Origin: Marinisporobacter sp.
GTDB lineage: Bacteria > Bacillota > Clostridia > Peptostreptococcales > Thermotaleaceae
Assembly: GCA_025210395.1 (NCBI GenBank)
Contig: JAOARV010000031.1
Location: 66,646 to 106,645, forward strand
Direction of reading: 5' to 3'
DNA length: 40,000 nt
Numbering within the stretch: position 1 is the stretch's first letter; each line of letters opens with the position of its first letter. This document shows positions 1 through 40,000 of the stretch, piece by piece. Both the position numbers and the translations under genes were made by a program. Below the pieces are notes generated by a model, which worked only from the letters and a program-made list of their open reading frames with translations, was not told the origin of the DNA and searched no databases.

Positions 1-1177
1 GTTCTGAAGATGCGGCTACTTGTTCAGAGGTACCTCCTATATTTCTAATTATTTTTTTAATATCATTTTTCATTGTATCTAAAGCACCAGACATATCTCC
101 AAATTCATCTGTTTTATTCAGTAGTTCTGTAGGTATTTCTTTTGTAAAATCTCCTGTAGCAAAAATATTTAAAAGTTCTTTCATCTTTCGAATCGTTTTC
201 AAAATATGGTTAGATATATTATATAAAAATAATGTAAGCATTGAAAAAGTGATTATTCCTGCTAAAGCAATCATTTTAATGTTCTTATTTATCGCAGCAT
301 ATACACTATCCATAGGTAATCCAATATTTAAAGAACTCTTATATTCTTCACCTATTACAATAGGGATCATTACATTGTAAACGTTTACATTTTCTCCTGG
401 ATAAAAATATTCTAAAGCATATTCTTCTTTATTTTTTATAGCTTCTACCATATCTTTATTTTCAACCTTTACCCCTATTCTCTCTTGATTATTATGAGCA
501 ATAATATTTTGATCCCTATCTAAAACTGCTGCATAAACTACATTTTCTTCTTTTGCTAATCCTTCTACTAAGTTTTGATAACTAAATTCTTTTGTCAATT
601 TTTCAATTTCATCTGCTTTAATTCCTATCTGAACAAAATGTCCATCTGCACTTTTCAATGCTCCATATTTAACAAGAATACCAAACTCTGCGTCAGGTCT
701 AACGTCTTCCATTAATTCCTTCTCATTTCCTAATTTAAAATCATATAAGGGATGCCCTTCCTTTGGTATCCAACCTAAATAACCATCAGTCGTTGAATAA
801 ATAACTTCTCCTTGTGGATTAAACCAGTACAATTCACTTACTCCTAATTTTTTTAGCATATTTTTTAAATAATCACTACTTAAATAATTTCTATTTTCAA
901 TAACAACATTTCCTGCTACTCTGATTTTATTTTCAAGCATTTTATTAACCGTCTCTAAAGAAAGTGTATTGTCTTTTACCTGTACCACTACATTATTCGC
1001 AAGACCTAAACCATCTTGCTTCATCTGCTTTAATAAACTATCTCTAACAAACCAAGAAGAAATACAACCTATAGCTGTAATAGAAAAAAATATCATGATT
1101 AACGGAAATACTACGAGCTTTCTCTTTATGGATGTATTTTTTTTCTTATTTTCTCTCTTTTTCTCCTTCTTTTCCAT
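1..1177 (-). CDS. Methyl-accepting chemotaxis protein, N-terminal part (C-terminus lies beyond window start)
   Basis: Absent from the ORF track because its stop is off-window. Reverse-strand ORF opens at ATG 1177..1175 behind GGAGG (1186..1190). My translation is MEKKEKKRENKKKNTSIKRKLVVFPLIMIFFSITAIGCISS..., giving a TM helix, an extracellular Cache-like sensor of about 250 aa, a second TM (IALAGIITFSMLTLFLY), a HAMP-like segment, and the start of the MCP signalling domain (GGTSEQVAASSE) at nt 1. No in-frame stop seen. Confidence 0.8.
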   Translation of the reverse strand, partial: MEKKEKKRENKKKNTSIKRKLVVFPLIMIFFSITAIGCISSWFVRDSLLKQMKQDGLGLANNVVVQVKDNTLSLETVNKMLENKIRVAGNVVIENRNYLSSDYLKNMLKKLGVSELYWFNPQGEVIYSTTDGYLGWIPKEGHPLYDFKLGNEKELMEDVRPDAEFGILVKYGALKSADGHFVQIGIKADEIEKLTKEFSYQNLVEGLAKEENVVYAAVLDRDQNIIAHNNQERIGVKVENKDMVEAIKNKEEYALEYFYPGENVNVYNVMIPIVIGEEYKSSLNIGLPMDSVYAAINKNIKMIALAGIITFSMLTLFLYNISNHILKTIRKMKELLNIFATGDFTKEIPTELLNKTDEFGDMSGALDTMKNDIKKIIRNIGGTSEQVAASSE

Positions 1178-1512
1178 ATTTTATTCCTCCTCTCAAAATA
1201 TAGCTACCTTGTTCTCCTTTCCTTTTAGACTTATATAAATATTTAAATATAACAAGAAATTTAGATTCATCACTCTTAAAAAACAATTTATGATGAATTC
1301 TTCGAGTGCCTTAGCAATAATATATGATCTTTTATTTTTAATAATAGATTTTTTATCATTTATTATAATTTTATCCATTATTGTTAAATTTTTTTCAATT
1401 ATGCATATATTCTACACTATTCATCATTTTTCCTTTTTATTTTCCATTTCAACTTACAACGCCCTATTATTCTTTATTTGTATCATTTTCTATAACACCT
1501 ATATTTTGCACA

Positions 1513-1541
1513 AAAAAAAGTCGTACCCGCTACGACTTTTT
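1513..1541 (-). terminator. Rho-independent terminator after the DUF951 gene (A-run/T-run flanked, potentially bidirectional)
   Basis: AGTCGTA (1519..1525), loop CCCGC, TACGACT (1531..1537), flanked by A8 and T7. Starts directly after stop codon 1542..1544. Confidence 0.75.
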
Positions 1542-1736
1542 TTATATTTCTTTTCTCTCTACAATTTTCTTTACTCTCTTTTCAAGCTTTACCCTTGGAA
1601 TCCATACCTGTTTATCACAACCAAGACATCTGATTCTAAAATCTATTCCTGTTCTCATAATTTCAAATTGATCATTTCCACAAGGATGACTCTTTTTTAC
1701 TTTTATAATATCTCCTAATTTTAAATCCATGGGCAT
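1542..1736 (-). CDS. DUF951 family small protein (YyzM-like)
   Basis: 64 aa, MPMDLKLGDIIKVKKSHPCGNDQFEIMRTGIDFRIRCLGCDKQVWIPR. CxxC...CxxC-type small protein typical of DUF951, which is commonly ori-proximal next to mscS in Firmicutes. RBS AAAGGAG upstream. Confidence 0.7.
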   Translation of the reverse strand: MPMDLKLGDIIKVKKSHPCGNDQFEIMRTGIDFRIRCLGCDKQVWIPRVKLEKRVKKIVERKEI

Positions 1737-1761
1737 AAATCATACACTCCTTTCCTATATA

Positions 1762-1790
1762 ATTGCCCGAAACCAACTGTTTCGGGCAAT
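1762..1790 (-). terminator. Hairpin terminator between the MscS gene and the DUF951 gene
   Basis: ATTGCCCGAAAC (1762..1773), loop CAACT, GTTTCGGGCAAT (1779..1790): a perfect 12-bp stem. The T-run on the - strand is weak. Confidence 0.6.
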
Positions 1791-1804
1791 CTCCATAAAA
1801 TATT

Positions 1805-2680
1805 TTAACTTTTTTCGTCTCTTATGACAACTCTTCTTGGATAAGGGATTTCTATTCCTTCTTCATCAAATCTTTCTTTGATTTTTTTCCTTAATTCTCT
1901 TTCTACTGCCCACTGCTCTAGAGGAACTGTTTTGGCAATAACAGATAATACCACATCCGATTCCCCTAAATTGGTAACCCCTAAAACAGTAGGTCCTTCC
2001 ATGATTTTTTCATTTTCTTTTGCCAATTCTTCACATAATTCCTTTAAGACCTGCATAGCATTGTCTATATTTTCTTCATAAGCAATTCCTACATCTACCC
2101 AAGCTCTCATATTTCCTCTGCATTTATTGGTGACAATATCAATACTGCCATTGGGAATAATATGCAAATCCCCATTTAGATCTCGAATCGTAGTAACCCT
2201 TAGAGCCATATCTTCAATAATTCCCGATTTCGTACCAATCTCTACATGATCTCCTACTTGAAATTGATCCTCTAATAAGATAAAAAAACCTGAAATCATA
2301 TCTCGAACTAAATTCTGTGCTCCAAAACCAATTGCTAAACCCCCGATTCCAGCAGCTGCAATAAGAGAAGAGATATCAATTCCTACAGTTTGAAGAATAG
2401 GTGTAAAAGCAACAAAATAAATAGTATACCTAACAATACTATTGGTAATTCCTTTTATTGTATTGATTCTTTTCTCTTCTCCTCTGATTTTAAATTTTTC
2501 TCTATTATCAAAAAATTTATTGATCGCCATATTGGCTAAACGCACCGCTAAAACCATTGCTATAAATATTAAAATAATTTTAATGAAATCTCCTGTATAC
2601 ATACCTAATTGTTCTATATCCGTCCATAAATTAAATTTCCCCAAAATTTTTTTAAAAAACTTATTTAAAGAGACCTCCAA
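1805..2680 (-). CDS. Small-conductance mechanosensitive channel (MscS family)
   Basis: 291 aa with N-terminal TM helices and the MscS core GFGAQNLVRDMISGFFILLEDQFQVGDHVEI. TTG start at 2680 behind AGGAGGAGGAG. Confidence 0.9.
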   Translation of the reverse strand: MEVSLNKFFKKILGKFNLWTDIEQLGMYTGDFIKIILIFIAMVLAVRLANMAINKFFDNREKFKIRGEEKRINTIKGITNSIVRYTIYFVAFTPILQTVGIDISSLIAAAGIGGLAIGFGAQNLVRDMISGFFILLEDQFQVGDHVEIGTKSGIIEDMALRVTTIRDLNGDLHIIPNGSIDIVTNKCRGNMRAWVDVGIAYEENIDNAMQVLKELCEELAKENEKIMEGPTVLGVTNLGESDVVLSVIAKTVPLEQWAVERELRKKIKERFDEEGIEIPYPRRVVIRDEKS

Positions 2681-2692
2681 CCACTCCTCCTC

Positions 2693-2953
2693 CTATACGA
2701 TCTTTTTCACAAATTTGTCCTTTCCTCTTTTTTTAATCTTATATATATCCATTTTTTCTTGATCTTCTTCTAAAGCCTTCATAATCTCTGAAAAGGCTGC
2801 TAATGAAAATTTTATGGAAAGACCACAACTTGCACTAATCTCCCTAGGGGTAGGAATTGTTTCTATAGAAAATTGTTCTTTTAACCTGTTCTCTGTTTGA
2901 ATAGCATGATGAGTAGATTCAAACGCTATTACGTAAAATTCTTTTTCTAACAT
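2693..2953 (-). CDS. DUF3343 domain protein (putative Se/S carrier partner of YedF)
   Basis: 86 aa, YVIAFESTHHAIQTENRLKE...IPTPREISASCGLSIKF pattern. Immediately downstream of the yedF-like gene, a recurrent pairing. Confidence 0.65.
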   Translation of the reverse strand: MLEKEFYVIAFESTHHAIQTENRLKEQFSIETIPTPREISASCGLSIKFSLAAFSEIMKALEEDQEKMDIYKIKKRGKDKFVKKIV

Positions 2954-2965
2954 AAAATTTCCTTT

Positions 2966-3553
2966 CTATAGTGTTACTCTATTTTTTGCACCATGAAATG
3001 CATCAACAATGGAATACATATTACTCACACTACCTACAGCTAGTTTTTCTTTCAAATGGAAATAATCAAGACAAGTTCCACAAACAAGAATTTCTACTCC
3101 TTCACTTTCTAATTCCTTTAGATAATCTAAAACTTCCGATCCTTCTACGGTTAATCTTACACCACTATTCATAAATAATAAAGTTTTAGGATATGGAGTA
3201 TATTCTGTCAATGTATAGATATATCCTTTCATCAATATTTTTCCTAATTCTTCTGAGTCTTCTCCTAAAGTATCCTTGCCAAATAAAATGACTAGATCTC
3301 TATCCTCTTCACTTTGAACACTAATAATTTCTACGCCTTCTCCTCTATGGATATGAACATAATAATCTCCCTCTTCTTCTCTTGTATCCACATTGTAGTT
3401 TAGGCTCTTTGCAAGCTTTGATACATTTTGCATAGCCACTTCATTATCTACAATAGTAATGATACTACCTTCCTTTAATCCATCTAAAGCTTTCTTTGTC
3501 TCTATTACTGGTTTTGGACAGCTCATTCCTCTTGCATCTACTTGTTGATCCAT
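2966..3553 (-). CDS. yedF: YedF-type sulfurtransferase-like selenium metabolism protein (TusA-like N-domain plus DsrE-like C-domain)
   Basis: 195 aa. N-terminal VDARGMSCPKPVIETKKAL contains the TusA/SirA CPxP motif. The C-terminal half has a CGTC motif, typical of YedF. Confidence 0.75.
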   Translation of the reverse strand: MDQQVDARGMSCPKPVIETKKALDGLKEGSIITIVDNEVAMQNVSKLAKSLNYNVDTREEEGDYYVHIHRGEGVEIISVQSEEDRDLVILFGKDTLGEDSEELGKILMKGYIYTLTEYTPYPKTLLFMNSGVRLTVEGSEVLDYLKELESEGVEILVCGTCLDYFHLKEKLAVGSVSNMYSIVDAFHGAKNRVTL

Positions 3554-3679
3554 TATTATTTCCCCCTAACGTTCTATTTCTTTTATATTTTAATTTCTTC
3601 TAATTTTATTATAAGCTATATTTGGAATACACACCCTATAAATTTTTTCTATAACTAGAAAGATTTTTATAAAAAAACT

Positions 3680-4381
3680 CTATCCATTTATGACTCCTTG
3701 AAGCATTCCAACAATAGGATTATTGTAATACAAAGCTTTTGCTACAATAGACTTTTCCAGTCCTTCTACTAAAATGCCTGAATGACTCATTGCTGTAAAA
3801 GGTGTGATTACAACAAGAAAAATAAGAACGATCAATAATCCTTTCAAAAATCCAAAAATGACTCCTCCAAGACAATTAAATTGCTTCAGTACTGGTAATG
3901 TAGCTATCCCATCTAGTATATGCCCTACAATAAACAATAAAATTCTTATGACTAAAAAAATAATGACCATACTTATAAAATCTATAAACATGCGTGCAAG
4001 AATATCTGATAGATAAGTATACACGCCCGCCATAGCTTGATTACTATATTCTCTCATCATTTCACTTTTCATAAAAAGATTTTCTATCCCTTTTGGAAGC
4101 TTCAATATTTCAAAAATATTTGTATTTCCTGTCATCGTTGAAACTGCCACACTATTATCATAAGTTACTTGAACTCTTCGCCCTATTACTTCTTCTACCT
4201 TAGATAAAATAGTAGAATTCTCCATTATATATTCTGAAAGCTTTGGATAGCATATTTTTGCTACAATCCCTGCAACAATCAAGCTACTCATTTTAAAAAA
4301 GGATAAAATCAATCCATTTTTCCATCCCTTGATTACATTAATGGCAAATATAACAAGAATCAAAACATCCATCCAACTCAT
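3680..4381 (-). CDS. cvpA: CvpA family membrane protein
   Basis: Track ORF is 3680..4390. The ATG at 4381 (MSWMDVLILVIFAINVIKGWKNGL...) sits 6 nt after AGGGGTG and is preferred. Multi-TM protein with a CvpA-like N-terminus. Confidence 0.7.
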   Translation of the reverse strand: MSWMDVLILVIFAINVIKGWKNGLILSFFKMSSLIVAGIVAKICYPKLSEYIMENSTILSKVEEVIGRRVQVTYDNSVAVSTMTGNTNIFEILKLPKGIENLFMKSEMMREYSNQAMAGVYTYLSDILARMFIDFISMVIIFLVIRILLFIVGHILDGIATLPVLKQFNCLGGVIFGFLKGLLIVLIFLVVITPFTAMSHSGILVEGLEKSIVAKALYYNNPIVGMLQGVING

Positions 4382-4392
4382 ATAACACACCC

Positions 4393-5529
4393 CTACTGCT
4401 CTTTATATTTTATCTGCATGATCTCTATTTTATCTTTTAAGACCAATGATAATTGATCCTCTGAGATAATATATACAGCTTGTATATCATTATTTATTTT
4501 CTTCTCCATAACTTCTTTCCCTTTTTTCGAAATGATATATAAAGTTCGATCTGTAAAAGCAATGATATGATCCCCTTTAGTAGTAATCCCTCTTATTTCT
4601 CCTTGAATAGGAATAGGATCTACTTCTGTCTTTTCCATATCCACAATAGATATATAATTTCTATTTTTCGTATCCAATATAGATTTTTTATTATCTACAA
4701 GATGCATGATCAGAAAGCCTTGTTCATTCCAAGCAATTCGATGCATAGCATCAGCTAATTTCTTCTCCCAAACAACTCGATCTTCTTTACTAAAAACCAT
4801 CAACTGGCTATCTCCCACATTCATGAGTCTCTGATCTTGACTAAAAAACAAATTGCTTACGATTTGCTCCTCTTGATCATACTTATGCCCTCCAAGGAGT
4901 TTTCCTCCAGAAGAGTAAAGTGCTACATTTGTTTCTATTTTGTTCTTATCTACATTCATAACAGATACAGCAATCATTCCATTCTCTGCTATAGCAATCC
5001 CCATAATATTTCCATTATTCACAATAACCTTTCCTGTTTCTTTTCCTTCTTTATTGAGTATATGTATACTCCTTTTATCTTTTTCCTCACTATAAAGTAC
5101 AATCCTTCCTTCTTTATTGCATACTAAATCCCTTATAGGCTTTTCTAAGGATAAATCCCATAAAATATTTCCTTGAATATTTATAGCCGTAATCGTCCCT
5201 ACTTCTCTATCCACTAGATAAATTAAATTCTCACTTGTTTTTACGAGAGGACTTTTTACATCCTTTTCTAAACTCCATTTCTCAATTCCTTCTAAATTAA
5301 AGACCTTTAATTTATTTTTATTATAGACAATCATCTCCTTTTTAAAAGGCTGAACAATCAAATCTTTATCTTTCTCATATTGAATAGTTGCCATTTTTTG
5401 AAAATCTAACACATGATCTCCAAAGAAATTTTGAACCAATTCTACGACCTTCATTCCTCCTACAACCATAAGACACATAAAAATCAAAACAAATATCTTA
5501 AACCGTAGGGGTCTTCTTTTTCTTGCCAT
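4393..5529 (-). CDS. Membrane-anchored repeat (beta-propeller-like) protein, DUF5711-like
   Basis: 378 aa. MARKRRPLRFKIFVLIFMCLMVVGG signal-anchor followed by repetitive beta-rich segments. RBS GGAGGA. Family name recalled from memory only. Confidence 0.45.
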   Translation of the reverse strand: MARKRRPLRFKIFVLIFMCLMVVGGMKVVELVQNFFGDHVLDFQKMATIQYEKDKDLIVQPFKKEMIVYNKNKLKVFNLEGIEKWSLEKDVKSPLVKTSENLIYLVDREVGTITAINIQGNILWDLSLEKPIRDLVCNKEGRIVLYSEEKDKRSIHILNKEGKETGKVIVNNGNIMGIAIAENGMIAVSVMNVDKNKIETNVALYSSGGKLLGGHKYDQEEQIVSNLFFSQDQRLMNVGDSQLMVFSKEDRVVWEKKLADAMHRIAWNEQGFLIMHLVDNKKSILDTKNRNYISIVDMEKTEVDPIPIQGEIRGITTKGDHIIAFTDRTLYIISKKGKEVMEKKINNDIQAVYIISEDQLSLVLKDKIEIMQIKYKEQ

Positions 5530-5629
5530 TTATATTCCTCCTGCGTAAAAATACCCATTCCTCAATTTAATATTTCCATACTTTACTTTTCTATATTCTC
5601 TTAAACTTCTTCAAATCCTCTAATAATCC

Positions 5630-6667
5630 TTACTTCTTTCTTTTCTTAAATAACAATAAAAATATTAGTAAAACCCCCATATATCCAAACATTGGATAAA
5701 GGGTATGCACAAGCCTTTTAAATCCAAATTGAGCCAAAGGAATGGTTACAAGCAAAAACAACACACAAGCATATAAATGCTTGATCTTTAATCTTTTTTC
5801 CATGCTTTGTATAAAAACGAAACCATTGGCAATAGCTGTTGTAAGCATAGCAAACCATAATAAAACACCATAAATATTCCCCATATCTTCTCCAATAGTT
5901 GATGCAATAGCCATCATGGGAATTTCAACAGCTTGAATATCCTTATAAAATATTGAGGTTGACCAAAATAAAAAAAACAACATAACACCTAACAAAGCTC
6001 CTCCAAATCCTCCACCCATAACCGCATCCTTTTTACTTCTTAATAGAGGATATAAAGAGCTTAGAACCATGACTGCACATATACTATTATAACTCACATA
6101 AAGAATACAAGAAGTGATCCAGTGATCTCCCATTGTATAAACATTCCCATCCATATTATAAGTAAGAGGGTTATTTTGTGGAATGACAAAAACACCAACA
6201 GCTACAATGCCCACAATTAACAAAGGCACTATGATACTATTTACAATGCTCAGCCCCTTCATACTAAATATAAAAGTAATGAAAGCAAACCCACTCATCA
6301 AAATAATCCCTATTTCTTTTCCATATCCAAACTGCTGTTCAAATAAAGCTCCACTTCCAGCTAACATCACACAATAAAATGAAAGTAATAAAAAAGCTAA
6401 AAAAAACTCTATTACTTTTCCTAGATAAGGACCAAAAAATAAAAGCATCCAATCATGATAAGAACTAATTTTATATTCATGCACCTTTAATAAAATAATA
6501 CTTCCTATTACGCCAAATAACACAGCTGTCACAATCACCCCATAGAGTCCCTTTATTCCATACCTTGTAAAAAAACGCATCGTTTCTTGCCCAGAAGCAA
6601 ATCCCGCACCAATAAGTGTTCCTATATAAATGCTAGCAACCTTAAAAGCATTCTTTTTTGCCATCAT
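5630..6667 (-). CDS. YkvI-family membrane transporter-like protein
   Basis: 345 aa polytopic protein. N-terminal VASIYIGTLIGAGFASGQETMRFFT matches the YkvI signature. RBS AAGGAGGG. Confidence 0.7.
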   Translation of the reverse strand: MMAKKNAFKVASIYIGTLIGAGFASGQETMRFFTRYGIKGLYGVIVTAVLFGVIGSIILLKVHEYKISSYHDWMLLFFGPYLGKVIEFFLAFLLLSFYCVMLAGSGALFEQQFGYGKEIGIILMSGFAFITFIFSMKGLSIVNSIIVPLLIVGIVAVGVFVIPQNNPLTYNMDGNVYTMGDHWITSCILYVSYNSICAVMVLSSLYPLLRSKKDAVMGGGFGGALLGVMLFFLFWSTSIFYKDIQAVEIPMMAIASTIGEDMGNIYGVLLWFAMLTTAIANGFVFIQSMEKRLKIKHLYACVLFLLVTIPLAQFGFKRLVHTLYPMFGYMGVLLIFLLLFKKRKK

Positions 6668-6986
6668 ATCCCTCCTTTATGCTAATACATTTTATGTTCA
6701 CAAAAAGTTGTCTCATGATATATGAATGAGTTAGTTAATTATTTAACACCAAAATAGATATAAATTGTAAATAATTCGTTATTGATCAATCTATTCTTTT
6801 TTTACGACACAAACTGAATTTTTTAGACAATTCTCTGTATTATCAATAGTCTATACGTTTTATATCTTTTATTATTTTTTTAACAAAGTGGTTTATTTTT
6901 GAAAAAAAGTATGGTATGATAATGGTATACAAAGTTAATTTTTTAACAAATAGTTTGAAAATATTTAAGGAAAGAAGATGATATAG

Positions 6987-7097
6987 ATGTTGTTAAAATT
7001 AATCACCATGACAGCAGTTGTATTATTTGTAAGATACGTATCTACAATAAACAAAATGGAAAGAGCAAGACAACATAAAAAAAGACTTCATTATTAA
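6987..7097 (+). CDS. Candidate 36-aa small membrane peptide (hydrophobic N-half, basic C-tail)
   Basis: Below the track cutoff. My translation: MLLKLITMTAVVLFVRYVSTINKMERARQHKKRLHY*. AAGGAAAG lies about 14 nt upstream (weak spacing). The ORF ends 7 nt before hairpin 7104..7137. Confidence 0.3.
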   Translation: MLLKLITMTAVVLFVRYVSTINKMERARQHKKRLHY

Positions 7098-7103
7098 AAG
7101 ATG

Positions 7104-7137
7104 AACGCTTCTGATTTTTTTCAAAAGCGTTTTTTTG
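7104..7137. terminator. Bidirectional terminator between the small ORF and the CaCA gene
   Basis: AACGCTT (7104..7110) and AAGCGTT (7125..7131), followed by T7 on the + strand and an A/T-rich run on the other side. Confidence 0.55.
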
Positions 7138-7143
7138 TTATTT

Positions 7144-8097
7144 TCAAGAACGTAACCAAATTATATAAACCATATACACTATATAAGATAAAAACAAAAT
7201 ACTTCCTTCCATCCTAGTAATTTGATGATGGGTTTTAGAAAAAATAAATAATATACTCGTATAACCAATCATAAACAACACATCTACAAACAATTTTTCT
7301 TCTACAGAGATCGGTGAAACAATAGAAGAAGTCCCTAATACAAATAATATATTAAAAATATTACTTCCAACAATATTTCCTACAGCAAGATCACTATGCT
7401 TTTTAGCTGCTGCTGTAATACATGTAATCATTTCAGGAAGAGATGTTCCGATGGCTGCAATGGTCAATCCTACCAAGGTTTCACTGATGCCAAAATCAGT
7501 AGCAATTTTTGTACTACTCCTTACTACAAGTTCTCCTCCTACTAAAATAGCTACAAACCCTCCTAGTGTGAAAAAAAGCTTTTTTCCCATACTTATATTT
7601 ACAGCATCTTCTTCAATATTTTTTTCTCTATTATTTCTTGCTACTTCAAAAAGATAATACATAAATATAATAAAAAAAGATAATAATACCAATCCATCGC
7701 CTCTTGTTAACTGATTTTTATAAAATCCTTGTAGCTTTATATCCATCATTAAAAGTAATAATAAAATACTTGATAAAAAAGTAAATGGAATTTCTTTTCT
7801 TACGGTCTCTCTCTCCACCTTTAAAGGATTTACAATAGCTGTAATCCCTACAACAACAGATATATTAAAAAGATTGCTCCCAATAGCATTTCCTAAAGCA
7901 ATCCCCCCCATTCCTTTCATTGCTGCACGAATACTCACAGCTGCTTCAGGAGAGCTTGTACCAAAAGCAACGATCGTAAGCCCTATCAGCATTGGAGAGA
8001 TCTTTAGAAGCTTAGCAATATAAACTGCTCCTTCAACAAAATAGTCTGCTCCTTTAATCAGCAAGATAAAACCTATCACCAAAAGGATATATATCAT
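7144..8097 (-). CDS. Ca2+/Na+ antiporter (CaCA family, YrbG-like)
   Basis: 317 aa with two alpha-repeat signatures, GTSSPEAAVSI and GTSLPEMITCI. RBS AGGAGGAAAAA. Confidence 0.9.
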   Translation of the reverse strand: MIYILLVIGFILLIKGADYFVEGAVYIAKLLKISPMLIGLTIVAFGTSSPEAAVSIRAAMKGMGGIALGNAIGSNLFNISVVVGITAIVNPLKVERETVRKEIPFTFLSSILLLLLMMDIKLQGFYKNQLTRGDGLVLLSFFIIFMYYLFEVARNNREKNIEEDAVNISMGKKLFFTLGGFVAILVGGELVVRSSTKIATDFGISETLVGLTIAAIGTSLPEMITCITAAAKKHSDLAVGNIVGSNIFNILFVLGTSSIVSPISVEEKLFVDVLFMIGYTSILFIFSKTHHQITRMEGSILFLSYIVYMVYIIWLRS

Positions 8098-8214
8098 ATT
8101 TTTCCTCCTACGAACATAGTTTATATAGATTGCCTATCTTTATCTTTTGTTGTACAATTTTAATGTATTCATTTGTTTTAAAAATTTTAGGTCAATCTAA
8201 AGGGAGAGAAATTT

Positions 8215-9153
8215 ATGATCAAAAACAATACTCACAAAGGATATGTGGCTGGTTTATTATCGGCTATTTTTTTTGGTTGCTCTGGCTTATTCGTCAAAAA
8301 TGCACAAAATAGTGGCTTAGATTCTATAAGTATCTTAGTCCTTCAATATATTATTATGCTTCCAACTCTATGGAGTATATCATTTTTAAAATATAGAAAT
8401 TATATAAAAATAGATAAAAAGGATCTTTTAAAGCTCTTTTTAATAGGTATGTTTCTTCAAAGCTCTGTAAGCCGATGCTATTATGAATCCTTTAAATATT
8501 TGGATATATCTATTGCAACTATTTTATTGTTTACATATCCTATTATTGTTACCATCCTTTCACCTATTTTAGGAAAATCAAAATTAAATAAAATCATCAT
8601 ATTATCTGTAGCGATTGCTTTTATTGGATGTATTCTTATTTTAGATTTATTTCATACAGATGCATCTTTTCCATTAAAAGGCGTCTTATTAGGTCTTGGG
8701 GGGGCTTTATTTCTTGCCCTTGCCAATATGTGTCTTGAAACCTTTGAAAGTAGAATTCCACCCTTTGTTTTATTAAGCTATACATCCACAGCTATATTCT
8801 TCAATTTTTTGATTTTTAGCTTTCCATCTAACCTGTTACATGAAAGCATTAGTAGCTCTCAATGGATCAATATCGCATTACTTGCTCTTATATGCCAGAT
8901 TCCACCAAGTAGCCTGATGCTCACAGCCATTCAATATATTGGTGCTGTCAAAACAGCTATCATTGGAAATGCTGAAATTCCTGCTGCTGCAATTCTTGGA
9001 TATATCTTTTATGGAGAAACACTAAACCTTTTACAAATTGTAGGTATTTTCTTCGTTATCGGAGGAATTATATTGATGCAAAATAGTGAATATATCCAAA
9101 ATAAATTAACAGCAAACACCCTTAAACCTAGTCATCAAAAACATTCAACCTAA
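8215..9153 (+). CDS. EamA/DMT-superfamily transporter
   Basis: 312 aa, 10-TM-like, two EamA-like halves. RBS AAGGGAGAG. Confidence 0.75.
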   Translation: MIKNNTHKGYVAGLLSAIFFGCSGLFVKNAQNSGLDSISILVLQYIIMLPTLWSISFLKYRNYIKIDKKDLLKLFLIGMFLQSSVSRCYYESFKYLDISIATILLFTYPIIVTILSPILGKSKLNKIIILSVAIAFIGCILILDLFHTDASFPLKGVLLGLGGALFLALANMCLETFESRIPPFVLLSYTSTAIFFNFLIFSFPSNLLHESISSSQWINIALLALICQIPPSSLMLTAIQYIGAVKTAIIGNAEIPAAAILGYIFYGETLNLLQIVGIFFVIGGIILMQNSEYIQNKLTANTLKPSHQKHST

Positions 9154-9175
9154 TCTAATCAGATTAGGTTTTTCT
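9147..9175 (+). terminator. Rho-independent terminator of the EamA gene
   Basis: AACCTAATCT (9147..9156), loop AATC, AGATTAGGTT (9161..9170), then TTTCT. Overlaps the stop codon. Confidence 0.7.
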
Positions 9176-9262
9176 AATATTTTTAATTTGTTTATTTACT
9201 TGTAAATAAGTGTATATATATGATATATTTAGAAAAATATATTTTATGAAGGAGGATATTGG

Positions 9263-9499
9263 ATGAAAGCAAAATTTTCCAAAATTCAAGATGTAAACAA
9301 GTTTGTAAATTTCGTTTCTACATTAAAAGGAAAGGTTTATTTAAAGTCTGGAGAGATTAAAGTAAACGCAAAATCTATTATTGGAGCCATGTATATTTTA
9401 CAAGAGCATCCTGATAATATTATTGTAGAGGTTGAAGATATAAAAGAACAAAAGCTCGTTTTAAATTTCTTAATGCAAGGAGCTCATTTAGGCGAATAG
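9263..9499 (+). CDS. HPr/Crh-like small protein lacking the phospho-histidine
   Basis: 78 aa. KVNAKSIIGAMYI aligns with the Ser46 region of HPr/Crh (KVNAKSIMGLMSL in Crh). The position equivalent to His15 appears to be Gln (SKIQDVNKF). RBS GAAGGAGGA. Confidence 0.55.
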   Translation: MKAKFSKIQDVNKFVNFVSTLKGKVYLKSGEIKVNAKSIIGAMYILQEHPDNIIVEVEDIKEQKLVLNFLMQGAHLGE

Positions 9500-9521
9500 T
9501 ATATGGTTTTTCTTATATTAT

Positions 9522-9556
9522 AAAAATCTCTTTAGCTTTTGCTAAAGAGATTTTTA
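9522..9556 (+). terminator. Rho-independent terminator
   Basis: AAAAATCTCTTTAGC, loop TTTT, GCTAAAGAGATTTTT: a perfect 15-bp stem ending in a T-run. Confidence 0.8.
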
Positions 9557-9697
9557 TAATATATATGTATTCATCAATCTTATGCTTTAATGAATACAAA
9601 ACAAGATCCTATCTTTTGAAAAAATGTGATTTATTTTCTTTTTCTATAATTTCTCATTTTATGGTATGATATAAAGGATGAAAGGAAGTGGATTTAA

Positions 9698-10414
9698 ATG
9701 TTTCGAACAATATATATCATTTTCTATTTTATTATGGATCAAATATTATTAATACCTCAAGCATGGAAGGTTGAAAAACTAGAAAAGCAAGGAAAAATAA
9801 AAGAAATGCAGGATCTATTGCATACTATTTCACATACATGGGGTAAACGCCTTGTCCATGCAAGTGGCTCAAAAGTAAATATATCAGGACTTGAAAATGT
9901 ACCAGAAGGACCTGTTGTATTCATTAGCAACCATCAAGGCAATTTTGATATTCCTATACTATTAGGCTTTATAGATAAACCGAAGGCATTTATAGCAAAA
10001 ATAGAGCTTTCAAAAATCCCTGTATTTAGTAAATGGATCAAAAAAATAAGATGTATTTTTATCGATAGAAATGATCCTAGACAATCCCTAAGAGCTATTA
10101 ATGATGGGGTAAAAACTTTAAAAGAAGGTCATTCTATGATCATCTTCCCTGAAGGTACTAGAAGCAAAGGTCCTAAAATATCAGAATTTAAAAAAGGAAG
10201 CTTACGCCTTGCTACAAAAGCAAAGGTTCCTATTGTTCCGATCACCATTGATGGTACTTACAAAATCATGGAAGCTAACGGAAAGTTAAACATCAAACCA
10301 GCAGAGGTGAAACTAACTATTTCTGACCCTATTTATACAGATCACCTTACGAAGGAAGAAGAAAGTGGTTTGAGTGATCGCGTTTATGAGATTATCAAAA
10401 GTCATTTAAGCTAA
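9698..10414 (+). CDS. plsC: 1-acyl-sn-glycerol-3-phosphate acyltransferase
   Basis: 238 aa with acyltransferase motifs NHQGNFD (HX4D) and FPEGTRS. Confidence 0.9.
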   Translation: MFRTIYIIFYFIMDQILLIPQAWKVEKLEKQGKIKEMQDLLHTISHTWGKRLVHASGSKVNISGLENVPEGPVVFISNHQGNFDIPILLGFIDKPKAFIAKIELSKIPVFSKWIKKIRCIFIDRNDPRQSLRAINDGVKTLKEGHSMIIFPEGTRSKGPKISEFKKGSLRLATKAKVPIVPITIDGTYKIMEANGKLNIKPAEVKLTISDPIYTDHLTKEEESGLSDRVYEIIKSHLS

Positions 10415-10454
10415 TCAAAACAAGCTAGACAATAAATGCTTTTACAAAAAAATT

Positions 10455-10479
10455 TAGGCTAGGGATAACCCCTAGCCTA
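10455..10479. terminator. Bidirectional hairpin at the plsC / tail-cluster junction
   Basis: TAGGCTAGGG, loop ATAA, CCCTAGCCTA. A T-run follows on the - strand (AAATTTTTTTG) and TTTC on the + strand. Overlaps the holin stop codon. Confidence 0.65.
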
Positions 10480-10885
10480 TTTCATTATTCTCCTCTTTCA
10501 TTTTTTTCAATACCTTCACGATAAAGCTTGGAAGAGGTACACCCAAAACTCCAATATTTTCTATAATGGATATACCTTCATTGGCAATATAAAAATAAAT
10601 AGTCATCCCTCTAAATACAGGCTGCTCCCCACCTGTTGCCAAATCCATCTGATGTGCCAAAACAATCACAATAAAAATAGCCGCCTTCTTCAGCAGCCCT
10701 CGGTGTCCAATCTCACTGGATATTTCTTTATTTTTTAGCCCTTTCATCAATCCTGTTATATAGTCCGTTATCATCAATATTACTAAAATGTTTATAATGT
10801 TGTTCCACTCTCCAATCAATGCACTCATCACAGTTCCTAACCCTGCTAAAGCCATGTTTAGTGTTATTTTTAGGTTCATTAGCAT
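10472..10885 (-). CDS. Phage holin (toxin-secretion/phage-lysis holin family, phi LC3/TcdE-like)
   Basis: 137 aa, 3-4 TM. MITDYITGLMKG...YIANEGISIIENIG is the family signature. The true start may be the third codon (ATG 10879), 6 nt after AGGAAG. Confidence 0.8.
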   Translation of the reverse strand: MLMNLKITLNMALAGLGTVMSALIGEWNNIINILVILMITDYITGLMKGLKNKEISSEIGHRGLLKKAAIFIVIVLAHQMDLATGGEQPVFRGMTIYFYIANEGISIIENIGVLGVPLPSFIVKVLKKMKEENNEIG

Positions 10886-10922
10886 CTTCCTTTTTTAGTA
10901 TTGTTTGTGTCTCATTTTTTTC

Positions 10923-11057
10923 CTATTGTGTAATTTGTGGCGTTGCTAAAATCATATCTCTTTCTTGTTCTGTAATTCTTCCACGAGTACATTGCGTGCT
11001 AACAAATTTTTCGTCTACTTTTCTTAGAATCCACATGTTTAAAATAAAATTATACAT
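10923..11057 (-). CDS. XkdX-family small phage protein (copy 2)
   Basis: Below the track cutoff. My translation: MYNFILNMWILRKVDEKFVSTQCTRGRITEQERDMILATPQITQ* (44 aa). Has the G-x-IT-x-E/Q motif and sits at the end of a tail-fibre cassette, as XkdX does. Confidence 0.5.
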   Translation of the reverse strand: MYNFILNMWILRKVDEKFVSTQCTRGRITEQERDMILATPQITQ

Positions 11058-11060
11058 ATT

Positions 11061-11189
11061 CTATCCCTCCATCATAATATTTACAAGTGCCTGTTCTAAT
11101 GCTTCAATACGTTCTTTTTCTGTTGGTTTCTTTGATTGTTCTTTTTCTTTATCAATTTCTTTTTGCGTTTTCCATGGTATATTCGCCAT
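11061..11189 (-). CDS. Small phage protein (42 aa, charged/coiled)
   Basis: My translation: MANIPWKTQKEIDKEKEQSKKPTEKERIEALEQALVNIMMEG*. ATG 11189 is preceded by AGGAGGTG. Positionally equivalent to the 42-aa ORF at 14427..14555. Confidence 0.5.
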   Translation of the reverse strand: MANIPWKTQKEIDKEKEQSKKPTEKERIEALEQALVNIMMEG

Positions 11190-11191
11190 AG

Positions 11192-11467
11192 TTACACCTC
11201 CTGCCAAGTTGGAAATTTTTCTTTCTTTGTTGCATCTTTTCCTATGTAATTAATTAAAATCACACTCAAAATACCATCTTTTCTTTCAGCACTAATAATT
11301 GGATTTATAGACAAACTTGTTTCTATTTCTTCTTTTGCTTTTCCATCTGCCATAGCAGAAAAATCGAATGTATCTGTTATATTGTCTAATGTTACTGATA
11401 TTTTTTCTTCCTCAAATGCATAATTAATTTTTTGATCACTTCTTTGTGGGCTATATAATATCCTCAC
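11192..11467 (-). CDS. Phage hypothetical protein downstream of fibre 2 (XkdW position)
   Basis: Track ORF is 11192..11500. GTG at 11467 (MRILYSPQRSDQK...) is preferred because GGAGGTGGAAATA precedes it and it overlaps the upstream stop by 1 nt. No recognised domain. Confidence 0.55.
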   Translation of the reverse strand: MRILYSPQRSDQKINYAFEEEKISVTLDNITDTFDFSAMADGKAKEEIETSLSINPIISAERKDGILSVILINYIGKDATKKEKFPTWQEV

Positions 11468-11982
11468 TATTTCCACCTCCCAATTGCAAAAACATTGCAA
11501 TTACTTATACTGTCACCATCTTGAAAATCTGTCATTCCATTTATTCGCCTCATAGAAAATTGTGCAACCCCAGTACTTTTGTAACTACATCCACTTAGTC
11601 CTATCATATCTCTGCTTGGTGTTATATTTACATCAGCAGAATTACTAGAAAGTAGAAAAAATACATTTCCGATTGCGATAAATGATGCTGGAAAATTCCA
11701 AGTTGAATCAAGATATTCGTTGCTTTCATACCCTAATGATAAGGTGTTCCAGCATATTTGTGTACCATCATCGAATCTAATATATTCTCCATTACTATTG
11801 CTACCGCTTTCTGTTATATGTTTTTTCGTACTTTCTGCCTGATGCGACATAATCTTTTGATTAACTCCCTTTAAAGCCTGATCAATCTTAGCATTATCCT
11901 CCACAAAATCTGATCTCTTTGGATATTCATTTCCTTCCCATTGATTTAACCCTAAATATTCTGTTCTATTTTTACTTGGCAT
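11467..11982 (-). CDS. Short tail fibre / receptor-binding protein (copy 2)
   Basis: 171 aa. N-terminus YLGLNQWEGNEYPKRSDFVEDNAKIDQAL is the common fibre N-terminal adaptor motif. C-terminus ...GEYIRFDDGTQICW...NVFAIGRWK is a gp53-like knob ending in AIGxW. Confidence 0.7.
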   Translation of the reverse strand: MPSKNRTEYLGLNQWEGNEYPKRSDFVEDNAKIDQALKGVNQKIMSHQAESTKKHITESGSNSNGEYIRFDDGTQICWNTLSLGYESNEYLDSTWNFPASFIAIGNVFFLLSSNSADVNITPSRDMIGLSGCSYKSTGVAQFSMRRINGMTDFQDGDSISNCNVFAIGRWK

Positions 11983-12615
11983 TTACGACACCTCTCTTCT
12001 ACTCATTGCTTTTTCAATCAACACTAATAAAGGTCCAAAATCAGGTTTTTCTTTAATAACATTTCTCCAATACTCTGGACTTAAAATGATATTATCTTTT
12101 AATCTTTCAATAGCCTCTATTCCTTTTTCTATTCTCCAGTCATTTGTAGGCTTTAATAGCTCTTGGTCTACTTGCTCTAAATGATATTCCTCTATAATCT
12201 GTTGAAGTTTTTTAGGATAATGTGGATCTGTGGCATATCCTGCTTTGTATACTTCATTGGTAGCTTCTAAATAATCTTTTGCCTTGCAAACATTTTTATA
12301 TCTATTGACGGTACCGATGAGTCTTTGATAGTCCCTTACACTATCTTCTAAATGATCATAAGCTCTAAATGTAGCCTGTACAGTTATCATTTTTTCTCCA
12401 TTCCATTCCTTTGTAGGTAATGTAATTGTTTTTCCTTTCCAGTACTTTCCCGTTTTGAAGCCAAAATAATTGTTTGCACTCCCCATATGCTTCGTTCCAA
12501 AGCTACTTTCAAGACAAGCTTGTGCAATACATAGTGCTGGTAAAATATTATATTTTTCATAGCCTTCCTTTGCAATAGGTATCAATTGATTGATAAAATC
12601 CTGCTTATTCATCAT
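11983..12615 (-). CDS. Mannosyl-glycoprotein endo-beta-N-acetylglucosaminidase (GH73) with an unassigned C-terminal tail of about 60 aa
   Basis: 210 aa. LCIAQACLESSFGTKH...NNYFGFK...YATDPHYPKKL are GH73/LytD-type motifs. Start overlaps the XkdU-2 stop (ATGA) and the stop abuts the fibre-2 start. Confidence 0.8.
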   Translation of the reverse strand: MMNKQDFINQLIPIAKEGYEKYNILPALCIAQACLESSFGTKHMGSANNYFGFKTGKYWKGKTITLPTKEWNGEKMITVQATFRAYDHLEDSVRDYQRLIGTVNRYKNVCKAKDYLEATNEVYKAGYATDPHYPKKLQQIIEEYHLEQVDQELLKPTNDWRIEKGIEAIERLKDNIILSPEYWRNVIKEKPDFGPLLVLIEKAMSRREVS

Positions 12616-13163
12616 CGTACCCCCTTATAAATTTCAAATTCATCCCAACTAAGATTTAACTGATCCCACTTATCCCAAGTTTTATTGTAATCATCAAATT
12701 CATTCCAAATGAGATAATTAAAAATATATGCTATTGCCAGATGGGCAGGCTTTATATCTTCTAAAGCCTGCTTTAAATCCTCCATATTTGGAGGGATTCC
12801 ATACACACTCTCAAACTCAATGTGGATTTTTCCATCAAAGGTTACTTTCACATCCCCATTTGTATATGCATCTGCTACGAGTTTGATTAGGTTTCTATCT
12901 ACCTTTCCAGCACCTCTCCATTTAGATTTGATAGTACTTCTTCGTTCCTCATAAGGTCTATTTAGGTCTGTTGGTATCCCTAATTCTTTTTCATAAAGCT
13001 CTAGTGCCCATGTAGCTGTGTCAATTGCTAGTTGTTTCTCTAAATCTTTTATCATTAATGCTTTTCTATCAAGCTCTTGTCCCTGTACACTTATAAGCTC
13101 TTGAAAAACCTTGCTCTTTTGCTCAAAGATAGGTAAATACTTTAACATTCTTTCTTTAACCAA
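12612..13163 (-). CDS. XkdU/YmfQ-like baseplate protein (DUF2313), copy 2
   Basis: 183 aa. YLP..., ...RRSTIKSKWRG.G..., ...IPPNMEDLKQALEDIKPAHL are DUF2313 hallmarks. TTG start behind AGGAGGGG. Confidence 0.75.
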   Translation of the reverse strand: MVKERMLKYLPIFEQKSKVFQELISVQGQELDRKALMIKDLEKQLAIDTATWALELYEKELGIPTDLNRPYEERRSTIKSKWRGAGKVDRNLIKLVADAYTNGDVKVTFDGKIHIEFESVYGIPPNMEDLKQALEDIKPAHLAIAYIFNYLIWNEFDDYNKTWDKWDQLNLSWDEFEIYKGVR

Positions 13164-14223
13164 TATTCACCCCTCCTAACACAGATACTTGTTCATTTAC
13201 TATAGAAATATTTTTATTCTGCCCATTAATCCTTAACTCAGAAAAATCAATAATCCCTATAGAGTCTAATATAATACTTGTAATTTTGTTGTAGCTTACC
13301 TTATTTTCTTTAAATGCAATCTCTTTTAAATAAGCACTAATATTTTTCTTTACATCTTCTTTGATAGCTACGTCTGTCACGGCAAGATCTTTTTCTGTAA
13401 CCTTAAAATATATATCTAAAGTTATAGGAGTAGCACTTACAACAGTGCAAAAAGCACCTATAGGTGCTTTTCCTTCTCCTAATCCCTTTGCCTCTGGGTC
13501 AATATATTGTTGAACTTTTCTTGCTAAATCTGCATTAGGTTTTTTCTCCTTGTCTATAATGATCACTTTAACGGTATTCGGTTGATCATTAGGAAGAGAA
13601 ATCACCTTTACGTCTCCTACACCTGTAACTTCCTTTGCCCAGTTTCGATAATGATACTTATTCCCCGATGTAGCAGGAGTCTGTATCCTTTCATAATATC
13701 TTTGCAAAAGCTCTTGGTCACTTTCTGCTTCATAACCATTTTTAAACTCTTTTTGATTCGTTACATTTTTAAGCCCTGTGAGGGTAGCAGGGAAAGATTT
13801 GATAGCTCCTATAGGTACATTTCCTATAGAACCATATTCTTCACACGCTACTAAAATATCTACTTGTCCCTGATCAATAGTTTTGTTTTCCTTTATGATG
13901 AAATTTACCGTATCACTTGCAACTAAATCATTTTCTTTTACCTTTGCACCTATATTACCTATAATAGTCACATATCCACTTGCTTTTGTTGCAGCCTTTC
14001 TTTTAATCCCTGTTCTCTCATAAACTCTTTGTTCTAGCTCTAAACCTTTTAGATTCTTCATCATGAGTTTTCCTTCTACTACTTTTATTTCTTTTCCTAT
14101 GCTTTCTAATTCAATGGCAGTAGGCTTTAATGCATCATAAAAAAAAGAGCCTTCAGATTTGTCATAAGTCTCTGATATGCTCCTAAGCATTCTATTTTGT
14201 ATGGTTTCTTTATTTTCTACCAT
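13156..14223 (-). CDS. Baseplate J-like protein (XkdT/gp47 family), copy 2
   Basis: Track ORF is 13156..14250. ATG 14223 (MVENKETIQNRM...) is preferred because AAGGAGGTG lies 7 nt upstream. Conserved blocks SEGSFFYDALKP and TPATSGNKYHYRNWAKEV. Confidence 0.8.
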   Translation of the reverse strand: MVENKETIQNRMLRSISETYDKSEGSFFYDALKPTAIELESIGKEIKVVEGKLMMKNLKGLELEQRVYERTGIKRKAATKASGYVTIIGNIGAKVKENDLVASDTVNFIIKENKTIDQGQVDILVACEEYGSIGNVPIGAIKSFPATLTGLKNVTNQKEFKNGYEAESDQELLQRYYERIQTPATSGNKYHYRNWAKEVTGVGDVKVISLPNDQPNTVKVIIIDKEKKPNADLARKVQQYIDPEAKGLGEGKAPIGAFCTVVSATPITLDIYFKVTEKDLAVTDVAIKEDVKKNISAYLKEIAFKENKVSYNKITSIILDSIGIIDFSELRINGQNKNISIVNEQVSVLGGVNIG

Positions 14224-14249
14224 GAGTTTCACCTCCTTATAAAAGTGCA

Positions 14250-14278
14250 TAAAAATAACACCTGGTTTAAATGGTGTT
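14250..14278 (-). terminator. Intrinsic terminator between fibre cassette 1 and cassette 2
   Basis: On the - strand: AACACC, loop ATTTAAACCA, GGTGTT, then ATTTTTAT. The stem pairs 14257..14262 with 14273..14278. A short 6-bp stem. Confidence 0.5.
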
Positions 14279-14305
14279 TATAGTAAATTCAATGATATTC
14301 TTCCT

Positions 14306-14434
14306 TTATGATGCAACAATTTCCTCATACTGATCTTGTGTAATCCATCCTAACCTTAGTATTCTATCTAGTTGTTCTTTTGTCATCCAATTATTAGAGT
14401 AATATTCCCTTGCAATTTTGTACCAATCATGCAT
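14306..14434 (-). CDS. XkdX-family small phage protein (copy 1)
   Basis: My translation: MHDWYKIAREYYSNNWMTKEQLDRILRLGWITQDQYEEIVAS* (42 aa), a textbook XkdX pattern (W..y....t.eq....v..g.IT.eqYeeI). RBS AGAGGAGGAAAAG. Confidence 0.7.
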   Translation of the reverse strand: MHDWYKIAREYYSNNWMTKEQLDRILRLGWITQDQYEEIVAS

Positions 14435-14555
14435 TTTCTTTTCCTCCTCTTAATAAATCTAATTCAATCTGCAAGTCAATGACCTTCTGTGCTAATATTT
14501 CTATATCATTAGATGCTTTTTCAATTTCTACTGGACTTTTAACAACTACTTTCAA
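14427..14555 (-). CDS. Small phage protein (42 aa, coiled)
   Basis: TTG 14555 follows AGGGAGGGATAGAC. My translation: (M)KVVVKSPVEIEKASNDIEILAQKVIDLQIELDLLRGGKENA*. Overlaps the XkdX-1 start (ATGCATGA). Confidence 0.45.
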   Translation of the reverse strand: MKVVVKSPVEIEKASNDIEILAQKVIDLQIELDLLRGGKENA

Positions 14556-14557
14556 GT

Positions 14558-15013
14558 CTATCCCTCCCTTATCTCTATGACATTGATTTGTACTTCATCA
14601 AGAGTAATCGTATCTTTTGTAACAGAAAACCATGCAAGTCTGTCAATCATGTTGCTTGGTACTTTATCAAAATGTGATTCTAACTTTCCGATTTCTTTTG
14701 ATAATACGGTGATTCCATCTTCACAAAGCCACACTTCATAGTCATATCCCGTGGATATTTGGATTTCTGCTCCATCCAGTGGAATTTTAGTTCCTGTTGG
14801 TACTTGCTTCTTTATTTCTACTTCTTGCTGTGTTTCTTCATCCCACACTGTTTCTGTTACTGTGGTCATTTCTTCTGTATAATTTTTAAATAATTCCTTA
14901 TTTCCTGCTGTGTAATGAGTTCCGTCAATTTTTAGTTTCATGCCTTCTGTTGTTACTTTGAAGTCATGTAAAGCAGTATCAAGACTTCCTGTTACTACAT
15001 GTAGTGTTATCAT
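14558..15013 (-). CDS. Phage hypothetical protein downstream of fibre 1 (possible fibre accessory/chaperone)
   Basis: 151 aa, RBS AAGGAGGAATAATT. No motif recognised; function inferred only from position. Confidence 0.5.
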   Translation of the reverse strand: MITLHVVTGSLDTALHDFKVTTEGMKLKIDGTHYTAGNKELFKNYTEEMTTVTETVWDEETQQEVEIKKQVPTGTKIPLDGAEIQISTGYDYEVWLCEDGITVLSKEIGKLESHFDKVPSNMIDRLAWFSVTKDTITLDEVQINVIEIREG

Positions 15014-15025
15014 AATTATTCCTCC

Positions 15026-17545
15026 TTATTTTCCTATTGCCATCCATGTAATCCACACTTTTTTTAAAGAATCTTCTGTAGATACCTTTAAATATGGAGT
15101 GAAAGACGTTGTTGTTGGTTTTTCCATACCAATATAATCAATGTACTGACTCCAACCAGCACCAGTTATAAATATAGTTGGATTGTTTGAAAATGCTCTT
15201 TTAAATGTAATAGCACTAGAAAAACCTTGGGTGATAGGTGTTTCAAAAATACCGTACTCAATCCTCTCCCCATCACCTTTAATCATAGTATCTTTAATCT
15301 CTTTATTAATTCCCGCAATATCTCCTTCGACTTCGCCTACATGTTCTACTAACTTATTATGACTTTCACGTAAGTTTTCTTCATACTTGATTTGTGCATT
15401 TGCTAGTTGATTGTTATATTCTTCGTCTAGCATTTCATAGAGGACATAATATTCGGCTTGTGAATCATATTTTGTTGATAAATCTTCTTTTTTGATATAA
15501 AGTCTGCTTTTTCCGTAAGCAGATGCTATAGACCAAGTCCAATTATCATCATCTATAGTAAAATTTCCATCCTTTTTCTTATAAATAGATTTTATATGCT
15601 TTGTTTTATAATTAAGGTGATTGGGTAACACTATATTATTTATATACACATATTCATTAGCTCTTAATATTTCAGGTATTGCCTTTTCCCAAACTAAACC
15701 ACTTCCAACTTCAACGGTATTCATTCCCTCAACGGTAGCAAGCCCCTCACTACCAAAAGGAATATCTAAGTCTACTTCTTCTTCGTAAGGGTTTTCTAGT
15801 GCGTAGAAAAGTTCGTAATATTTTATAAAACCTTCAATGATAGCTGGGGATCGTTCAATAGGGACATTTCCTGAAAAATCATATCCGTTAGTTGAATATG
15901 AATTTAAATTTTCATCATTGAAATAACACCATGCTTTTGTACCGGATGTGTAAGGGGTATCATAATCATCTAAGTCCTTTTGATACATCTTCCATCCCAT
16001 CATAAATGCCTTAATTTCATCTTCCGTTGGTGTGTAAGATTCTCCCCATCCTGTGTCTGTGTTGGAAATCGTTAGATATAAAGCGCGATCCGCATCTGAA
16101 TACATCATATATTGATCTGAATTGTCGGTAGGACTAGAATGGGTTAAAATTTTACCATTATATTTTTTCAAGATATTTTTTTCCCATATAGAATTAATTC
16201 CTACATTCGCACTTTTTATTCTCTTATATTCTTTAACAGCAAAAATTAACTCCCAATCTAAATTTTCATCTAGTTTAACTCTTTTAACTTTTCTTTCCAC
16301 AATTCCCTTAGTCCCCTTAATCTCTCTCAAATTATCCCTATAAGAGGTGTTAGGAATTTCAGCTAAATGAGTAGGTAAAATTGCTAATGATTCTTTGTAA
16401 GGGGTATATGGTAGTGGAATTGTTCCTTCGTTTAATTGTATTTTAAAAGAGTAATTATTGAATGTAGTACCACTTGGAAACCATAATTGGAAAAACGCTA
16501 CTGGATTACTGTAATTAAATATCTGTGGTGGTGCTCCATCTGAAACCCTATAGTCTAAGTAGTGAGTGGTATCTCTTTTTCTTAAAACTATATTCACAAC
16601 GCCATTACCAACAACATCCAACAAGTTCATATTATATTGGGTATCCTTCTTGAGAACTTGGATATGTGAATCATACCAAGTACTTATTATACTTTGAGCA
16701 AATTTAAAGCCATCTGTTAGTTTCACATGGGTCGATGCTGTTGCCGTACCATGCAATACTACTTTATTTTCTTTTACAGTAATAGTAACACCATTTGCTG
16801 TAATACTACCTTGTGTTAGTTTAAGTAAATTTTCCCTAACCAACTTCACATAAGGGTGCTCAAGAGGTTGCGCTGATTCACAGTAAGGTACATCTTGGTT
16901 TGTCCAATCACCCTCAAGAATCATTACTTGATTAAACTTAATTGTTTTTCCATCTTCAACAATATCAGCATGGATATACAATCCTAATTCTATTGCATCT
17001 TTTTTCAAAAAAACTTTTTGTTTTCCACTTGACATATTAAAATAGCTGTAACCTTCTTTGTTTTTTAAATATCCTTTTAAGCCATAGGATGTATCATCAG
17101 AAACTATATTTGCAATAATAGTATAAGTTTTATTAGCTTTTATGTCTATTGGTAACTTCGATACTCTATGTATTGCATCATGCAAGACAGTTACACCTTC
17201 ACTACCACTTGATAGCATCCCTGACCAATTTCCATAATCATTACCATTATTAGCATAATTCACAACCATTTTACCTTCCATACTCACATCAACAGGACTT
17301 GCTACTTTTGAACTAAAGTGTTCTATCACAGAAGGATAATTTACTATCTTTACTGCCTTGTCTAGTTTATGAATTACTTCGTTATTTAGTTTTGTTATCC
17401 TATCTCTATCCGCTTCTATTCCTTGATCAATCTTATCCCAATTATCATTCAGCATTGTTTTTATATCAAAATATTCATTGCCATCTGTTTCAGGATTCTT
17501 TTTACATAGTTTTAAGTTTTTTGTTTCAGTTGCCAATTGGCTCAC
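15026..17545 (-). CDS. Long tail fibre / receptor-binding protein (copy 1)
   Basis: 839 aa. N-terminus NLKLCKKNPETDGNEYFDIKTMLNDNWDKIDQGI is the fibre adaptor motif. C-terminus ...ITFKRAFSNNPTIFITGAGW...VWITWMAIGK is a gp53-like knob. The real start is more likely TTG 17536, 8 nt after AGGAGG, than the track GTG 17545. Confidence 0.75.
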   Translation of the reverse strand: MSQLATETKNLKLCKKNPETDGNEYFDIKTMLNDNWDKIDQGIEADRDRITKLNNEVIHKLDKAVKIVNYPSVIEHFSSKVASPVDVSMEGKMVVNYANNGNDYGNWSGMLSSGSEGVTVLHDAIHRVSKLPIDIKANKTYTIIANIVSDDTSYGLKGYLKNKEGYSYFNMSSGKQKVFLKKDAIELGLYIHADIVEDGKTIKFNQVMILEGDWTNQDVPYCESAQPLEHPYVKLVRENLLKLTQGSITANGVTITVKENKVVLHGTATASTHVKLTDGFKFAQSIISTWYDSHIQVLKKDTQYNMNLLDVVGNGVVNIVLRKRDTTHYLDYRVSDGAPPQIFNYSNPVAFFQLWFPSGTTFNNYSFKIQLNEGTIPLPYTPYKESLAILPTHLAEIPNTSYRDNLREIKGTKGIVERKVKRVKLDENLDWELIFAVKEYKRIKSANVGINSIWEKNILKKYNGKILTHSSPTDNSDQYMMYSDADRALYLTISNTDTGWGESYTPTEDEIKAFMMGWKMYQKDLDDYDTPYTSGTKAWCYFNDENLNSYSTNGYDFSGNVPIERSPAIIEGFIKYYELFYALENPYEEEVDLDIPFGSEGLATVEGMNTVEVGSGLVWEKAIPEILRANEYVYINNIVLPNHLNYKTKHIKSIYKKKDGNFTIDDDNWTWSIASAYGKSRLYIKKEDLSTKYDSQAEYYVLYEMLDEEYNNQLANAQIKYEENLRESHNKLVEHVGEVEGDIAGINKEIKDTMIKGDGERIEYGIFETPITQGFSSAITFKRAFSNNPTIFITGAGWSQYIDYIGMEKPTTTSFTPYLKVSTEDSLKKVWITWMAIGK

Positions 17546-18104
17546 CTCCTAAAATAATTGGTACAAATGGTGAAAAATCTGTTAATCTTCTTTTTTGTAT
17601 TTCATTGATGGTTAGCTTTTGTACTTGATTGATGATCAGATACTTAAATTCATATTCTACAATTAAGTGTGCTGGCTTTATTTCTTCTATGGCATTTTTT
17701 AAATCTTCAAGGTTTGGGGGTGCACCTAGTGTATCCATGAATTTGATGATGAATTTATTATTTACAATACATTCCTCATTTTCAATAACTTCAATCTTTC
17801 CTTTTTCATAGCTTTGAGCAACATTTTCTAAGAGCTTTACAGTGACAGTTCCTATTCCTCTAAGCTTTGATTTGATGATACTTCTTCGAAATAGTGTATC
17901 TTTTTCATTACTGATGGGAATTCCTAGATCTTTTTCCCATCTTTCAAGATTCTTGTCTGCTGTATCTATAAAGAATTGATTGATATTTTCTTGTATCTTT
18001 TGCATCAATTGTTCTAGTTGCTTTTCCTCGGTGGTCATGAGATTTTTCATGACCTTGCTTTTTCTATAATACCCTGGAAGGTAGCTCATTAGCTTTTGTT
18101 CCAT
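17526..18104 (-). CDS. XkdU/YmfQ-like baseplate protein (DUF2313), copy 1
   Basis: 192 aa. SYLPGYY..., ...RRSIIKSKLRG.G..., ...APPNLEDLKNAIEEIKPAHL. RBS GAGGGGGGTG. Confidence 0.75.
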   Translation of the reverse strand: MEQKLMSYLPGYYRKSKVMKNLMTTEEKQLEQLMQKIQENINQFFIDTADKNLERWEKDLGIPISNEKDTLFRRSIIKSKLRGIGTVTVKLLENVAQSYEKGKIEVIENEECIVNNKFIIKFMDTLGAPPNLEDLKNAIEEIKPAHLIVEYEFKYLIINQVQKLTINEIQKRRLTDFSPFVPIILGGEPIGN

Positions 18105-19198
18105 ACAACACCCCCCTCTTTCCTTAGAACAGCTACTTGTTTTTCTCCAATATCATAGACTCCTTTTTGTAAATCTATAAGGTTTTCATCTACATATACT
18201 TGAAGGTTGGTATAATCTACTACCCCTTCTGCTTGAAGAATGGCACTTCCTATTTTTGCATAGCTTATATAGCCTTCAAGATAAGCTGTATCCTTTAAAT
18301 ATTTTTTGATGTTTTCTTCTATATTTGTAATCACTTGTTCTTGTTTACAATTTACTTTGTTGATTTTTAGCTTTACTTTTACATAGGTTTCTATTTCTTG
18401 AGCTGATTGTACCTTTACAATAGCTCCTATAGGTCTTTTTTCATTGATATACGTTTTTACTTCATTAATTAGGCTATCCTCTGCTGCTTTCATTCCCTCA
18501 GCAATAATCACAACCTCTACCGTACCATTTCCTTTTGTTACTGAACACACTCCACCTTGCTGGATTACCTTTTGGGCTGGAAATACTCTTGCATCTTCTA
18601 CTCTAGGAACTTCCTTTGCCCAGTTTCTATAATGATGTTTATTTCCTGATGTAGCAGGAGTACGAACCTTATCAAAATATCTTTGTCTTAAAGCTTCATC
18701 ACTTTCCCCATCATATCCATTGGTGATGGGTTCTAGATTCGTTACACTGCTAAAGCCACTTAGAGATGTTGGAAACTTTTTTATCTTACCTGCTCCTATA
18801 TTTCCAATGCTTCCTATTTCTTCGCATTCTACTAATACCTTTACCTGTCCACTTTCGCCAATAGTGACATTCTCTTTCACAATAAAATCTACAATATCAC
18901 TAGATACCCTCATCCCTACTCTTACTTCTGCTCCTTTTTCTCCATCAATATGTACAATAGTAGTTGCTTTTATAGGTGCTTTTCTTTTTAATCCTTGCTC
19001 AGCTACCTTTTTATCTAAAAAAATACCTGTAGCAGTTTCTACAAAGCCTTGATCTAATATTTTCTCTTGTTGTTCATAAGCTTTTACTAATTCAATCGCA
19101 ATTGGTTTTAGTACATCATAAAAAAAACTTCCTTCTGATTGATCATAGGTATCATCAATTCCTGATAACATATTCTTCATAATTTTGTCTATCATCAT
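18089..19198 (-). CDS. Baseplate J-like protein (XkdT/gp47 family), copy 1
   Basis: 369 aa. SEGSFFYDVLKP and TPATSGNKHHYRNWAKEV blocks. Overlaps the XkdS-like stop. Confidence 0.8.
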   Translation of the reverse strand: MMIDKIMKNMLSGIDDTYDQSEGSFFYDVLKPIAIELVKAYEQQEKILDQGFVETATGIFLDKKVAEQGLKRKAPIKATTIVHIDGEKGAEVRVGMRVSSDIVDFIVKENVTIGESGQVKVLVECEEIGSIGNIGAGKIKKFPTSLSGFSSVTNLEPITNGYDGESDEALRQRYFDKVRTPATSGNKHHYRNWAKEVPRVEDARVFPAQKVIQQGGVCSVTKGNGTVEVVIIAEGMKAAEDSLINEVKTYINEKRPIGAIVKVQSAQEIETYVKVKLKINKVNCKQEQVITNIEENIKKYLKDTAYLEGYISYAKIGSAILQAEGVVDYTNLQVYVDENLIDLQKGVYDIGEKQVAVLRKEGGVVWNKS

Positions 19199-19641
19199 AA
19201 GTTCACCTCCTGACTCAAGAAATCTCCACCTACTAAATCTACTTGAAAGGATACAATCAATTGGGGATTATCTTTTTTGATTTCCCATTGGGATATAGAC
19301 CCAATCATCGGATGCTTTGTTAAGCTTTCTGTGATTTCTCTTCTTAGCTCTGCTTCTACAAAAGCTTTTGGAAAATTGTTTCCTATGATTAAATCTTCAA
19401 TGATTATGCCATATTCATTGGAATCTTCTCTTTCGTAGATTTTGTATCTATATTTTTCTGTCCTCAAAATCTTTTCAATCCATCCCTTGATAGCAGCTTT
19501 TCCTGTTACTTCAACAACTCTTCCATCTTTTACATCAAAATCTCCTTTTTTGAAATCAAATAAAAAAGATTTACCTATCTTCGGTAAACCTGACTCCTTT
19601 TCTTTGGTCTTTATTTGTAATTGTGTTACCTGCGGAAACAT
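19195..19641 (-). CDS. XkdS-like baseplate wedge protein (DUF2634, gp25/W-like)
   Basis: 148 aa. Position and size between the XkdR-like and baseplate J genes. GKSFLFDF...GD motif typical of DUF2634. Confidence 0.6.
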   Translation of the reverse strand: MFPQVTQLQIKTKEKESGLPKIGKSFLFDFKKGDFDVKDGRVVEVTGKAAIKGWIEKILRTEKYRYKIYEREDSNEYGIIIEDLIIGNNFPKAFVEAELRREITESLTKHPMIGSISQWEIKKDNPQLIVSFQVDLVGGDFLSQEVNL

Positions 19642-20057
19642 TATAATCTCACCGCCTTATCTATTAGAAAATAGGTTTGTTCATCTGTAGACGGAACCAA
19701 TATAACTATATCCCCTTTTTTAAGGGTATCTGTATATTTCATAGTCCCTGTAATAGTCGTTTGTGCACCAACACTTCCACTAACTACCTTATATGTTGTA
19801 GGTGGTGGACTTGTTTGAAGTGTAATAGAACCACCCTCTCCGTTGGTTTGTATATTTCCTTTTACTTCTATTTCTCTTTGATAATCCTTTAATACATGTG
19901 CTGCTATGACTAAGTGTTCTTTTGTTAGGATGATCTTGTCTCCAAGAGATACTTGAATATTAGGGGGAGGGCTAAGTACCATTCCTGTCTGTGGTCCTAG
20001 ATAAGGTTGATTATCCCTTTCTTTAAACAATTTAGCCAGTTCACTAATGCCATCCAT
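19641..20057 (-). CDS. XkdR-like protein (DUF2577; spike/central baseplate component)
   Basis: 138 aa. ...GMVLSPPPNIQVSLGDKIILTKEHLVIA... matches the DUF2577 pattern. Located between the XkdQ-like and XkdS-like genes. Confidence 0.6.
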   Translation of the reverse strand: MDGISELAKLFKERDNQPYLGPQTGMVLSPPPNIQVSLGDKIILTKEHLVIAAHVLKDYQREIEVKGNIQTNGEGGSITLQTSPPPTTYKVVSGSVGAQTTITGTMKYTDTLKKGDIVILVPSTDEQTYFLIDKAVRL

Positions 20058-21025
20058 TATATCACCCCTAATCCTAGCTGCATTTTGTGAATGCCATTTT
20101 TCACTGTATGATTTACATCCTTGATCAGGTATTTTCCAGTCATTCCTGTTATAGGCTCTTTGATTTCTATGGTTCTTCCTGCTCGTACCTTATCATCTCC
20201 CATGATTTCAACGCTGTTCTCTTCAAATATTTTCCCAAAGTCTTCTAATATTTTGTCTGCAATGTTCCTTGCTTTTGCTTTATCTTTTTTGTCTATGGTT
20301 GTAACTTCTTGAAGTAGCCCATATTGTTTGATTAATTCATCTTTTTTTCTGTTTTCGATCACATGATTATTAAATACTACTTGAACACTATTTTTCATCT
20401 CTTCTATAGATCGTTTTCTACTAGGACTAGAAAGAGCCTTTGTTATATCATAGGGTTGTATATTTTCTGCAAGCTGGAAGGTTCCTTTGATGATTAACTC
20501 CTCTTGTTTTTCTATACATAGCTTCCCCTGCCTCATTTCCATCCTATATTTCTTTCCTGTATGCTTCTTTGCAATATCTAAAATGTCCTTGATAATTTCA
20601 CTAATAGCTTTCTCCCTATAGATTTTGTTGATCACCGTATTAATAGGTGCAATATTTCCAATAGGTACATTAAAATCATTGAGCATAGTTTCAATGGCTT
20701 TTTTTCCTGTAACTTTATTAAACTGATAAACTGCCTTACTTTTATTGAGATAAAATGCATAATCAAAGCAGCTATATTCGATTCTACCTCTTCCATTTCT
20801 TTGCTCTGAAACAACAATGGCTCGAAGAATTTCATCTTTATTATTGAGAATGATTAAGCTTCCTAAATCTACTGGATTCATTGGAAAATATCGATCATCA
20901 TTAAAAGCAATATCAAAGGTTAGTTGTTGTCCTAACTCATTGATATTGCTTCTCCAGCTGATACTTCCTACTAAAGGTGTAATATCTGTTTGTAAGTTAT
21001 CTTTAATATTAAGTAGCTGATGCAT
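20057..21025 (-). CDS. XkdQ/YqbQ-like baseplate hub protein (gpD/gp27-like)
   Basis: 322 aa. N-terminus ...DITPLVGSISWRSNINELGQQLTFDIAFND... resembles XkdQ/YqbQ. Canonical position after the XkdP-like gene. Confidence 0.65.
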   Translation of the reverse strand: MHQLLNIKDNLQTDITPLVGSISWRSNINELGQQLTFDIAFNDDRYFPMNPVDLGSLIILNNKDEILRAIVVSEQRNGRGRIEYSCFDYAFYLNKSKAVYQFNKVTGKKAIETMLNDFNVPIGNIAPINTVINKIYREKAISEIIKDILDIAKKHTGKKYRMEMRQGKLCIEKQEELIIKGTFQLAENIQPYDITKALSSPSRKRSIEEMKNSVQVVFNNHVIENRKKDELIKQYGLLQEVTTIDKKDKAKARNIADKILEDFGKIFEENSVEIMGDDKVRAGRTIEIKEPITGMTGKYLIKDVNHTVKNGIHKMQLGLGVI

Positions 21026-21026
21026 A

Positions 21027-21467
21027 TTACACCTCCTTTTGTTCTAGTTGTATGAATTTGAATTCGCTCAAGGTAAGGGTATAATATATATCCCCACTAC
21101 CATCCTGCTGCCCATATTCAAAGCTTTCTATCGTACAAGCCATATTCCCTAAATGATCAGGCATATCATTAATAATCATTCGAATGGGTACTCTTCTATT
21201 TTTCCATTTTTCAAGCATGTCTACATAGTCCCATGCTTTGTACTGTTGATTTTCTTCTAAACCTCTTAAAAAAGGATACTTATGGTTTGGGAAAAATGAT
21301 TGTATGCTAATGCTCCTTAAATTTTTCATGCCTATCAGCTTGATTTCTCCCTGACTTATGGTATCAAAGGTTTCATTTTTCATTCCTGATTGTATTTTAA
21401 ATTCCTTTGGCAAAACAGGAAGTGTAAAAAATTGCTCTCTATTGTTTACTGAAAGTAAAATATCCAT
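21027..21467 (-). CDS. XkdP-like tail protein, N-terminal domain only (no LysM)
   Basis: 146 aa. LPVLPKEFKIQSG...IESFEYGQQDGSGDIYYTLTLSEFKF resembles the N-domain of XkdP-type proteins, which usually carry a C-terminal LysM. None is seen here. Confidence 0.5.
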   Translation of the reverse strand: MDILLSVNNREQFFTLPVLPKEFKIQSGMKNETFDTISQGEIKLIGMKNLRSISIQSFFPNHKYPFLRGLEENQQYKAWDYVDMLEKWKNRRVPIRMIINDMPDHLGNMACTIESFEYGQQDGSGDIYYTLTLSEFKFIQLEQKEV

Positions 21468-21480
21468 GAATGCACCTCCT

Positions 21481-23280
21481 TTATGCGTATGTAGGTTGGT
21501 TGGACATGGCTTCTTTTAGTCTTGGGATCAACTTATTAGCAATTTCTTCACTAGACATATTGGCACCTGTAATATTGAATGTAAGATTATTTCTTATATG
21601 CTGACGAGTTCTACGATCTTCCGATTTTATCCCCATATTTTTATTGCTTTGTCCATGTACTGGATGATTTCTCGTTGGGTTTTTAACATAATTATTTCTA
21701 TATAGATTCATTATATTTGATCCTACTCGTTTTCCATATTTTGTGATTCCTAAATTTTTAGTATTAGCTTTATACTCCAGTTTCATTTCATGCTGCGTAT
21801 TAATCTTATTTTGTGATTTAGGAATGAAATGATTCCTACTAATACTATATTTTCCATTTTGTAACTTTTCTTTCATTAAATCTACTTGCTTAGTTGCACC
21901 TGTAAGATTGAATGTAAGATTATTTCTTATATGCTGACGAGTTCTACGATCTTCTGATTTTATCCCCATATTTTTATTGCTTTGTCCATGTACTAGATGA
22001 TTTCTCATTGGGTTTTTAACATAATTATTTCTATATAGATTCATTATATTTGACCCTAATTGTTTTCCATATTTTGTTATTCCTAAATCTTTAGTATTAG
22101 CTGTATACTCCAGTTTTATTTCATGCTGTGTATTAATCTTGTTTTGTGATTCAGGAATAAAATGATTCCTACTACTACTATATTTTCCATTTTGTAACTT
22201 TTCTTTCATTAAAGCTACTTGCTTAGATGGAGTATATTTATCTTTGATCTTGTTCCAAGTATTATTAATAACCCTTACGCTGTTTGTCTCTAAATTTTTT
22301 AAATTATTTTCTTTTATTTGTGCTTTAAACTTTTGATCTTTTGTTCTTTCATTCTCACGTATAGAAATAGGCACGGTTCTATTTCCTAGATCCTTGATTT
22401 GTGGATAATTTTGCATATATGAATCTAGATTAATTGGTATATTTAAATCTTTTGGAGGAATAAAATACTTATTAATTTCCGCTCTCATAGGATCATCTAA
22501 TATATTTTTATACACCATCGTAAGAGGAGTAGTCACTATAGCAGATGTTCCCAAGCTAACTAAATCTACAGCTGCAAGAAATTGTATACATTCATCTTCT
22601 TTTTTCTCCCTCAGTGTTTTTATAGCAAATAATATAGTAAGAGGAGTAAATATATTTTTTGAAATTGTATTTTGTAATGCTTTAAATCTAGATAAATTTT
22701 TTATAGATCCTTCAACCCATCTTTTTATTGGTCCTGATTGTTTTATTAAATCTTTATTATTTCCCATTTTCCCCCACAATTCAATCATCTTTTGTGAGGC
22801 TATCCCTGCTTTACTAGCCATATCAATTGTCTTATTTTTTAAAAGTAATTGGTTTTTTTTAGAAATTGATATATTTTTTACAAATTTTGAAAATTCCCTC
22901 CCTATCTTTGTATCCAAAAACCAAGTACCATAAGATATCCCCGAACCATAAGAACCATCACCATTATCAATTTCTCCATTTCTATTACTATCTACAGGCG
23001 TATCTACAAATTCGCCAAATTGTTCCATAAATTCGTCAAATGAATTGATTATAAAAGGTTTTATATAATTATCTATATTTTTATTTAACCACTTTCCTAT
23101 AGGATTTGTCTGTCCAATATTTCTTCTAGGATCAGTTTTTTTACAAAGTTCATTAGATTTTTTCATGATTTCTATATATGGATTTTTAAATTGATTCTTT
23201 CCATCATTCTCATCTTTTTTTATTAACTTCTTATCTATTTCTTTAGACTTCATTGTTTCTTTCTCCATTTTATTACCCAT
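21481..23280 (-). CDS. Tail tape measure protein
   Basis: 599 aa in the canonical slot after the chaperone pair. Central hydrophobic segments (TPLTILFAI, AAVDLVSLGTSAIVTTPL). C-terminal 2 x 111-aa tandem repeat. RBS AAGGTGGTGAG. Confidence 0.7.
   Translation of the reverse strand: MGNKMEKETMKSKEIDKKLIKKDENDGKNQFKNPYIEIMKKSNELCKKTDPRRNIGQTNPIGKWLNKNIDNYIKPFIINSFDEFMEQFGEFVDTPVDSNRNGEIDNGDGSYGSGISYGTWFLDTKIGREFSKFVKNISISKKNQLLLKNKTIDMASKAGIASQKMIELWGKMGNNKDLIKQSGPIKRWVEGSIKNLSRFKALQNTISKNIFTPLTILFAIKTLREKKEDECIQFLAAVDLVSLGTSAIVTTPLTMVYKNILDDPMRAEINKYFIPPKDLNIPINLDSYMQNYPQIKDLGNRTVPISIRENERTKDQKFKAQIKENNLKNLETNSVRVINNTWNKIKDKYTPSKQVALMKEKLQNGKYSSSRNHFIPESQNKINTQHEIKLEYTANTKDLGITKYGKQLGSNIMNLYRNNYVKNPMRNHLVHGQSNKNMGIKSEDRRTRQHIRNNLTFNLTGATKQVDLMKEKLQNGKYSISRNHFIPKSQNKINTQHEMKLEYKANTKNLGITKYGKRVGSNIMNLYRNNYVKNPTRNHPVHGQSNKNMGIKSEDRRTRQHIRNNLTFNITGANMSSEEIANKLIPRLKEAMSNQPTYA
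21559..22224 (-). repeat. Tandem direct repeat, 2 x 333 bp, in frame inside the tape measure gene
   Basis: Unit 1 is 21892..22224 (aa 353-463) and unit 2 is 21559..21891 (aa 464-574). 99 of 111 aa are identical by my count. The DNA is visibly near-identical at a 333-nt offset (for example GCACCTGTAA at 21563 and 21896). Confidence 0.9.
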
Positions 23281-23338
23281 CCACTCACCACCTTCTCTTA
23301 AAAAATAAAACCATAAAAAGCACCCCTATGGGTACTTC

Positions 23339-23485
23339 CTATGATTCATACTGTTCTTTCATCATTTTCTCTAACTCTTCCATTTCCTTCTCATAAAAAG
23401 CCATGAGGAGAATCATCTCTCCCCTTGGCATGTTGTATAGCACAGATGGTCGGATGCCTTTTGTTTTCCAGTAGTAGTAAAGCAT
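23339..23485 (-). CDS. Small ORF in the -1 frame after the chaperone gene (48 aa from its ATG; probable frameshift extension, gpT-like)
   Basis: My translation: MLYYYWKTKGIRPSVLYNMPRGEMILLMAFYEKEMEELEKMMKEQYES*. The frame stays open upstream through the last codons of the XkdN-like gene. Confidence 0.55.
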   Translation of the reverse strand: MLYYYWKTKGIRPSVLYNMPRGEMILLMAFYEKEMEELEKMMKEQYES

Positions 23486-23508
23486 CTGTGTAAAACCATC
23501 TGTGTTGA

Positions 23509-23904
23509 TTAGTTTTTTACTTCTTCTACTGCTCCACCATCAAATCCACTTAGTTCTCCAATGATGTTGTATAATGTTATGATTTCTCCAGGAAGAAGAA
23601 GCTTTGTCACTAAATCCTTTGGTGTATAAACATGAAATTTATCCATCAGCTCTTTGCTTTTTAGACTTGGGCTTTTTACTCCTTCTATAACGGTCATTCT
23701 TTGAAGCTCTCCTATGTTGATGCTTTCTTGTTCTTCATCCATAGCTAGCTCTTGGATTTCTTCCATTTTATCAGGGGTTAGTGCTTCTACTCGAAAGATT
23801 ACCTTTTCTCCTATTGCCTCTGATAGTCTTTTCATTTCAACTTCTTTACTTGGCTTTCTTAGTTTGCTTTCATCTAGCTGTAATAACAAATCTAATGTAT
23901 TCAT
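23509..23904 (-). CDS. XkdN-like tail assembly chaperone
   Basis: 131 aa, acidic, between the tube and tape measure genes. LDESKLRKPSKEVEMKRLSE...FRVEALT resembles the XkdN/TAC family. RBS AAGGAGGAAG. Confidence 0.7.
   Translation of the reverse strand: MNTLDLLLQLDESKLRKPSKEVEMKRLSEAIGEKVIFRVEALTPDKMEEIQELAMDEEQESINIGELQRMTVIEGVKSPSLKSKELMDKFHVYTPKDLVTKLLLPGEIITLYNIIGELSGFDGGAVEEVKN
23512..23518 (-). promoter_or_regulatory. Putative -1 programmed ribosomal frameshift heptamer A_AAA_AAC
   Basis: - strand reads GT A AAA AAC TAA. The X_XXY_YYZ heptamer occupies the last two sense codons of the chaperone ORF. The -1 frame continues for about 58 codons to stop 23339. Confidence 0.6.
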
Positions 23905-23915
23905 AAGCTTCCTCC

Positions 23916-24362
23916 TTATTCTGGATTGATTACATCTGTAAAGTCATAGCCTGTAAATGTAAATGGACATTCTACCTTTCCTAATGCTTTTGCTTCAAAA
24001 TTCATTAATGTTAAATCATCAAAGCTAACCCCTGTTAATGCTACTCTTTCTGATTGAGCATCTACTGTATCTGGATCAGCAAGCTTGGATACGATTGTAA
24101 ATCTAATATCTTTTCCCTTCTTGATCATATCGCCTAGCTTGATTGCCATTCTTGAGTTTACTTTGTGCATCTTTACAGTTCCTTTTCCTTCCCAGCCTGT
24201 AACCTTTGTATCTTTAGCAAGGACTCCACACATATTTACATCTTCTTTTTTTAATGTAACCTTTGCTTCAAGTCCTGTCAATTCACTTACCTTATCTCCA
24301 TCTAACCAAATTTCTCCCCACGTTCCGTTAATCACTCTATTTCCAGGTATTTTGTTTGCCAT
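23916..24362 (-). CDS. Tail tube protein (XkdM-like)
   Basis: 148 aa directly after the sheath gene. INGTWGEIWLDGDKV...GKGTVKMHKV pattern of XkdM-type tube proteins. Confidence 0.8.
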   Translation of the reverse strand: MANKIPGNRVINGTWGEIWLDGDKVSELTGLEAKVTLKKEDVNMCGVLAKDTKVTGWEGKGTVKMHKVNSRMAIKLGDMIKKGKDIRFTIVSKLADPDTVDAQSERVALTGVSFDDLTLMNFEAKALGKVECPFTFTGYDFTDVINPE

Positions 24363-24374
24363 ATTTATTCCCTC

Positions 24375-25445
24375 CTACATGAATATTTCCATTGTTAAGT
24401 CTTCCATCGCATCTAAGAATTTCACATGTGCTTTGATAAAGACTTCACTTCCTGTATTGTATTCCTTGATTTCTTGTTCTTTTAATGAATCTACATCTAC
24501 ACCTTTTTTCATTAGGTATATCTTTTGGGTATCCATATCGATCATTGCCTTATTTTCATAAGCATTGTCTAATACATCAATTCTTTCTAACTCTTGAAAA
24601 TATGCATTGATGGCTGCTAAGAATAGTACTTTATTATCATATGAATTGATAATTTTTCCAACATAAGAACCATCAAAGGTGTCATGAATATCATCTCTCA
24701 TCAAGTCTACTGCATCTACAATCTTGATCTTTTTAAATTCCTCTCCCTTTGTAGCAGTAGTTGTTGTAAGAGAGTTTACCCCTCTACCGATCTTGATTTT
24801 TACGCCATCGTTGATTAAGATTAATTTTCCATTGTCAATATCTACATCTGGATTATCTGATTCTGTAATGGCTTCTACTTCATTAAGTTCATAGTAAGTA
24901 GAACTTCTTGTAAATGGTAATCCAGCAAGAATTCCTGCGATTCTACAAGTATATTGACTCGCACTATAAGGAACAACCTTATCCTTGTCTACTCTCACCT
25001 GGATGCCTTCTGTAGCAAAATTAATGATTCCTTCATGATCTGCCACTATATTTGGTAATACTGCTTTAAATGTCTTTTTGTTGTTGTCTCTTTGTCCTTT
25101 GACCCATGAAACAATATTTTGTACATCCTTTTGTTCAATTCCTGGAATAGCAAGATAGTTCCACTTTTTGCTTTTTAATCGCTTAAGGGCTTCTGAATAA
25201 TCTTCATCTGCATTGATTCTTTCAACGATAATTTTGCTAGGTATTCCCATAAAGGTTTTTTCAATATAGCCTTTATTTTCAGAGGTCCAATCCTCTGCCT
25301 TTAATTCATCTATTGCCTTATAGATCATTGTGTCAAAATCCTTTGTACCATCCTTTAAAATCAATGCTACAATTCCTCTAGCACTTCTCTTGATAGCTGT
25401 CGTTCCTTTTGTTTTAAATTCTATAGAAATTTTTGGTAATCCCAT
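24375..25445 (-). CDS. Contractile tail sheath protein (XkdK-like)
   Basis: 356 aa. Size, position and N-terminus (MGLPKISIEFKTKGTTAIKRSARGIVALILKD) are typical of small Firmicute sheath proteins. Confidence 0.85.
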   Translation of the reverse strand: MGLPKISIEFKTKGTTAIKRSARGIVALILKDGTKDFDTMIYKAIDELKAEDWTSENKGYIEKTFMGIPSKIIVERINADEDYSEALKRLKSKKWNYLAIPGIEQKDVQNIVSWVKGQRDNNKKTFKAVLPNIVADHEGIINFATEGIQVRVDKDKVVPYSASQYTCRIAGILAGLPFTRSSTYYELNEVEAITESDNPDVDIDNGKLILINDGVKIKIGRGVNSLTTTTATKGEEFKKIKIVDAVDLMRDDIHDTFDGSYVGKIINSYDNKVLFLAAINAYFQELERIDVLDNAYENKAMIDMDTQKIYLMKKGVDVDSLKEQEIKEYNTGSEVFIKAHVKFLDAMEDLTMEIFM

Positions 25446-25888
25446 TATTTTTCCTCCTTCATACTTAGTTGTTGCATCTTTTCATAATTTTGATAATCAT
25501 ATAGCTTCCTTTCATCCACAGTATCCATAAATTGTATTTCAAAAGAAAATGCTAATACCTTATTGACTATACTTACTTTGCTTTCTTGAATGGTAAATTT
25601 TCTATTCTTTACAATCAATAATGGATGAAAAATTTCTTGTAGTTTTTCTAAAGCTTTTAGATTCTCTTCCATGGTTTCACTTTTTGAAAAATATCGTATA
25701 TCTATTTTCATAAGCTTATTTTGATGATATTTATCCTCCATGGTAGTTGAAATCGGTAAAGCTTGTATGAAAAATGCAGGTTGATCCAAATCTTTATCCT
25801 GCATACTTTCACAGAAATGATATTTAGGAAAGCTTTCCTTGATCTTTTCTATGACAGCCTTTTGAATTTCAATGAATGTCATCCTCAT
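25445..25888 (-). CDS. Tail terminator / tail completion protein (XkdJ position)
   Basis: 147 aa immediately upstream of the sheath gene. FIEIQKAVIEKIKESFPKY...PAFFIQALPIS resembles phage tail terminator family proteins. Confidence 0.55.
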   Translation of the reverse strand: MRMTFIEIQKAVIEKIKESFPKYHFCESMQDKDLDQPAFFIQALPISTTMEDKYHQNKLMKIDIRYFSKSETMEENLKALEKLQEIFHPLLIVKNRKFTIQESKVSIVNKVLAFSFEIQFMDTVDERKLYDYQNYEKMQQLSMKEEK

Positions 25889-26187
25889 CTCTCCTTTGAC
25901 ATCCGTCTTTGCTTCATCTTTCTTTGAATAATCTCCCCTGATAAATGATGAATATCTAAAAGATCCATCATATACTCCTCATCTAATGCCAATCCTGTTT
26001 GAGCTTTTTTTAACGCTTCTTTCATTGTTTCTATCTGGTTCTTATAAGTATTTCTCTCTTTGATCACCTTATTGAGCCGGGTTCTTGGAACAAAGCTTTG
26101 ATCATTTACTATAAGTTTTTTGTTTCCTAGCTTTTCTTTTAGTTGGTCATATAACTTTTGACCTAGTATTTCTTTTAAGTGTTTCAT
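25885..26187 (-). CDS. Short protein with a phage scaffold (GP20-like) N-terminal motif; first gene of the structural operon
   Basis: 100 aa. LKEILGQKLYDQLKEKLGNKKLIVNDQSFVPRTRLNKVIKERNTYKNQIE resembles the N-terminus of GP20-type scaffold/minor structural proteins, which are usually about twice as long. From memory, not searched. Confidence 0.35.
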   Translation of the reverse strand: MKHLKEILGQKLYDQLKEKLGNKKLIVNDQSFVPRTRLNKVIKERNTYKNQIETMKEALKKAQTGLALDEEYMMDLLDIHHLSGEIIQRKMKQRRMSKER

Positions 26188-26266
26188 AGTATTCTCTCCT
26201 CATTCCATTACGTTTTTTACGTGCAACGCCACGAATGGATGGTTTAGAAACTTGCTAGCAGTTTTT

Positions 26267-26328
26267 CTTATTTTAAAGTATAATATAGAAATTTTAATAA
26301 TATCGGTTTAGTTTCGGCAATTTTTCGG
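26267..26328 (-). promoter_or_regulatory. Conserved 62-nt promoter-like module, copy B (upstream of the structural operon; overlaps the 3' end of the regulator gene)
   Basis: - strand: CCGAAAAATTGCCGAAACTAAACCGATATTATTAAAATTTCTATATTATACTTTAAAATAAG. Matches copy A at 47 of 62 positions without gaps. Ends 79 nt before ATG 26187. Confidence 0.55.
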
Positions 26329-26841
26329 AATATTTACTTCTGTAAATTGTAAAATCATACTGTTTTTCAATATTCTTATCATTTTCGTAATGGCTTTATT
26401 TTTTATTGCTCTACATTGTCTTTCCTCTATATTGATTTGAAAAGTAATATATCTCCAAATTTTCTTTTCAATATATTTCATTTGAATAATTTGCTTTTCA
26501 ATATCTGTCAAGCTTTCTATTGCGTTGTAGATTCTTTGTAAAAATCTCTCTACATGTCTTTTTTCAAATTCAAGCAAATCGATCTTGTGCTGGATTTCAA
26601 AATCCTTTACAGCTTGTATTTCTGTTTTCGAAAAAAAGCTATTGGTCTTAATAAAATTTTCATAATCTATTCCTTTTAAACTTAAATACTTCATATCTTT
26701 TAAATCTGCAATTTGTAATTCTATTTCTTTTATTTTTGCTTCATATTGCTTTAAGTTCTTTAATATGTTTTCAACACTTTTCATATTTAAACTTTTTTCA
26801 TTTTTACTTTGTATATTTTGTTCTAATGCTTGTGCATACAT
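26308..26841 (-). CDS. Phage late-gene transcriptional regulator, sigma-70 region-4 / ArpU-RinA-like
   Basis: 177 aa. C-terminus LTDIEKQIIQMKYIEKKIWRYITFQINIEERQCRAIKNKAITKMIRIL looks like a region-4 type HTH. First gene of the cluster. Confidence 0.5.
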   Translation of the reverse strand: MYAQALEQNIQSKNEKSLNMKSVENILKNLKQYEAKIKEIELQIADLKDMKYLSLKGIDYENFIKTNSFFSKTEIQAVKDFEIQHKIDLLEFEKRHVERFLQRIYNAIESLTDIEKQIIQMKYIEKKIWRYITFQINIEERQCRAIKNKAITKMIRILKNSMILQFTEVNIPKNCRN

Positions 26842-26934
26842 TACTCATCACCACCAAAATTTTTTTGTTTATAAAGAATTCAAATATAAATAAATCCATG
26901 TCATTTATCAATCATTTCGTTCCATCAAACTTTT

Positions 26935-26996
26935 GTTATTTTAGAGTATACTATACATTTTTTCATAAAATTGGCATATATTCGGCACTTTTCCGG
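26935..26996 (-). promoter_or_regulatory. Conserved 62-nt promoter-like module, copy A (upstream of the regulator gene)
   Basis: - strand: CCGGAAAAGTGCCGAATATATGCCAATTTTATGAAAAAATGTATAGTATACTCTAAAATAAC. Contains direct CCGrAA repeats about 11 nt apart and TATACT / TAAAAT -10-like hexamers. Ends 93 nt before ATG 26841. Confidence 0.55.
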
Positions 26997-27030
26997 AGAT
27001 TTCATAACAATCATAAAGTGCCTATAGAAA

Positions 27031-27061
27031 ATTATACCATATTTTTTCGAACAAGTGTTCT
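27031..27061 (-). promoter_or_regulatory. Extended -10 promoter (TGgTATAAT) with an overlapping LexA/Cheo box, facing the regulator gene
   Basis: + strand CGAACAAGTGTTCT (27048..27061) matches the Cheo box CGAACRNRYGTTYC at 13 of 14 positions. On the - strand it sits over the -35 region of TGGTATAAT (27039..27031). Confidence 0.6.
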
Positions 27062-27092
27062 ATTTTTAGTATTTTTCTATAAAAAAAATAGA

Positions 27093-27122
27093 TTTACAAA
27101 TATAACCATAATCTTATATAAG
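27093..27122 (+). promoter_or_regulatory. Possible sigma-A promoter of the ytrA-like/ABC operon
   Basis: TTTACA (27093..27098), 18 nt, TATAAG (27117..27122), about 35 nt upstream of ATG 27156. Confidence 0.35.
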
Positions 27123-27155
27123 GTATATACAATTTAAAAACAAAAGAGGGTTTTT

Positions 27156-27496
27156 ATGACTATTATTATTTCTAATGCATCACAAGATCCAATCTATAAA
27201 CAGATTACAAAGCAAATAAAAAATCTTATTTTAAATGGTGAATTAGAGCCTGAAAAAATACTTCCTTCCATAAGACGCTTAGCAAAAGAGCTTATGAAGA
27301 GCTTAAAAAGAAAGGTTTTATTGAAACCGTTGCAGGAAAAGGACCCTTTGTGGCTCATCAGAATAAAGAGCTTTTAAAAGAGTAGCGTCTAAAAATTATT
27401 GAAGAAAAGCTAACAGAAGTTGTTACAAAAAACAAAGTATTAAATATTAGTCTCGAAGAATTAAAAGAAATGATTACTCTTTTATATGAAGAGTAA
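27156..27496 (+). pseudogene. GntR-family (YtrA-subfamily) transcriptional regulator, disrupted by a frameshifting deletion in the wHTH and an in-frame TAG
   Basis: Frame 1 reads MTIIISNASQDPIYKQITKQIKNLILNGELEPEKILPSIRRLAKEL, then nonsense. Frame +1 continues AYEELKKKGFIETVAGKGPFVAHQNKELLKE, then TAG (27383..27385), then RLKIIEEKLTEVV...LLYEE*. The roughly 9-10 aa recognition-helix segment expected between LAKEL and AYEEL is missing at about 27290. Confidence 0.7.
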
Positions 27497-27537
27497 CTAT
27501 TTTAGGTAAAAACTTGGCACTTATTGGAGGTTATATC

Positions 27538-28398
27538 ATGGAAAATATTTTAGAGGTTCAAAATGTAAATAAATCTTTTAAAGATTTTAACTTGAAAAAT
27601 ATAAATTTCAACTTAGAAAAAGGATATATTATGGGGTTTATCGGTCCAAATGGTGCTGGAAAAACTACTACTATCAAGCTCATTATGAACCTTATGAAAA
27701 GAGATAGTGGTACAATCAAAATTTTTGGACTTGATAATATAAAAGATGAACAAAGCATAAAAAATAGAATAGGCTTTGTTTATGATGAAAATTACTTTTA
27801 TGAGGATATTAACCTATTAGAAATGAAAAAAATTATTGCTCCCTTTTATTCAAAATGGGATGATAAAATCTTCAATCATTATATTTCACGATTTAATTTG
27901 CCCTTAAAAAAGAAAATCAAAAATCTTTCAAAGGGAATGAAAATGAAATATTCTTTAGCCATTGCTCTTTCTCATAATGCAGATTTTATTATGATGGATG
28001 AACCCACTTCAGGTCTTGATCCTATTTTTAGAAGTGAACTTTTAGAAATATTATCCGATCTTTTACAAGATGAAAATAAGGGAATTCTTTTTTCAACACA
28101 TATTACAACCGATTTAGATAAAATTGCAGATTATATTACGTTTATTAATAAGGGAGAAATTGTTTTTAGTAAACCAAAGGATGATTTACTTGAAAACTAC
28201 GGAATCATAAAAGGTCCTAAAGAAATGATTGATCAGGACATAAAAAAAGAATTTATAGGAATTCAACAAAATCATTTCGGTTTCGAAGGTTTGACTCAAA
28301 ATATCAATAGAGCACGTCAAATTTTTAAAGATTCAGTTATCATTGAAAAACCTTCTTTAGAAGATATTATGCTTTATACAGTAAGGGGGAGTCTATAA
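27538..28398 (+). CDS. ABC transporter ATP-binding protein (YtrB-like)
   Basis: Walker A GPNGAGKTT, signature LSKGMKMK, Walker B FIMMDEPTSGLD. ATG 27538 (MENILEVQNV...) is preferred, 7 nt after GGAGG. The track starts at TTG 27514. Confidence 0.9.
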   Translation: MENILEVQNVNKSFKDFNLKNINFNLEKGYIMGFIGPNGAGKTTTIKLIMNLMKRDSGTIKIFGLDNIKDEQSIKNRIGFVYDENYFYEDINLLEMKKIIAPFYSKWDDKIFNHYISRFNLPLKKKIKNLSKGMKMKYSLAIALSHNADFIMMDEPTSGLDPIFRSELLEILSDLLQDENKGILFSTHITTDLDKIADYITFINKGEIVFSKPKDDLLENYGIIKGPKEMIDQDIKKEFIGIQQNHFGFEGLTQNINRARQIFKDSVIIEKPSLEDIMLYTVRGSL

Positions 28399-29039
28399 TG
28401 TTTCACCTAATCATGAAAGATATACGTATTCAAAAGAAAACTTTTCTCTTAGTGTTTTTTTATTCTATATTTATGTTTTTTTTCTTTGAGCAATCTGATG
28501 CTCAAAAGTCTATATATACTGTAATGGGATCAATCATTGCTTATATGTTTATTTTAAGAGCAGCCTTCTTTGATGAAAAAAATAAAAGTGAGCTCCTTTT
28601 ATTAAGCTTACCCATCAAAAAACATTATATTGTTATTGCAAAATATTTATCGGCATTCCTTTTTTGCACAATATCACTTATCCTATCAGGAGGTGTAGGT
28701 GCAATCCTTCATATAACTGGAATCCTAATAAATTTACCATTGATTCGTTTTATAAATATTTTCACTACCTTTATTAGCCTAGGAATATTGATATCAATTT
28801 ATTATCCTTTATATTTTAAGTTTGGTTCTACTAATACGAGACTTTTAAATGTATTCTGGTTTCTAATAGCTTTTTCTGTTCCTAAGCTTTTAGCTGAAAA
28901 TAAAAATATTCAACTCATAAGCTTTATAAAGCATATACATCCACTGGGGTTAAGCTTATTCGTCATATTGATCCTTATTATCCTATTGATGATTTCTTTA
29001 TTCGTATCTCTTAAAATTTATAAGAATAAAGATTTCTAA
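28398..29039 (+). CDS. ABC-2-type transporter membrane protein
   Basis: 213 aa, about 6 TM. Start overlaps the ATPase stop (TAATG). Confidence 0.7.
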   Translation: MFHLIMKDIRIQKKTFLLVFFYSIFMFFFFEQSDAQKSIYTVMGSIIAYMFILRAAFFDEKNKSELLLLSLPIKKHYIVIAKYLSAFLFCTISLILSGGVGAILHITGILINLPLIRFINIFTTFISLGILISIYYPLYFKFGSTNTRLLNVFWFLIAFSVPKLLAENKNIQLISFIKHIHPLGLSLFVILILIILLMISLFVSLKIYKNKDF

Positions 29040-29236
29040 AATATATTATTTAAAACAACTATTCATATGTAAATTTTATATGATTTGGACAATATTTGTT
29101 GATTTTGTTCATCAAAAATACTTTAATAAGGCTAATCAACTTTTTAATCTGTTATCTTAAATTTTTCACTTTAACGCTTATGGATAACTATTGCAAAATA
29201 GTTATTTGTAATAAATATTATATTGGAGGGATATGA

Positions 29237-30286
29237 ATGAAAAACAAAAAGATTGCTTTACTGATGATACTTATATTTATAGTATCTATGACCATGACAT
29301 CTATGGCAGAAGAAATTACAAAGGACGGTTTAACTGCATCAGAAATGTTAATTCAATCAAATGATGCATTCACTAACCAATACACAACTTTCAAAGTCAA
29401 CGGTACGATGAGCATGAACACAAAAACTACAGGTTCTATGATGACTAAAAAGCCTGATCCAAACAATGAAGGTCAATTTATTGAAGAAGAAAAAAAAATA
29501 AATGAAAATGTAGACATGACTATGAGCCAAGAAGGAATATTTGAAAAGCCTGAAAAATTATATATGAAAACTACCTTTTCTACAAAAAATGTTCCAGAAA
29601 AAAAAATACCACCATCTTCTGAAATGATTATGGATCAAGGGGTTATGTATACCCGCATTGAAGGAAAAATAAAATGGGTAAAAATTGACATGAATCCTAT
29701 GATGCGAGAAATAAAAAAAATTACGGGTACTGATGGAACAAGTATGAATATGACTAAAGAACAAATGGAGTTATTAGGTATGTATGCTTCTTATGATGAA
29801 AATAAAGTAATTGATGGCAAAGAATATTATGTCATCAATATAAATATGGATAGTGCTGCTTTAAAAGAAATAACTAGCAAAGCAATGGATAAAATATATG
29901 ATCAATTTGGAAAAGTAATAGAAGAAGCTGAAAAAATCGAAGCTCAAAAAGCTAAAGAAACACAAACTAAAGCTAAAACAAAAACAACTGAAACAACACC
30001 AGAACAAATTCACCAAAAGCCAAAAATGGATAAAGAAACATTAAAGCAACAAATGCAAGAAATGTTTTCTAAAATGAATATGAATATTACTTATAAGTAC
30101 TATATCAATAAAGAAACTAAAATGTATGAATTCATGGATATTGCACAAACAATGGATATGACAATGGGTAAAATACATATGCAAACAACATCTACTGGTA
30201 CATATAAATATTATGACTTCAATAAAGAAGTTACTTTCCCTGTAATCAATGCTGAAGATCTTCAAAATATGAGTCCATTACAATAG
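29237..30286 (+). CDS. Secreted methionine-rich protein of unknown function
   Basis: 349 aa. Sec-type signal peptide MKNKKIALLMILIFIVSMTMTSMA/EE with no lipobox Cys. 37 Met of 349 residues by my count. Central K/T/E/Q-rich linker. RBS GGAGGGA. Confidence 0.6.
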   Translation: MKNKKIALLMILIFIVSMTMTSMAEEITKDGLTASEMLIQSNDAFTNQYTTFKVNGTMSMNTKTTGSMMTKKPDPNNEGQFIEEEKKINENVDMTMSQEGIFEKPEKLYMKTTFSTKNVPEKKIPPSSEMIMDQGVMYTRIEGKIKWVKIDMNPMMREIKKITGTDGTSMNMTKEQMELLGMYASYDENKVIDGKEYYVININMDSAALKEITSKAMDKIYDQFGKVIEEAEKIEAQKAKETQTKAKTKTTETTPEQIHQKPKMDKETLKQQMQEMFSKMNMNITYKYYINKETKMYEFMDIAQTMDMTMGKIHMQTTSTGTYKYYDFNKEVTFPVINAEDLQNMSPLQ

Positions 30287-30294
30287 ATTCATTT

Positions 30295-30336
30295 AGGGGG
30301 TTAGATACAATTTATTTTCTCTAACTCCCTTTTTTC
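30295..30336 (+). terminator. Rho-independent terminator
   Basis: AGGGGGTTAGA, 14-nt loop, TCTAACTCCCT (one G-U pair), followed by TTTTTC. Confidence 0.7.
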
Positions 30337-30367
30337 TTCTCTTCAAAAGCATATATTTAAAGTTCTA

Positions 30368-30856
30368 TCATTTATTCAACTGCCAGATAGAAAAATTCAA
30401 AATAGCTGCAAAGGCTACCCATAATATATACGGAATCATTAAATATCCTGCTGTCTTATCTAATCTATAGAATTTCACGGTGGTTATTATGATCAGCACG
30501 AGAAGTACTAATAGTTCAATAAATGCTAATCCTCTTAACCCAACACCAAAGAATAAAATGGACCAAAAGAAATTAAATACAAGCTGTAGCCCATAGTAAA
30601 ATAGCGCATTTTTCACCTCTTTTTTTTCTGCTCCAAGCATCCAAATTCTATAACTTGCAATCCCCATTAATAAATAAAGAATCACCCACGCTATGGGAAA
30701 AACCCATGCAGGAGGAGCAAAGCTAGGTTGTATCAAATCTCGATACATATCTGAAGAACCTCTTGTTAAAAATCCACTAAGAATCCCTACAAGCTGAGGT
30801 ATAAATATAGAAACAATCAAAGCAAATAAATTTCTCTTTCCTTTCACTTTAAACAT
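30368..30856 (-). CDS. tspO: TspO/MBR family tryptophan-rich sensory protein
   Basis: 162 aa, 5 TM. FAPPAWVFPIAWVILYLLMGIASY and W-rich helices. Confidence 0.85.
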   Translation of the reverse strand: MFKVKGKRNLFALIVSIFIPQLVGILSGFLTRGSSDMYRDLIQPSFAPPAWVFPIAWVILYLLMGIASYRIWMLGAEKKEVKNALFYYGLQLVFNFFWSILFFGVGLRGLAFIELLVLLVLIIITTVKFYRLDKTAGYLMIPYILWVAFAAILNFSIWQLNK

Positions 30857-31030
30857 CTAATCCCTCCATTTCATGTACTATTTTAATATGATTTTATGTC
30901 TATATATAAATATTATGCTTATCTTTTTTCTAAAATTTCCAGGGAAATAAATGTAATTGATATATCGTGTTATAATTGTTAATATATAGATATATTCATT
31001 TCTCTATTCATTCAACAGAAGGAGGTAAAC

Positions 31031-33355
31031 ATGAAACATATTACATTAAAGATGAAATATTCACTTGTTTTTATTTTAATCGTTGTTATTGGTTTTTCAA
31101 GTTTTTATATTTTCTGTCCTGATATATTTTATACAATTGGAAAAACCTATGAAAAACTAGGAAAACATCATATTGCTAATATTTATTATGATAAGATTCT
31201 AAAAATCAATCCCAAAAGTCCATTAGCATCCTTTACTACAGAACGAAAATTTTTAAAAATATTATCTAGTAAAGACTTTAACTTTTTAAAAGGTTTTGTA
31301 TCCTTAAGCGCTGGGAGTTCTGGAATGAGTGGGTATAGAATTTCTCAAGAGGATTTAGAAAAGTTGAATGATCAATACGAAAAAGTCATCAACGGTTCTT
31401 TAGATAAAGATTTACATTTAAAGCTACAACTTGATGTTGCTTTATTAAATTGGTTTGGAGGAAAGCCTTATAAGTCTATTGAAATATTGAAGCAACAAAG
31501 TGAAGGTACTGATCCAATGCTTTTAGATTACCAAAAGCTATATTTATCTTGTATGTATCTCATGACGGGTAATCTGGAGAAAATCCCCACTCTTGTGAAT
31601 GAAGAAAACATTTATACCTTTAGTAAACCCCTCCAGGATAAAGCTTCCTCAGTGTTAGCTTATTATTATTTTTTACTTAATGATCATCAACAATTTAAGC
31701 AATATATAAAAGAATATAATTATCAAAATTATTCTTCCTTATCATCAGAATACAAAGTCTATGGAAAGCTTTTAGATATAGAACTAGCTACAGGAGATTT
31801 AAAAAGAGCTCTTGAAAAAAATAAGTCTCTACCTTCTTACAAGGGATCTATTCATGGCAAAATGACACTAGATAGTAACCCCTTTCCCTATCAAATCATT
31901 ATCCTAAAAAAATATGATGATACTCGCTGGTCTAGTAACCCTTGGACGAATGATTATGTATCTATGAGCATTACAGGAAAAAATGGTGATTTTTCTTTTA
32001 AAAACATTCCTTCCGGAGTTTATACCTTATTAACTTATGTTCCTTGGCCTTTGGTAAAAGATAAAAATTTCAAAATAAATGGTCCAAGGTTTATTGATCT
32101 AAAACATCATCAAAAACAAAATATCAATATAGCTTTTGAATCTAAACTATCTATCAAAAAAGTTATTCAAGATGGTAACTTACTTACTTTTGAATTTGAT
32201 AAAGTAAAGGATGCTGATTACTATAGACTAGAAATGGGAGAAGTTTATAATAAAAATGGCTTTAATCAAGTAGCATATACTTATTATTCTGATACTTTTA
32301 CAACAAATCATATTACCATAGATCCCAATAAAAATAGGGAAAAAATGAGTGGTGGAATCAGATGGGATGATAAAGGCATCAATCCTTATGATGTTTTTGG
32401 TGCCTTCTATCATGAAGGAAATTATACCTATAAAATTACAGCCTTCAATGAAAATGGAATTATAGGAGACAGCTTTGGCATATGGTCAAATAGTAAATAT
32501 CCCACTATTTCTATTTCTGGTGCATCCTATACAAAGGCTGATCAGCTTCTTATAAAACAATTTTATGATGCAGCTATAAAATCTTATAAAAATAACCTTA
32601 AGCAAAATCCAAAGGATCCCCATGCACTTCGAGTATTATCAAGATTATATACCTTAGGATATCTTCCAGCTCATCGTTTTCAAGATGAAAAAGAAATAGG
32701 TGTAGATATAAAAAAGGCTATCTACTATACAGAAAAACTAGTATCCTTAGCCCCTAATAAAAAATTGAGTCAAGAACTTGGTGATTTATATATGAAAAAT
32801 AAAGAATACGATAAAGCTTTATCTCTTTTTCAAAAGCTAAAGCCCAAAGATTATTCTATTTACACCTCTATGGCAAAAATCTATAAATGGAGAGGTGATT
32901 TTAATAAAGCTTTAGAAAATTATTATGCATCCTTAGAAGAATTAGATTATGCTGTAGATGACATTCTAACTATTGAAATGTTAATAGGACATCATGAAAA
33001 GCTACCATCTATTGCAAGATTATATAATCATGAATCAGAATATATAGACTATGTAGATACTATTCAAGCTTCTTTAAAATATCTTCAATCTACAGGATAT
33101 GCTGATTTTTATAAAGAGATGAATAATGGAAACATAGACATAGGAGAGAAAATATTATCTCAAAAAAAAGATCGCCTCTCTTATTTCTATAAAGCCTTGC
33201 TACTTTTAGTAGAAGACACTGACAGAAAAAGTAAAGAAACAGAATATACATCCAATTATCATAAATTTATGGCAAAATATTCTGCATCTCATCCCCTCAC
33301 CAAGCTATTAAGAATTTTAGGAAAAGAGAGTTTTGGATCAGATTTTGGAGAGTAG
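31031..33355 (+). CDS. Membrane-anchored TPR-repeat protein with a central beta-sandwich-like segment
   Basis: 774 aa. N-terminal TM (LVFILIVVIGFSSFYIF). TPR-like repeats (YEKLGKHHIANIYYDKILKINPKSP; LGDLYMKNKEYDKALSLFQKL; AKIYKWRGDFNKALENY). GKNGDFSFKNIPSGVYTL resembles a carboxypeptidase-regulatory-like fold. Confidence 0.55.
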   Translation: MKHITLKMKYSLVFILIVVIGFSSFYIFCPDIFYTIGKTYEKLGKHHIANIYYDKILKINPKSPLASFTTERKFLKILSSKDFNFLKGFVSLSAGSSGMSGYRISQEDLEKLNDQYEKVINGSLDKDLHLKLQLDVALLNWFGGKPYKSIEILKQQSEGTDPMLLDYQKLYLSCMYLMTGNLEKIPTLVNEENIYTFSKPLQDKASSVLAYYYFLLNDHQQFKQYIKEYNYQNYSSLSSEYKVYGKLLDIELATGDLKRALEKNKSLPSYKGSIHGKMTLDSNPFPYQIIILKKYDDTRWSSNPWTNDYVSMSITGKNGDFSFKNIPSGVYTLLTYVPWPLVKDKNFKINGPRFIDLKHHQKQNINIAFESKLSIKKVIQDGNLLTFEFDKVKDADYYRLEMGEVYNKNGFNQVAYTYYSDTFTTNHITIDPNKNREKMSGGIRWDDKGINPYDVFGAFYHEGNYTYKITAFNENGIIGDSFGIWSNSKYPTISISGASYTKADQLLIKQFYDAAIKSYKNNLKQNPKDPHALRVLSRLYTLGYLPAHRFQDEKEIGVDIKKAIYYTEKLVSLAPNKKLSQELGDLYMKNKEYDKALSLFQKLKPKDYSIYTSMAKIYKWRGDFNKALENYYASLEELDYAVDDILTIEMLIGHHEKLPSIARLYNHESEYIDYVDTIQASLKYLQSTGYADFYKEMNNGNIDIGEKILSQKKDRLSYFYKALLLLVEDTDRKSKETEYTSNYHKFMAKYSASHPLTKLLRILGKESFGSDFGE

Positions 33356-33377
33356 AAAGCATCTACTCTTTTTTTTA
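33349..33377 (+). terminator. Rho-independent terminator
   Basis: AGAGTAGA, loop AAGCA, TCTACTCT, then T8. Overlaps the stop codon. Confidence 0.8.
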
Positions 33378-33460
33378 TACAAAATTTATTTCTAATGCAT
33401 TTTATATCCACATTTGGGATAAACTTTTATTATACTATAATAAGGAGGGATTACCATTTT

Positions 33461-34057
33461 ATGAATACTCAGATTTCTTCAGCAACTCATTCAATTGATA
33501 TAAATTCACCTAGAGCTGTTTTTGATTTTAATAAAAACTTTACAGAATATCTGAACAATTATTATACAGATGAATATAAAGACTTAGTTATTATGTGTAT
33601 TGGTACAGACCGATCAACAGGTGATTCTTTAGGCCCTTTGATTGGTTATAAATTAAAAAAACGTTTAAAAGACTATAATCATATTTTTATTCACGGAACT
33701 TTAGAAAATCCTGTCCATGCGAAAAATCTCAATGATTCTATTAATCTAGTTTATAAATCTTATAATAAACCTTTTGTTATTGCTATCGATGCATGCTTAG
33801 GAAAATTTGATAGAGTAGGACATATCACAATAGGGAATGGTCCTCTAAAGCCTGGTGCTGGTGTAAATAAAGATCTTCCTCCTGTTGGAAATATGCATAT
33901 CACAGGAATTGTAAACTTAGGCGGCTTTATGGAATATATGCTATTACAAAATACAAGATTGAATCTTGTGATGAAAATGGCTGATACTATAGCTACGGGT
34001 ATTCCCTATAGTATATGGAAATTTTTTAAAAACTCACAAAAGAGCAGGATGAACTAA
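33461..34057 (+). CDS. yyaC: Spore protease YyaC
   Basis: ATG 33461 follows AAGGAGGG (the track starts earlier at 33395). CIGTDRSTGDSLGPLIG and AIDACLG motifs of YyaC/GPR-like proteases. Ori-proximal location as in Bacillus. Confidence 0.85.
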   Translation: MNTQISSATHSIDINSPRAVFDFNKNFTEYLNNYYTDEYKDLVIMCIGTDRSTGDSLGPLIGYKLKKRLKDYNHIFIHGTLENPVHAKNLNDSINLVYKSYNKPFVIAIDACLGKFDRVGHITIGNGPLKPGAGVNKDLPPVGNMHITGIVNLGGFMEYMLLQNTRLNLVMKMADTIATGIPYSIWKFFKNSQKSRMN

Positions 34058-34076
34058 AATCGTTCATAGCTGCTCT
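34041..34076. terminator. Inverted repeat between convergent yyaC and ykuS
   Basis: AGAGCAGGATGAAC ... GTTCATAGCTGCTCT (imperfect, one bulge). No strong T-run. Confidence 0.4.
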
Positions 34077-34083
34077 AAGTTAT

Positions 34084-34350
34084 TTAAAATAAAGATTCAT
34101 ATGTTCTTTTTTCTATGGCATATATGATTTCTTTGATACTTTTATTTTTTATATTGATTACCATAGCTCCTCTATCCATATCAATAACATTATCAAAGTT
34201 ACCTAAATAACTTAATTTGCCATAATCACTATCATAAACAATAGCATCTACATAACCATCATAGTTTTCATGTACAACTTCATAGCCTCTTACTTCTAAC
34301 TCTTTTCCTATATTCTTTAACCCATCCTGTATAGCTATTACTTTTGGCAT
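34084..34350 (-). CDS. ykuS: YkuS family protein (UPF0180)
   Basis: 88 aa. MPKVIAIQDGLKNIGKELEVRGYEVV pattern. Confidence 0.6.
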   Translation of the reverse strand: MPKVIAIQDGLKNIGKELEVRGYEVVHENYDGYVDAIVYDSDYGKLSYLGNFDNVIDMDRGAMVINIKNKSIKEIIYAIEKRTYESLF

Positions 34351-34412
34351 ATAAACACCTCCTAGTTGTATTATAACTAGGAGGTATTCCTTTTATACTA
34401 TTTATAGTAAAA

Positions 34413-35303
34413 TTATAGAATCTGATCTTGTGGTACAAGAACTTTCAATCCTTTTGGCACCATTTCAAAATGAATATTGAAGCTTTTTCCTATAATGTCT
34501 CCATCTAAATTAATAGATAGTAGTTCATCACTTTTTATTTTTATTTCCTTTCCTGTATGCATGTCCACTTCTTCATAATCCACATGCTCTCCTGAAAATA
34601 TCTTTGGAAATACTCTCATGAGCTTTAACTTTGAAATTTCATCCACAACACAAACTTGAAAATCACCATCTTTTATATCTGCCATAGGAGCAATTTTCAT
34701 TCCGCCCCCATAATATTTCCCATTGGCTACTGCTACTAAGGTAATATTTTTTTTGTCCTTCCTCTCATCAATATCCACATGAATACGCTTATTTTTATAA
34801 GAAAAAAGGGTTTTCAATAATCCACCCATATACGCCCATGAGCCAGAAATGTATTTTTTGATATCTTGTGTTTCTTTTACAATCTCTGCATCAAGTCCTA
34901 CACTTGCAACATTTACAAAATATCGATCATTAGCTTTTCCACAATCAATATTTACTACTTTTCCATAGGCAATTACTTTTAAAGCTTGTTCTAAATCATT
35001 TGGAATACCTACAGTTCTAACAAAATCATTTCCTGTTCCAGATGGTATTACTCCAAGAGAAGCATCAGAACCCATCATTCCATTTACCACTTCATAAATA
35101 GTTCCATCTCCACCAACTGCTACAATTTTTTCATATCCTTTGATCACTGCATTTTTTGCTATTTCTTCTGCTTCATTTTTTCTAGTGGTTAATTTAATTT
35201 TATATGGTACATGAAAAGCGTCCATTTTTTCCTTAATCTTTTCTATAACCAAATCACAGTTTCCTTTTCCAGCTACTGGATTTACAATAAATAATATGTC
35301 CAT
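34413..35303 (-). CDS. Diacylglycerol kinase-family lipid kinase (YegS/DagK/BmrU type)
   Basis: 296 aa. NPVAGKG and VAVGGDGTIYEVVNG motifs. Confidence 0.85.
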   Translation of the reverse strand: MDILFIVNPVAGKGNCDLVIEKIKEKMDAFHVPYKIKLTTRKNEAEEIAKNAVIKGYEKIVAVGGDGTIYEVVNGMMGSDASLGVIPSGTGNDFVRTVGIPNDLEQALKVIAYGKVVNIDCGKANDRYFVNVASVGLDAEIVKETQDIKKYISGSWAYMGGLLKTLFSYKNKRIHVDIDERKDKKNITLVAVANGKYYGGGMKIAPMADIKDGDFQVCVVDEISKLKLMRVFPKIFSGEHVDYEEVDMHTGKEIKIKSDELLSINLDGDIIGKSFNIHFEMVPKGLKVLVPQDQIL

Positions 35304-35313
35304 TTACATCCCT

Positions 35314-35841
35314 CTACAATGCTATTTTTGTATATTCGTCTAAAGACCTATTTTTTGCTCGATCTAATGCTTGTATTTCTTCTGCAGAAAGAGTATGAGA
35401 TGATTTTCCTTTTTTAATCGTTTTTCCATAAAGGGCACTACTACTTCTACTATATATACTAGTAAGAATAAATCCATTATTTTGTTCATCTAACAATGCA
35501 ATAGAAAAACTTAAACTTCCACCCACATCATCAAAGGCATTGTATTGTACTAATCCTACCTTTTGAATACTATAAAGAAGTTTTTGTTGTATTGTTTCTA
35601 TAAGGGCATCCATTTGATTCATTCTAATATCTAAATGATCTATTTTTTGGTAATATTCATGAATAACTTCTTCTATGTTTTTTCCTTCCCTATTGTTAGA
35701 TAAAATCTCATATTTTTTCTTTAACTTTGATAGCTTAGCTCCCTGCATGCATATAATCATTAATAATAATATGCTAATAACAGCACTATAAAAAATAATA
35801 ATTTCTAAATTTTCTCTAATCATATTAAAGATTGGCTCCAC
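35314..35841 (-). CDS. DUF4446 family protein (TM plus coiled coil)
   Basis: 175 aa. N-terminal TM, then coiled segment. Family typically encoded near parB in Firmicutes (recalled, not searched). Confidence 0.5.
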   Translation of the reverse strand: MEPIFNMIRENLEIIIFYSAVISILLLMIICMQGAKLSKLKKKYEILSNNREGKNIEEVIHEYYQKIDHLDIRMNQMDALIETIQQKLLYSIQKVGLVQYNAFDDVGGSLSFSIALLDEQNNGFILTSIYSRSSSALYGKTIKKGKSSHTLSAEEIQALDRAKNRSLDEYTKIAL

Positions 35842-35898
35842 TAATTTCCCCCCTTTTCTAATACTTTCCTACTATATTATTATCTCATGGAAATCAAA

Positions 35899-35942
35899 AA
35901 AAATAAATAGTATGTCTAATTTTCTCACATACTATTTTTTTC
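35899..35942 (-). terminator. Terminator after the cysteine desulfurase gene (A-run/T-run flanked)
   Basis: AAATAGTATGT ... ACATACTATTT, an 11-bp stem with A8 on one side and T7 on the other. Confidence 0.7.
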
Positions 35943-35953
35943 TATTTTTATTA

Positions 35954-37105
35954 TTATTTATTTTCTAATTCATCACAAATTTTCTTTAAAGCTTCTACTG
36001 CTTTTTTTACATCTTCCTTTGTATTAAAATATCCTAAGCTAAATCTCACTGTCCCTTGCTCAAAGGTTCCCATTGTTTTATGTGCCATAGGTGCACAATG
36101 AAGACCTGAGCGAACAGCTATATTAAATACTTTATCTAATAGATAACTTACTTCTGATGAATCTTCATCTCCAATATTGATAGATATTACAGCTGCTTGC
36201 TTTTTAGCATCTACAGGACCATATATATTAATTCTATCAATTTTTTGTAACTCTAAAAGCATATGTTCTGTCAATGCTTCTTCATGTCTTTGAATTTTTT
36301 CTATTCCCTCTTTGAGAATAAATTCAATCCCTGCTCCTAATCCTACAATCCCTGGAGTATTTGGTGTTCCACTTTCATACCTATCTGGTACGATCTCTGG
36401 TTGAGTGAGCAACTCAGATTTGCTTCCTGTTCCGCCTTCCTTCATTTGCTGAAGAGCAATCCCTTCTCTGATATAAAGAAATCCTGTCCCTTGAGGTCCT
36501 AAGAGCCCTTTGTGTCCGGGAGTGGCAAGTAAATCTATATTCATTTTTTTTATATCTATATTGTATACCCCTGCTGTTTGTGCCGCATCTACTAAATATA
36601 ATATTTTGTTTTTCTTTGCAATTTTACCGATTTCCTCTATGGGCATAAGTGTTCCTGATACATTAGATGCATGCGTTGTAGCAATTAATTTAGTATTGTA
36701 TTTTATTTCCTTTTCTATAAGCTTTGGATCTATATTCCCTTTTTTATCACATGGAATAACCGTATGCTCCACACCTAATTTTTCAAGGGTCACAATTGGT
36801 CTTATCATAGAATTATGCTCCATGCTCGTTGTGATTACATGATCGCCTTCTTTTAGTATTCCCTTTAAAGCTAAGTTTAATGAATCCGTAGCATTACATG
36901 TAAAAATAATTTGCATAGGATTATCAATATTAAATAGTTTACAAATCAATTCCCTTGTCTTATAAATTGCTCTACCTGCTTCTAAAGCTAGTTTATGTCC
37001 AGATCTTCCAGGATTTGCTCCATATTCCCTCATACACTTATCCATAGCTACATATACACTTTCTGGCTTAGGGTAAGTAGTTGCAGCATTATCTAAATAA
37101 ATCAT
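35954..37105 (-). CDS. Class-V aminotransferase, cysteine desulfurase family protein
   Basis: ATG 37105 (MIYLDNAATTYPKP...) follows GGGGGG. The track's upstream extension (MFHVKQ...) is the translated parS palindrome. HKGLLGPQGTG carries the PLP lysine; SGLHCAP carries the catalytic Cys. Confidence 0.85.
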   Translation of the reverse strand: MIYLDNAATTYPKPESVYVAMDKCMREYGANPGRSGHKLALEAGRAIYKTRELICKLFNIDNPMQIIFTCNATDSLNLALKGILKEGDHVITTSMEHNSMIRPIVTLEKLGVEHTVIPCDKKGNIDPKLIEKEIKYNTKLIATTHASNVSGTLMPIEEIGKIAKKNKILYLVDAAQTAGVYNIDIKKMNIDLLATPGHKGLLGPQGTGFLYIREGIALQQMKEGGTGSKSELLTQPEIVPDRYESGTPNTPGIVGLGAGIEFILKEGIEKIQRHEEALTEHMLLELQKIDRINIYGPVDAKKQAAVISINIGDEDSSEVSYLLDKVFNIAVRSGLHCAPMAHKTMGTFEQGTVRFSLGYFNTKEDVKKAVEALKKICDELENK

Positions 37106-37148
37106 TCTAACCCCCCATTCTATTTTCATTATCATTATATGCACTACT

Positions 37149-37164
37149 TGTTTCACATGAAACA
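37149..37164. other. parS-like centromere site (15 of 16 match)
   Basis: TGTTTCACATGAAACA versus the Firmicute parS consensus TGTTNCACGTGAAACA. One central G-to-A mismatch. Confidence 0.6.
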
Positions 37165-37165
37165 A

Positions 37166-37480
37166 CTATATAGCTTGAGCTACAATAATAATATTTGTTA
37201 CTTTAAATATTTCTTTTAATAAGTTAAAATACTCTCTCATAATAATCGATCTGTGACTTTCTTTAGGCGTAATGATCATCATATCCTTTTTATGCCTTTT
37301 TATTTTTATTAAAACATTAAAATATTTTTCAAAATCTTTGTCTCCAATTTTCTGTTTTAATCTTTTAAAGTCTTCCTCTATATCTGTTCCTTTTACTCTT
37401 TCCTCCATAGGCGTAAACTTTTCCATATACACTTCCTTTGGAATATCTAGTATAGATTTCATGTATTCTTCTTCGTTCAT
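37166..37480 (-). CDS. Small protein with a DnaA-domain-I-like pattern
   Basis: 104 aa. KQKIGDKDFEKYFNVLIKIKRHKKDMMIITPKESHRSIIMREYFNLLKEIF parallels B. subtilis DnaA residues about 15-70 ([50 protein letters not shown]). RBS GGGAGGG. Confidence 0.4.
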   Translation of the reverse strand: MNEEEYMKSILDIPKEVYMEKFTPMEERVKGTDIEEDFKRLKQKIGDKDFEKYFNVLIKIKRHKKDMMIITPKESHRSIIMREYFNLLKEIFKVTNIIIVAQAI

Positions 37481-37615
37481 CCTTGTCCCTCCCTTTACTT
37501 CTGATTATATAGATTTTACCTTATGAAGCTTCATATTTTTTACGCATCCATCCAGTTTCATAAGAAATGTTACTGATCTTCTCTATTTATATTATATCAA
37601 ATGTAGCCAAGCAGT

Positions 37616-37645
37616 ATTATAGATTTTTTCTATATTTCATGTAAA
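37616..37645 (-). promoter_or_regulatory. Near-consensus sigma-A promoter for the 104-aa gene / cysteine desulfurase operon
   Basis: - strand: TTTACA (37645..37640), 18 nt, TATAAT (37621..37616), about 135 nt upstream of ATG 37480. Confidence 0.5.
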
Positions 37646-37786
37646 AAAATTCGCATTATGCTCCTGCATATGCTACTTTACACTACCTTGCTTTTTCTAA
37701 AATACATAGATATCATAAAAACAGTGTCTCCACGAAGCATAACAGGATCATCATAAATTGAATATATAAACGAGAAATCTATATTT

Positions 37787-38545
37787 CTAATCATATGAAT
37801 AAAATATACGAAAAAATAAAGAAACAATTAATATTCCTATCATTCCACTATTGATAAAAGTAACAATATAACTTCCAATAAATTTTAAATGTAGTCCTTC
37901 TAAAATCCAAATCATCCTATATATACTTATCCCCATGGTTATACAAAAAATAGAGAAATAATAAACCAATTTTGTTTTTGATGGAATATGATAAAAATTT
38001 CTTTTACCTAAATCTCTATTCCTATAAAAATATATGACTATAATCATAAATCCTATCAAAGTACTTCCGTGCTGAAAAAATTTATAAACAGGTATTTGAT
38101 AATCTATAAAACAAATATATTTTGTTAACAATGGAATTCTTTTAACAAACATTCCTCCATTATGAGTAAAGCCATCCCACAATACATGAGAAAACATGCC
38201 TGTAATTGCTGAGTAACCAAAAACAAAAAAATCTCTTATAGATTTTATAGCCCATCTACAATTGACCATATGGTGAAACCAACCGTCTATCGGTTTTGGC
38301 ATATTTAAAATAAAAGGCTTCTTTACAATATAATGAAATAGATAGGCAATCATGAAGCATAAGGGTAAATTTAAATAAAAAAATCCTTCTATTGTATGCC
38401 CTATGGTTCCCATAGGTTTAAACCTTAAAAAATATTCAAAATCTGGTGCCATACTTCCAAGAACCAAAGCTGTAAAATCAACATATTTATCAAACTTATT
38501 TTTTATAGGAATAACAATTGCTGGATGTGAAAATGTAAACGGCAT
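37787..38545 (-). CDS. DUF4184 family membrane protein
   Basis: 252 aa. Starts MPFTFSHPAIVIP, the characteristic DUF4184 N-terminus, with His-rich motifs in TM segments. Confidence 0.6.
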   Translation of the reverse strand: MPFTFSHPAIVIPIKNKFDKYVDFTALVLGSMAPDFEYFLRFKPMGTIGHTIEGFFYLNLPLCFMIAYLFHYIVKKPFILNMPKPIDGWFHHMVNCRWAIKSIRDFFVFGYSAITGMFSHVLWDGFTHNGGMFVKRIPLLTKYICFIDYQIPVYKFFQHGSTLIGFMIIVIYFYRNRDLGKRNFYHIPSKTKLVYYFSIFCITMGISIYRMIWILEGLHLKFIGSYIVTFINSGMIGILIVSLFFRIFYSYD

Positions 38546-38574
38546 TCTAACTAACTCCCTTTCATTATTTGCAT

Positions 38575-38600
38575 ATAAAAACCGCTGATGTTCAGCGGTT
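38575..38600 (-). terminator. Rho-independent terminator of parB
   Basis: AACCGCTGA, loop ACA, TCAGCGGTT, then TTTTAT on the - strand. Confidence 0.8.
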
Positions 38601-38617
38601 CATTTATAGCTTCTTAA

Positions 38618-38633
38618 AGTTTCACGTGAAACT
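38618..38633. other. parS centromere site
   Basis: AGTTTCACGTGAAACT, a perfect 16-bp palindrome. The inner 14 bp are identical to the parS consensus (GTTNCACGTGAAAC). Immediately 3' of the parB stop codon. Confidence 0.8.
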
Positions 38634-39503
38634 TTAATTCCCTTGTAATAGTTCTACTAATCTTTCTAACTCTTCATCACTATAATATTCTATCTCTATT
38701 TTACCTTTTTTCTTACCTTTTACAATATTTACTTTTGTTCCTAATCTAGTTTTTAAAGTATCTTCTATAAATATTAACGTATGATCCTTTTCTTTATTTC
38801 TTTTCTGTTTTTCTTCTTTATTTTCTATGATTTTTCCAACTAAGCTTTCAGTTTCTCTAACAGATAAATTGTTTTCAATAATTTTTTCACCTATTTGTTT
38901 TTGAATCTTAGGGTCTTCAATTCTTAACAATGCTCTAGCATGTCCATTTGATAATAAATTTTGTATAACCATTTCCCTAACTTCATCTGTAAGATTAAGA
39001 AGTCTTACTATATTAGCAATATAAGGTCTACTTTTTCCTATGCTTGATGATATTTGTTCTTGTGTTAATTGATAGGATTCTATTAAAGTTTTATATGCTA
39101 ACGCTTCCTCTATAGGATTTAAATCTTCTCTTTGTAAATTTTCAATGAGTGCAATTTCCATACGTCCTTTTTCATCTATATCTTTTATGATACATGGTAT
39201 TTCCTTAAGCCCTGCTTGTCTACAAGCTTTCCATCTTCTTTCTCCCGCTATAATCTCATATCCTTCTTCAATAGTTCTTACTACAATAGGCTGTAAAACA
39301 CCATGATTTTTAATAGACTCTGCTAATGTATCTAGCTTCTCTTGATTAAAATTTTTTCTTGGCTGATTCCTATTTGGTTTAATTTGATTGATATTAACTT
39401 GATCAATCTCTCCTTTAGGTTCTTTCTTTTTTTCTGTATCTGCATTTCTTTCAGGAATAAGGGCACTAAGACCTTTTCCCAAGCCACTTCTTTTTTTTGC
39501 CAA
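38634..39503 (-). CDS. parB: Chromosome partitioning protein ParB/Spo0J
   Basis: 289 aa. GLGKGLSALI, QPRK.F, GVLQPIVVR, IIAGERRWKA boxes. TTG start directly after the parA stop. Confidence 0.95.
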   Translation of the reverse strand: MAKKRSGLGKGLSALIPERNADTEKKKEPKGEIDQVNINQIKPNRNQPRKNFNQEKLDTLAESIKNHGVLQPIVVRTIEEGYEIIAGERRWKACRQAGLKEIPCIIKDIDEKGRMEIALIENLQREDLNPIEEALAYKTLIESYQLTQEQISSSIGKSRPYIANIVRLLNLTDEVREMVIQNLLSNGHARALLRIEDPKIQKQIGEKIIENNLSVRETESLVGKIIENKEEKQKRNKEKDHTLIFIEDTLKTRLGTKVNIVKGKKKGKIEIEYYSDEELERLVELLQGN

Positions 39504-40000
39504 TTATATCACATCCTCATCACTATCTTCTTCTAGGTATAAAAATTCATCTGCAAATTCAGAATATGCTTCTGCTCCTTTAGATTTTGGATCATATTCA
39601 ATAATAGATAAGCCATAACTAGGTGCTTCTGCTAATCGAACATTTCTAGGAATTAATGTCGTATATACTTTTCCTCTAAAATATTTTTTTACTTCATCAA
39701 CTACTTGTATAGAAAGATTGGTTCTTCCATCAAACATACTAAGGACTACTCCTTGAACTTCCAAATTGGAGTTTAAGCTTTCTCTTACAAGTTTAATGGT
39801 ATTCATTAATTGACTAACCCCTTCTAATGCATAATATTCACATTGAATAGGAATCATCACGCTATCTACAGCAGTTAATGAATTAATTGTTAAAAGTCCT
39901 AATGATGGTGGACAATCTATAAATACATAATCATATTCATTTTTCACTTGATCTATTGCTTTTTTTAGTCTTGTCTCTCTGCCTTCCATTCCTGTCATTT
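39504..40000 (-). CDS. parA: Chromosome partitioning ATPase ParA/Soj (C-terminal part; N-terminus beyond window end)
   Basis: YDYVFIDCPPSLGLLTINSLTA...IPRNVRLAEAPSYG are typical Soj/ParA motifs. The ORF is open to nt 40000. Confidence 0.95.
   Translation of the reverse strand, partial: MTGMEGRETRLKKAIDQVKNEYDYVFIDCPPSLGLLTINSLTAVDSVMIPIQCEYYALEGVSQLMNTIKLVRESLNSNLEVQGVVLSMFDGRTNLSIQVVDEVKKYFRGKVYTTLIPRNVRLAEAPSYGLSIIEYDPKSKGAEAYSEFADEFLYLEEDSDEDVI

What the first reader, a model, noticed from the sequence alone, without database searches (positions are those of the whole stretch)
10472..27061. Head-less PBSX-like contractile-tail locus (R-type tailocin candidate) in an ori-proximal chromosomal slot
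All 26 ORFs between 10472 and 26841 lie on the - strand, mostly with overlapping or abutting stops and starts. They form a complete tail-only parts list in canonical order:
- regulator, tail terminator, sheath, tube
- chaperone with frameshift extension, tape measure
- XkdP/Q/R/S-like hub, spike and wedge proteins
- baseplate J, XkdU-like, fibres, XkdX
- GH73 hydrolase and holin

Nothing resembling terminase, portal, prohead protease, major capsid, integrase, CI/Cro or replication genes is present in the cluster or anywhere else in the 40 kb. Both flanks are plain chromosomal genes: plsC on the left and a ytrA-type ABC operon on the right. No flanking direct repeat (att) was spotted.

This is the architecture of domesticated phage-tail bacteriocins (R-pyocins, C. 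difficile diffocins), not of an inducible prophage. Combined with the regulatory wiring and doubled specificity cassette reported separately, this looks like a distinct, apparently uncharacterised tailocin layout.
Basis: partly seen in the sequence, partly recalled or inferred. Interest (0 to 1): 0.7.

Follow-up and report, generated by a model that had tools for sequence, protein, structure and literature searches.

The report
Head-less diffocin-like tailocin with two fibre cassettes
This is a conserved chromosomal gene cluster in a marine anaerobe (Marinisporobacter/Crassaminicella) that builds a contractile phage tail without a head, most likely a DNA-damage-induced killing particle like the diffocins of C. 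difficile. Unusually, it carries two alternative baseplate-plus-fibre sets.

Summary
Positions 10472-26841 carry 26 co-oriented minus-strand ORFs that form a complete contractile-tail set plus holin and GH73 lysin. No terminase, portal, capsid, integrase, repressor or replication gene was found among the ORFs scanned across the 40 kb, nor in about 5 kb more on the right flank (stored Pfam hits). The only head trace is a 100-aa N-terminal fragment of a GP20-type scaffolding protein.

- **Closest solved relatives:** diffocin parts CD1362, 1363, 1364, 1367, 1368, 1371 and 1372.
- **Conservation:** the locus is collinear, in the same slot near oriC, in Crassaminicella profunda, M. balticus and Anaerophilus. 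dN/dS is 0.06-0.26, like the flanking housekeeping genes, while both fibres are swapped beyond their N-terminal anchors. More distant sheath relatives (57-71% identity) are full prophages with heads.
- **Regulation:** a LexA box overlapping an extended -10 promoter, conserved in four genera, precedes a RinA/ArpU-like activator. A 15-nt motif sits before both the activator gene and the late operon.
- **Distinct features:** there are two divergent Baseplate_J + XkdU + fibre cassettes (three in Wukongibacter), and the hub lacks diffocin's hydrolase domain.

Verdict: a real, maintained, uncharacterised R-type tailocin. It is a new variant of a known kind and of moderate interest. No particles or killing have been shown.

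The parts
27048..27060 (.). LexA (Cheo) box, CGAACAAGTGTTC. It is the only GAAC-N4-GTTC in the 40 kb.
   Evidence: 0.21 expected by chance. CGAAC-N4-GTTCG is conserved at the same place upstream of the regulator in M. balticus, Anaerophilus and Geosporobacter.
27031..27039 (-). Extended -10 element (TGgTATAAT) of the putative SOS-controlled promoter of the regulator gene. The LexA box covers its -35/spacer region.
   Evidence: Read directly. TGTGGTATAAT is invariant in the four-genus alignment A1.
26936..26950 (-). Copy 1 of the 15-nt motif TATACTCTAAAATAA, in the leader of the regulator gene. Putative activator-dependent promoter (autoregulation).
   Evidence: Exact match; conserved in A1. 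Function is inferred.
26308..26841 (-). Late-gene activator, 177 aa, RinA/ArpU/sigma-70-region-4-like.
   Evidence: phrog_36 transcriptional regulator, 8e-20. Sub-threshold RinA, ArpU and sigma70-ECF hits. 83% identical in C. profunda, dN/dS 0.10.
26268..26282 (-). Copy 2 of the motif (TATACTTTAAAATAA), upstream of the first late gene. Putative late promoter.
   Evidence: conserved in M. balticus and Anaerophilus (A2). Function is inferred.
25885..26187 (-). 100-aa N-terminal fragment of a GP20-type head scaffolding protein. It is the only head-module vestige; it is retained, but its role is unknown.
   Evidence: PF06810 1.4e-5, below cutoff. phrog_194 1e-5. Full-length 176-178 aa copies score 73-92 bits in head-less relatives. 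Phage homologues are annotated as scaffold. A 100-aa form is 76% identical in C. profunda, dN/dS 0.26.
25445..25888 (-). Tail terminator / collar.
   Evidence: PF20765 1.7e-25; diffocin collar CD1362 1.3e-5.
24375..25445 (-). Contractile sheath, 356 aa.
   Evidence: PF04984/PF17482; diffocin sheath CD1363 4.9e-78.
23916..24362 (-). Tail tube.
   Evidence: DUF2001 2.7e-48; diffocin tube CD1364 9e-41 and PBSX XkdM 1e-18.
23509..23904 (-). XkdN-type tail assembly chaperone.
   Evidence: PF08890 3.7e-25.
23339..23518 (-). -1 frameshift extension of the chaperone. Slippery A_AAA_AAC at 23518-23512; the -1 frame is open to the stop at 23339.
   Evidence: the 48-aa ORF matches phrog_2722 at 2.9e-12. 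Frameshifting itself is inferred.
23308..23347 (-). Strong hairpin plus U-run between the chaperone and tape-measure genes. Likely a partial terminator that separates high-copy trunk genes from low-copy genes.
   Evidence: dG -23.3 kcal/mol, z -5.5. Hairpins at the equivalent site in five related loci have different stem sequences; those in L016, L005 and L007 are followed by a U-run, and L006 and L009 less clearly. Role is inferred.
21481..23280 (-). Tape measure protein, 599 aa, with an internal 333-nt tandem duplication (21558-21857 / 21891-22190).
   Evidence: Assigned by position and size. No family hit. Duplication 94% identical. Only the last ~82 aa align to relatives.
21027..21467 (-). 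Tube initiator (XkdP-like, without LysM).
   Evidence: Diffocin 'tube tail' CD1367 2.7e-17; phrog_5184 9e-42.
20057..21025 (-). Baseplate hub (XkdQ/YQBQ), 322 aa, without a hydrolase domain.
   Evidence: PF24032 3.7e-65. Matches only residues 7-309 of the 581-aa diffocin hub-hydrolase CD1368.
19641..20057 (-). XkdR-like DUF2577 protein (central spike candidate).
   Evidence: PF10844 1.3e-20. No PDB sequence hit.
19195..19641 (-). Sheath initiator (gp25/XkdS-like).
   Evidence: PF10934 6.7e-29.
14306..19198 (-). Wedge/fibre cassette A:
- Baseplate_J: 18089-19198
- XkdU-like Tri1: 17526-18104
- 839-aa fibre: 15026-17545
- 151-aa ORF: 14558-15013
- 42-aa ORF: 14427-14555
- XkdX: 14306-14434
   Evidence: CD1371 2.8e-34; CD1372 8e-15; fibre phrog_13022/6613/2929. 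Against C. profunda the wedge proteins are 85-93% identical but the fibre only 42%.
10923..14223 (-). Wedge/fibre cassette B:
- Baseplate_J: 13156-14223
- XkdU-like: 12612-13163
- GH73 glucosaminidase: 11983-12615
- 171-aa fibre: 11467-11982
- Small ORFs: 11192-11500, 11061-11207 and 10923-11057
   Evidence: fibre C-terminus phrog_2712 4e-19. About 41% identical to the cassette A wedge proteins. 85-92% conserved in C. profunda, but the fibre is conserved only in its first 38 aa. The start at 14223 follows an AAGGAGGTG ribosome-binding site and matches independent gene calls.
10472..10885 (-). Holin.
   Evidence: PF05105 7e-38.
10455..10479 (.). Bidirectional intrinsic terminator closing the operon, convergent with plsC.
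   Evidence: dG -19.5 kcal/mol, z -4.5.

Best explanation
The block 10455-27060 is a domesticated, vertically inherited, head-less R-type phage-tail-like bacteriocin (tailocin) locus. Its host is a Marinisporobacter/Crassaminicella-lineage clostridium, and its closest characterised relative is the C. difficile diffocin.

Proposed mechanism, with each step marked as shown or inferred:
1. DNA damage removes LexA from a Cheo box that overlaps an extended -10 promoter. The box, the promoter and their conservation are shown; LexA binding is inferred.
2. This transcribes a RinA/ArpU/sigma-like activator. The activator fires a promoter carrying the 15-nt motif found both before its own gene and before the late operon, giving positive feedback (inferred).
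3. The 25 late ORFs are transcribed down to a terminator at 10455-10479. A conserved hairpin after the chaperone genes probably attenuates read-through, so that sheath and tube are made in excess over the baseplate (inferred).
4. Assembly starts at the baseplate core: the tape measure, the chaperone with its -1 frameshift form, the hub, the spike and the tube initiator. The sheath initiator and six triplex wedges (Baseplate_J plus XkdU-like) then join, and tube, sheath and collar complete the particle. This step is by homology to the diffocin structure.
5. Two divergent wedge-plus-fibre cassettes share conserved N-terminal core-docking segments, but differ in the XkdU C-terminal fibre adaptor and in the fibre. 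One trunk can therefore be armed with either an 839-aa or a 171-aa fibre, which would widen the target range (inferred).
6. The holin and the GH73 enzyme lyse the producer cell. The released particles bind related cells, contract and depolarise them (by analogy with diffocin and pyocin).
For: - **Parts list:** complete tail set, with no head, packaging, integration or replication genes found among the ORFs scanned in the 40 kb or in about 5 kb more on the right flank.
- **No head-tail connectors:** only the terminator/collar lies upstream of the sheath, while full-phage relatives have two to four small ORFs between capsid and sheath.
- **Diffocin homology:** the best PDB sequence matches for seven proteins are diffocin chains.
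- **Conserved slot:** the locus is collinear and in the same slot in the C. profunda complete genome, M. balticus and Anaerophilus.
- **Selection:** dN/dS is 0.06-0.23 for trunk genes, 0.10 for the regulator and 0.26 for the scaffold fragment, against 0.08-0.47 for flanking genes.
- **Fibre diversification:** the fibres diverge sharply (42% identity, or only 38 N-terminal residues conserved) while neighbouring genes are 85-97% identical.
- **Phage ancestry:** sheath relatives at 57-71% identity have head-type ORF sets upstream; Pfam confirmed TerL, portal and capsid in L011.
- **SOS control:** the LexA box plus TGTGGTATAAT is conserved in four genera.
- **Cassette design:** the Baseplate_J N-terminus is 60% identical between cassettes A and B against 41% overall, and the XkdU C-terminal tail is 8% identical. 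In diffocin the Tri1 C-terminus connects to the fibre (PMC10996793).
- **Published parallel:** diffocins are SOS-induced (PMC6088184, PMC4453579).
Against: - There is no experimental evidence of particles, induction or killing in any member of this clade.
- The regulator scores below NCBIfam cutoffs and has no Pfam hit.
- With up to 2 mismatches the 15-nt motif is not enriched (2 found, 2.5 expected). Its weight rests on two exact copies at the two regulatory sites and on their conservation.
- The hub lacks diffocin's hydrolase domain, so how the particle crosses a thick wall is unclear.
- Head genes elsewhere in the genome could not be searched for.
- Whether both cassettes are incorporated into particles is unknown.
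- The sequence comes from a metagenome-assembled genome, although three independent assemblies and an isolate genome agree with it.
Confidence: 0.78

Rival explanations
1. A decaying, functionless prophage remnant: the tail half of a myovirus left behind after deletions.
For: - The scaffold gene is reduced to a 100-aa fragment.
- There are no head or integration genes.
- The neighbouring gntR is frameshifted.
- The tape measure is highly divergent and internally duplicated.
Against: - All 26 ORFs are intact and tightly coupled.
- dN/dS of 0.06-0.26 is equal to or lower than that of flanking housekeeping genes.
- The same content and slot are kept across three named genera.
- The regulatory box and promoter are conserved.
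- Change is concentrated in the fibres only.
Confidence: 0.05
2. A tail-donor module. The tails would be completed in trans with capsids encoded elsewhere (a separate head-only element or satellite), giving transducing or infectious particles rather than bacteriocins.
For: - A tail terminator is present, which in phages is the face that docks to the head connector.
- A scaffold-family gene is retained.
- The rest of the genome could not be searched.
Against: - There are no head-tail adaptor or connector genes between the regulator and the terminator, whereas full-phage relatives have two to four small ORFs between capsid and sheath.
- The terminator matches the diffocin collar, which caps a head-less particle.
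- The locus has its own lysis genes and SOS-type control.
- The fibre diversification pattern is typical of tailocins (PMC12090994).
Confidence: 0.07
3. A contractile injection system with a role other than killing relatives: for example eCIS-like toxin delivery, or programmed lysis for release of DNA, vesicles or public goods.
For: - A contractile machine with lysis genes is compatible with several outputs.
- A GH73 enzyme is embedded in cassette B.
- The function of the small ORFs is unknown.
Against: - No AAA+ ATPase, toxin/effector or Afp/PVC-type genes are present.
- The closest relatives are diffocin and C. difficile myophage tails.
- Hypervariable fibres point to strain-level targeting.
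Confidence: 0.08

Closest known systems
Diffocin, the R-type bacteriocin of Clostridioides difficile (CD1359-CD137x; structures 8v3t/8v3w)
   Same: - Head-less chromosomal contractile-tail cluster in the same order (Peptostreptococcales).
- Same gene order.
- Sequence-level homologues of collar, sheath (about 45-50% identity), tube, tube tail, hub, Tri2 and Tri1.
- Diffocin is SOS-induced (PMC6088184), and a LexA box is predicted here.
   Different: - The hub lacks the C-terminal hydrolase domain of CD1368.
- Two tandem wedge-plus-fibre cassettes are present. I know of no such doubling in diffocin, but I did not check the C. difficile locus here.
- The fibres have no detectable relative in the PDB.
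- The tape measure is shorter (599 aa; diffocin's is modelled to residue 817).
- A scaffold fragment is retained.
- The sheath is about as close to C. difficile phage sheaths (48%) as to diffocin. Head loss was therefore probably independent (inference).
PBSX of Bacillus subtilis and PBSX-like defective myophages
   Same: - Tail-module order and families: XkdK, M, N, (O), P, Q, R, S, T, U, fibre, XkdX.
- The tube matches PBSX XkdM at 1e-18.
- A sigma-like late activator is analogous to Xpf (from my own knowledge).
   Different: - PBSX keeps terminase, portal and capsid genes and packages host DNA (my own knowledge). None of these is present here.
- The sheath is of the short, roughly 355-aa type.
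Multi-fibre tailocins of Gram-negative rhizosphere bacteria (a Pseudomonas chlororaphis tailocin with three fibre genes; kosakonicin)
   Same: One trunk is armed with alternative receptor-binding proteins encoded in tandem, which broadens the killing spectrum (PMC12090994; PMC6629978).
   Different: - From what those papers say, the extra genes there are tail-fibre genes. Here the triplex wedge proteins (Baseplate_J plus XkdU-like) are duplicated together with the fibre, its small accessory ORFs and, in cassette B, a GH73 enzyme.
- The host is Gram-positive.
- The review describes the multi-fibre trait as apparently distinctive of Gram-negative rhizosphere bacteria.
Small C. difficile / Terrisporobacter myophages (phiCD481-1, phiCDHM11/13/14, TPELB_ph1; phiCD119 for the scaffold)
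   Same: - They hold the closest sheath homologues among sequenced phages, at 48-52% identity.
- A GP20-type scaffold homologue occurs in phiCD119 and phiCD418.
   Different: These are complete temperate phages with heads. There is no nucleotide-level similarity.

Membership tests
R-type phage tail-like bacteriocin (tailocin) | Complete contractile-tail gene set: sheath, tube, chaperone, tape measure, hub/spike, sheath initiator, wedge, fibre and terminator. | tested here: met
   PDB matches. The tape measure is assigned by position and size only.
R-type phage tail-like bacteriocin (tailocin) | No capsid, portal, terminase, replication or integration genes in or next to the cluster. | tested here: met
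   Pfam on all 26 cluster ORFs and 23 flank ORFs; stored Pfam hits for TspO and the TPR protein. Extension beyond the right window end is housekeeping. The same holds in the C. profunda complete-genome region. The only trace is a scaffold fragment. The rest of the genome was not searchable.
R-type phage tail-like bacteriocin (tailocin) | Own lysis cassette for release. | tested here: met
   Holin PF05105 and GH73 PF01832, although the two are separated by the cassette B fibre genes.
R-type phage tail-like bacteriocin (tailocin) | Maintained by the host: vertical inheritance, purifying selection on the trunk, and diversification of the receptor-binding protein. | tested here: met
   Synteny; dN/dS; fibre divergence.
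R-type phage tail-like bacteriocin (tailocin) | Head-less particles are produced and kill related strains. | not testable with these tools
   Needs induction, EM and spot assays.
Diffocin family (C. difficile type) | Structural proteins homologous to CD1362-CD1372. | tested here: met
   CD1362 1.3e-5, CD1363 4.9e-78, CD1364 9e-41, CD1367 2.7e-17, CD1368 (hub part) 4.5e-11, CD1371 2.8e-34, CD1372 8e-15. The spike candidate has no PDB hit.
Diffocin family (C. difficile type) | Hub fused to a peptidoglycan hydrolase domain (the 'hub-hydrolase'). | tested here: not met
   The 322-aa hub aligns only to residues 7-309 of the 581-aa CD1368. Its only Pfam domain is YQBQ.
Diffocin family (C. difficile type) | SOS-inducible expression. 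| tested here: inconclusive
   A conserved LexA-box and promoter arrangement is predicted. Induction itself is not testable here.
PBSX-like defective prophage | Tail module of xkdK-xkdX type. | tested here: met
   XkdN, YQBQ, DUF2577, sheath initiator, Baseplate_J, Mu_Gp48 and XkdX families in order. XkdM match.
PBSX-like defective prophage | Terminase, portal and capsid genes, with particles that package DNA. | tested here: not met
   No such genes.
Extracellular contractile injection system (Afp/PVC type) | AAA+ ATPase, payload/toxin genes and an Afp-type baseplate. | tested here: not met
   No AAA+ or toxin domain in the cluster.
Inducible temperate myovirus prophage | Integrase, att repeats, CI/Cro-type switch, and replication and head modules. 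| tested here: not met
   None found. No att-like repeats, no tRNA, and no nucleotide match to phages.

The most novel reading that the evidence does not exclude
This clade of head-less loci would be a 'modular-baseplate' tailocin family. A single trunk operon would be armed by two or three tandem, divergent wedge (Baseplate_J plus XkdU) and fibre cassettes, one of them carrying its own GH73 hydrolase. Several particle types, or mixed-wedge particles, would then come from one induction. In addition, a fragment of a capsid scaffolding protein would have been co-opted for a tail-related role.

In the small sample examined, multiple cassettes track with head loss: 8 of the 9 head-less genomes examined have at least two cassettes, the three full prophages whose baseplate region was held have one each, and a fourth was cut before it.
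Probability: 0.35. Interest if true: 0.65.

Novelty: new variant of a known kind. Interest (0 to 1): 0.5.

Why it matters
- **Few Gram-positive examples.** A 2023 review calls diffocin the only widely recognised Gram-positive R-type tailocin and says clostridial 'tailocins' keep their capsid genes (PMC10538166). This locus and its relatives show truly head-less, selectively maintained R-type loci in at least seven other genera of anaerobic Clostridia.
- **A counter-example to the usual layout.** The tandem wedge-plus-fibre cassettes go against the stated norm of one fibre allele per tailocin (PMC12090994). They suggest a natural route to multi-specific particles. Because adaptor and fibre travel together, this could guide retargeting of Avidocin-type agents.
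- **Directly testable.** Crassaminicella profunda and M. balticus are cultured and sequenced.

Tried and rejected
- **Nucleotide similarity to phages:** megablast of the whole cluster against 50,697 phage records found nothing.
- **RNA elements:** an Rfam gathering-threshold scan of the window found nothing, so the roughly 190-nt regulator leader holds no known riboswitch or RNA.
- **Integration signals:** a direct-repeat search across both boundaries gave only short, low-identity chance pairs, and no tRNA integration site exists.
- **Invertible fibre switch (carotovoricin-like):** rejected. There is no recombinase, and the only inverted repeat is a single 25-nt pair at 76% complementarity.
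- **Terminator between cassettes A and B:** the hairpin at about 14262-14290 is not better than shuffled sequence (z -0.94), so I dropped it.
- **Cassette B as a recent duplicate of A:** rejected. The proteins are only about 41% identical, and the fibres and small ORFs are unrelated.
- **15-nt motif enrichment:** with up to 2 mismatches the motif is not enriched. I use only the two exact, conserved copies.
- **Gebhart 2012 (PMC3486368):** not held, so the diffocin regulator and accessory ORFs could not be compared.
- **Protein search with the 100-aa ORF:** only two hits, because of the word prefilter.

Full report
**1. Observation**

The window is about 30% G+C. Between 10472 and 26841, 26 ORFs lie head to tail on the minus strand, mostly with overlapping or abutting stops and starts. 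The plus-strand ORFs inside the block are short antisense overlaps.

In order they give:
- a transcriptional regulator (phrog_36, 8e-20)
- tail terminator (PF20765)
- sheath
- tube (DUF2001)
- XkdN-type chaperone
- a 599-aa tape measure, assigned by position only
- XkdP-like tube initiator
- YQBQ/XkdQ hub
- DUF2577 (XkdR-like)
- gp25-type sheath initiator
- Baseplate_J, Mu_Gp48/XkdU-like, an 839-aa fibre, small ORFs and XkdX
- a second Baseplate_J, a second XkdU-like, a GH73 glucosaminidase, a 171-aa fibre and three small ORFs
- a holin

The chaperone frameshift is credible. A slippery A_AAA_AAC lies at 23518-23512, two codons before the stop, and the -1 frame runs on to 23339.

**2. Absence of head genes**

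Pfam gave no capsid, portal, terminase, protease, integrase, repressor or replication domain for the 26 cluster ORFs or for 23 flank ORFs. The remaining flank genes, TspO and the TPR protein, carry only housekeeping-type stored Pfam hits.

- Left flank: plsC-type acyltransferase, an HPr-like protein, EamA, a Na/Ca exchanger and others.
- Right flank: a GntR gene, an ABC ATPase, an ABC-2 permease, TspO, a TPR protein, DAGK and others.
- ParB and ParA lie at 38634-39998. Just beyond the window come a noc-like ParB and rsmG, so the ori-proximal claim holds.

There is no tRNA, no att-like repeat above chance and no nucleotide match to any of 50,697 phage records.

The one head trace is the 100-aa ORF at 25885-26187. 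It matches the N-terminal third of the GP20-type scaffolding family (PF06810 1.4e-5, below cutoff; phrog_194 1e-5).

**3. Organism and relatives**

The sheath is identical to a protein that NCBI names from a Marinisporobacter sp. MAG, and it also occurs in three independent Logan assemblies.

- **Closest isolate.** Crassaminicella profunda (CP082326.1) has a locus that is fully collinear and in the same slot, from DAGK through TspO, ABC and GntR on one side to plsC, EamA and the Na/Ca exchanger on the other.
- **Same slot elsewhere.** M. balticus and Anaerophilus nitritogenes share the slot and the head-less layout.
- **Other head-less loci.** Wukongibacter (two species), Maledivibacter, Geosporobacter and Anaerovirgula carry related head-less loci in other contexts.
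- **Full prophages.** Sheath relatives at 57-71% identity have head-type ORF sets upstream: an Anaerosolibacter MAG, Caloranaerobacter, a Syntrophomonadaceae MAG and Chengkuizengella. Pfam confirmed TerL, portal and capsid in the Anaerosolibacter locus. They also have two to four small ORFs between capsid and sheath, where head-tail connector genes sit in phages, whereas the head-less loci keep only the terminator.

**4. Selection**

Against C. profunda, dN/dS is 0.06-0.23 for trunk and wedge genes, 0.10 for the regulator and 0.26 for the scaffold fragment. Eight neighbouring housekeeping genes give 0.08-0.47.

Trunk proteins are 81-97% identical. The 839-aa fibre, by contrast, is 42% identical, and the 171-aa fibre is conserved only in its first 38 residues. 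A conserved trunk with hypervariable receptor-binding proteins is the pattern described for tailocins (PMC12090994). A decaying remnant is therefore very unlikely.

**5. Closest characterised system**

The best PDB sequence matches for seven proteins are diffocin chains:

| Window protein | Diffocin chain | E-value |
|---|---|---|
| Terminator/collar | CD1362 | 1.3e-5 |
| Sheath | CD1363 | 4.9e-78 |
| Tube | CD1364 | 9e-41 |
| Tube initiator | CD1367 (tube tail) | 2.7e-17 |
| Hub | CD1368 (hub part only) | 4.5e-11 |
| Baseplate_J | CD1371 (Tri2) | 2.8e-34 |
| XkdU-like | CD1372 (Tri1) | 8e-15 |

Host and C. difficile belong to the same order. Three differences stand out:
- The hub (322 aa) lacks the hydrolase half of CD1368.
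- The fibres have no solved relative.
- The wedge-plus-fibre unit is doubled.

Among sequenced phages, the closest sheaths (48-52%) belong to small C. difficile and Terrisporobacter myophages. That is about as close as diffocin itself, so head loss here was probably independent of the diffocin lineage. This last point is an inference.

**6. Regulation**

The only GAAC-N4-GTTC in the 40 kb (0.21 expected by chance) is CGAACAAGTGTTC at 27048-27060. It lies in the divergent region between the regulator and gntR. On the minus strand it is followed after 8 nt by TGgTATAAT at 27039-27031.

The same CGAAC-N4-GTTCG plus TGTGGTATAAT arrangement stands upstream of the regulator homologue in M. balticus, Anaerophilus and Geosporobacter. 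This is the classic layout of a LexA-repressed promoter, and it fits the SOS induction reported for diffocins (PMC6088184, PMC4453579).

The regulator has weak RinA, ArpU and sigma-70 region 4 similarity. A 15-nt motif, TATACTYTAAAATAA, occurs exactly twice in the window: in the regulator's leader (26936-26950) and before the first late gene (26268-26282). Both copies are conserved in relatives.

I infer an SOS trigger feeding a self-amplifying activator that fires the late operon. LexA binding and activator dependence are not shown.

**7. The doubled cassette**

- **Cassette A** (14306-19198): Baseplate_J, XkdU-like, the 839-aa fibre, a 151-aa ORF, a 42-aa ORF and XkdX.
- **Cassette B** (10923-14223): Baseplate_J, XkdU-like, GH73, the 171-aa fibre and three small ORFs.

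The wedge proteins of A and B are about 41% identical, and the fibres and small ORFs are unrelated. This is therefore not a recent duplication. Identity peaks in the Baseplate_J N-terminus (60% in the first 40 aligned columns) and collapses in the XkdU C-terminal tail (8%).

In diffocin, the N-terminal segments of Tri1 and Tri2 form the core bundle, and the Tri1 C-terminus connects to the fibre (PMC10996793). The pattern fits two alternative fibre adaptors docking on one trunk.

Cassette counts in related loci:
- Both cassettes, including the embedded GH73: C. profunda.
- Both Baseplate_J/XkdU pairs (the held stretch ends in XkdU2, so GH73 was not seen): M. balticus.
- One cassette (type B): Anaerophilus.
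- Three in tandem: W. baidiensis.
- A second cassette upstream of the trunk, with an M15 peptidase: Geosporobacter and Anaerovirgula.
- One cassette each: the three full prophages whose baseplate region was held; the fourth locus (L015) ends before it.

No recombinase or meaningful inverted repeat suggests a switch, so co-expression is the default reading. Multi-fibre tailocins are known in P. chlororaphis and Kosakonia, and a 2024 review calls this an apparent peculiarity of Gram-negative rhizosphere bacteria. I did not find a description of wedge proteins duplicated together with the fibre, but my literature search was limited.

**8. Other features**

- **Hairpin.** A strong hairpin with a U-run lies between the chaperone and tape-measure genes (23308-23347; dG -23.3 kcal/mol, z -5.5). 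Hairpins stand at the equivalent site in five related loci with different stem sequences; three are followed by a U-run, and two less clearly. I read it as a partial terminator that favours sheath and tube output. This is inferred.
- **Tape measure.** It carries a 333-nt tandem duplication (94% identical). Only its last ~82 residues align with relatives.
- **Scaffold-family gene.** It is full length (176-178 aa, 73-92 bits) in Wukongibacter and Geosporobacter, and of similar length (169 aa, not Pfam-tested) in Anaerovirgula. It is shortened to 100 aa here and in C. profunda. Phage homologues are annotated as head scaffolding proteins. Because it survives the loss of all other head genes in most head-less loci, I suspect it has been co-opted. 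I cannot say for what.

**9. Verdict**

The locus is an uncharacterised, selectively maintained, probably SOS-induced R-type tailocin related to diffocin.

It fails one diffocin-defining feature, the hub-hydrolase fusion, and it is not a PBSX-type defective phage because it has no head. Its distinctive trait is the tandem wedge-plus-fibre cassettes shared across a clade.

Nothing here is categorically new, and no function has been shown experimentally. I rate it a new variant of a known kind, with interest 0.5.

Noticed in passing
window 27156-27377 (+), continuing to about 27514: The ytrA-type GntR repressor gene next to the tailocin regulator is frameshifted. It is 73 aa here, against 123-124 aa intact in C. 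profunda and M. balticus. The same 73-aa call appears in three independent assemblies, so an assembly error is unlikely. The downstream ABC operon may therefore be derepressed in this population.
   Followed up: partly
window 23308-23347 (-); L016 ~12841-12885; L005 ~12084-12121; L006, L007 and L009 equivalents: Stable hairpins lie between the chaperone-frameshift ORF and the tape-measure gene in the window and five related loci, with different stem sequences; the window and three loci have a following U-run, and L006 and L009 less clearly. This is possibly a partial terminator that sets trunk-to-baseplate stoichiometry.
   Followed up: partly
window 21558-21857 and 21891-22190 (within the tape measure gene 21481-23280): A 333-nt tandem duplication, 94% identical, adds about 111 residues to the tape measure. 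It is 599 aa here, 495 aa in C. profunda and 473 aa in M. balticus, which would predict a longer tail. Apart from its last ~82 residues the tape measure is not alignable to relatives, although the genes on either side are about 90% identical.
   Followed up: partly
window 25885-26187 (-); L007 8608-9138; L009 8992-9528; L010 5555-6064; L012 8603-9133: A GP20-type capsid scaffolding gene survives as the only head-module gene in most head-less loci of this clade. It is full length in some and cut to 100 aa here and in C. profunda, with dN/dS 0.26. Its role in a head-less particle is unexplained.
   Followed up: partly
L007 + L018 (Wukongibacter baidiensis CP138202.1, 4011030-4049157): This head-less locus has three tandem Baseplate_J + XkdU-like + fibre cassettes, followed by an M15 peptidase and XhlA-type lysis genes. 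L007 and L018 overlap, so the locus is contiguous.
   Followed up: partly
L009 2424-8873 (Geosporobacter ferrireducens); L010 2445-5168 (Anaerovirgula multivorans): In these two genera the second wedge/fibre cassette lies upstream of the trunk, ahead of the scaffold-like gene; in Geosporobacter it follows the regulator and carries an M15 peptidase. The cassette position is therefore not fixed.
   Followed up: no
window 11983-12615 (-) and 20057-21025 (-): The only peptidoglycan hydrolase (GH73) overlaps the XkdU2 stop and sits inside cassette B, four ORFs away from the holin. The hub lacks the hydrolase domain seen in diffocin. GH73 could be a plain endolysin or a particle-associated wall-degrading enzyme.
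   Followed up: no
L017 10242-11789 (C. profunda): At the position of the window's 171-aa fibre, C. profunda has a different set of ORFs: 125 aa, a 117-aa collagen-repeat protein, 181 aa and 77 aa. Only the first 38 residues are shared. This is a clear case of receptor-binding module swapping behind a conserved anchor.
   Followed up: partly
L016 7819-8655 (C. profunda): An MBL-fold gene with a weak Anti-Pycsar Apyc1 hit lies between gntR and the tailocin regulator in C. profunda. It is absent from the window.
   Followed up: no

What the first reader, a model, noticed from the sequence alone, without database searches (positions are those of the whole stretch)
10923..19198. Two tandem, divergent copies of the whole baseplate-periphery/receptor-binding cassette
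The six-gene unit (baseplate J, XkdU/DUF2313, fibre, accessory ORF, roughly 42-aa coiled ORF, XkdX) occurs twice in the same orientation.

| Component | Cassette 1 (14306..19198) | Cassette 2 (10923..14223) |
|---|---|---|
| Baseplate J | 369 aa | 355 aa |
| XkdU-like | 192 aa | 183 aa |
| Extra gene | none | GH73 hydrolase, 210 aa |
| Fibre | 839 aa | 171 aa |
| Accessory ORF | 151 aa | 91 aa |
| Small coiled ORF | 42 aa | 42 aa |
| XkdX | 42 aa | 44 aa |

The paralogues are clearly homologous. Shared blocks include SEGSFFYD.LKP, TPATSGNK.HYRNWAKEV, RRS.IKSK.RG.G and PPN.EDLK.A.E.IKPAHL. They are only moderately similar by eye (well under 60% identity), so this is not a recent duplication or an assembly artefact.

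The upstream core (sheath to XkdS) is single copy. One tail/hub scaffold could therefore be finished with either of two wedge-plus-fibre sets. That would be either a built-in dual-specificity mechanism or a captured cassette from a second element. I do not recall a contractile-tail locus in which the J-like and I-like wedge proteins are duplicated along with the fibre; the usual pattern is duplication of fibre and chaperone only.
Basis: partly seen in the sequence, partly recalled or inferred. Interest (0 to 1): 0.78.

Follow-up and report, generated by a model that had tools for sequence, protein, structure and literature searches.

The report
Tailocin with two wedge-plus-fibre cassettes
A headless phage-tail weapon (tailocin) in a Crassaminicella-like clostridial genome has one tail core but two old, intact sets of baseplate-wedge and receptor-binding genes; related genera share this layout, which probably lets one machine be built with alternative targeting heads.

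Summary
The core observation is real. Downstream of a single-copy contractile-tail core there are two Baseplate_J genes (42% identity, E 6e-79) and two XkdU/Mu-Gp48 genes (41%, E 3e-37). Each pair is followed by its own fibre genes.

The "six-gene unit twice" claim is overstated:
- The fibres share at most a weak N-terminal motif.
- The accessory and small ORFs show no detectable similarity.
- The second "XkdX" does not match the XkdX family.

The locus has no capsid genes, sits between host genes and ends in a holin, so it is an R-type tailocin.

The arrangement is not an artefact or a relic:
- It occurs at the same chromosomal site in Crassaminicella profunda and Marinisporobacter balticus.
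- Wukongibacter has three cassettes; Geosporobacter-like loci have a permuted form.
- Inediibacterium massiliense carries only the second-type cassette on the orthologous core.
- Both J/U pairs have dN/dS of about 0.1-0.2.
- Both cassettes have had their distal fibre parts swapped between congeners.
- The only lysin candidate and the holin lie in or after cassette 2.

The best reading is alternative triplex-plus-fibre sets for one core, giving several specificities. This is inferred, not shown. I found no prior description. I rate it a new variant of a known kind, interest about 0.6.

The parts
26308..26841 (-). Putative late-gene activator (177 aa), first gene of the locus
   Evidence: Weak, below-cut-off NCBIfam matches to RinA, ArpU and ECF-sigma families. 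It is conserved at the head of the orthologous loci, 75% identical in M. balticus and 68% in I. massiliense.
19195..26187 (-). Single-copy tail core: g100, tail terminator, sheath (24375-25445), tube (23916-24362), XkdN-like chaperone, 48-aa ORF, tape measure (21481-23280), 146-aa XkdP-like, YqbQ hub (20057-21025), DUF2577 (19641-20057), sheath initiator XkdS (19195-19641)
   Evidence: Pfam hits. No second copy of any of these exists in the window.
18089..19198 (-). J1: Baseplate_J / triplex TRI-2-like wedge protein, cassette A
   Evidence: Pfam Baseplate_J 1.2e-60. Its start overlaps the XkdS stop. It is 85% identical to the C. profunda orthologue and 65% to the M. balticus one.
17526..18104 (-). 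U1: XkdU / Mu Gp48 / TRI-1-like wedge protein, cassette A
   Evidence: Pfam Phage_Mu_Gp48 1.9e-29. PDB match to diffocin TRI-1 CD1372, 8e-15.
15026..17545 (-). F1: 839-aa tail fibre of cassette A
   Evidence: PHROG matches to one family of unknown function (phrog_13022) and to tail and tail-fibre families. The N-terminal motif NLKLxKxxPxTDGNEYFDI is conserved among A-type fibres. Only about the first 97 aa are conserved with C. profunda; overall identity is 42%.
14306..15013 (-). W1 (151 aa), c1 (42 aa) and X1 (42 aa, XkdX): accessory genes of cassette A
   Evidence: X1 matches Pfam Phage_XkdX at 2.1e-10. W1 and c1 match no Pfam family; W1 has one marginal PHROG match of unknown function. Identity to C. 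profunda is 60%, 50% and 80%.
14224..14305 (-). 82-nt junction between the cassettes, with a strong ribosome-binding site for J2
   Evidence: AAGGAGGTG lies 7 nt before the ATG at 14223. AGGTGTTATTTTTAT and GGAGGTGAAAC are conserved upstream of the M. balticus J-B gene. The small hairpin is no more stable than shuffled sequence, z -0.66.
13156..14223 (-). J2: Baseplate_J / TRI-2-like wedge protein, cassette B
   Evidence: Pfam Baseplate_J 2.1e-64. Full-length match to diffocin TRI-2 CD1371 (8v3w), 2.7e-39. It is 92% identical to C. profunda, 72% to M. balticus and 69% to I. massiliense.
12612..13163 (-). U2: XkdU / Mu Gp48 / TRI-1-like wedge protein, cassette B
   Evidence: Pfam Phage_Mu_Gp48 2.4e-31. 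PDB matches to phiCD508 gp66 (6e-18) and CD1372 (5e-11).
11983..12615 (-). GH73 glucosaminidase (210 aa) inserted between U2 and F2; the only lysin candidate of the locus
   Evidence: Pfam Glucosaminidase 4e-33. PHROG endolysin families up to 6e-57. It is present in the same position in C. profunda at 85% identity and absent from M. balticus and I. massiliense, which have an M15 peptidase after the holin.
11467..11982 (-). F2: 171-aa short fibre / receptor-binding protein of cassette B
   Evidence: Residues 55-171 match the C-terminal tip of tail-fibre PHROGs, phrog_2712 at 4e-19, and the C-terminus of PDB 9cod_A at 3e-8. The N-terminal 40 aa are conserved with the M. balticus and C. profunda B-type fibres.
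10923..11467 (-). W2 (91 aa), c2 (42 aa) and X2 (44 aa): accessory genes of cassette B
   Evidence: W2 is 50% identical to the M. balticus orthologue. X2 has no XkdX match and hits only phrog_29872. All three have Shine-Dalgarno sites.
10455..10885 (-). Holin (10472-10885) and the terminator that ends the operon (10455-10479)
   Evidence: Pfam Phage_holin_4_1 7e-38. An 11-bp GC-rich bidirectional hairpin with a T-run is the strongest terminator in the region.

Best explanation
The locus is a domesticated, capsid-less R-type phage-tail-like bacteriocin of the PBSX/diffocin type. It is transcribed as one long operon, from a RinA/ArpU-like activator gene to a terminal holin.

One core (sheath, tube, tape measure, hub, sheath initiator) is followed by two alternative "periphery" cassettes. 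Each cassette encodes a complete wedge triplex, meaning two copies of a Baseplate_J protein plus one XkdU/Gp48 protein, together with its own receptor-binding fibre and accessory proteins.

In the diffocin structure the triplex docks on the sheath initiator through its N-terminal bundle. The fibre hangs from the C-terminus of the XkdU-like subunit. Either triplex type should therefore be able to complete the same core and bring a different fibre. A producing cell would then release particles with two specificities, or three in the Wukongibacter arrays.

Whether the two wedge types mix within one baseplate or form separate particles is not known.

- **Shown:** the anatomy, the homology, the conservation, purifying selection, and fibre swapping in both cassettes.
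- **Inferred:** co-expression, assembly of both sets, and dual killing range.
For: 1. J2 and U2 are full-length homologues of the solved triplex proteins CD1371/CD1372 and phiCD508 gp65/gp66. The role of these proteins is taken from PMC10996793.
2. The A-then-B array sits at the same chromosomal site in C. profunda (core 87-97% aa) and M. balticus. A-C-B arrays occur in Wukongibacter spp. and JMSU01000002.1. An A-B array occurs in an ENA contig.
3. The orthologous locus of I. massiliense has the B-type set alone directly after XkdS. The B set is therefore a stand-alone wedge that works with this core family.
4. dN/dS is 0.14-0.27 for J2/U2. That is in the range of J1/U1, XkdS and the holin.
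5. Between the window and C. profunda, J, U and the fibre N-termini are kept while the distal fibre genes are replaced. This happened in both cassettes, which is the signature of selection on target range.
6. No strong terminator lies before the holin. The only lysin candidate (GH73) sits inside cassette B and the holin lies after it, so transcription must cross cassette B for release.
7. Every cassette gene has a GGAGG-type ribosome-binding site.
8. The J and U trees are congruent and resolve three cassette lineages, so J and U travel as a pair.
Against: - There are no transcript, proteome or particle data for any of these organisms.
- The fibre N-terminal adaptor type is not strictly tied to the U lineage. 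An F2-type N-terminus follows an A-like U in L026 and L054. The reason why J and U must be duplicated with the fibre is therefore not established.
- The N-terminal, core-docking parts of J and U are not more conserved between lineages than the rest of the proteins.
- F2 is very short, and its M. balticus orthologue is twice as long.
- dS is near saturation (about 1), so the dN/dS values are approximate.
Confidence: 0.6

Rival explanations
1. Cassette B is a passenger or relic. On this view it is the tail end of a second element that fused to the locus. Only its lysis genes (GH73, holin) are still used, and J2/U2/F2 are not built into particles.
For: - The B lineage of J and U is phylogenetically distinct. 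Its nearest single-copy relatives are in other genera: Bacillus infantis and an uncultured Clostridia MAG.
- F2 is short.
- Recombination scars are found in related arrays: a 55-aa J fragment in L003 and a duplicated fibre N-terminus in L070.
Against: - J2 and U2 are intact and full length.
- dN/dS is 0.14-0.27 over dS of about 1.
- The cassette is conserved across at least four genera.
- The B type is the sole wedge set in I. massiliense.
- The distal fibre of cassette B was exchanged between congeners while J2, U2 and GH73 stayed 85-92% identical.
Confidence: 0.1
2. Both wedge sets are obligate partners in one baseplate. Examples would be A and B triplexes alternating on the three-fold hub, or a second peripheral layer. 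On this view every particle carries both fibres by design.
For: - The two sets are co-oriented in one operon, with no strong signal between them.
- In diffocin the sheath initiators adopt two conformers to bridge six-fold and three-fold symmetry (PMC10996793). Alternating positions are therefore structurally distinct.
Against: - Orthologous cores function with a single cassette of the B type (I. massiliense, L050) or of the A type (L004 and others).
- Cassette number varies from one to three, and cassette position varies (B upstream of the core in Geosporobacter).
- There is no sign of co-evolution or gene conversion between A and B J proteins of the same genome: 0.445 same-genome against 0.441 different-genome identity.
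Confidence: 0.12
3. The cassettes are used at different times or by different machines. Cassette B might have its own conditional promoter, or might serve a second tail core elsewhere in the genome.
For: - J2 is the only cassette gene preceded by a real intergenic gap (82 nt), and that gap has conserved sequence.
- M. balticus has a second contractile-tail locus on another contig, L004.
- In Geosporobacter-like loci cassette B lies upstream of the core.
Against: - No promoter-like site scores on the coding strand in the gap, and promoter-like sites overall are no more frequent than in shuffled sequence.
- The second M. balticus locus has its own J/U pair.
- The rest of the window organism's genome could not be examined.
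Confidence: 0.12

Closest known systems
Diffocin (Clostridioides difficile R-type bacteriocin) and the PBSX-type defective prophage tail module
   Same: - Capsid-less contractile tail with the same gene order: sheath, tube, chaperone, tape measure, hub, sheath initiator, J-like, XkdU-like, fibre, XkdX, lysis.
- J2 matches CD1371 at 2.7e-39, and U1/U2 match CD1372.
   Different: - Diffocin and PBSX have one triplex pair and one fibre set. Here there are two, and three in relatives.
- The hub here has no hydrolase domain detectable by Pfam.
Tandem R-tailocin clusters of rhizosphere Pseudomonas (listed in my searches as PMC4684702, not read; the description below is from my own knowledge)
   Same: Several specificities come from one chromosomal site under shared regulation and a shared lysis cassette.
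   Different: There each tailocin brings its own complete structural set: sheath, tube and whole baseplate. Here only the wedge triplex and the fibre module are multiplied behind a single core.
Multi-fibre or fibre-switching tailocins such as kosakonicin (PMC6629978, abstract seen); carotovoricin and xenorhabdicin are from my own knowledge
   Same: Target range is diversified by carrying more than one receptor-binding gene in a tailocin locus.
   Different: Those systems multiply or invert only fibre and chaperone genes. Here the J-like and I-like wedge proteins are multiplied too, and there is no invertase or meaningful inverted repeat.
Orphan VgrG/PAAR-effector islands of type VI secretion systems (my own knowledge; analogy only)
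   Same: One conserved contractile core is served by several interchangeable, horizontally exchanged specificity modules.
   Different: It is a different part of the machine (spike tip, not wedge), a different output (effector choice, not receptor choice), and there is no homology.

Membership tests
R-type phage tail-like bacteriocin (contractile tailocin) | Sheath, tube, tape measure and baseplate genes in one cluster | tested here: met
   Pfam hits to Phage_sheath_1/1C, DUF2001 (tube), Phage_TAC_5, YQBQ, DUF2577, Sheath_initiator and Baseplate_J.
R-type phage tail-like bacteriocin (contractile tailocin) | No capsid, portal, terminase, replication or integration genes; locus embedded in host genes | tested here: met
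   The flanks encode GntR, an ABC transporter and TspO on one side, and an acyltransferase, EamA and a Na/Ca exchanger on the other. No integrase is present in the 40 kb. The same flanks occur in M. balticus, C. profunda and I. massiliense.
R-type phage tail-like bacteriocin (contractile tailocin) | Own lysis cassette for release | tested here: met
   Holin, Phage_holin_4_1 7e-38. GH73 lysin candidate.
R-type phage tail-like bacteriocin (contractile tailocin) | Production of bactericidal headless particles | not testable with these tools
   This needs induction, electron microscopy and killing assays.
Baseplate_J / triplex TRI-2 (PF04865) | Score above the Pfam gathering threshold, full-length match | tested here: met
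   J1 scores 205 bits and J2 218 bits against a cut-off of 21. J2 aligns over residues 5-353 to CD1371.
XkdU / Phage_Mu_Gp48 / triplex TRI-1 (PF10076) | Score above the Pfam gathering threshold | tested here: met
   U1 scores 103 bits and U2 109 bits against a cut-off of 37. PDB matches.
Phage_XkdX (PF09693) | Score above the Pfam gathering threshold | tested here: not met
X1 passes at 40.9 bits against a cut-off of 23.5. X2 has no XkdX hit even at E<=10, and X1/X2 give no BLASTP alignment.
   Only J and U are homologous. For the fibres the evidence is E 0.15 by BLASTP and 0.0033 by profile comparison. W, c and X show no similarity.
Tandem complete tailocins (Pseudomonas type) | A second sheath, tube and hub set for the second specificity | tested here: not met
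   There is one sheath, one tube and one hub in the window and in the orthologous loci.
Invertible or shufflon-type fibre switch | Site-specific invertase plus inverted repeats flanking fibre segments | tested here: not met
   No recombinase is present in the window. The inverted repeats found are short and at chance level. The cassettes are co-oriented.

The most novel reading that the evidence does not exclude
A family of clostridial tailocins (Thermotaleaceae and Caminicellaceae, plus Crassaminicella) uses a plug-in baseplate periphery. Arrays of one to three complete triplex-plus-fibre cassettes, from three old lineages (A, C, B), are gained, lost, permuted and re-tipped by recombination, and all are served by one tail core. 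A single operon would then yield a multi-specific mixture of killing particles, possibly with mosaic baseplates that carry different fibres on one particle. This would be a level of modularity (wedge plus fibre, not fibre alone) that I did not find described for any contractile injection system.
Probability: 0.5. Interest if true: 0.75.

Novelty: new variant of a known kind. Interest (0 to 1): 0.62.

Why it matters
Tailocins are being engineered as precision antibacterials, usually by swapping fibres on a fixed baseplate. If nature multiplies the whole triplex-plus-fibre unit, two things follow.

- The exchangeable unit and its docking surface on the sheath initiator are defined by natural experiments. 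There are three wedge lineages on one core family.
- The system offers a direct test of an open assembly question: can a six-fold baseplate ring be built from mixed wedges, or do wedges sort into homotypic rings?

It would also show how a domesticated weapon widens its target range without duplicating the costly core. Two of the organisms are named strains with published genome sequences, C. profunda (complete genome) and M. balticus DSM 102940, so the prediction can be tested.

Tried and rejected
- **Regulatory signal at the X1-J2 junction.** The small hairpin followed by a T-run is no more stable than shuffled sequence (z -0.66). No promoter-like site lies on the coding strand there. I rejected it as evidence of a terminator or attenuator.
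- **Recent duplication or repeat-mediated switching.** The longest DNA similarity between the cassettes is 70 nt at 79%, plus a block of about 60 nt inside J. There is no invertase.
- **Concerted evolution of A and B J proteins in one genome, as a hint of mixed rings.** Same-genome identity equals different-genome identity in every segment, so the test was uninformative.
- **Higher cross-lineage conservation of the N-terminal, core-docking parts of J and U.** Not seen. The most conserved block is J 173-197.
- **Homology of the small ORFs.** BLASTP, Pfam at E<=10 and PHROGs gave nothing convincing.
- **Metagenome scan.** It returned only two loci because the patterns were too common.
- **Literature searches.** Six full-text searches found no description of duplicated J/XkdU genes in a tailocin. 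The library is limited to open-access papers.
- **Structure prediction of F2.** Not run, because the PHROG and PDB sequence matches already identify its tip domain.
Full report
**1. What is in the window**

The window has about 30% G+C. On the minus strand, one gene cluster runs from 26841 to 10455. In order, its parts are:
- a 177-aa regulator with weak RinA/ArpU/ECF-sigma similarity;
- a 100-aa protein with a faint scaffold-like match;
- a tail terminator, sheath, tube and XkdN-type chaperone;
- a 599-aa tape measure and a 146-aa XkdP-like protein;
- a YqbQ hub, DUF2577 and a sheath initiator (XkdS-like);
- the two cassettes of the finding;
- a holin and a strong bidirectional terminator.

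Both flanks are ordinary host genes. One side has GntR, an ABC transporter, TspO, TPR and parAB. The other has an acyltransferase, EamA and a Na/Ca exchanger. There is no capsid, portal, terminase or integrase gene anywhere in the 40 kb. The cluster is therefore a headless contractile tail, an R-type tailocin of the PBSX/diffocin kind.

**2. Check of the observation**

| Pair | Result |
|---|---|
| J1/J2 | 42% identical over 345 aa, E 6e-79; both pass Pfam Baseplate_J |
| U1/U2 | 41% identical over 160 aa, E 3e-37; both pass Phage_Mu_Gp48 |
| F1/F2 | best BLASTP E 0.15, in the N-terminal 40 aa |
| W1/W2 | no significant similarity, E 0.32 |
| c1/c2, X1/X2 | no alignment |

A profile-profile comparison of A-type and B-type fibre N-termini gives E 0.0033 but only 9.6% probability. 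X1 is a clear XkdX. X2 is not, even at E<=10.

The duplicated, homologous unit is therefore the J+U pair. What follows each pair is equivalent in position but not demonstrably homologous. F2 is nevertheless a real fibre-type protein. Residues 55-171 match the C-terminal tip of tail-fibre PHROGs (4e-19) and the C-terminus of PDB 9cod_A.

**3. What J and U are**

J2 aligns end to end with diffocin TRI-2 (CD1371, 8v3w; 2.7e-39) and with phiCD508 gp65. U1 and U2 match TRI-1 (CD1372) and gp66.

The diffocin cryo-EM paper (PMC10996793) describes the wedge as follows:
- Two J-like chains plus one XkdU-like chain form the "triplex".
- Six triplexes form the wedge ring.
- Their N-terminal bundle binds the sheath initiator.
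- The J C-terminal domains link neighbouring triplexes.
- The C-terminus of the XkdU-like chain carries the fibre.

Each cassette here therefore encodes a complete wedge unit plus its fibre.

**4. Not an artefact, and not unique**

An independent SRA assembly contains a contig 100% identical over 13.5 kb. The best database relative of J2 is from Crassaminicella profunda at 92%, so the window is from a Crassaminicella-like organism.

| Layout | Where it occurs |
|---|---|
| core-A-B-holin, same flanking genes | complete genome of C. profunda |
| core-A-B-holin, syntenic site | Marinisporobacter balticus (J1 65%, U1 77%, J2 72%, U2 77%) |
| core-A-C-B (three cassettes) | Wukongibacter sp. M2B1, W. 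baidiensis, JMSU01000002.1 |
| core-A-C (sequence ends) | a Clostridia MAG |
| core-A-B | an ENA contig |
| B cassette upstream of the core, A downstream | Geosporobacter ferrireducens (B upstream seen; sequence ends before any A cassette) and two IMG/VR contigs |
| two tandem J/U sets, more distant pair of contigs | L064, L068 |

After removing redundancy, about a dozen distinct loci carry more than one J/U set for one core.

Cultured phages differ. In the phage collection, J1 hits 216 records at 217 places, J2 hits 160 records at 161 places, and U2 hits 67 records at 67 places. A true prophage of C. thermophila with capsid genes has one set.

**5. Lineages**

Neighbour-joining trees of J and of U are congruent and resolve three cassette lineages.
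- **A** always follows XkdS.
- **C** sits in the middle and has extra genes between J and U.
- **B** is last, next to the lysis genes.

The nearest single-copy relatives of B and C are in other genera (Bacillus infantis for B; Clostridium tagluense and C. oceanicum for C). The paralogues are therefore old and were probably assembled from different elements, not duplicated in place.

A-versus-B identity is the same within a genome (0.445) as between genomes (0.441). There is no gene conversion.

**6. Is cassette 2 alive?**

- **Purifying selection.** Between the window and M. balticus, dN/dS is 0.18 for J2 and 0.14 for U2. This is like J1 (0.21), U1 (0.09), XkdS (0.18) and the holin (0.13). dS is about 1, so the values are approximate.
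- **Translation signals.** All cassette genes keep GGAGG-type ribosome-binding sites.
- **A single-cassette relative.** The orthologous locus of Inediibacterium massiliense has the same flanks and 78% sheath identity. It carries only a B-type J/U directly after XkdS, followed by fibres, a holin and an M15 lysin. The B set is thus a stand-alone wedge for this core family.
- **Fibre swapping in both cassettes.** The window and C. profunda compare as follows.

| Component | aa identity to C. profunda |
|---|---|
| Core proteins | 87-97% |
| J1 / U1 | 85% / 93% |
| F1 | 42% overall; conserved only for about the first 97 aa |
| J2 / U2 / GH73 | 92% / 91% / 85% |
| F2 | conserved only for the first 38 aa |

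After those 38 aa, the rest of F2 and W2, c2 and X2 are replaced in C. profunda by a 125-aa adaptor, a collagen-repeat protein and 181-aa and 77-aa proteins. The collagen-repeat and 181-aa proteins resemble, by their N-terminal sequences, the I. massiliense B-cassette fibre genes. Replacement of the distal fibre with retention of the baseplate-proximal part, in both cassettes, is what selection on target range produces.

**7. Operon logic**

- J1 overlaps the XkdS stop.
- J2 follows an 82-nt gap with a strong ribosome-binding site and sequence conserved in M. balticus.
- The small hairpin in the gap is not significant. No coding-strand promoter-like site lies in the gap, and promoter-like sites overall are no more frequent than in shuffled sequence.
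- The only strong terminator follows the holin.
- M. balticus, I. massiliense and others have an M15 peptidase after the holin. The two Crassaminicella loci lack it and instead carry a GH73 glucosaminidase between U2 and the fibre.

The lysin candidate and the holin therefore lie within or beyond cassette B. This implies, but does not prove, that transcription runs through cassette B whenever particles are released.

**8. Most likely mechanism (confidence about 0.6)**

One core can be finished with either triplex type, and each type brings its own fibre. The producer would then release particles of two specificities. The anatomy, homology, conservation, selection and fibre turnover are shown. 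Co-expression, incorporation of both sets and dual killing range are inferred. Whether wedges mix in one ring is open.

Three points weaken the argument:
- The fibre N-terminal type is not strictly tied to the U lineage.
- The core-docking N-termini are not specially conserved between lineages.
- F2 is short.

The rivals are a relic, an obligate A+B baseplate, and separate timing or a separate core. Each is disfavoured by the single-cassette orthologue, the variable cassette number and position, and the selection data. None is excluded without experiments.

**9. Comparison with known systems**

The locus is a member of the R-type tailocin kind. All sequence-level defining features are met, and particle production is untestable here.

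It differs from diffocin and PBSX, which have one triplex and one fibre set. It differs from Pseudomonas tandem tailocins, which have whole structural sets in tandem. It differs from kosakonicin-type or invertible multi-fibre loci, where only fibres are multiplied.

Six full-text searches found no description of duplicated J-like and XkdU-like genes in a tailocin. The search covers open-access literature only.

**10. Verdict**

This is a real and conserved architecture that I did not find described: a new variant of a known kind. A specialist would find it moderately surprising. It can be tested directly in C. profunda and M. balticus, whose genome sequences are published. Interest 0.62.

Noticed in passing
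window 21563-22226 (inside the tape-measure gene 21481-23280): There is a 333-nt (111-aa) tandem duplication at 94% identity inside the tape measure. The C. profunda protein is 104 aa shorter and otherwise alignable only at its C-terminus. Tape-measure length sets tail length, so this strain may make a longer tail.
   Followed up: partly
window 11983-12615 and the end of the locus at 10455-10885: The lysin has been replaced by a non-orthologous one. Relatives have an M15 peptidase after the holin. The two Crassaminicella loci have none there and carry a GH73 glucosaminidase wedged between U2 and the fibre, with overlapping or abutting start and stop codons. It could equally be a particle-borne wall hydrolase, since the hub shows no hydrolase domain.
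   Followed up: partly
L003 14234-14401; L070 6279-6737: The three-cassette arrays contain recombination debris. One piece is a 55-aa fragment that duplicates the N-terminus of the next J gene. The other is an ORF that ends in a copy of the N-terminus of the next cassette's fibre. This suggests cassette turnover by recombination at the 5' ends of J and fibre genes.
   Followed up: no
L073 9325-16851 (Geosporobacter ferrireducens CP017269.1); L026 and L054: The layout is permuted here. The order is regulator, B-type J/U/fibres (plus an M15 lysin in L073), then g100, terminator, sheath and the rest of the core. In L026 and L054 an A-type cassette follows the core, and in L026 lysis genes come after it. 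How the cassette moved upstream of the core is unexplained.
   Followed up: partly
L003 15762-16331, L018 15123-16938, L064 6093-7421 and 11045-11944: C-type and some distant cassettes carry one to three extra genes between J and the XkdU-like gene (189 to 442 aa, no family assigned). Several single-cassette loci have the same gap (L008, L012, L017, L020). These may be additional wedge components.
   Followed up: no
window 23339-23485 and 23308-23347: A 48-aa ORF follows the XkdN-like chaperone, with a long hairpin at its end. The position suggests the second, frameshift-dependent chaperone product typical of tail operons. This was not examined.
   Followed up: no
window 25885-26187: The first structural-operon gene (100 aa) has a below-threshold match to the phage scaffold family PF06810. 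Its Geosporobacter homologue is annotated with the same family. It may be a leftover of the lost head module.
   Followed up: no
window 38634-39998: The parB and parA/soj genes lie about 12 kb from the tailocin, so the locus is probably close to the chromosomal origin region.
   Followed up: no

What the first reader, a model, noticed from the sequence alone, without database searches (positions are those of the whole stretch)
26267..26996. A 62-nt promoter-like module repeated upstream of the regulator gene and of the structural operon (putative positive-feedback circuit)
Copy A (26935..26996) and copy B (26267..26328) align without gaps at 47 of 62 positions by my count. That is far above the expectation for AT-rich DNA.

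Read on the - strand, both copies share these elements:
- They start with two direct CCGrAA repeats about one helical turn apart (CCGGAAAAGTGCCGAA in A, CCGAAAAATTGCCGAA in B).
- They end with TATAkTATACTyTAAAATAA.
- They lie 93 nt (A) and 79 nt (B) upstream of the next start codon.
- Neither has a good sigma-A -35 element.

Copy B is embedded in the last codons of the regulator gene itself. The simplest model is that the regulator recognises this module, as activator or as alternative sigma. It would thereby amplify its own SOS-triggered expression and switch on the structural operon. An RNA-level role, such as an antitermination target, is an alternative, because copy A would also be transcribed from the SOS promoter.
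Basis: seen in the sequence. Interest (0 to 1): 0.6.

Follow-up and report, generated by a model that had tools for sequence, protein, structure and literature searches.

The report
Self-amplifying switch promoter of a tailocin
The repeated 62-base module is real and conserved across several bacterial genera, and it is most likely the docking site and promoter for the adjacent phage-type activator, placed before the activator's own gene and before the phage-tail weapon genes, so that a DNA-damage signal would be locked in by positive feedback; this is a modest variation on a known phage design.

Summary
Observation confirmed. Copy A (26996..26935, - strand) and copy B (26328..26267, - strand) match at 47/62 without gaps, against 39-41 for the best pair in shuffled 40-kb windows. 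They are the only two copies in the 3.4-Mb genome.

The module has three (not two) GCCGrA-type boxes spaced 11 nt apart. A spacer of fixed length and variable sequence follows, then TATACT-n-TAAAAT. I found 28 instances in 14 or more related loci, with no indel inside the module. Strong copies occur only in genomes that encode a close homologue of the adjacent 177-aa regulator.

The regulator is a basic, distant RinA/ArpU (Ltr superfamily) relative. It has a C-terminal domain like sigma region 4 and no sigma region 2.

Copy B reproduces the published Ltr design: direct repeats at the 3' end of the activator gene, next to a sigma-A-type -10 element. Copy A, 34 nt downstream of a LexA-boxed promoter, would give positive autoregulation. 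That layout is not reported in the Ltr papers I read, but it is known for the TcdR/UviA sigma factors.

No RNA structure supports an RNA-level role for the module.

Verdict: a new variant of a known kind, of moderate interest. A separate conserved 26-nt leader downstream of copy B remains unexplained.

The parts
27031..27061 (-). SOS promoter of the regulator gene. LexA (Cheo) box AGAACACTTGTTCG at 27061-27048, extended -10 element TGGTATAAT at 27039-27031.
   Evidence: Read directly. The box and TGGTATAAT are conserved in five orthologous loci, mean pairwise identity 0.82. Only 12 GAAC-N4-GTTC sites occur in the whole genome.
26935..26996 (-). Module copy A. Boxes CCGGAA (26996-26991), GCCGAA (26986-26981) and GCCAAT (26975-26970), then a spacer, TATACT (26950-26945) and TAAAAT (26943-26938). 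It lies 34 nt downstream of the SOS -10 element and 93 nt upstream of the regulator start. Proposed autoregulatory promoter.
   Evidence: It is an island of conservation: 0.75 pairwise identity against 0.57-0.59 in the flanking non-coding DNA.
26308..26841 (-). Regulator gene, 177 aa, pI 9.3. Distant RinA/ArpU (Ltr) relative with an N-terminal helical hairpin and a C-terminal domain like sigma region 4. The tail (residues 162-177) is predicted disordered.
   Evidence: phrog_36 E 8e-20. TIGR01636 RinA E 2e-5, below the curated cut-off. PDB profile hits to sigma region 4. AlphaFold2 pLDDT 76.6. Foldseek match to ECF sigma region 4. pI.
26267..26328 (-). Module copy B. Boxes CCGAAA (26328-26323), GCCGAA (26318-26313) and ACCGAT (26307-26302), then TATACT (26282-26277) and TAAAAT (26275-26270). 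It overlaps the last 7 codons and the stop codon of the regulator gene and lies 79 nt upstream of the first structural gene. Proposed late-operon promoter.
   Evidence: The position is conserved in L002-L005 and L018. The design is the same as published Ltr binding regions.
26209..26234 (-). Conserved 26-nt leader TCGTGGCGTTGCACGTAAAAAACGTA, downstream of copy B only. Function unknown; candidate RNA-level or second-factor site.
   Evidence: Single copy in the genome. Found in 11 of 401 genomes of the order, with no match to the reversed control pattern. Only a 4-bp invariant hairpin and no covariation. Followed by a strong predicted terminator hairpin in two related loci.
10455..26187 (-). Head-less contractile-tail (tailocin) structural operon that copy B would drive. 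It holds a scaffold-like stub, tail terminator, sheath, tube, XkdN-like chaperone, tape measure, and baseplate and fibre genes. It ends at a terminator-like hairpin at 10479-10455.
   Evidence: Pfam and PHROG hits for the first seven genes. ORF list. Terminator scan. No further module copy in the window.

Best explanation
The module is a DNA cis-regulatory unit: an activator-dependent promoter.

**Proposed mechanism**
- Its phased GCCGrA boxes (three here, two to four in relatives, one per 11 bp and so on one face of the helix) are docking sites for several copies of the adjacent regulator. The regulator is a small, basic, RinA/ArpU-like late activator that binds DNA through a domain like sigma region 4.
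- The last box sits at a fixed 22 nt upstream of a sigma-A-type -10 element (TATACT). This is where a -35 element would be, and none exists. Bound regulator would therefore recruit or stabilise the host sigma-A RNA polymerase.

**Proposed circuit**
1. DNA damage removes LexA from the box over the extended -10 promoter at 27061-27031.
2. A first pulse of regulator is made.
3. The regulator then fires copy A, upstream of its own gene (positive feedback), and copy B, which overlaps its own stop codon and drives the 16-kb tail operon.

**Status of each step**
- Shown: the repeat, its fixed geometry, its conservation, its co-occurrence with the regulator, and the nature of the regulator's domains.
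- Inferred: binding, the direction of the effect (activation), and the transcription start sites.
For: 1. The repeat is far above chance and unique in the genome.
2. Sixteen instances from nine loci align with zero indels. The invariant columns are GCC of box 2, CC of box 3, TATA.T and TA...T, while the spacer sequence varies. With later loci there are 28 instances, each with 2-4 phased boxes.
3. A and B are old paralogues held similar by constraint, not by recent duplication. Of 62 positions, A-A orthologues share 46.7, B-B 50.2, A-B within one genome 40-47, and A-B across genomes 43.5.
4. Copy A is a conservation island in non-coding DNA.
5. A sequence model of the module gives strong hits (E <= 4e-11) only in the 7 of 61 related genomes that encode a close regulator homologue, and always beside that gene. 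All 12 genomes of the order with a homologue of at least 50% identity carry modules.
6. Independent validation: searching only with the downstream leader found five new sites. Each has a full module 5-11 nt upstream, and none was used to build the matrix.
7. The regulator has sub-threshold but consistent RinA, ArpU and sigma-70 region-4 hits in all 9 family members and in most of 50 wider homologues. Its fold matches ECF sigma region 4 at 1.0-1.3 A over about 60 residues. Its phiSM101 homologue is annotated as RinA family and sits upstream of terS.
8. Published Ltr activators need 2-4 direct repeats in a block of about 59 nt just distal to, or at the 3' end of, their own gene, upstream of a sigma-A TATA box (PMC3753634; PMC13123087). 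With TATACT as the -10 element, the boxes here span about -59 to -33.
9. In copy B the residues encoded between the boxes change non-synonymously among orthologues while the boxes stay the same. The encoded tail is predicted disordered. The constraint therefore acts on the DNA.
Against:
- The model hits of point 5 include the training sequences. What carries information is the lack of other strong hits.
- The genomes are related to one another, so the co-occurrence counts are not independent.
- Two adjacent -10-like hexamers (TATACT and TAAAAT, 7 nt apart) are both conserved, so the real -10 element and the start site are ambiguous.
- No terminator separates the regulator gene from the tail operon. 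Read-through from upstream could therefore contribute, and copy B need not be the only driver.
- The regulator scores below the curated cut-offs for RinA and ArpU.
- Copy A lies in the transcribed leader of the SOS promoter, so a bound protein there could also block transcription.
Confidence: 0.75

Rival explanations
1. The regulator is a true alternative sigma factor. Box 3 (GCCnAT) would be its -35 element and TATACT its -10 element, and core RNA polymerase plus regulator would transcribe both copies without sigma-A.
For: - Database sources name some homologues 'sigma factor' or 'specialized sigma subunit'.
- There are hits to the sigma70-ECF, SigB/F/G and PBSX 'positive control sigma-like factor' models.
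- Auto-activated sigma genes sitting just upstream of their target promoters are the rule for TcdR/UviA.
Against: - Only region 4 aligns. No region 2 appears in the PDB profile search or in the predicted fold, where full-length superpositions on ECF sigmas have rmsd 13-24 A.
- A sigma factor needs one -35 element, yet 2-4 phased copies of the box are conserved.
- The gap from box 3 to TATACT would be a spacer of 19-20 bp, at or beyond the usual limit.
- The -10 element is sigma-A-like.
- Per PMC3753634, Ltr relatives act through the direct repeats, which are taken to be their binding sites.
Confidence: 0.1
2. Copy A is mainly a brake. Regulator bound at +28 to +60 of the SOS transcript would block elongation from the LexA-controlled promoter (negative autoregulation). 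Only copy B would be an activated promoter.
For: Copy A lies inside the transcribed leader of the SOS promoter, 34 nt after its -10 element. This spacing is conserved in five loci.
Against: - Copy A keeps the whole promoter part (TATACT-n-TAAAAT) at exactly the same distance from the boxes as copy B. That block is the most conserved part of the module, at 0.84 identity. A pure roadblock would need only the boxes.
- Geosporobacter, Anaerosolibacter and the G065 locus carry two complete tandem modules upstream of the regulator.
Confidence: 0.08
3. The module works at the RNA level, for example as an antitermination or RNA-binding target. Both copies are transcribed from the SOS promoter.
For: - Both copies would be present on the SOS transcript.
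- Related late leaders contain strong terminator hairpins, which suggests that some antitermination step exists in this system.
Against: - RNAalifold finds no consensus pair in 16 instances.
- There is no Rfam match.
- The conservation pattern (phased short boxes, a fixed-length variable spacer, a -10 hexamer) is that of a promoter.
- Remote copies stand in intergenic DNA with no upstream gene to transcribe them from.
Confidence: 0.04
4. The module is a real operator and promoter, but it is bound by a factor other than the adjacent regulator: a host protein or another product of the element.
For: Binding was not tested. The co-occurrence could reflect shared ancestry of the whole element.
Against: - Modules track the regulator even where the tail genes are truncated or rearranged (L020, L021).
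- Modules track the regulator where the late operons lie on other contigs.
- Homologous activators use exactly this kind of repeat.
Confidence: 0.05

Closest known systems
Ltr superfamily late activators of Gram-positive phages (RinA, ArpU, LtrA-C; Phi13 Ltr) and TP901-1 Alt, with their repeat-containing late promoters
   Same: - A small basic protein with a DNA-binding domain like sigma region 4.
- The gene lies directly upstream of the late morphogenesis operon.
- There are 2-4 short direct repeats in a block of about 59 nt at or just after the 3' end of the activator gene. These are required for activation of a promoter with a sigma-A-type -10 element (PMC3753634, PMC13123087).
- With TATACT as the -10 element, the repeats span about -59 to -33. 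Alt's span -76 to -32.
   Different: - The regulator scores below the curated RinA and ArpU cut-offs. It is about 40 residues longer than the roughly 130-140 aa typical of its homologues and of Ltr proteins, having a longer N-terminal region and a disordered C-terminal tail.
- A second complete module sits upstream of the activator gene itself. Autoregulation is not mentioned in either Ltr paper I searched.
- The activator gene is under a LexA box directly, not under a CI/Cro early operon.
- The element is a head-less tailocin, not a phage.
- No terminator lies between the activator gene and the late promoter.
Group-5 sigma factors of clostridia (TcdR, UviA, BotR, TetR) and their promoters
   Same: - The regulator gene lies immediately upstream of its target promoter and is co-oriented with it.
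- The regulator activates its own gene.
- Two tandem regulator-dependent promoters lie upstream of tcdR, like the tandem modules in the Geosporobacter, Anaerosolibacter and G065 loci.
- The family includes UviA, which transcribes a C. perfringens bacteriocin gene (PMC4885068).
   Different: - Those proteins are full sigma factors with regions 2 and 4. This protein lacks region 2.
- Their promoters are -35/-10 pairs and not arrays of phased repeats.
PBSX Xpf (positive control sigma-like factor) and diffocin-type R-tailocin loci
   Same: - PBSX-like tail genes (XkdK/M/N-type sheath, tube and chaperone).
- A sigma-like positive factor at the head of the late operon. Four wider homologues hit the NCBIfam model PRK06930, 'positive control sigma-like factor'.
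- Diffocins are SOS-inducible (PMC6088184).
   Different: - I did not check the PBSX literature for a duplicated operator module or for the late-promoter sequence.
- The PBSX Xre repressor (from my own knowledge) has no counterpart here. LexA appears to act directly.
Lambda CII at pRE (from established knowledge)
   Same: An activator binds direct repeats one helical turn apart that straddle the -35 position of a promoter lacking a good -35 element.
   Different: The protein family is unrelated, there are two repeats only, and there is no autoregulatory copy.

Membership tests
Ltr superfamily (RinA/ArpU-type late transcriptional regulators) | Small basic protein (pI > 8, about 130 aa) with a conserved C-terminal DNA-binding domain related to sigma-70 region 4 | tested here: met
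   - pI 9.3 and 177 aa, so longer than typical.
- Region-4 hits in the PDB profile search.
- Foldseek TMt about 0.8 and rmsd 1.0-1.3 A to ECF sigma region 4.
Ltr superfamily (RinA/ArpU-type late transcriptional regulators) | Scores above the curated family HMM cut-off (TIGR01636 RinA or TIGR01637 ArpU) | tested here: not met
   - TIGR01636: 24.7 bits against a cut-off of 31.9.
- TIGR01637: 21.7 bits against a cut-off of 43.1.
- All 9 close relatives and 31-33 of 50 wider homologues hit these models at E <= 1e-3.
- This makes it a distant relative, not a curated member.
Ltr superfamily (RinA/ArpU-type late transcriptional regulators) | Gene located directly upstream of the late (morphogenesis) operon | tested here: met
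   The regulator gene ends 120 nt before the first gene of the tail operon. The phiSM101 homologue lies upstream of terS.
Ltr superfamily (RinA/ArpU-type late transcriptional regulators) | Several short direct repeats at or just distal to the 3' end of the activator gene, upstream of a sigma-A-type -10 element | tested here: met
   Copy B has three boxes at 11-nt phase that overlap the last 7 codons and the stop codon, with TATACT 22 nt after box 3.
Ltr superfamily (RinA/ArpU-type late transcriptional regulators) | Regulator binds the repeats and is required for late-promoter activity | not testable with these tools
   There is only co-occurrence evidence. It needs EMSA and reporter assays.
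Sigma-70 family alternative sigma factors (ECF or group 5, TcdR/UviA) | Region 2 (binds core polymerase and recognises the -10 element) together with region 4 | tested here: not met
   - Profile hits cover region 4 only.
- The predicted N-terminal part is a two-helix hairpin.
- Full-length superpositions on ECF sigmas have rmsd 13-24 A.
LexA-repressed (SOS) promoter | Cheo-type box CGAACN4GTTCG overlapping the core promoter elements | tested here: met
   AGAACACTTGTTCG lies 8 nt upstream of TGGTATAAT. It is conserved in five orthologous loci and also present in L018 and L020. LexA binding was not tested.

The most novel reading that the evidence does not exclude
Late expression may need two separable signals. 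The first is the repeat-box promoter, read by an oligomer of a protein that carries only a sigma region-4-like domain and stands in for the missing -35 contact. The second is the invariant 26-nt leader (TCGTGGCGTTGCACGTAAAAAACGTA), acting as a new RNA-level signal for antitermination, processing or translation control. The leader accompanies every 'late' module but never the autoregulatory one. In two related loci it precedes a strong terminator. In one genome it sits upstream of a full-length phage scaffold gene.
Probability: 0.15. Interest if true: 0.6.

Novelty: new variant of a known kind. Interest (0 to 1): 0.4.

Why it matters
Producing a tailocin kills the producing cell, so the decision to produce should be all-or-none. 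A LexA-gated activator that re-fires its own promoter is a simple way to turn a graded SOS signal into a commitment.

The work yields a precise operator model that can be tested: GCCGrA boxes every 11 bp, with the last one 22 bp before TATACT. It applies to an uncharacterised branch of the RinA/ArpU activators, found in at least eight genera of the order Peptostreptococcales. These include the cultured genera Marinisporobacter, Anaerophilus, Inediibacterium, Geosporobacter, Anaerosolibacter and Wukongibacter.

It also extends the known Ltr design with an autoregulatory copy. The module could serve as a compact inducible promoter and activator pair for clostridial genetics. It is not a new principle of regulation.

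Tried and rejected
- **Rfam.** Nothing at gathering score in the whole window. Only two chance-level hits in 25800-27300.
- **RNA structure of the module.** No consensus pairs.
- **First structure prediction.** AlphaFold2 with a 9-sequence alignment was poor (pLDDT 69, HTH not resolved), and I did not use it. A second run with 14 sequences was usable.
- **PDB sequence search.** The 9-sequence profile found nothing. A 50-sequence profile was needed.
- **The search for related loci on genome contigs.** Only 3 loci were returned. The genome search was more productive.
- **Upstream/downstream repeat around distant homologues.** I looked for the same arrangement around regulator homologues of 24-36% identity and found nothing above shuffles. 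The test has low power, since even true pairs in L003-L005 barely exceeded the null. Generality beyond this clade stays open.
- **Natural control rejected.** Genome G011 has the leader but neither regulator nor module. I dropped it as a control because there the leader lies inside a prophage head operon (Mu-F-like gene, then scaffold, then coat), not at an operon start.
- **Pseudogene idea withdrawn.** I first took the stop inside the G109 regulator match as a sign of a pseudogene. It is more likely the natural end of a shorter protein that the search read through.
- **LlgA and monocin.** I recalled that Listeria LlgA controls the monocin. The paper says it does not.
- **Larger duplication or recombination remnant.** Rejected: the flanks do not align, and both copies are separately conserved across genera.
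Full report
**1. The observation**

Read on the - strand, copy A (26996..26935) and copy B (26328..26267) match at 47 of 62 positions without gaps, and at 48 of 62 in a register shifted by 4 nt. The 40 nt on either side do not align. In 12 Markov-1 shuffles of the whole 40-kb window, the best same-strand 62-mer pair scored 39-41. The real window has only two better pairs, both inside coding repeats.

The two-box pattern CCGRA-N6-CCGAA and the three-box pattern occur only at these two places in the 3.4-Mb genome (31.7% G+C). One correction is needed: there are three phased boxes, not two.

| Element | Copy A | Copy B |
|---|---|---|
| Box 1 | CCGGAA 26996-26991 | CCGAAA 26328-26323 |
| Box 2 | GCCGAA 26986-26981 | GCCGAA 26318-26313 |
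| Box 3 | GCCAAT 26975-26970 | ACCGAT 26307-26302 |
| First -10-like hexamer | TATACT 26950-26945 | TATACT 26282-26277 |
| Second -10-like hexamer | TAAAAT 26943-26938 | TAAAAT 26275-26270 |

**2. Context**

Downstream on the - strand lies a head-less PBSX/diffocin-like contractile-tail operon. It runs from 26187 to a terminator-like hairpin at 10479-10455. It encodes a scaffold-like stub, tail terminator, sheath, tube, XkdN-type chaperone, tape measure, and baseplate and fibre genes.

Upstream of copy A is a LexA box, AGAACACTTGTTCG (27061-27048). It lies 8 nt before an extended -10 element, TGGTATAAT (27039-27031). Only 12 GAAC-N4-GTTC sites exist in the genome. No terminator-like hairpin lies between the regulator gene and the tail operon.

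**3. The regulator**

- The 177-aa product of 26841..26308 is basic, with pI 9.3.
- It hits PHROG 36 and PHROG 248, annotated as transcriptional regulator and activator.
- It scores below the curated cut-offs against the NCBIfam models for RinA (TIGR01636, E 2e-5, nearly full length), ArpU (TIGR01637) and sigma70-ECF (region 4 only). All nine close relatives do the same.
- A search of 1.8 billion representative proteins found 286 homologues, most of them about 140 aa. Of 50 that I aligned, 33 hit RinA, 31 hit ArpU and 41 hit the sigma70-ECF model. Four hit the PBSX 'positive control sigma-like factor' model.
- A profile of these sequences matches only region 4 of FliA, SigF, SigK, RpoH and SigA in the PDB.
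- AlphaFold2 with a 14-sequence alignment gave pLDDT 76.6 and pTM 0.62, with the core mostly above 88. It predicts a long two-helix hairpin (residues 20-56 and 72-109) followed by a three-helix domain (113-159). Residues 162-177 are disordered.
- Foldseek places the C-terminal 60 or so residues on ECF sigma region 4. Examples are 3hug and 2h27 (sigma-E region 4 bound to -35 DNA), at TMt about 0.8 and rmsd 1.0-1.3 A. Full-length fits to ECF sigmas are poor, at 13-24 A.
- A 33%-identical homologue in Clostridium phage phiSM101 is annotated by TIGR01636 and lies at the end of the early region upstream of terS.

I conclude that the protein is a distant relative of the RinA/ArpU (Ltr) late activators and lacks sigma region 2.

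**4. Comparative evidence for the module**

*Conserved position.* Close regulator homologues (50-83% identity) occur in 7 of 61 related genomes and in 12 of 401 genomes of the order. In four other genera or species, both copies are present at the same positions. These are a congener, Marinisporobacter balticus, Anaerophilus nitritogenes and Inediibacterium massiliense. Copy A lies about 34 nt after a LexA-boxed TGGTATAAT, and copy B overlaps the regulator's last codons.

*Other arrangements.* Geosporobacter, Anaerosolibacter and G065 carry two complete tandem modules upstream of a shorter regulator. Other loci have one.

*Fixed geometry.* Sixteen instances from nine loci align with no indel. 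The invariant columns are GCC of box 2, CC of box 3, TATA.T and TA...T. The roughly 14-nt stretch between box 3 and the -10 block varies in sequence but not in length.

*Old paralogues.* Copies A and B are ancient. Of 62 positions, A-A orthologues share 46.7 on average and B-B 50.2. A-B pairs share 40-47 within a genome and 43.5 between genomes. The similarity is therefore kept by shared constraint and not by recent duplication or gene conversion.

*Conservation island.* Copy A shows 0.75 pairwise identity, and 0.84 in its -10 block, against 0.57-0.59 in the flanking non-coding DNA. This is comparable to the LexA/-10 block at 0.82.

*Constraint on the DNA.* In copy B, the codons between the boxes change non-synonymously among orthologues (PKNCRN, PKKCRN, PQECRN, TKKCRN) while the boxes stay fixed.

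**5. Co-occurrence and an independent check**

A sequence-only covariance model of the module was run on 61 whole genomes. It gave strong hits (E <= 4e-11) only in the seven genomes with a close regulator homologue. All hits lie beside that gene, one or two per locus. The other matches were weak (E >= 5e-4). The trained sites match by construction, so the informative result is that no other strong sites appeared.

A second check used different information. I searched the order only with the 26-nt leader that follows copy B. Matches appeared in 11 of 401 genomes, and none matched the reversed control pattern. Five new leader sites lie on other contigs or 10-30 kb from the regulator. Each has a full module 5-11 nt upstream, with three to four GCCGrA boxes at 11-nt phase and the same box-to-TATACT distance. 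In total there are 28 instances in 14 or more loci. All 12 genomes with a regulator homologue of at least 50% identity carry modules.

**6. Mechanism**

Published work on Ltr activators describes this design. RinA, LtrC and ArpU need two to four 7-nt direct repeats in a block of about 59 nt immediately distal to their own gene (PMC3753634). Phi13 Ltr uses four repeats at the 3' end of its coding sequence (-107 to -42), upstream of a sigma-A TATA box. TP901-1 Alt binds four repeats at -76 to -32 (PMC13123087).

With TATACT as the -10 element, the boxes here lie at about -59 to -33. Box 3 then occupies the place of the missing -35 element. The most likely mechanism is therefore as follows. Several regulator molecules sit on one face of the DNA, probably joined through the N-terminal helical hairpin. 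They activate sigma-A RNA polymerase at a promoter that has a -10 element but no -35 element.

Copy B drives the tail operon. Copy A re-fires the regulator gene after LexA release has produced the first pulse. This positive feedback suits a lethal, all-or-none output. Neither Ltr paper I searched mentions autoregulation. It is standard for the TcdR/UviA sigma factors, including two tandem promoters upstream of tcdR (PMC4885068).

Binding, activation and the start sites are inferred.

**7. Rival explanations**

- *True alternative sigma factor.* Disfavoured because region 2 is absent, the boxes are multiple, and the spacer would be 19-20 bp.
- *Copy A as a roadblock only.* Disfavoured because copy A keeps the complete and most conserved -10 block at the same distance as copy B, and because tandem complete modules exist elsewhere.
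- *RNA-level role for the module.* Unsupported: no consensus structure and no Rfam hit.
- *Non-regulatory duplication.* Excluded by sections 1 and 4.
- *Another binding factor.* Cannot be excluded without biochemistry.

**8. An unexplained extra**

Downstream of copy B, but never of copy A, lies an almost invariant 26-nt leader, TCGTGGCGTTGCACGTAAAAAACGTA (26234..26209).

- Its distance from the module varies from 5 to about 33 nt among loci.
- It forms at most a 4-bp invariant hairpin and shows no covariation.
- In the MAG191 and Wukongibacter loci, a strong predicted terminator hairpin follows it before the first gene.
- In genome G011 a variant lies inside a prophage head operon, just upstream of a full-length scaffold gene.

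It may be an RNA-level signal for antitermination, processing or translation control, or a site for a second factor. It is not part of the promoter geometry.

**9. Verdict**

The element is a new variant of a known kind: an Ltr-type activator and repeat promoter, here duplicated for autoregulation and wired directly to LexA in a tailocin. Interest is moderate.

Noticed in passing
window 26209-26234 (- strand); also L018, L026, L048, L050-L054, L059: An almost invariant 26-nt leader, TCGTGGCGTTGCACGTAAAAAACGTA, follows every 'late' module but not the autoregulatory copy. It occurs in 11 of 401 genomes of the order. A strong terminator hairpin follows it in two loci. In G011 it lies upstream of a full-length phage scaffold gene. 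Its function is unknown.
   Followed up: partly
window 23308-23347 (- strand): An 18-pair terminator-like hairpin followed by a T-run lies in the 58-nt gap between the chaperone frameshift extension and the tape measure gene. It may be an internal attenuator that sets the ratio of sheath and tube to distal tail proteins.
   Followed up: no
window 21574 and 21907: A 61/62 direct repeat at a 333-nt offset inside the tape measure gene.
   Followed up: no
window 13617 and 18598: A 53/62 direct repeat between the 364-aa ORF (13156-14250) and the 369-aa ORF (18089-19198). This is consistent with the duplicated baseplate and fibre cassette noted earlier in the scan.
   Followed up: no
L020 (Geosporobacter) 8232-10779; L021 (Anaerosolibacter) 8520-10532: In these loci two tandem modules precede a shorter regulator (163 aa in L020). 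Baseplate-J and Mu gp48-like genes follow directly, with no sheath or tube genes between. The tail cluster there is truncated or rearranged but keeps the regulator and its modules.
   Followed up: partly
window 27156-27377 (+ strand): The divergent neighbour is a 73-aa GntR-type HTH fragment ahead of an ABC-transporter operon. It looks like a broken ytrA-like repressor gene and appears unrelated to the tailocin switch.
   Followed up: no
L050 1256 and 1428; L053 673 and 1428; L054 668 and 1428: Genomes of the Wukongibacter-like family carry extra module copies 170-760 nt apart, at loci remote from the regulator gene. The regulon there appears to have three or more transcription units, compared with two here.
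   Followed up: partly

Follow-up and report, generated by a model that had tools for sequence, protein, structure and literature searches.

In the 40,000 nucleotides of DNA analysed here, hereafter called the window, a near-consensus operator for LexA, the repressor of the DNA-damage (SOS) response, lies over the −35 position of a promoter (P1) that faces the regulator gene of a tailocin, a headless phage-tail weapon. Judging from the sequence and from related genomes, we consider it quite probable that this operator, placed on a −35-less extended −10 promoter of the sigma-A type, is the entry point of the tailocin locus; DNA damage would then probably trigger the tailocin directly. On a wider reading, which we hold to be somewhat more probable than not and in which the phage lysogeny switch was lost and the activator rewired to the host LexA, no tailocin and no late activator of the RinA/ArpU type would have been described under direct LexA control before, and the locus would be a natural example of domestication in which a phage repressor was swapped for the host one. 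Tailocin regulation is understood mainly in Pseudomonas (PrtR, PrtN) and, to our knowledge, the step from damage to expression is poorly defined in Gram-positive tailocins such as diffocin, monocin and PBSX-like tails. What the locus may offer is a minimal and conserved circuit, consisting of a single host operator, a single activator and a promoter module present twice. Such a circuit suggests a route by which a prophage remnant falls under host control, and it could help in predicting SOS-inducible tail-cluster weapons in the genomes of anaerobes.

The predicted operator, its promoter and the SOS boxes of the genome

The predicted operator is the unstranded 16-mer TCGAACAAGTGTTCTA at 27047..27062, corresponding to about −39 to −24 of P1. 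On inspection of the sequence it contains CGAACAAGTGTTCT at 27048-27061, in which the palindromic core GAACAAGTGTTC at 27049-27060 is perfect, and comparison with the extended Gram-positive consensus CGAACRNRYGTTYC (GAAC-N4-GTTC) gives agreement at 13 of 14 positions. The extended −10 element of P1, TGGTATAAT, is of the TGn type and occupies 27031..27039 on the − strand (the + strand reads ATTATACCA); it is presumed to be sigma-A dependent, no −35-like hexamer is recognisable on reading the sequence, and the start site is predicted near 27023, assuming about 7 nt after the −10. Between the 16-mer and the TG of the −10 element there are 7 nt, and between the GTTC of the core and the same TG 9 nt, with the −35 position of this predicted promoter being covered. 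The next gene on the − strand past P1 is a 177-aa ORF (26308-26841). Both motifs are therefore found where the earlier note had claimed a near-consensus LexA box (27048..27061) and an extended −10 promoter (27039..27031) facing the regulator gene, and the geometry that it described, with the box over the −35 position, agrees with the coordinates and recurs with the same spacing at the SOS promoter of ydjM. A consensus scan for promoters and terminators, which returned 8 promoter-like sites against 7.8 expected, did not call P1, because the scan requires a −35.

The genome is a draft of 3.40 Mb in 67 contigs, with 31.7% G+C and 91.6% completeness, and 86% of it lies within ORFs of at least 90 aa. 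Its classic SOS genes carry intergenic cores or one-mismatch sites in front of them, of the type GAAC/AAAC-N4-GTTC: the recA box CGAACAAATGTTCT differs by one spacer base from the operator of the tailocin locus, uvrB, pcrA and a parE/gyrB-like gene have a one-mismatch box each, and a ydjM-like gene has two boxes. A scoring matrix was trained on six boxes of this genome only (recA, uvrB, pcrA, the two of ydjM and that of the parE-like gene), the tailocin site being excluded. With this matrix the operator scores 19.4 bits, which is rank 2 genome-wide after recA (21.4 bits) and the best score outside the training set; the other training boxes score 18.5 and 16.7 (ydjM), 18.4 (pcrA), 18.0 (parE-like) and 17.3 bits (uvrB). 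The earlier note had proposed a genome-wide comparison of this kind and had held that SOS boxes of a different consensus would speak against the idea; the operator came out just below recA, and the organism's own boxes follow the Gram-positive consensus, which the operator fits. The same matrix also detects three tandem boxes before the lexA genes of relatives and therefore captures the LexA specificity of the group.

As for what could be expected by chance, 11 sites in the genome reach at least 16 bits, all 11 of them intergenic, against 3.1 under a first-order Markov null, which gives 0.25 sites per genome at 19 bits or more. The bare core GAACN4GTTC is less discriminating, being found once in the window against 0.21 expected and 12 times in the genome (7 of the 12 intergenic) against about 20 under the first-order Markov null; when the window was shuffled, a core turned up one time in six. 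The score alone is suggestive; it is together with position and conservation that, on the sequence evidence, it makes a chance match untenable.

With regard to position, a high-scoring box lies at the −35 position of a TGnTATAAT at three promoters in the genome. In front of ydjM, 23 nt separate the start of the 16-mer from the TG of TGCTATAAT, a spacing identical to that of the tailocin-locus site, and in front of the parE-like gene the box starts 31 nt before a TGGTATAAT. These shared layouts indicate that the arrangement of the operator is a normal SOS promoter layout for this organism. At recA, at a ComK-like gene and at position 6447 of contig C44 (C44:6447), the box lies just downstream of the −10.

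The tail locus, its regulator and a repeated promoter-like module

Matches to Pfam and PHROG delineate a head-less contractile-tail operon of the R-type tailocin kind at 10472..26187 on the − strand. It encodes a tail terminator, sheath, tube, XkdN-like chaperone, tape measure, YqbQ-like protein and sheath initiator, and further two baseplate-J cassettes, fibres, a glucosaminidase and a holin. Searches with Pfam and PHROG and inspection of the flanks found no head, terminase, packaging, replication, integrase or CI/XRE/S24 repressor gene in or beside the tail cluster, which bears out the earlier claim that no phage CI-type repressor is encoded; the single head-like trace in the locus is one weak scaffold-like 100-aa ORF. 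Judged by these family matches, the gene content is that of an R-type tailocin, defined as a complete contractile tail with lysis genes and without genes for a head, packaging, replication or integration. The flanks are cellular: an acyltransferase, EamA and a Na/Ca exchanger border one end of the locus, GntR-ABC and TspO the opposite end.

Several observations concern the GntR-ABC side. The YtrA/GntR-type gene before the ABC operon (27156-27496, + strand) is broken: its frame is interrupted some 45 codons in, and a stop follows further on. Its Marinisporobacter orthologue is an intact ORF of 124 aa (L042:2181-2555, − strand). The TspO gene lies 3.5 kb from the tail locus in the window (30368-30856, − strand) and adjoins the tail locus in Anaerophilus (L043:1831-2364). 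From this gene order, the GntR-ABC genes together with a Met-rich-protein gene appear to form a block inserted into a conserved chromosomal slot, and the pattern of the TspO slot suggests that the tail locus is old and vertically inherited.

The regulator, a 177-aa protein encoded at 26308..26841 on the − strand, immediately upstream of the tail operon, is described here as a putative late activator resembling RinA, ArpU and sigma region 4. It matches phrog_36 ("transcriptional regulator") with an E value of 8e-20 and phrog_248 with 3e-10, has no match in Pfam, and stays below the family cut-offs of RinA (24.7 bits, cut-off 31.9), ArpU (21.7, cut-off 43.1) and sigma70-ECF (24.1, cut-off 42.9). 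Its homologue in phage phiSM101, which precedes terS, is annotated via the RinA model. The AlphaFold model is all-helical with a pLDDT of 65, i.e. of modest confidence, and its comparison with the PDB gave no significant match, only weak local matches to sigma region 4 (3hug, probability 0.6-0.85); as far as the model can tell, this structure search does not decide between a sigma factor and an activator. With regard to the label "sigma-r4/ArpU-like" given in the earlier note, the RinA, ArpU and sigma-70 scores are all below threshold, and from its sequence the protein is best called RinA/ArpU-like rather than a filed member of either family.

Between P1 and the start codon of the regulator, sequence and relatives delimit a 5′ leader of about 180 nt (26842..27024, − strand). 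A search of the leader against Rfam returned no family, and no known riboswitch or sRNA accounts for its length. The leader does hold one copy of a module of about 60 nt, composed of three CCGAwA repeats 11 nt apart, then 18 nt and then TATACTnTAAAATAA, with TATACT as −10. This copy A (26938..26996, − strand) is a putative activator-dependent autoregulatory promoter, P2, while copy B (26270..26328, − strand), which extends over the 3′ end of the regulator gene and immediately precedes the tail operon, is a putative late promoter. In the whole genome the composite motif of the module occurs twice, as copies A and B only, so that the regulator's own leader and the start of the operon share it, and both positions are conserved in relatives. 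The module would fit a promoter dependent on an activator or on an alternative sigma factor, serving autoregulation as well as the late operon.

Conservation in relatives and alternative explanations

The regulator has close homologues in related genomes, the family including Marinisporobacter balticus, Anaerophilus nitritogenes, Geosporobacter ferrireducens, Anaerosolibacter carboniphilus and Inediibacterium massiliense. The box and TGGTATAAT are both retained ahead of the orthologous regulator in six genomes belonging to four genera, namely the window genome and G001 of the same genus, Marinisporobacter balticus, Anaerophilus nitritogenes and G023, and Geosporobacter ferrireducens. In five of these loci (all but that of Geosporobacter) the regulator is followed by the same 100-aa ORF, the tail terminator and the sheath, and its start codon is preceded, at a distance of 219-223 nt, by a box whose core is perfect; in Geosporobacter the box is 468 nt upstream of the regulator and is followed by the same TGTGGTATAAT. 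Alignment of the six loci shows that GAACA..GTTCG and the −10 element are invariant, with a gap of 6-9 nt between the box and the TG, while the spacer of the box takes the forms ACTT, ACGT, ATGC, ACAT and ATAT. Most of the flanking sequence has diverged, some 14 of the 82 other positions being invariant. The gene upstream of the box differs as well: the window and Marinisporobacter have GntR-ABC there, Anaerophilus has TspO, and G001 has a different gene again. Since the box is kept whatever the upstream gene, the site is part of the regulator promoter and does not belong with the divergent GntR-ABC operon. Two boxes precede a homologous regulator in three genomes that belong to a second family of the order.

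The link is not universal, as a box within 1.5 kb is lacking at four close homologues, namely those of G024 (Anaerosolibacter), G120 and G065 and the second Marinisporobacter copy. The promoter modules of Anaerosolibacter come straight after a terminator. No LexA box was found within 1.5 kb of the weak homologues (E about 1e-11 to 1e-13) in a genus of genomes of about 4.2 Mb in the same order, nor near the homologous regulator of phages phiSM101 and phiMMP01, where it closes the early region, ahead of terS. A pattern scan of IMG/VR for the box with TGGTATAATTTT returned only the same three isolate loci and added no diversity.

Some variations among the relatives are worth recording. In Geosporobacter ferrireducens (L045:2953-5270) the box-bearing regulator is followed directly by a cassette of baseplate-J and a Mu-gp48-like gene and not by terminator, sheath and tube, and the leader, of about 430 nt, contains the promoter module twice in tandem; a tandem pair ahead of the regulator is also seen in Anaerosolibacter. 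In the second family, genome G109 (L054:900-1103, − strand), and G102 as well, encodes a 67-aa protein consisting of a LexA DNA-binding domain only, divergent from the homologous regulator, with one LexA box facing each gene of the divergent pair, an arrangement that recalls GIL01 gp6 and PBSX XkdB.

Given this conservation, it is extremely improbable that the palindrome is a chance match in AT-rich intergenic DNA with no regulatory role. The null expectations lend such a match some room, with about 20 perfect cores and some 0.25 sites of at least 19 bits per genome and a core in one of six window shuffles; yet chance would have to keep the arms invariant while the spacer varies, at the same position in six genomes with diverged flanks, and it would have to produce the second-best site of the genome in the very geometry of the ydjM SOS promoter. 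A true LexA site could instead serve the divergent GntR/ABC-transporter operon on the + strand, as the GntR start codon (27156) follows the box at a distance of 95 nt and Marinisporobacter has the same neighbour. However, the likely + strand promoter (TTTACA at 27094, −10 near 27117) is downstream of the box, which would then sit near −75, a poor place for repression, and the box is kept with its regulator-facing −10 element where the upstream gene is TspO or another; we regard this assignment as highly improbable and rejected it on geometry and on conservation without synteny. We find it very unlikely that the main protein on the box is one specific to the element, with a LexA-type DNA-binding domain, rather than the host LexA. 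Such proteins are known (GIL01 gp6, PMC6182141; PBSX XkdB) and the relatives of the second family do encode a gene with the LexA_DNA_bind domain only, of 67 aa, between the two boxes and divergent from the regulator, but no such gene is present in or near the locus studied here, and the only weak match to the LexA N-terminus in the genome is on another contig, at 22.8 bits.

The operator might also be a relic, lexA having been lost in this strain and the locus being otherwise controlled, silent or leaky. Neither a lexA gene nor a fragment of one was found in the assembly by family-model search, tblastn with the LexA proteins of relatives or synteny, and the best match to the LexA model there is an S24-only protein of 165 aa (44.8 bits). 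Against such a loss, the assembly is a draft in 67 contigs and 91.6% complete, the boxes at recA, uvrB, pcrA and ydjM are intact, and LexA is found above the cut-off in all three genomes of the same genus and in 18 of the 21 related genomes searched, G001 having both a lexA (258 bits) and the box at the regulator; moreover, an unrepressed lysis locus would presumably be strongly selected against. We therefore consider a relic unlikely, and an assembly gap is the likely reason for the missing lexA. The end of contig C7 (about 34800-35205) carries a gene that is syntenic with the lexA neighbourhood of G003, another genome of the genus, and the contig ends in an IS3-type transposase OrfA.

Proposed circuit, known systems and further LexA boxes

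The preferred reading, a host LexA operator on the promoter of the regulator, can be put together as the following circuit, in which we infer the binding of LexA and the activity of the promoter from the score, geometry and conservation of the site. As long as the cell is undamaged, a LexA dimer occupying the box (about −39 to −24) would bar RNA polymerase from P1. Upon DNA damage, activated RecA would lead to self-cleavage of LexA and P1 would fire, giving a transcript with the leader of about 180 nt and the 177-aa RinA/ArpU-like activator. The activator would then probably act on the module, with its helically phased CCGAwA repeats, both within the leader of its own gene and ahead of the tail operon, and the resulting positive feedback would drive expression of the tail and lysis genes and commit the cell to tail production and lysis. 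The operator is one of the strongest of the genome by score and, as tightly bound SOS operators elsewhere suggest by analogy, it perhaps delays firing until damage is severe, which would be sensible for a suicidal function. The phage lysogeny switch, with CI/Cro and the early genes, is absent, and the host LexA appears to stand in for it. Direct SOS control of the locus without a phage repressor, as suggested in the earlier note, is thus what the own-genome score, the geometry, the conservation in six genomes and the lack of a repressor gene point to. For the family as a whole (Marinisporobacter, Anaerophilus, Geosporobacter and Inediibacterium), we lean towards the view that a vertically inherited R-type tailocin lost its lysogeny switch, that its late activator was rewired to the host LexA and that autoregulation makes the decision irreversible.

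The closest precedent that we found for such a circuit is SigN (ZpdN) of plasmid pBS32 in Bacillus subtilis, where a LexA-repressed promoter and a second, regulator-dependent promoter precede the same regulator gene. There, PsigN1 is sigma-A dependent and repressed by the chromosomal LexA, PsigN3 is SigN dependent, and DNA damage leads through SigN feedback to expression of the phage-derived element and to cell death (Burton et al. 2019, PMC6751061). SigN, a proven sigma factor, is plasmid-borne and has a regulon largely without structural genes (PMC6751061), whereas the regulator of the tailocin circuit proposed here is RinA/ArpU-like, chromosomal and encoded directly ahead of the tail operon. 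A tblastn search of the regulator against a plasmid collection, in which pBS32 is assumed to be included, returned clostridial records only; on sequence grounds, the resemblance to SigN lies in the circuit and not in the protein. The "very compact wiring" that the earlier note saw in a LexA box on the activator promoter is accurate in so far as one operator sits on that promoter, yet a LexA-repressed promoter coupled to an autoregulated one has its precedent in SigN of pBS32 (PMC6751061).

Direct control of domesticated, phage-derived genes by the host LexA, and not by a phage repressor, is also on record for SaPI operon I of Staphylococcus aureus, a morphogenesis operon (Ubeda et al. 2007, as cited in PMC3152322). 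In that cited account, and different from the arrangement proposed here, the structural operon is itself the target of LexA, with no activator in between and no feedback, and the element is a packaging parasite and not a tailocin. R-pyocins of Pseudomonas are induced by damage via RecA, and a dedicated activator turns on their tail and lysis genes (PMC10598620; PMC12066065). Their activator PrtN is repressed by PrtR, a LexA/CI-like protein encoded in the locus, whereas the tailocin locus described here has no repressor of its own and carries a host LexA box on the activator promoter. Rhizoviticin likewise has a LexA-family repressor encoded in its locus. PBSX of Bacillus subtilis shares with the present locus the order of its tail genes, including an XkdN-like chaperone and a YqbQ-like protein, is SOS-inducible and has a sigma-like positive factor (Xpf) preceding the late operon, but it keeps the Xre repressor and the early genes xkdB and xkdC, XkdB having a LexA-type HTH.

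The late activators RinA, ArpU and Ltr of Gram-positive phages are small proteins with a sigma-region-4-like C-terminus, encoded just upstream of the late operon (PMC3152322, PMC3753634). In the RinA/ArpU phages the activator is the last gene of an early operon under CI/Cro, whereas the tailocin regulator has a putative LexA-controlled promoter of its own. The full-text literature that was searched holds no report of a host LexA box on the promoter of a tailocin activator, although absence there is not proof. Direct LexA control is used by colicins as well. The logic therefore has precedents in SigN of pBS32, SaPI operon I and the colicins, and its use in a tailocin is unreported in the literature searched.

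The scan of the genome also brought up LexA boxes at other places. On contig C44 (locus L006), a TGGTATAAT promoter is followed by a box of 18.6 bits (C44:6447-6478), and a second box lies 2.3 kb away (C44:8799). The box adjoins a gene for an RstR-like XRE repressor (L006:2636-2998, − strand) and small ORFs for membrane and coat-like proteins (e.g. L006:4002-4169, + strand); by analogy with CTXphi, this may be a filamentous prophage under the joint control of LexA and an RstR-type repressor. At C61:16504 a box with a perfect core lies between the TATAAT and the ribosome-binding site of the 199-aa ComK-like gene (L010:2536-3135, + strand). Finally, the pcrA gene that carries a LexA box (C49:1749-4526, locus L033) encodes 925 aa in which the match to PcrA is split into residues 13-257 and 614-921; residues 263-327 give a weak match to an intein-containing model, and this pcrA probably carries an intein.
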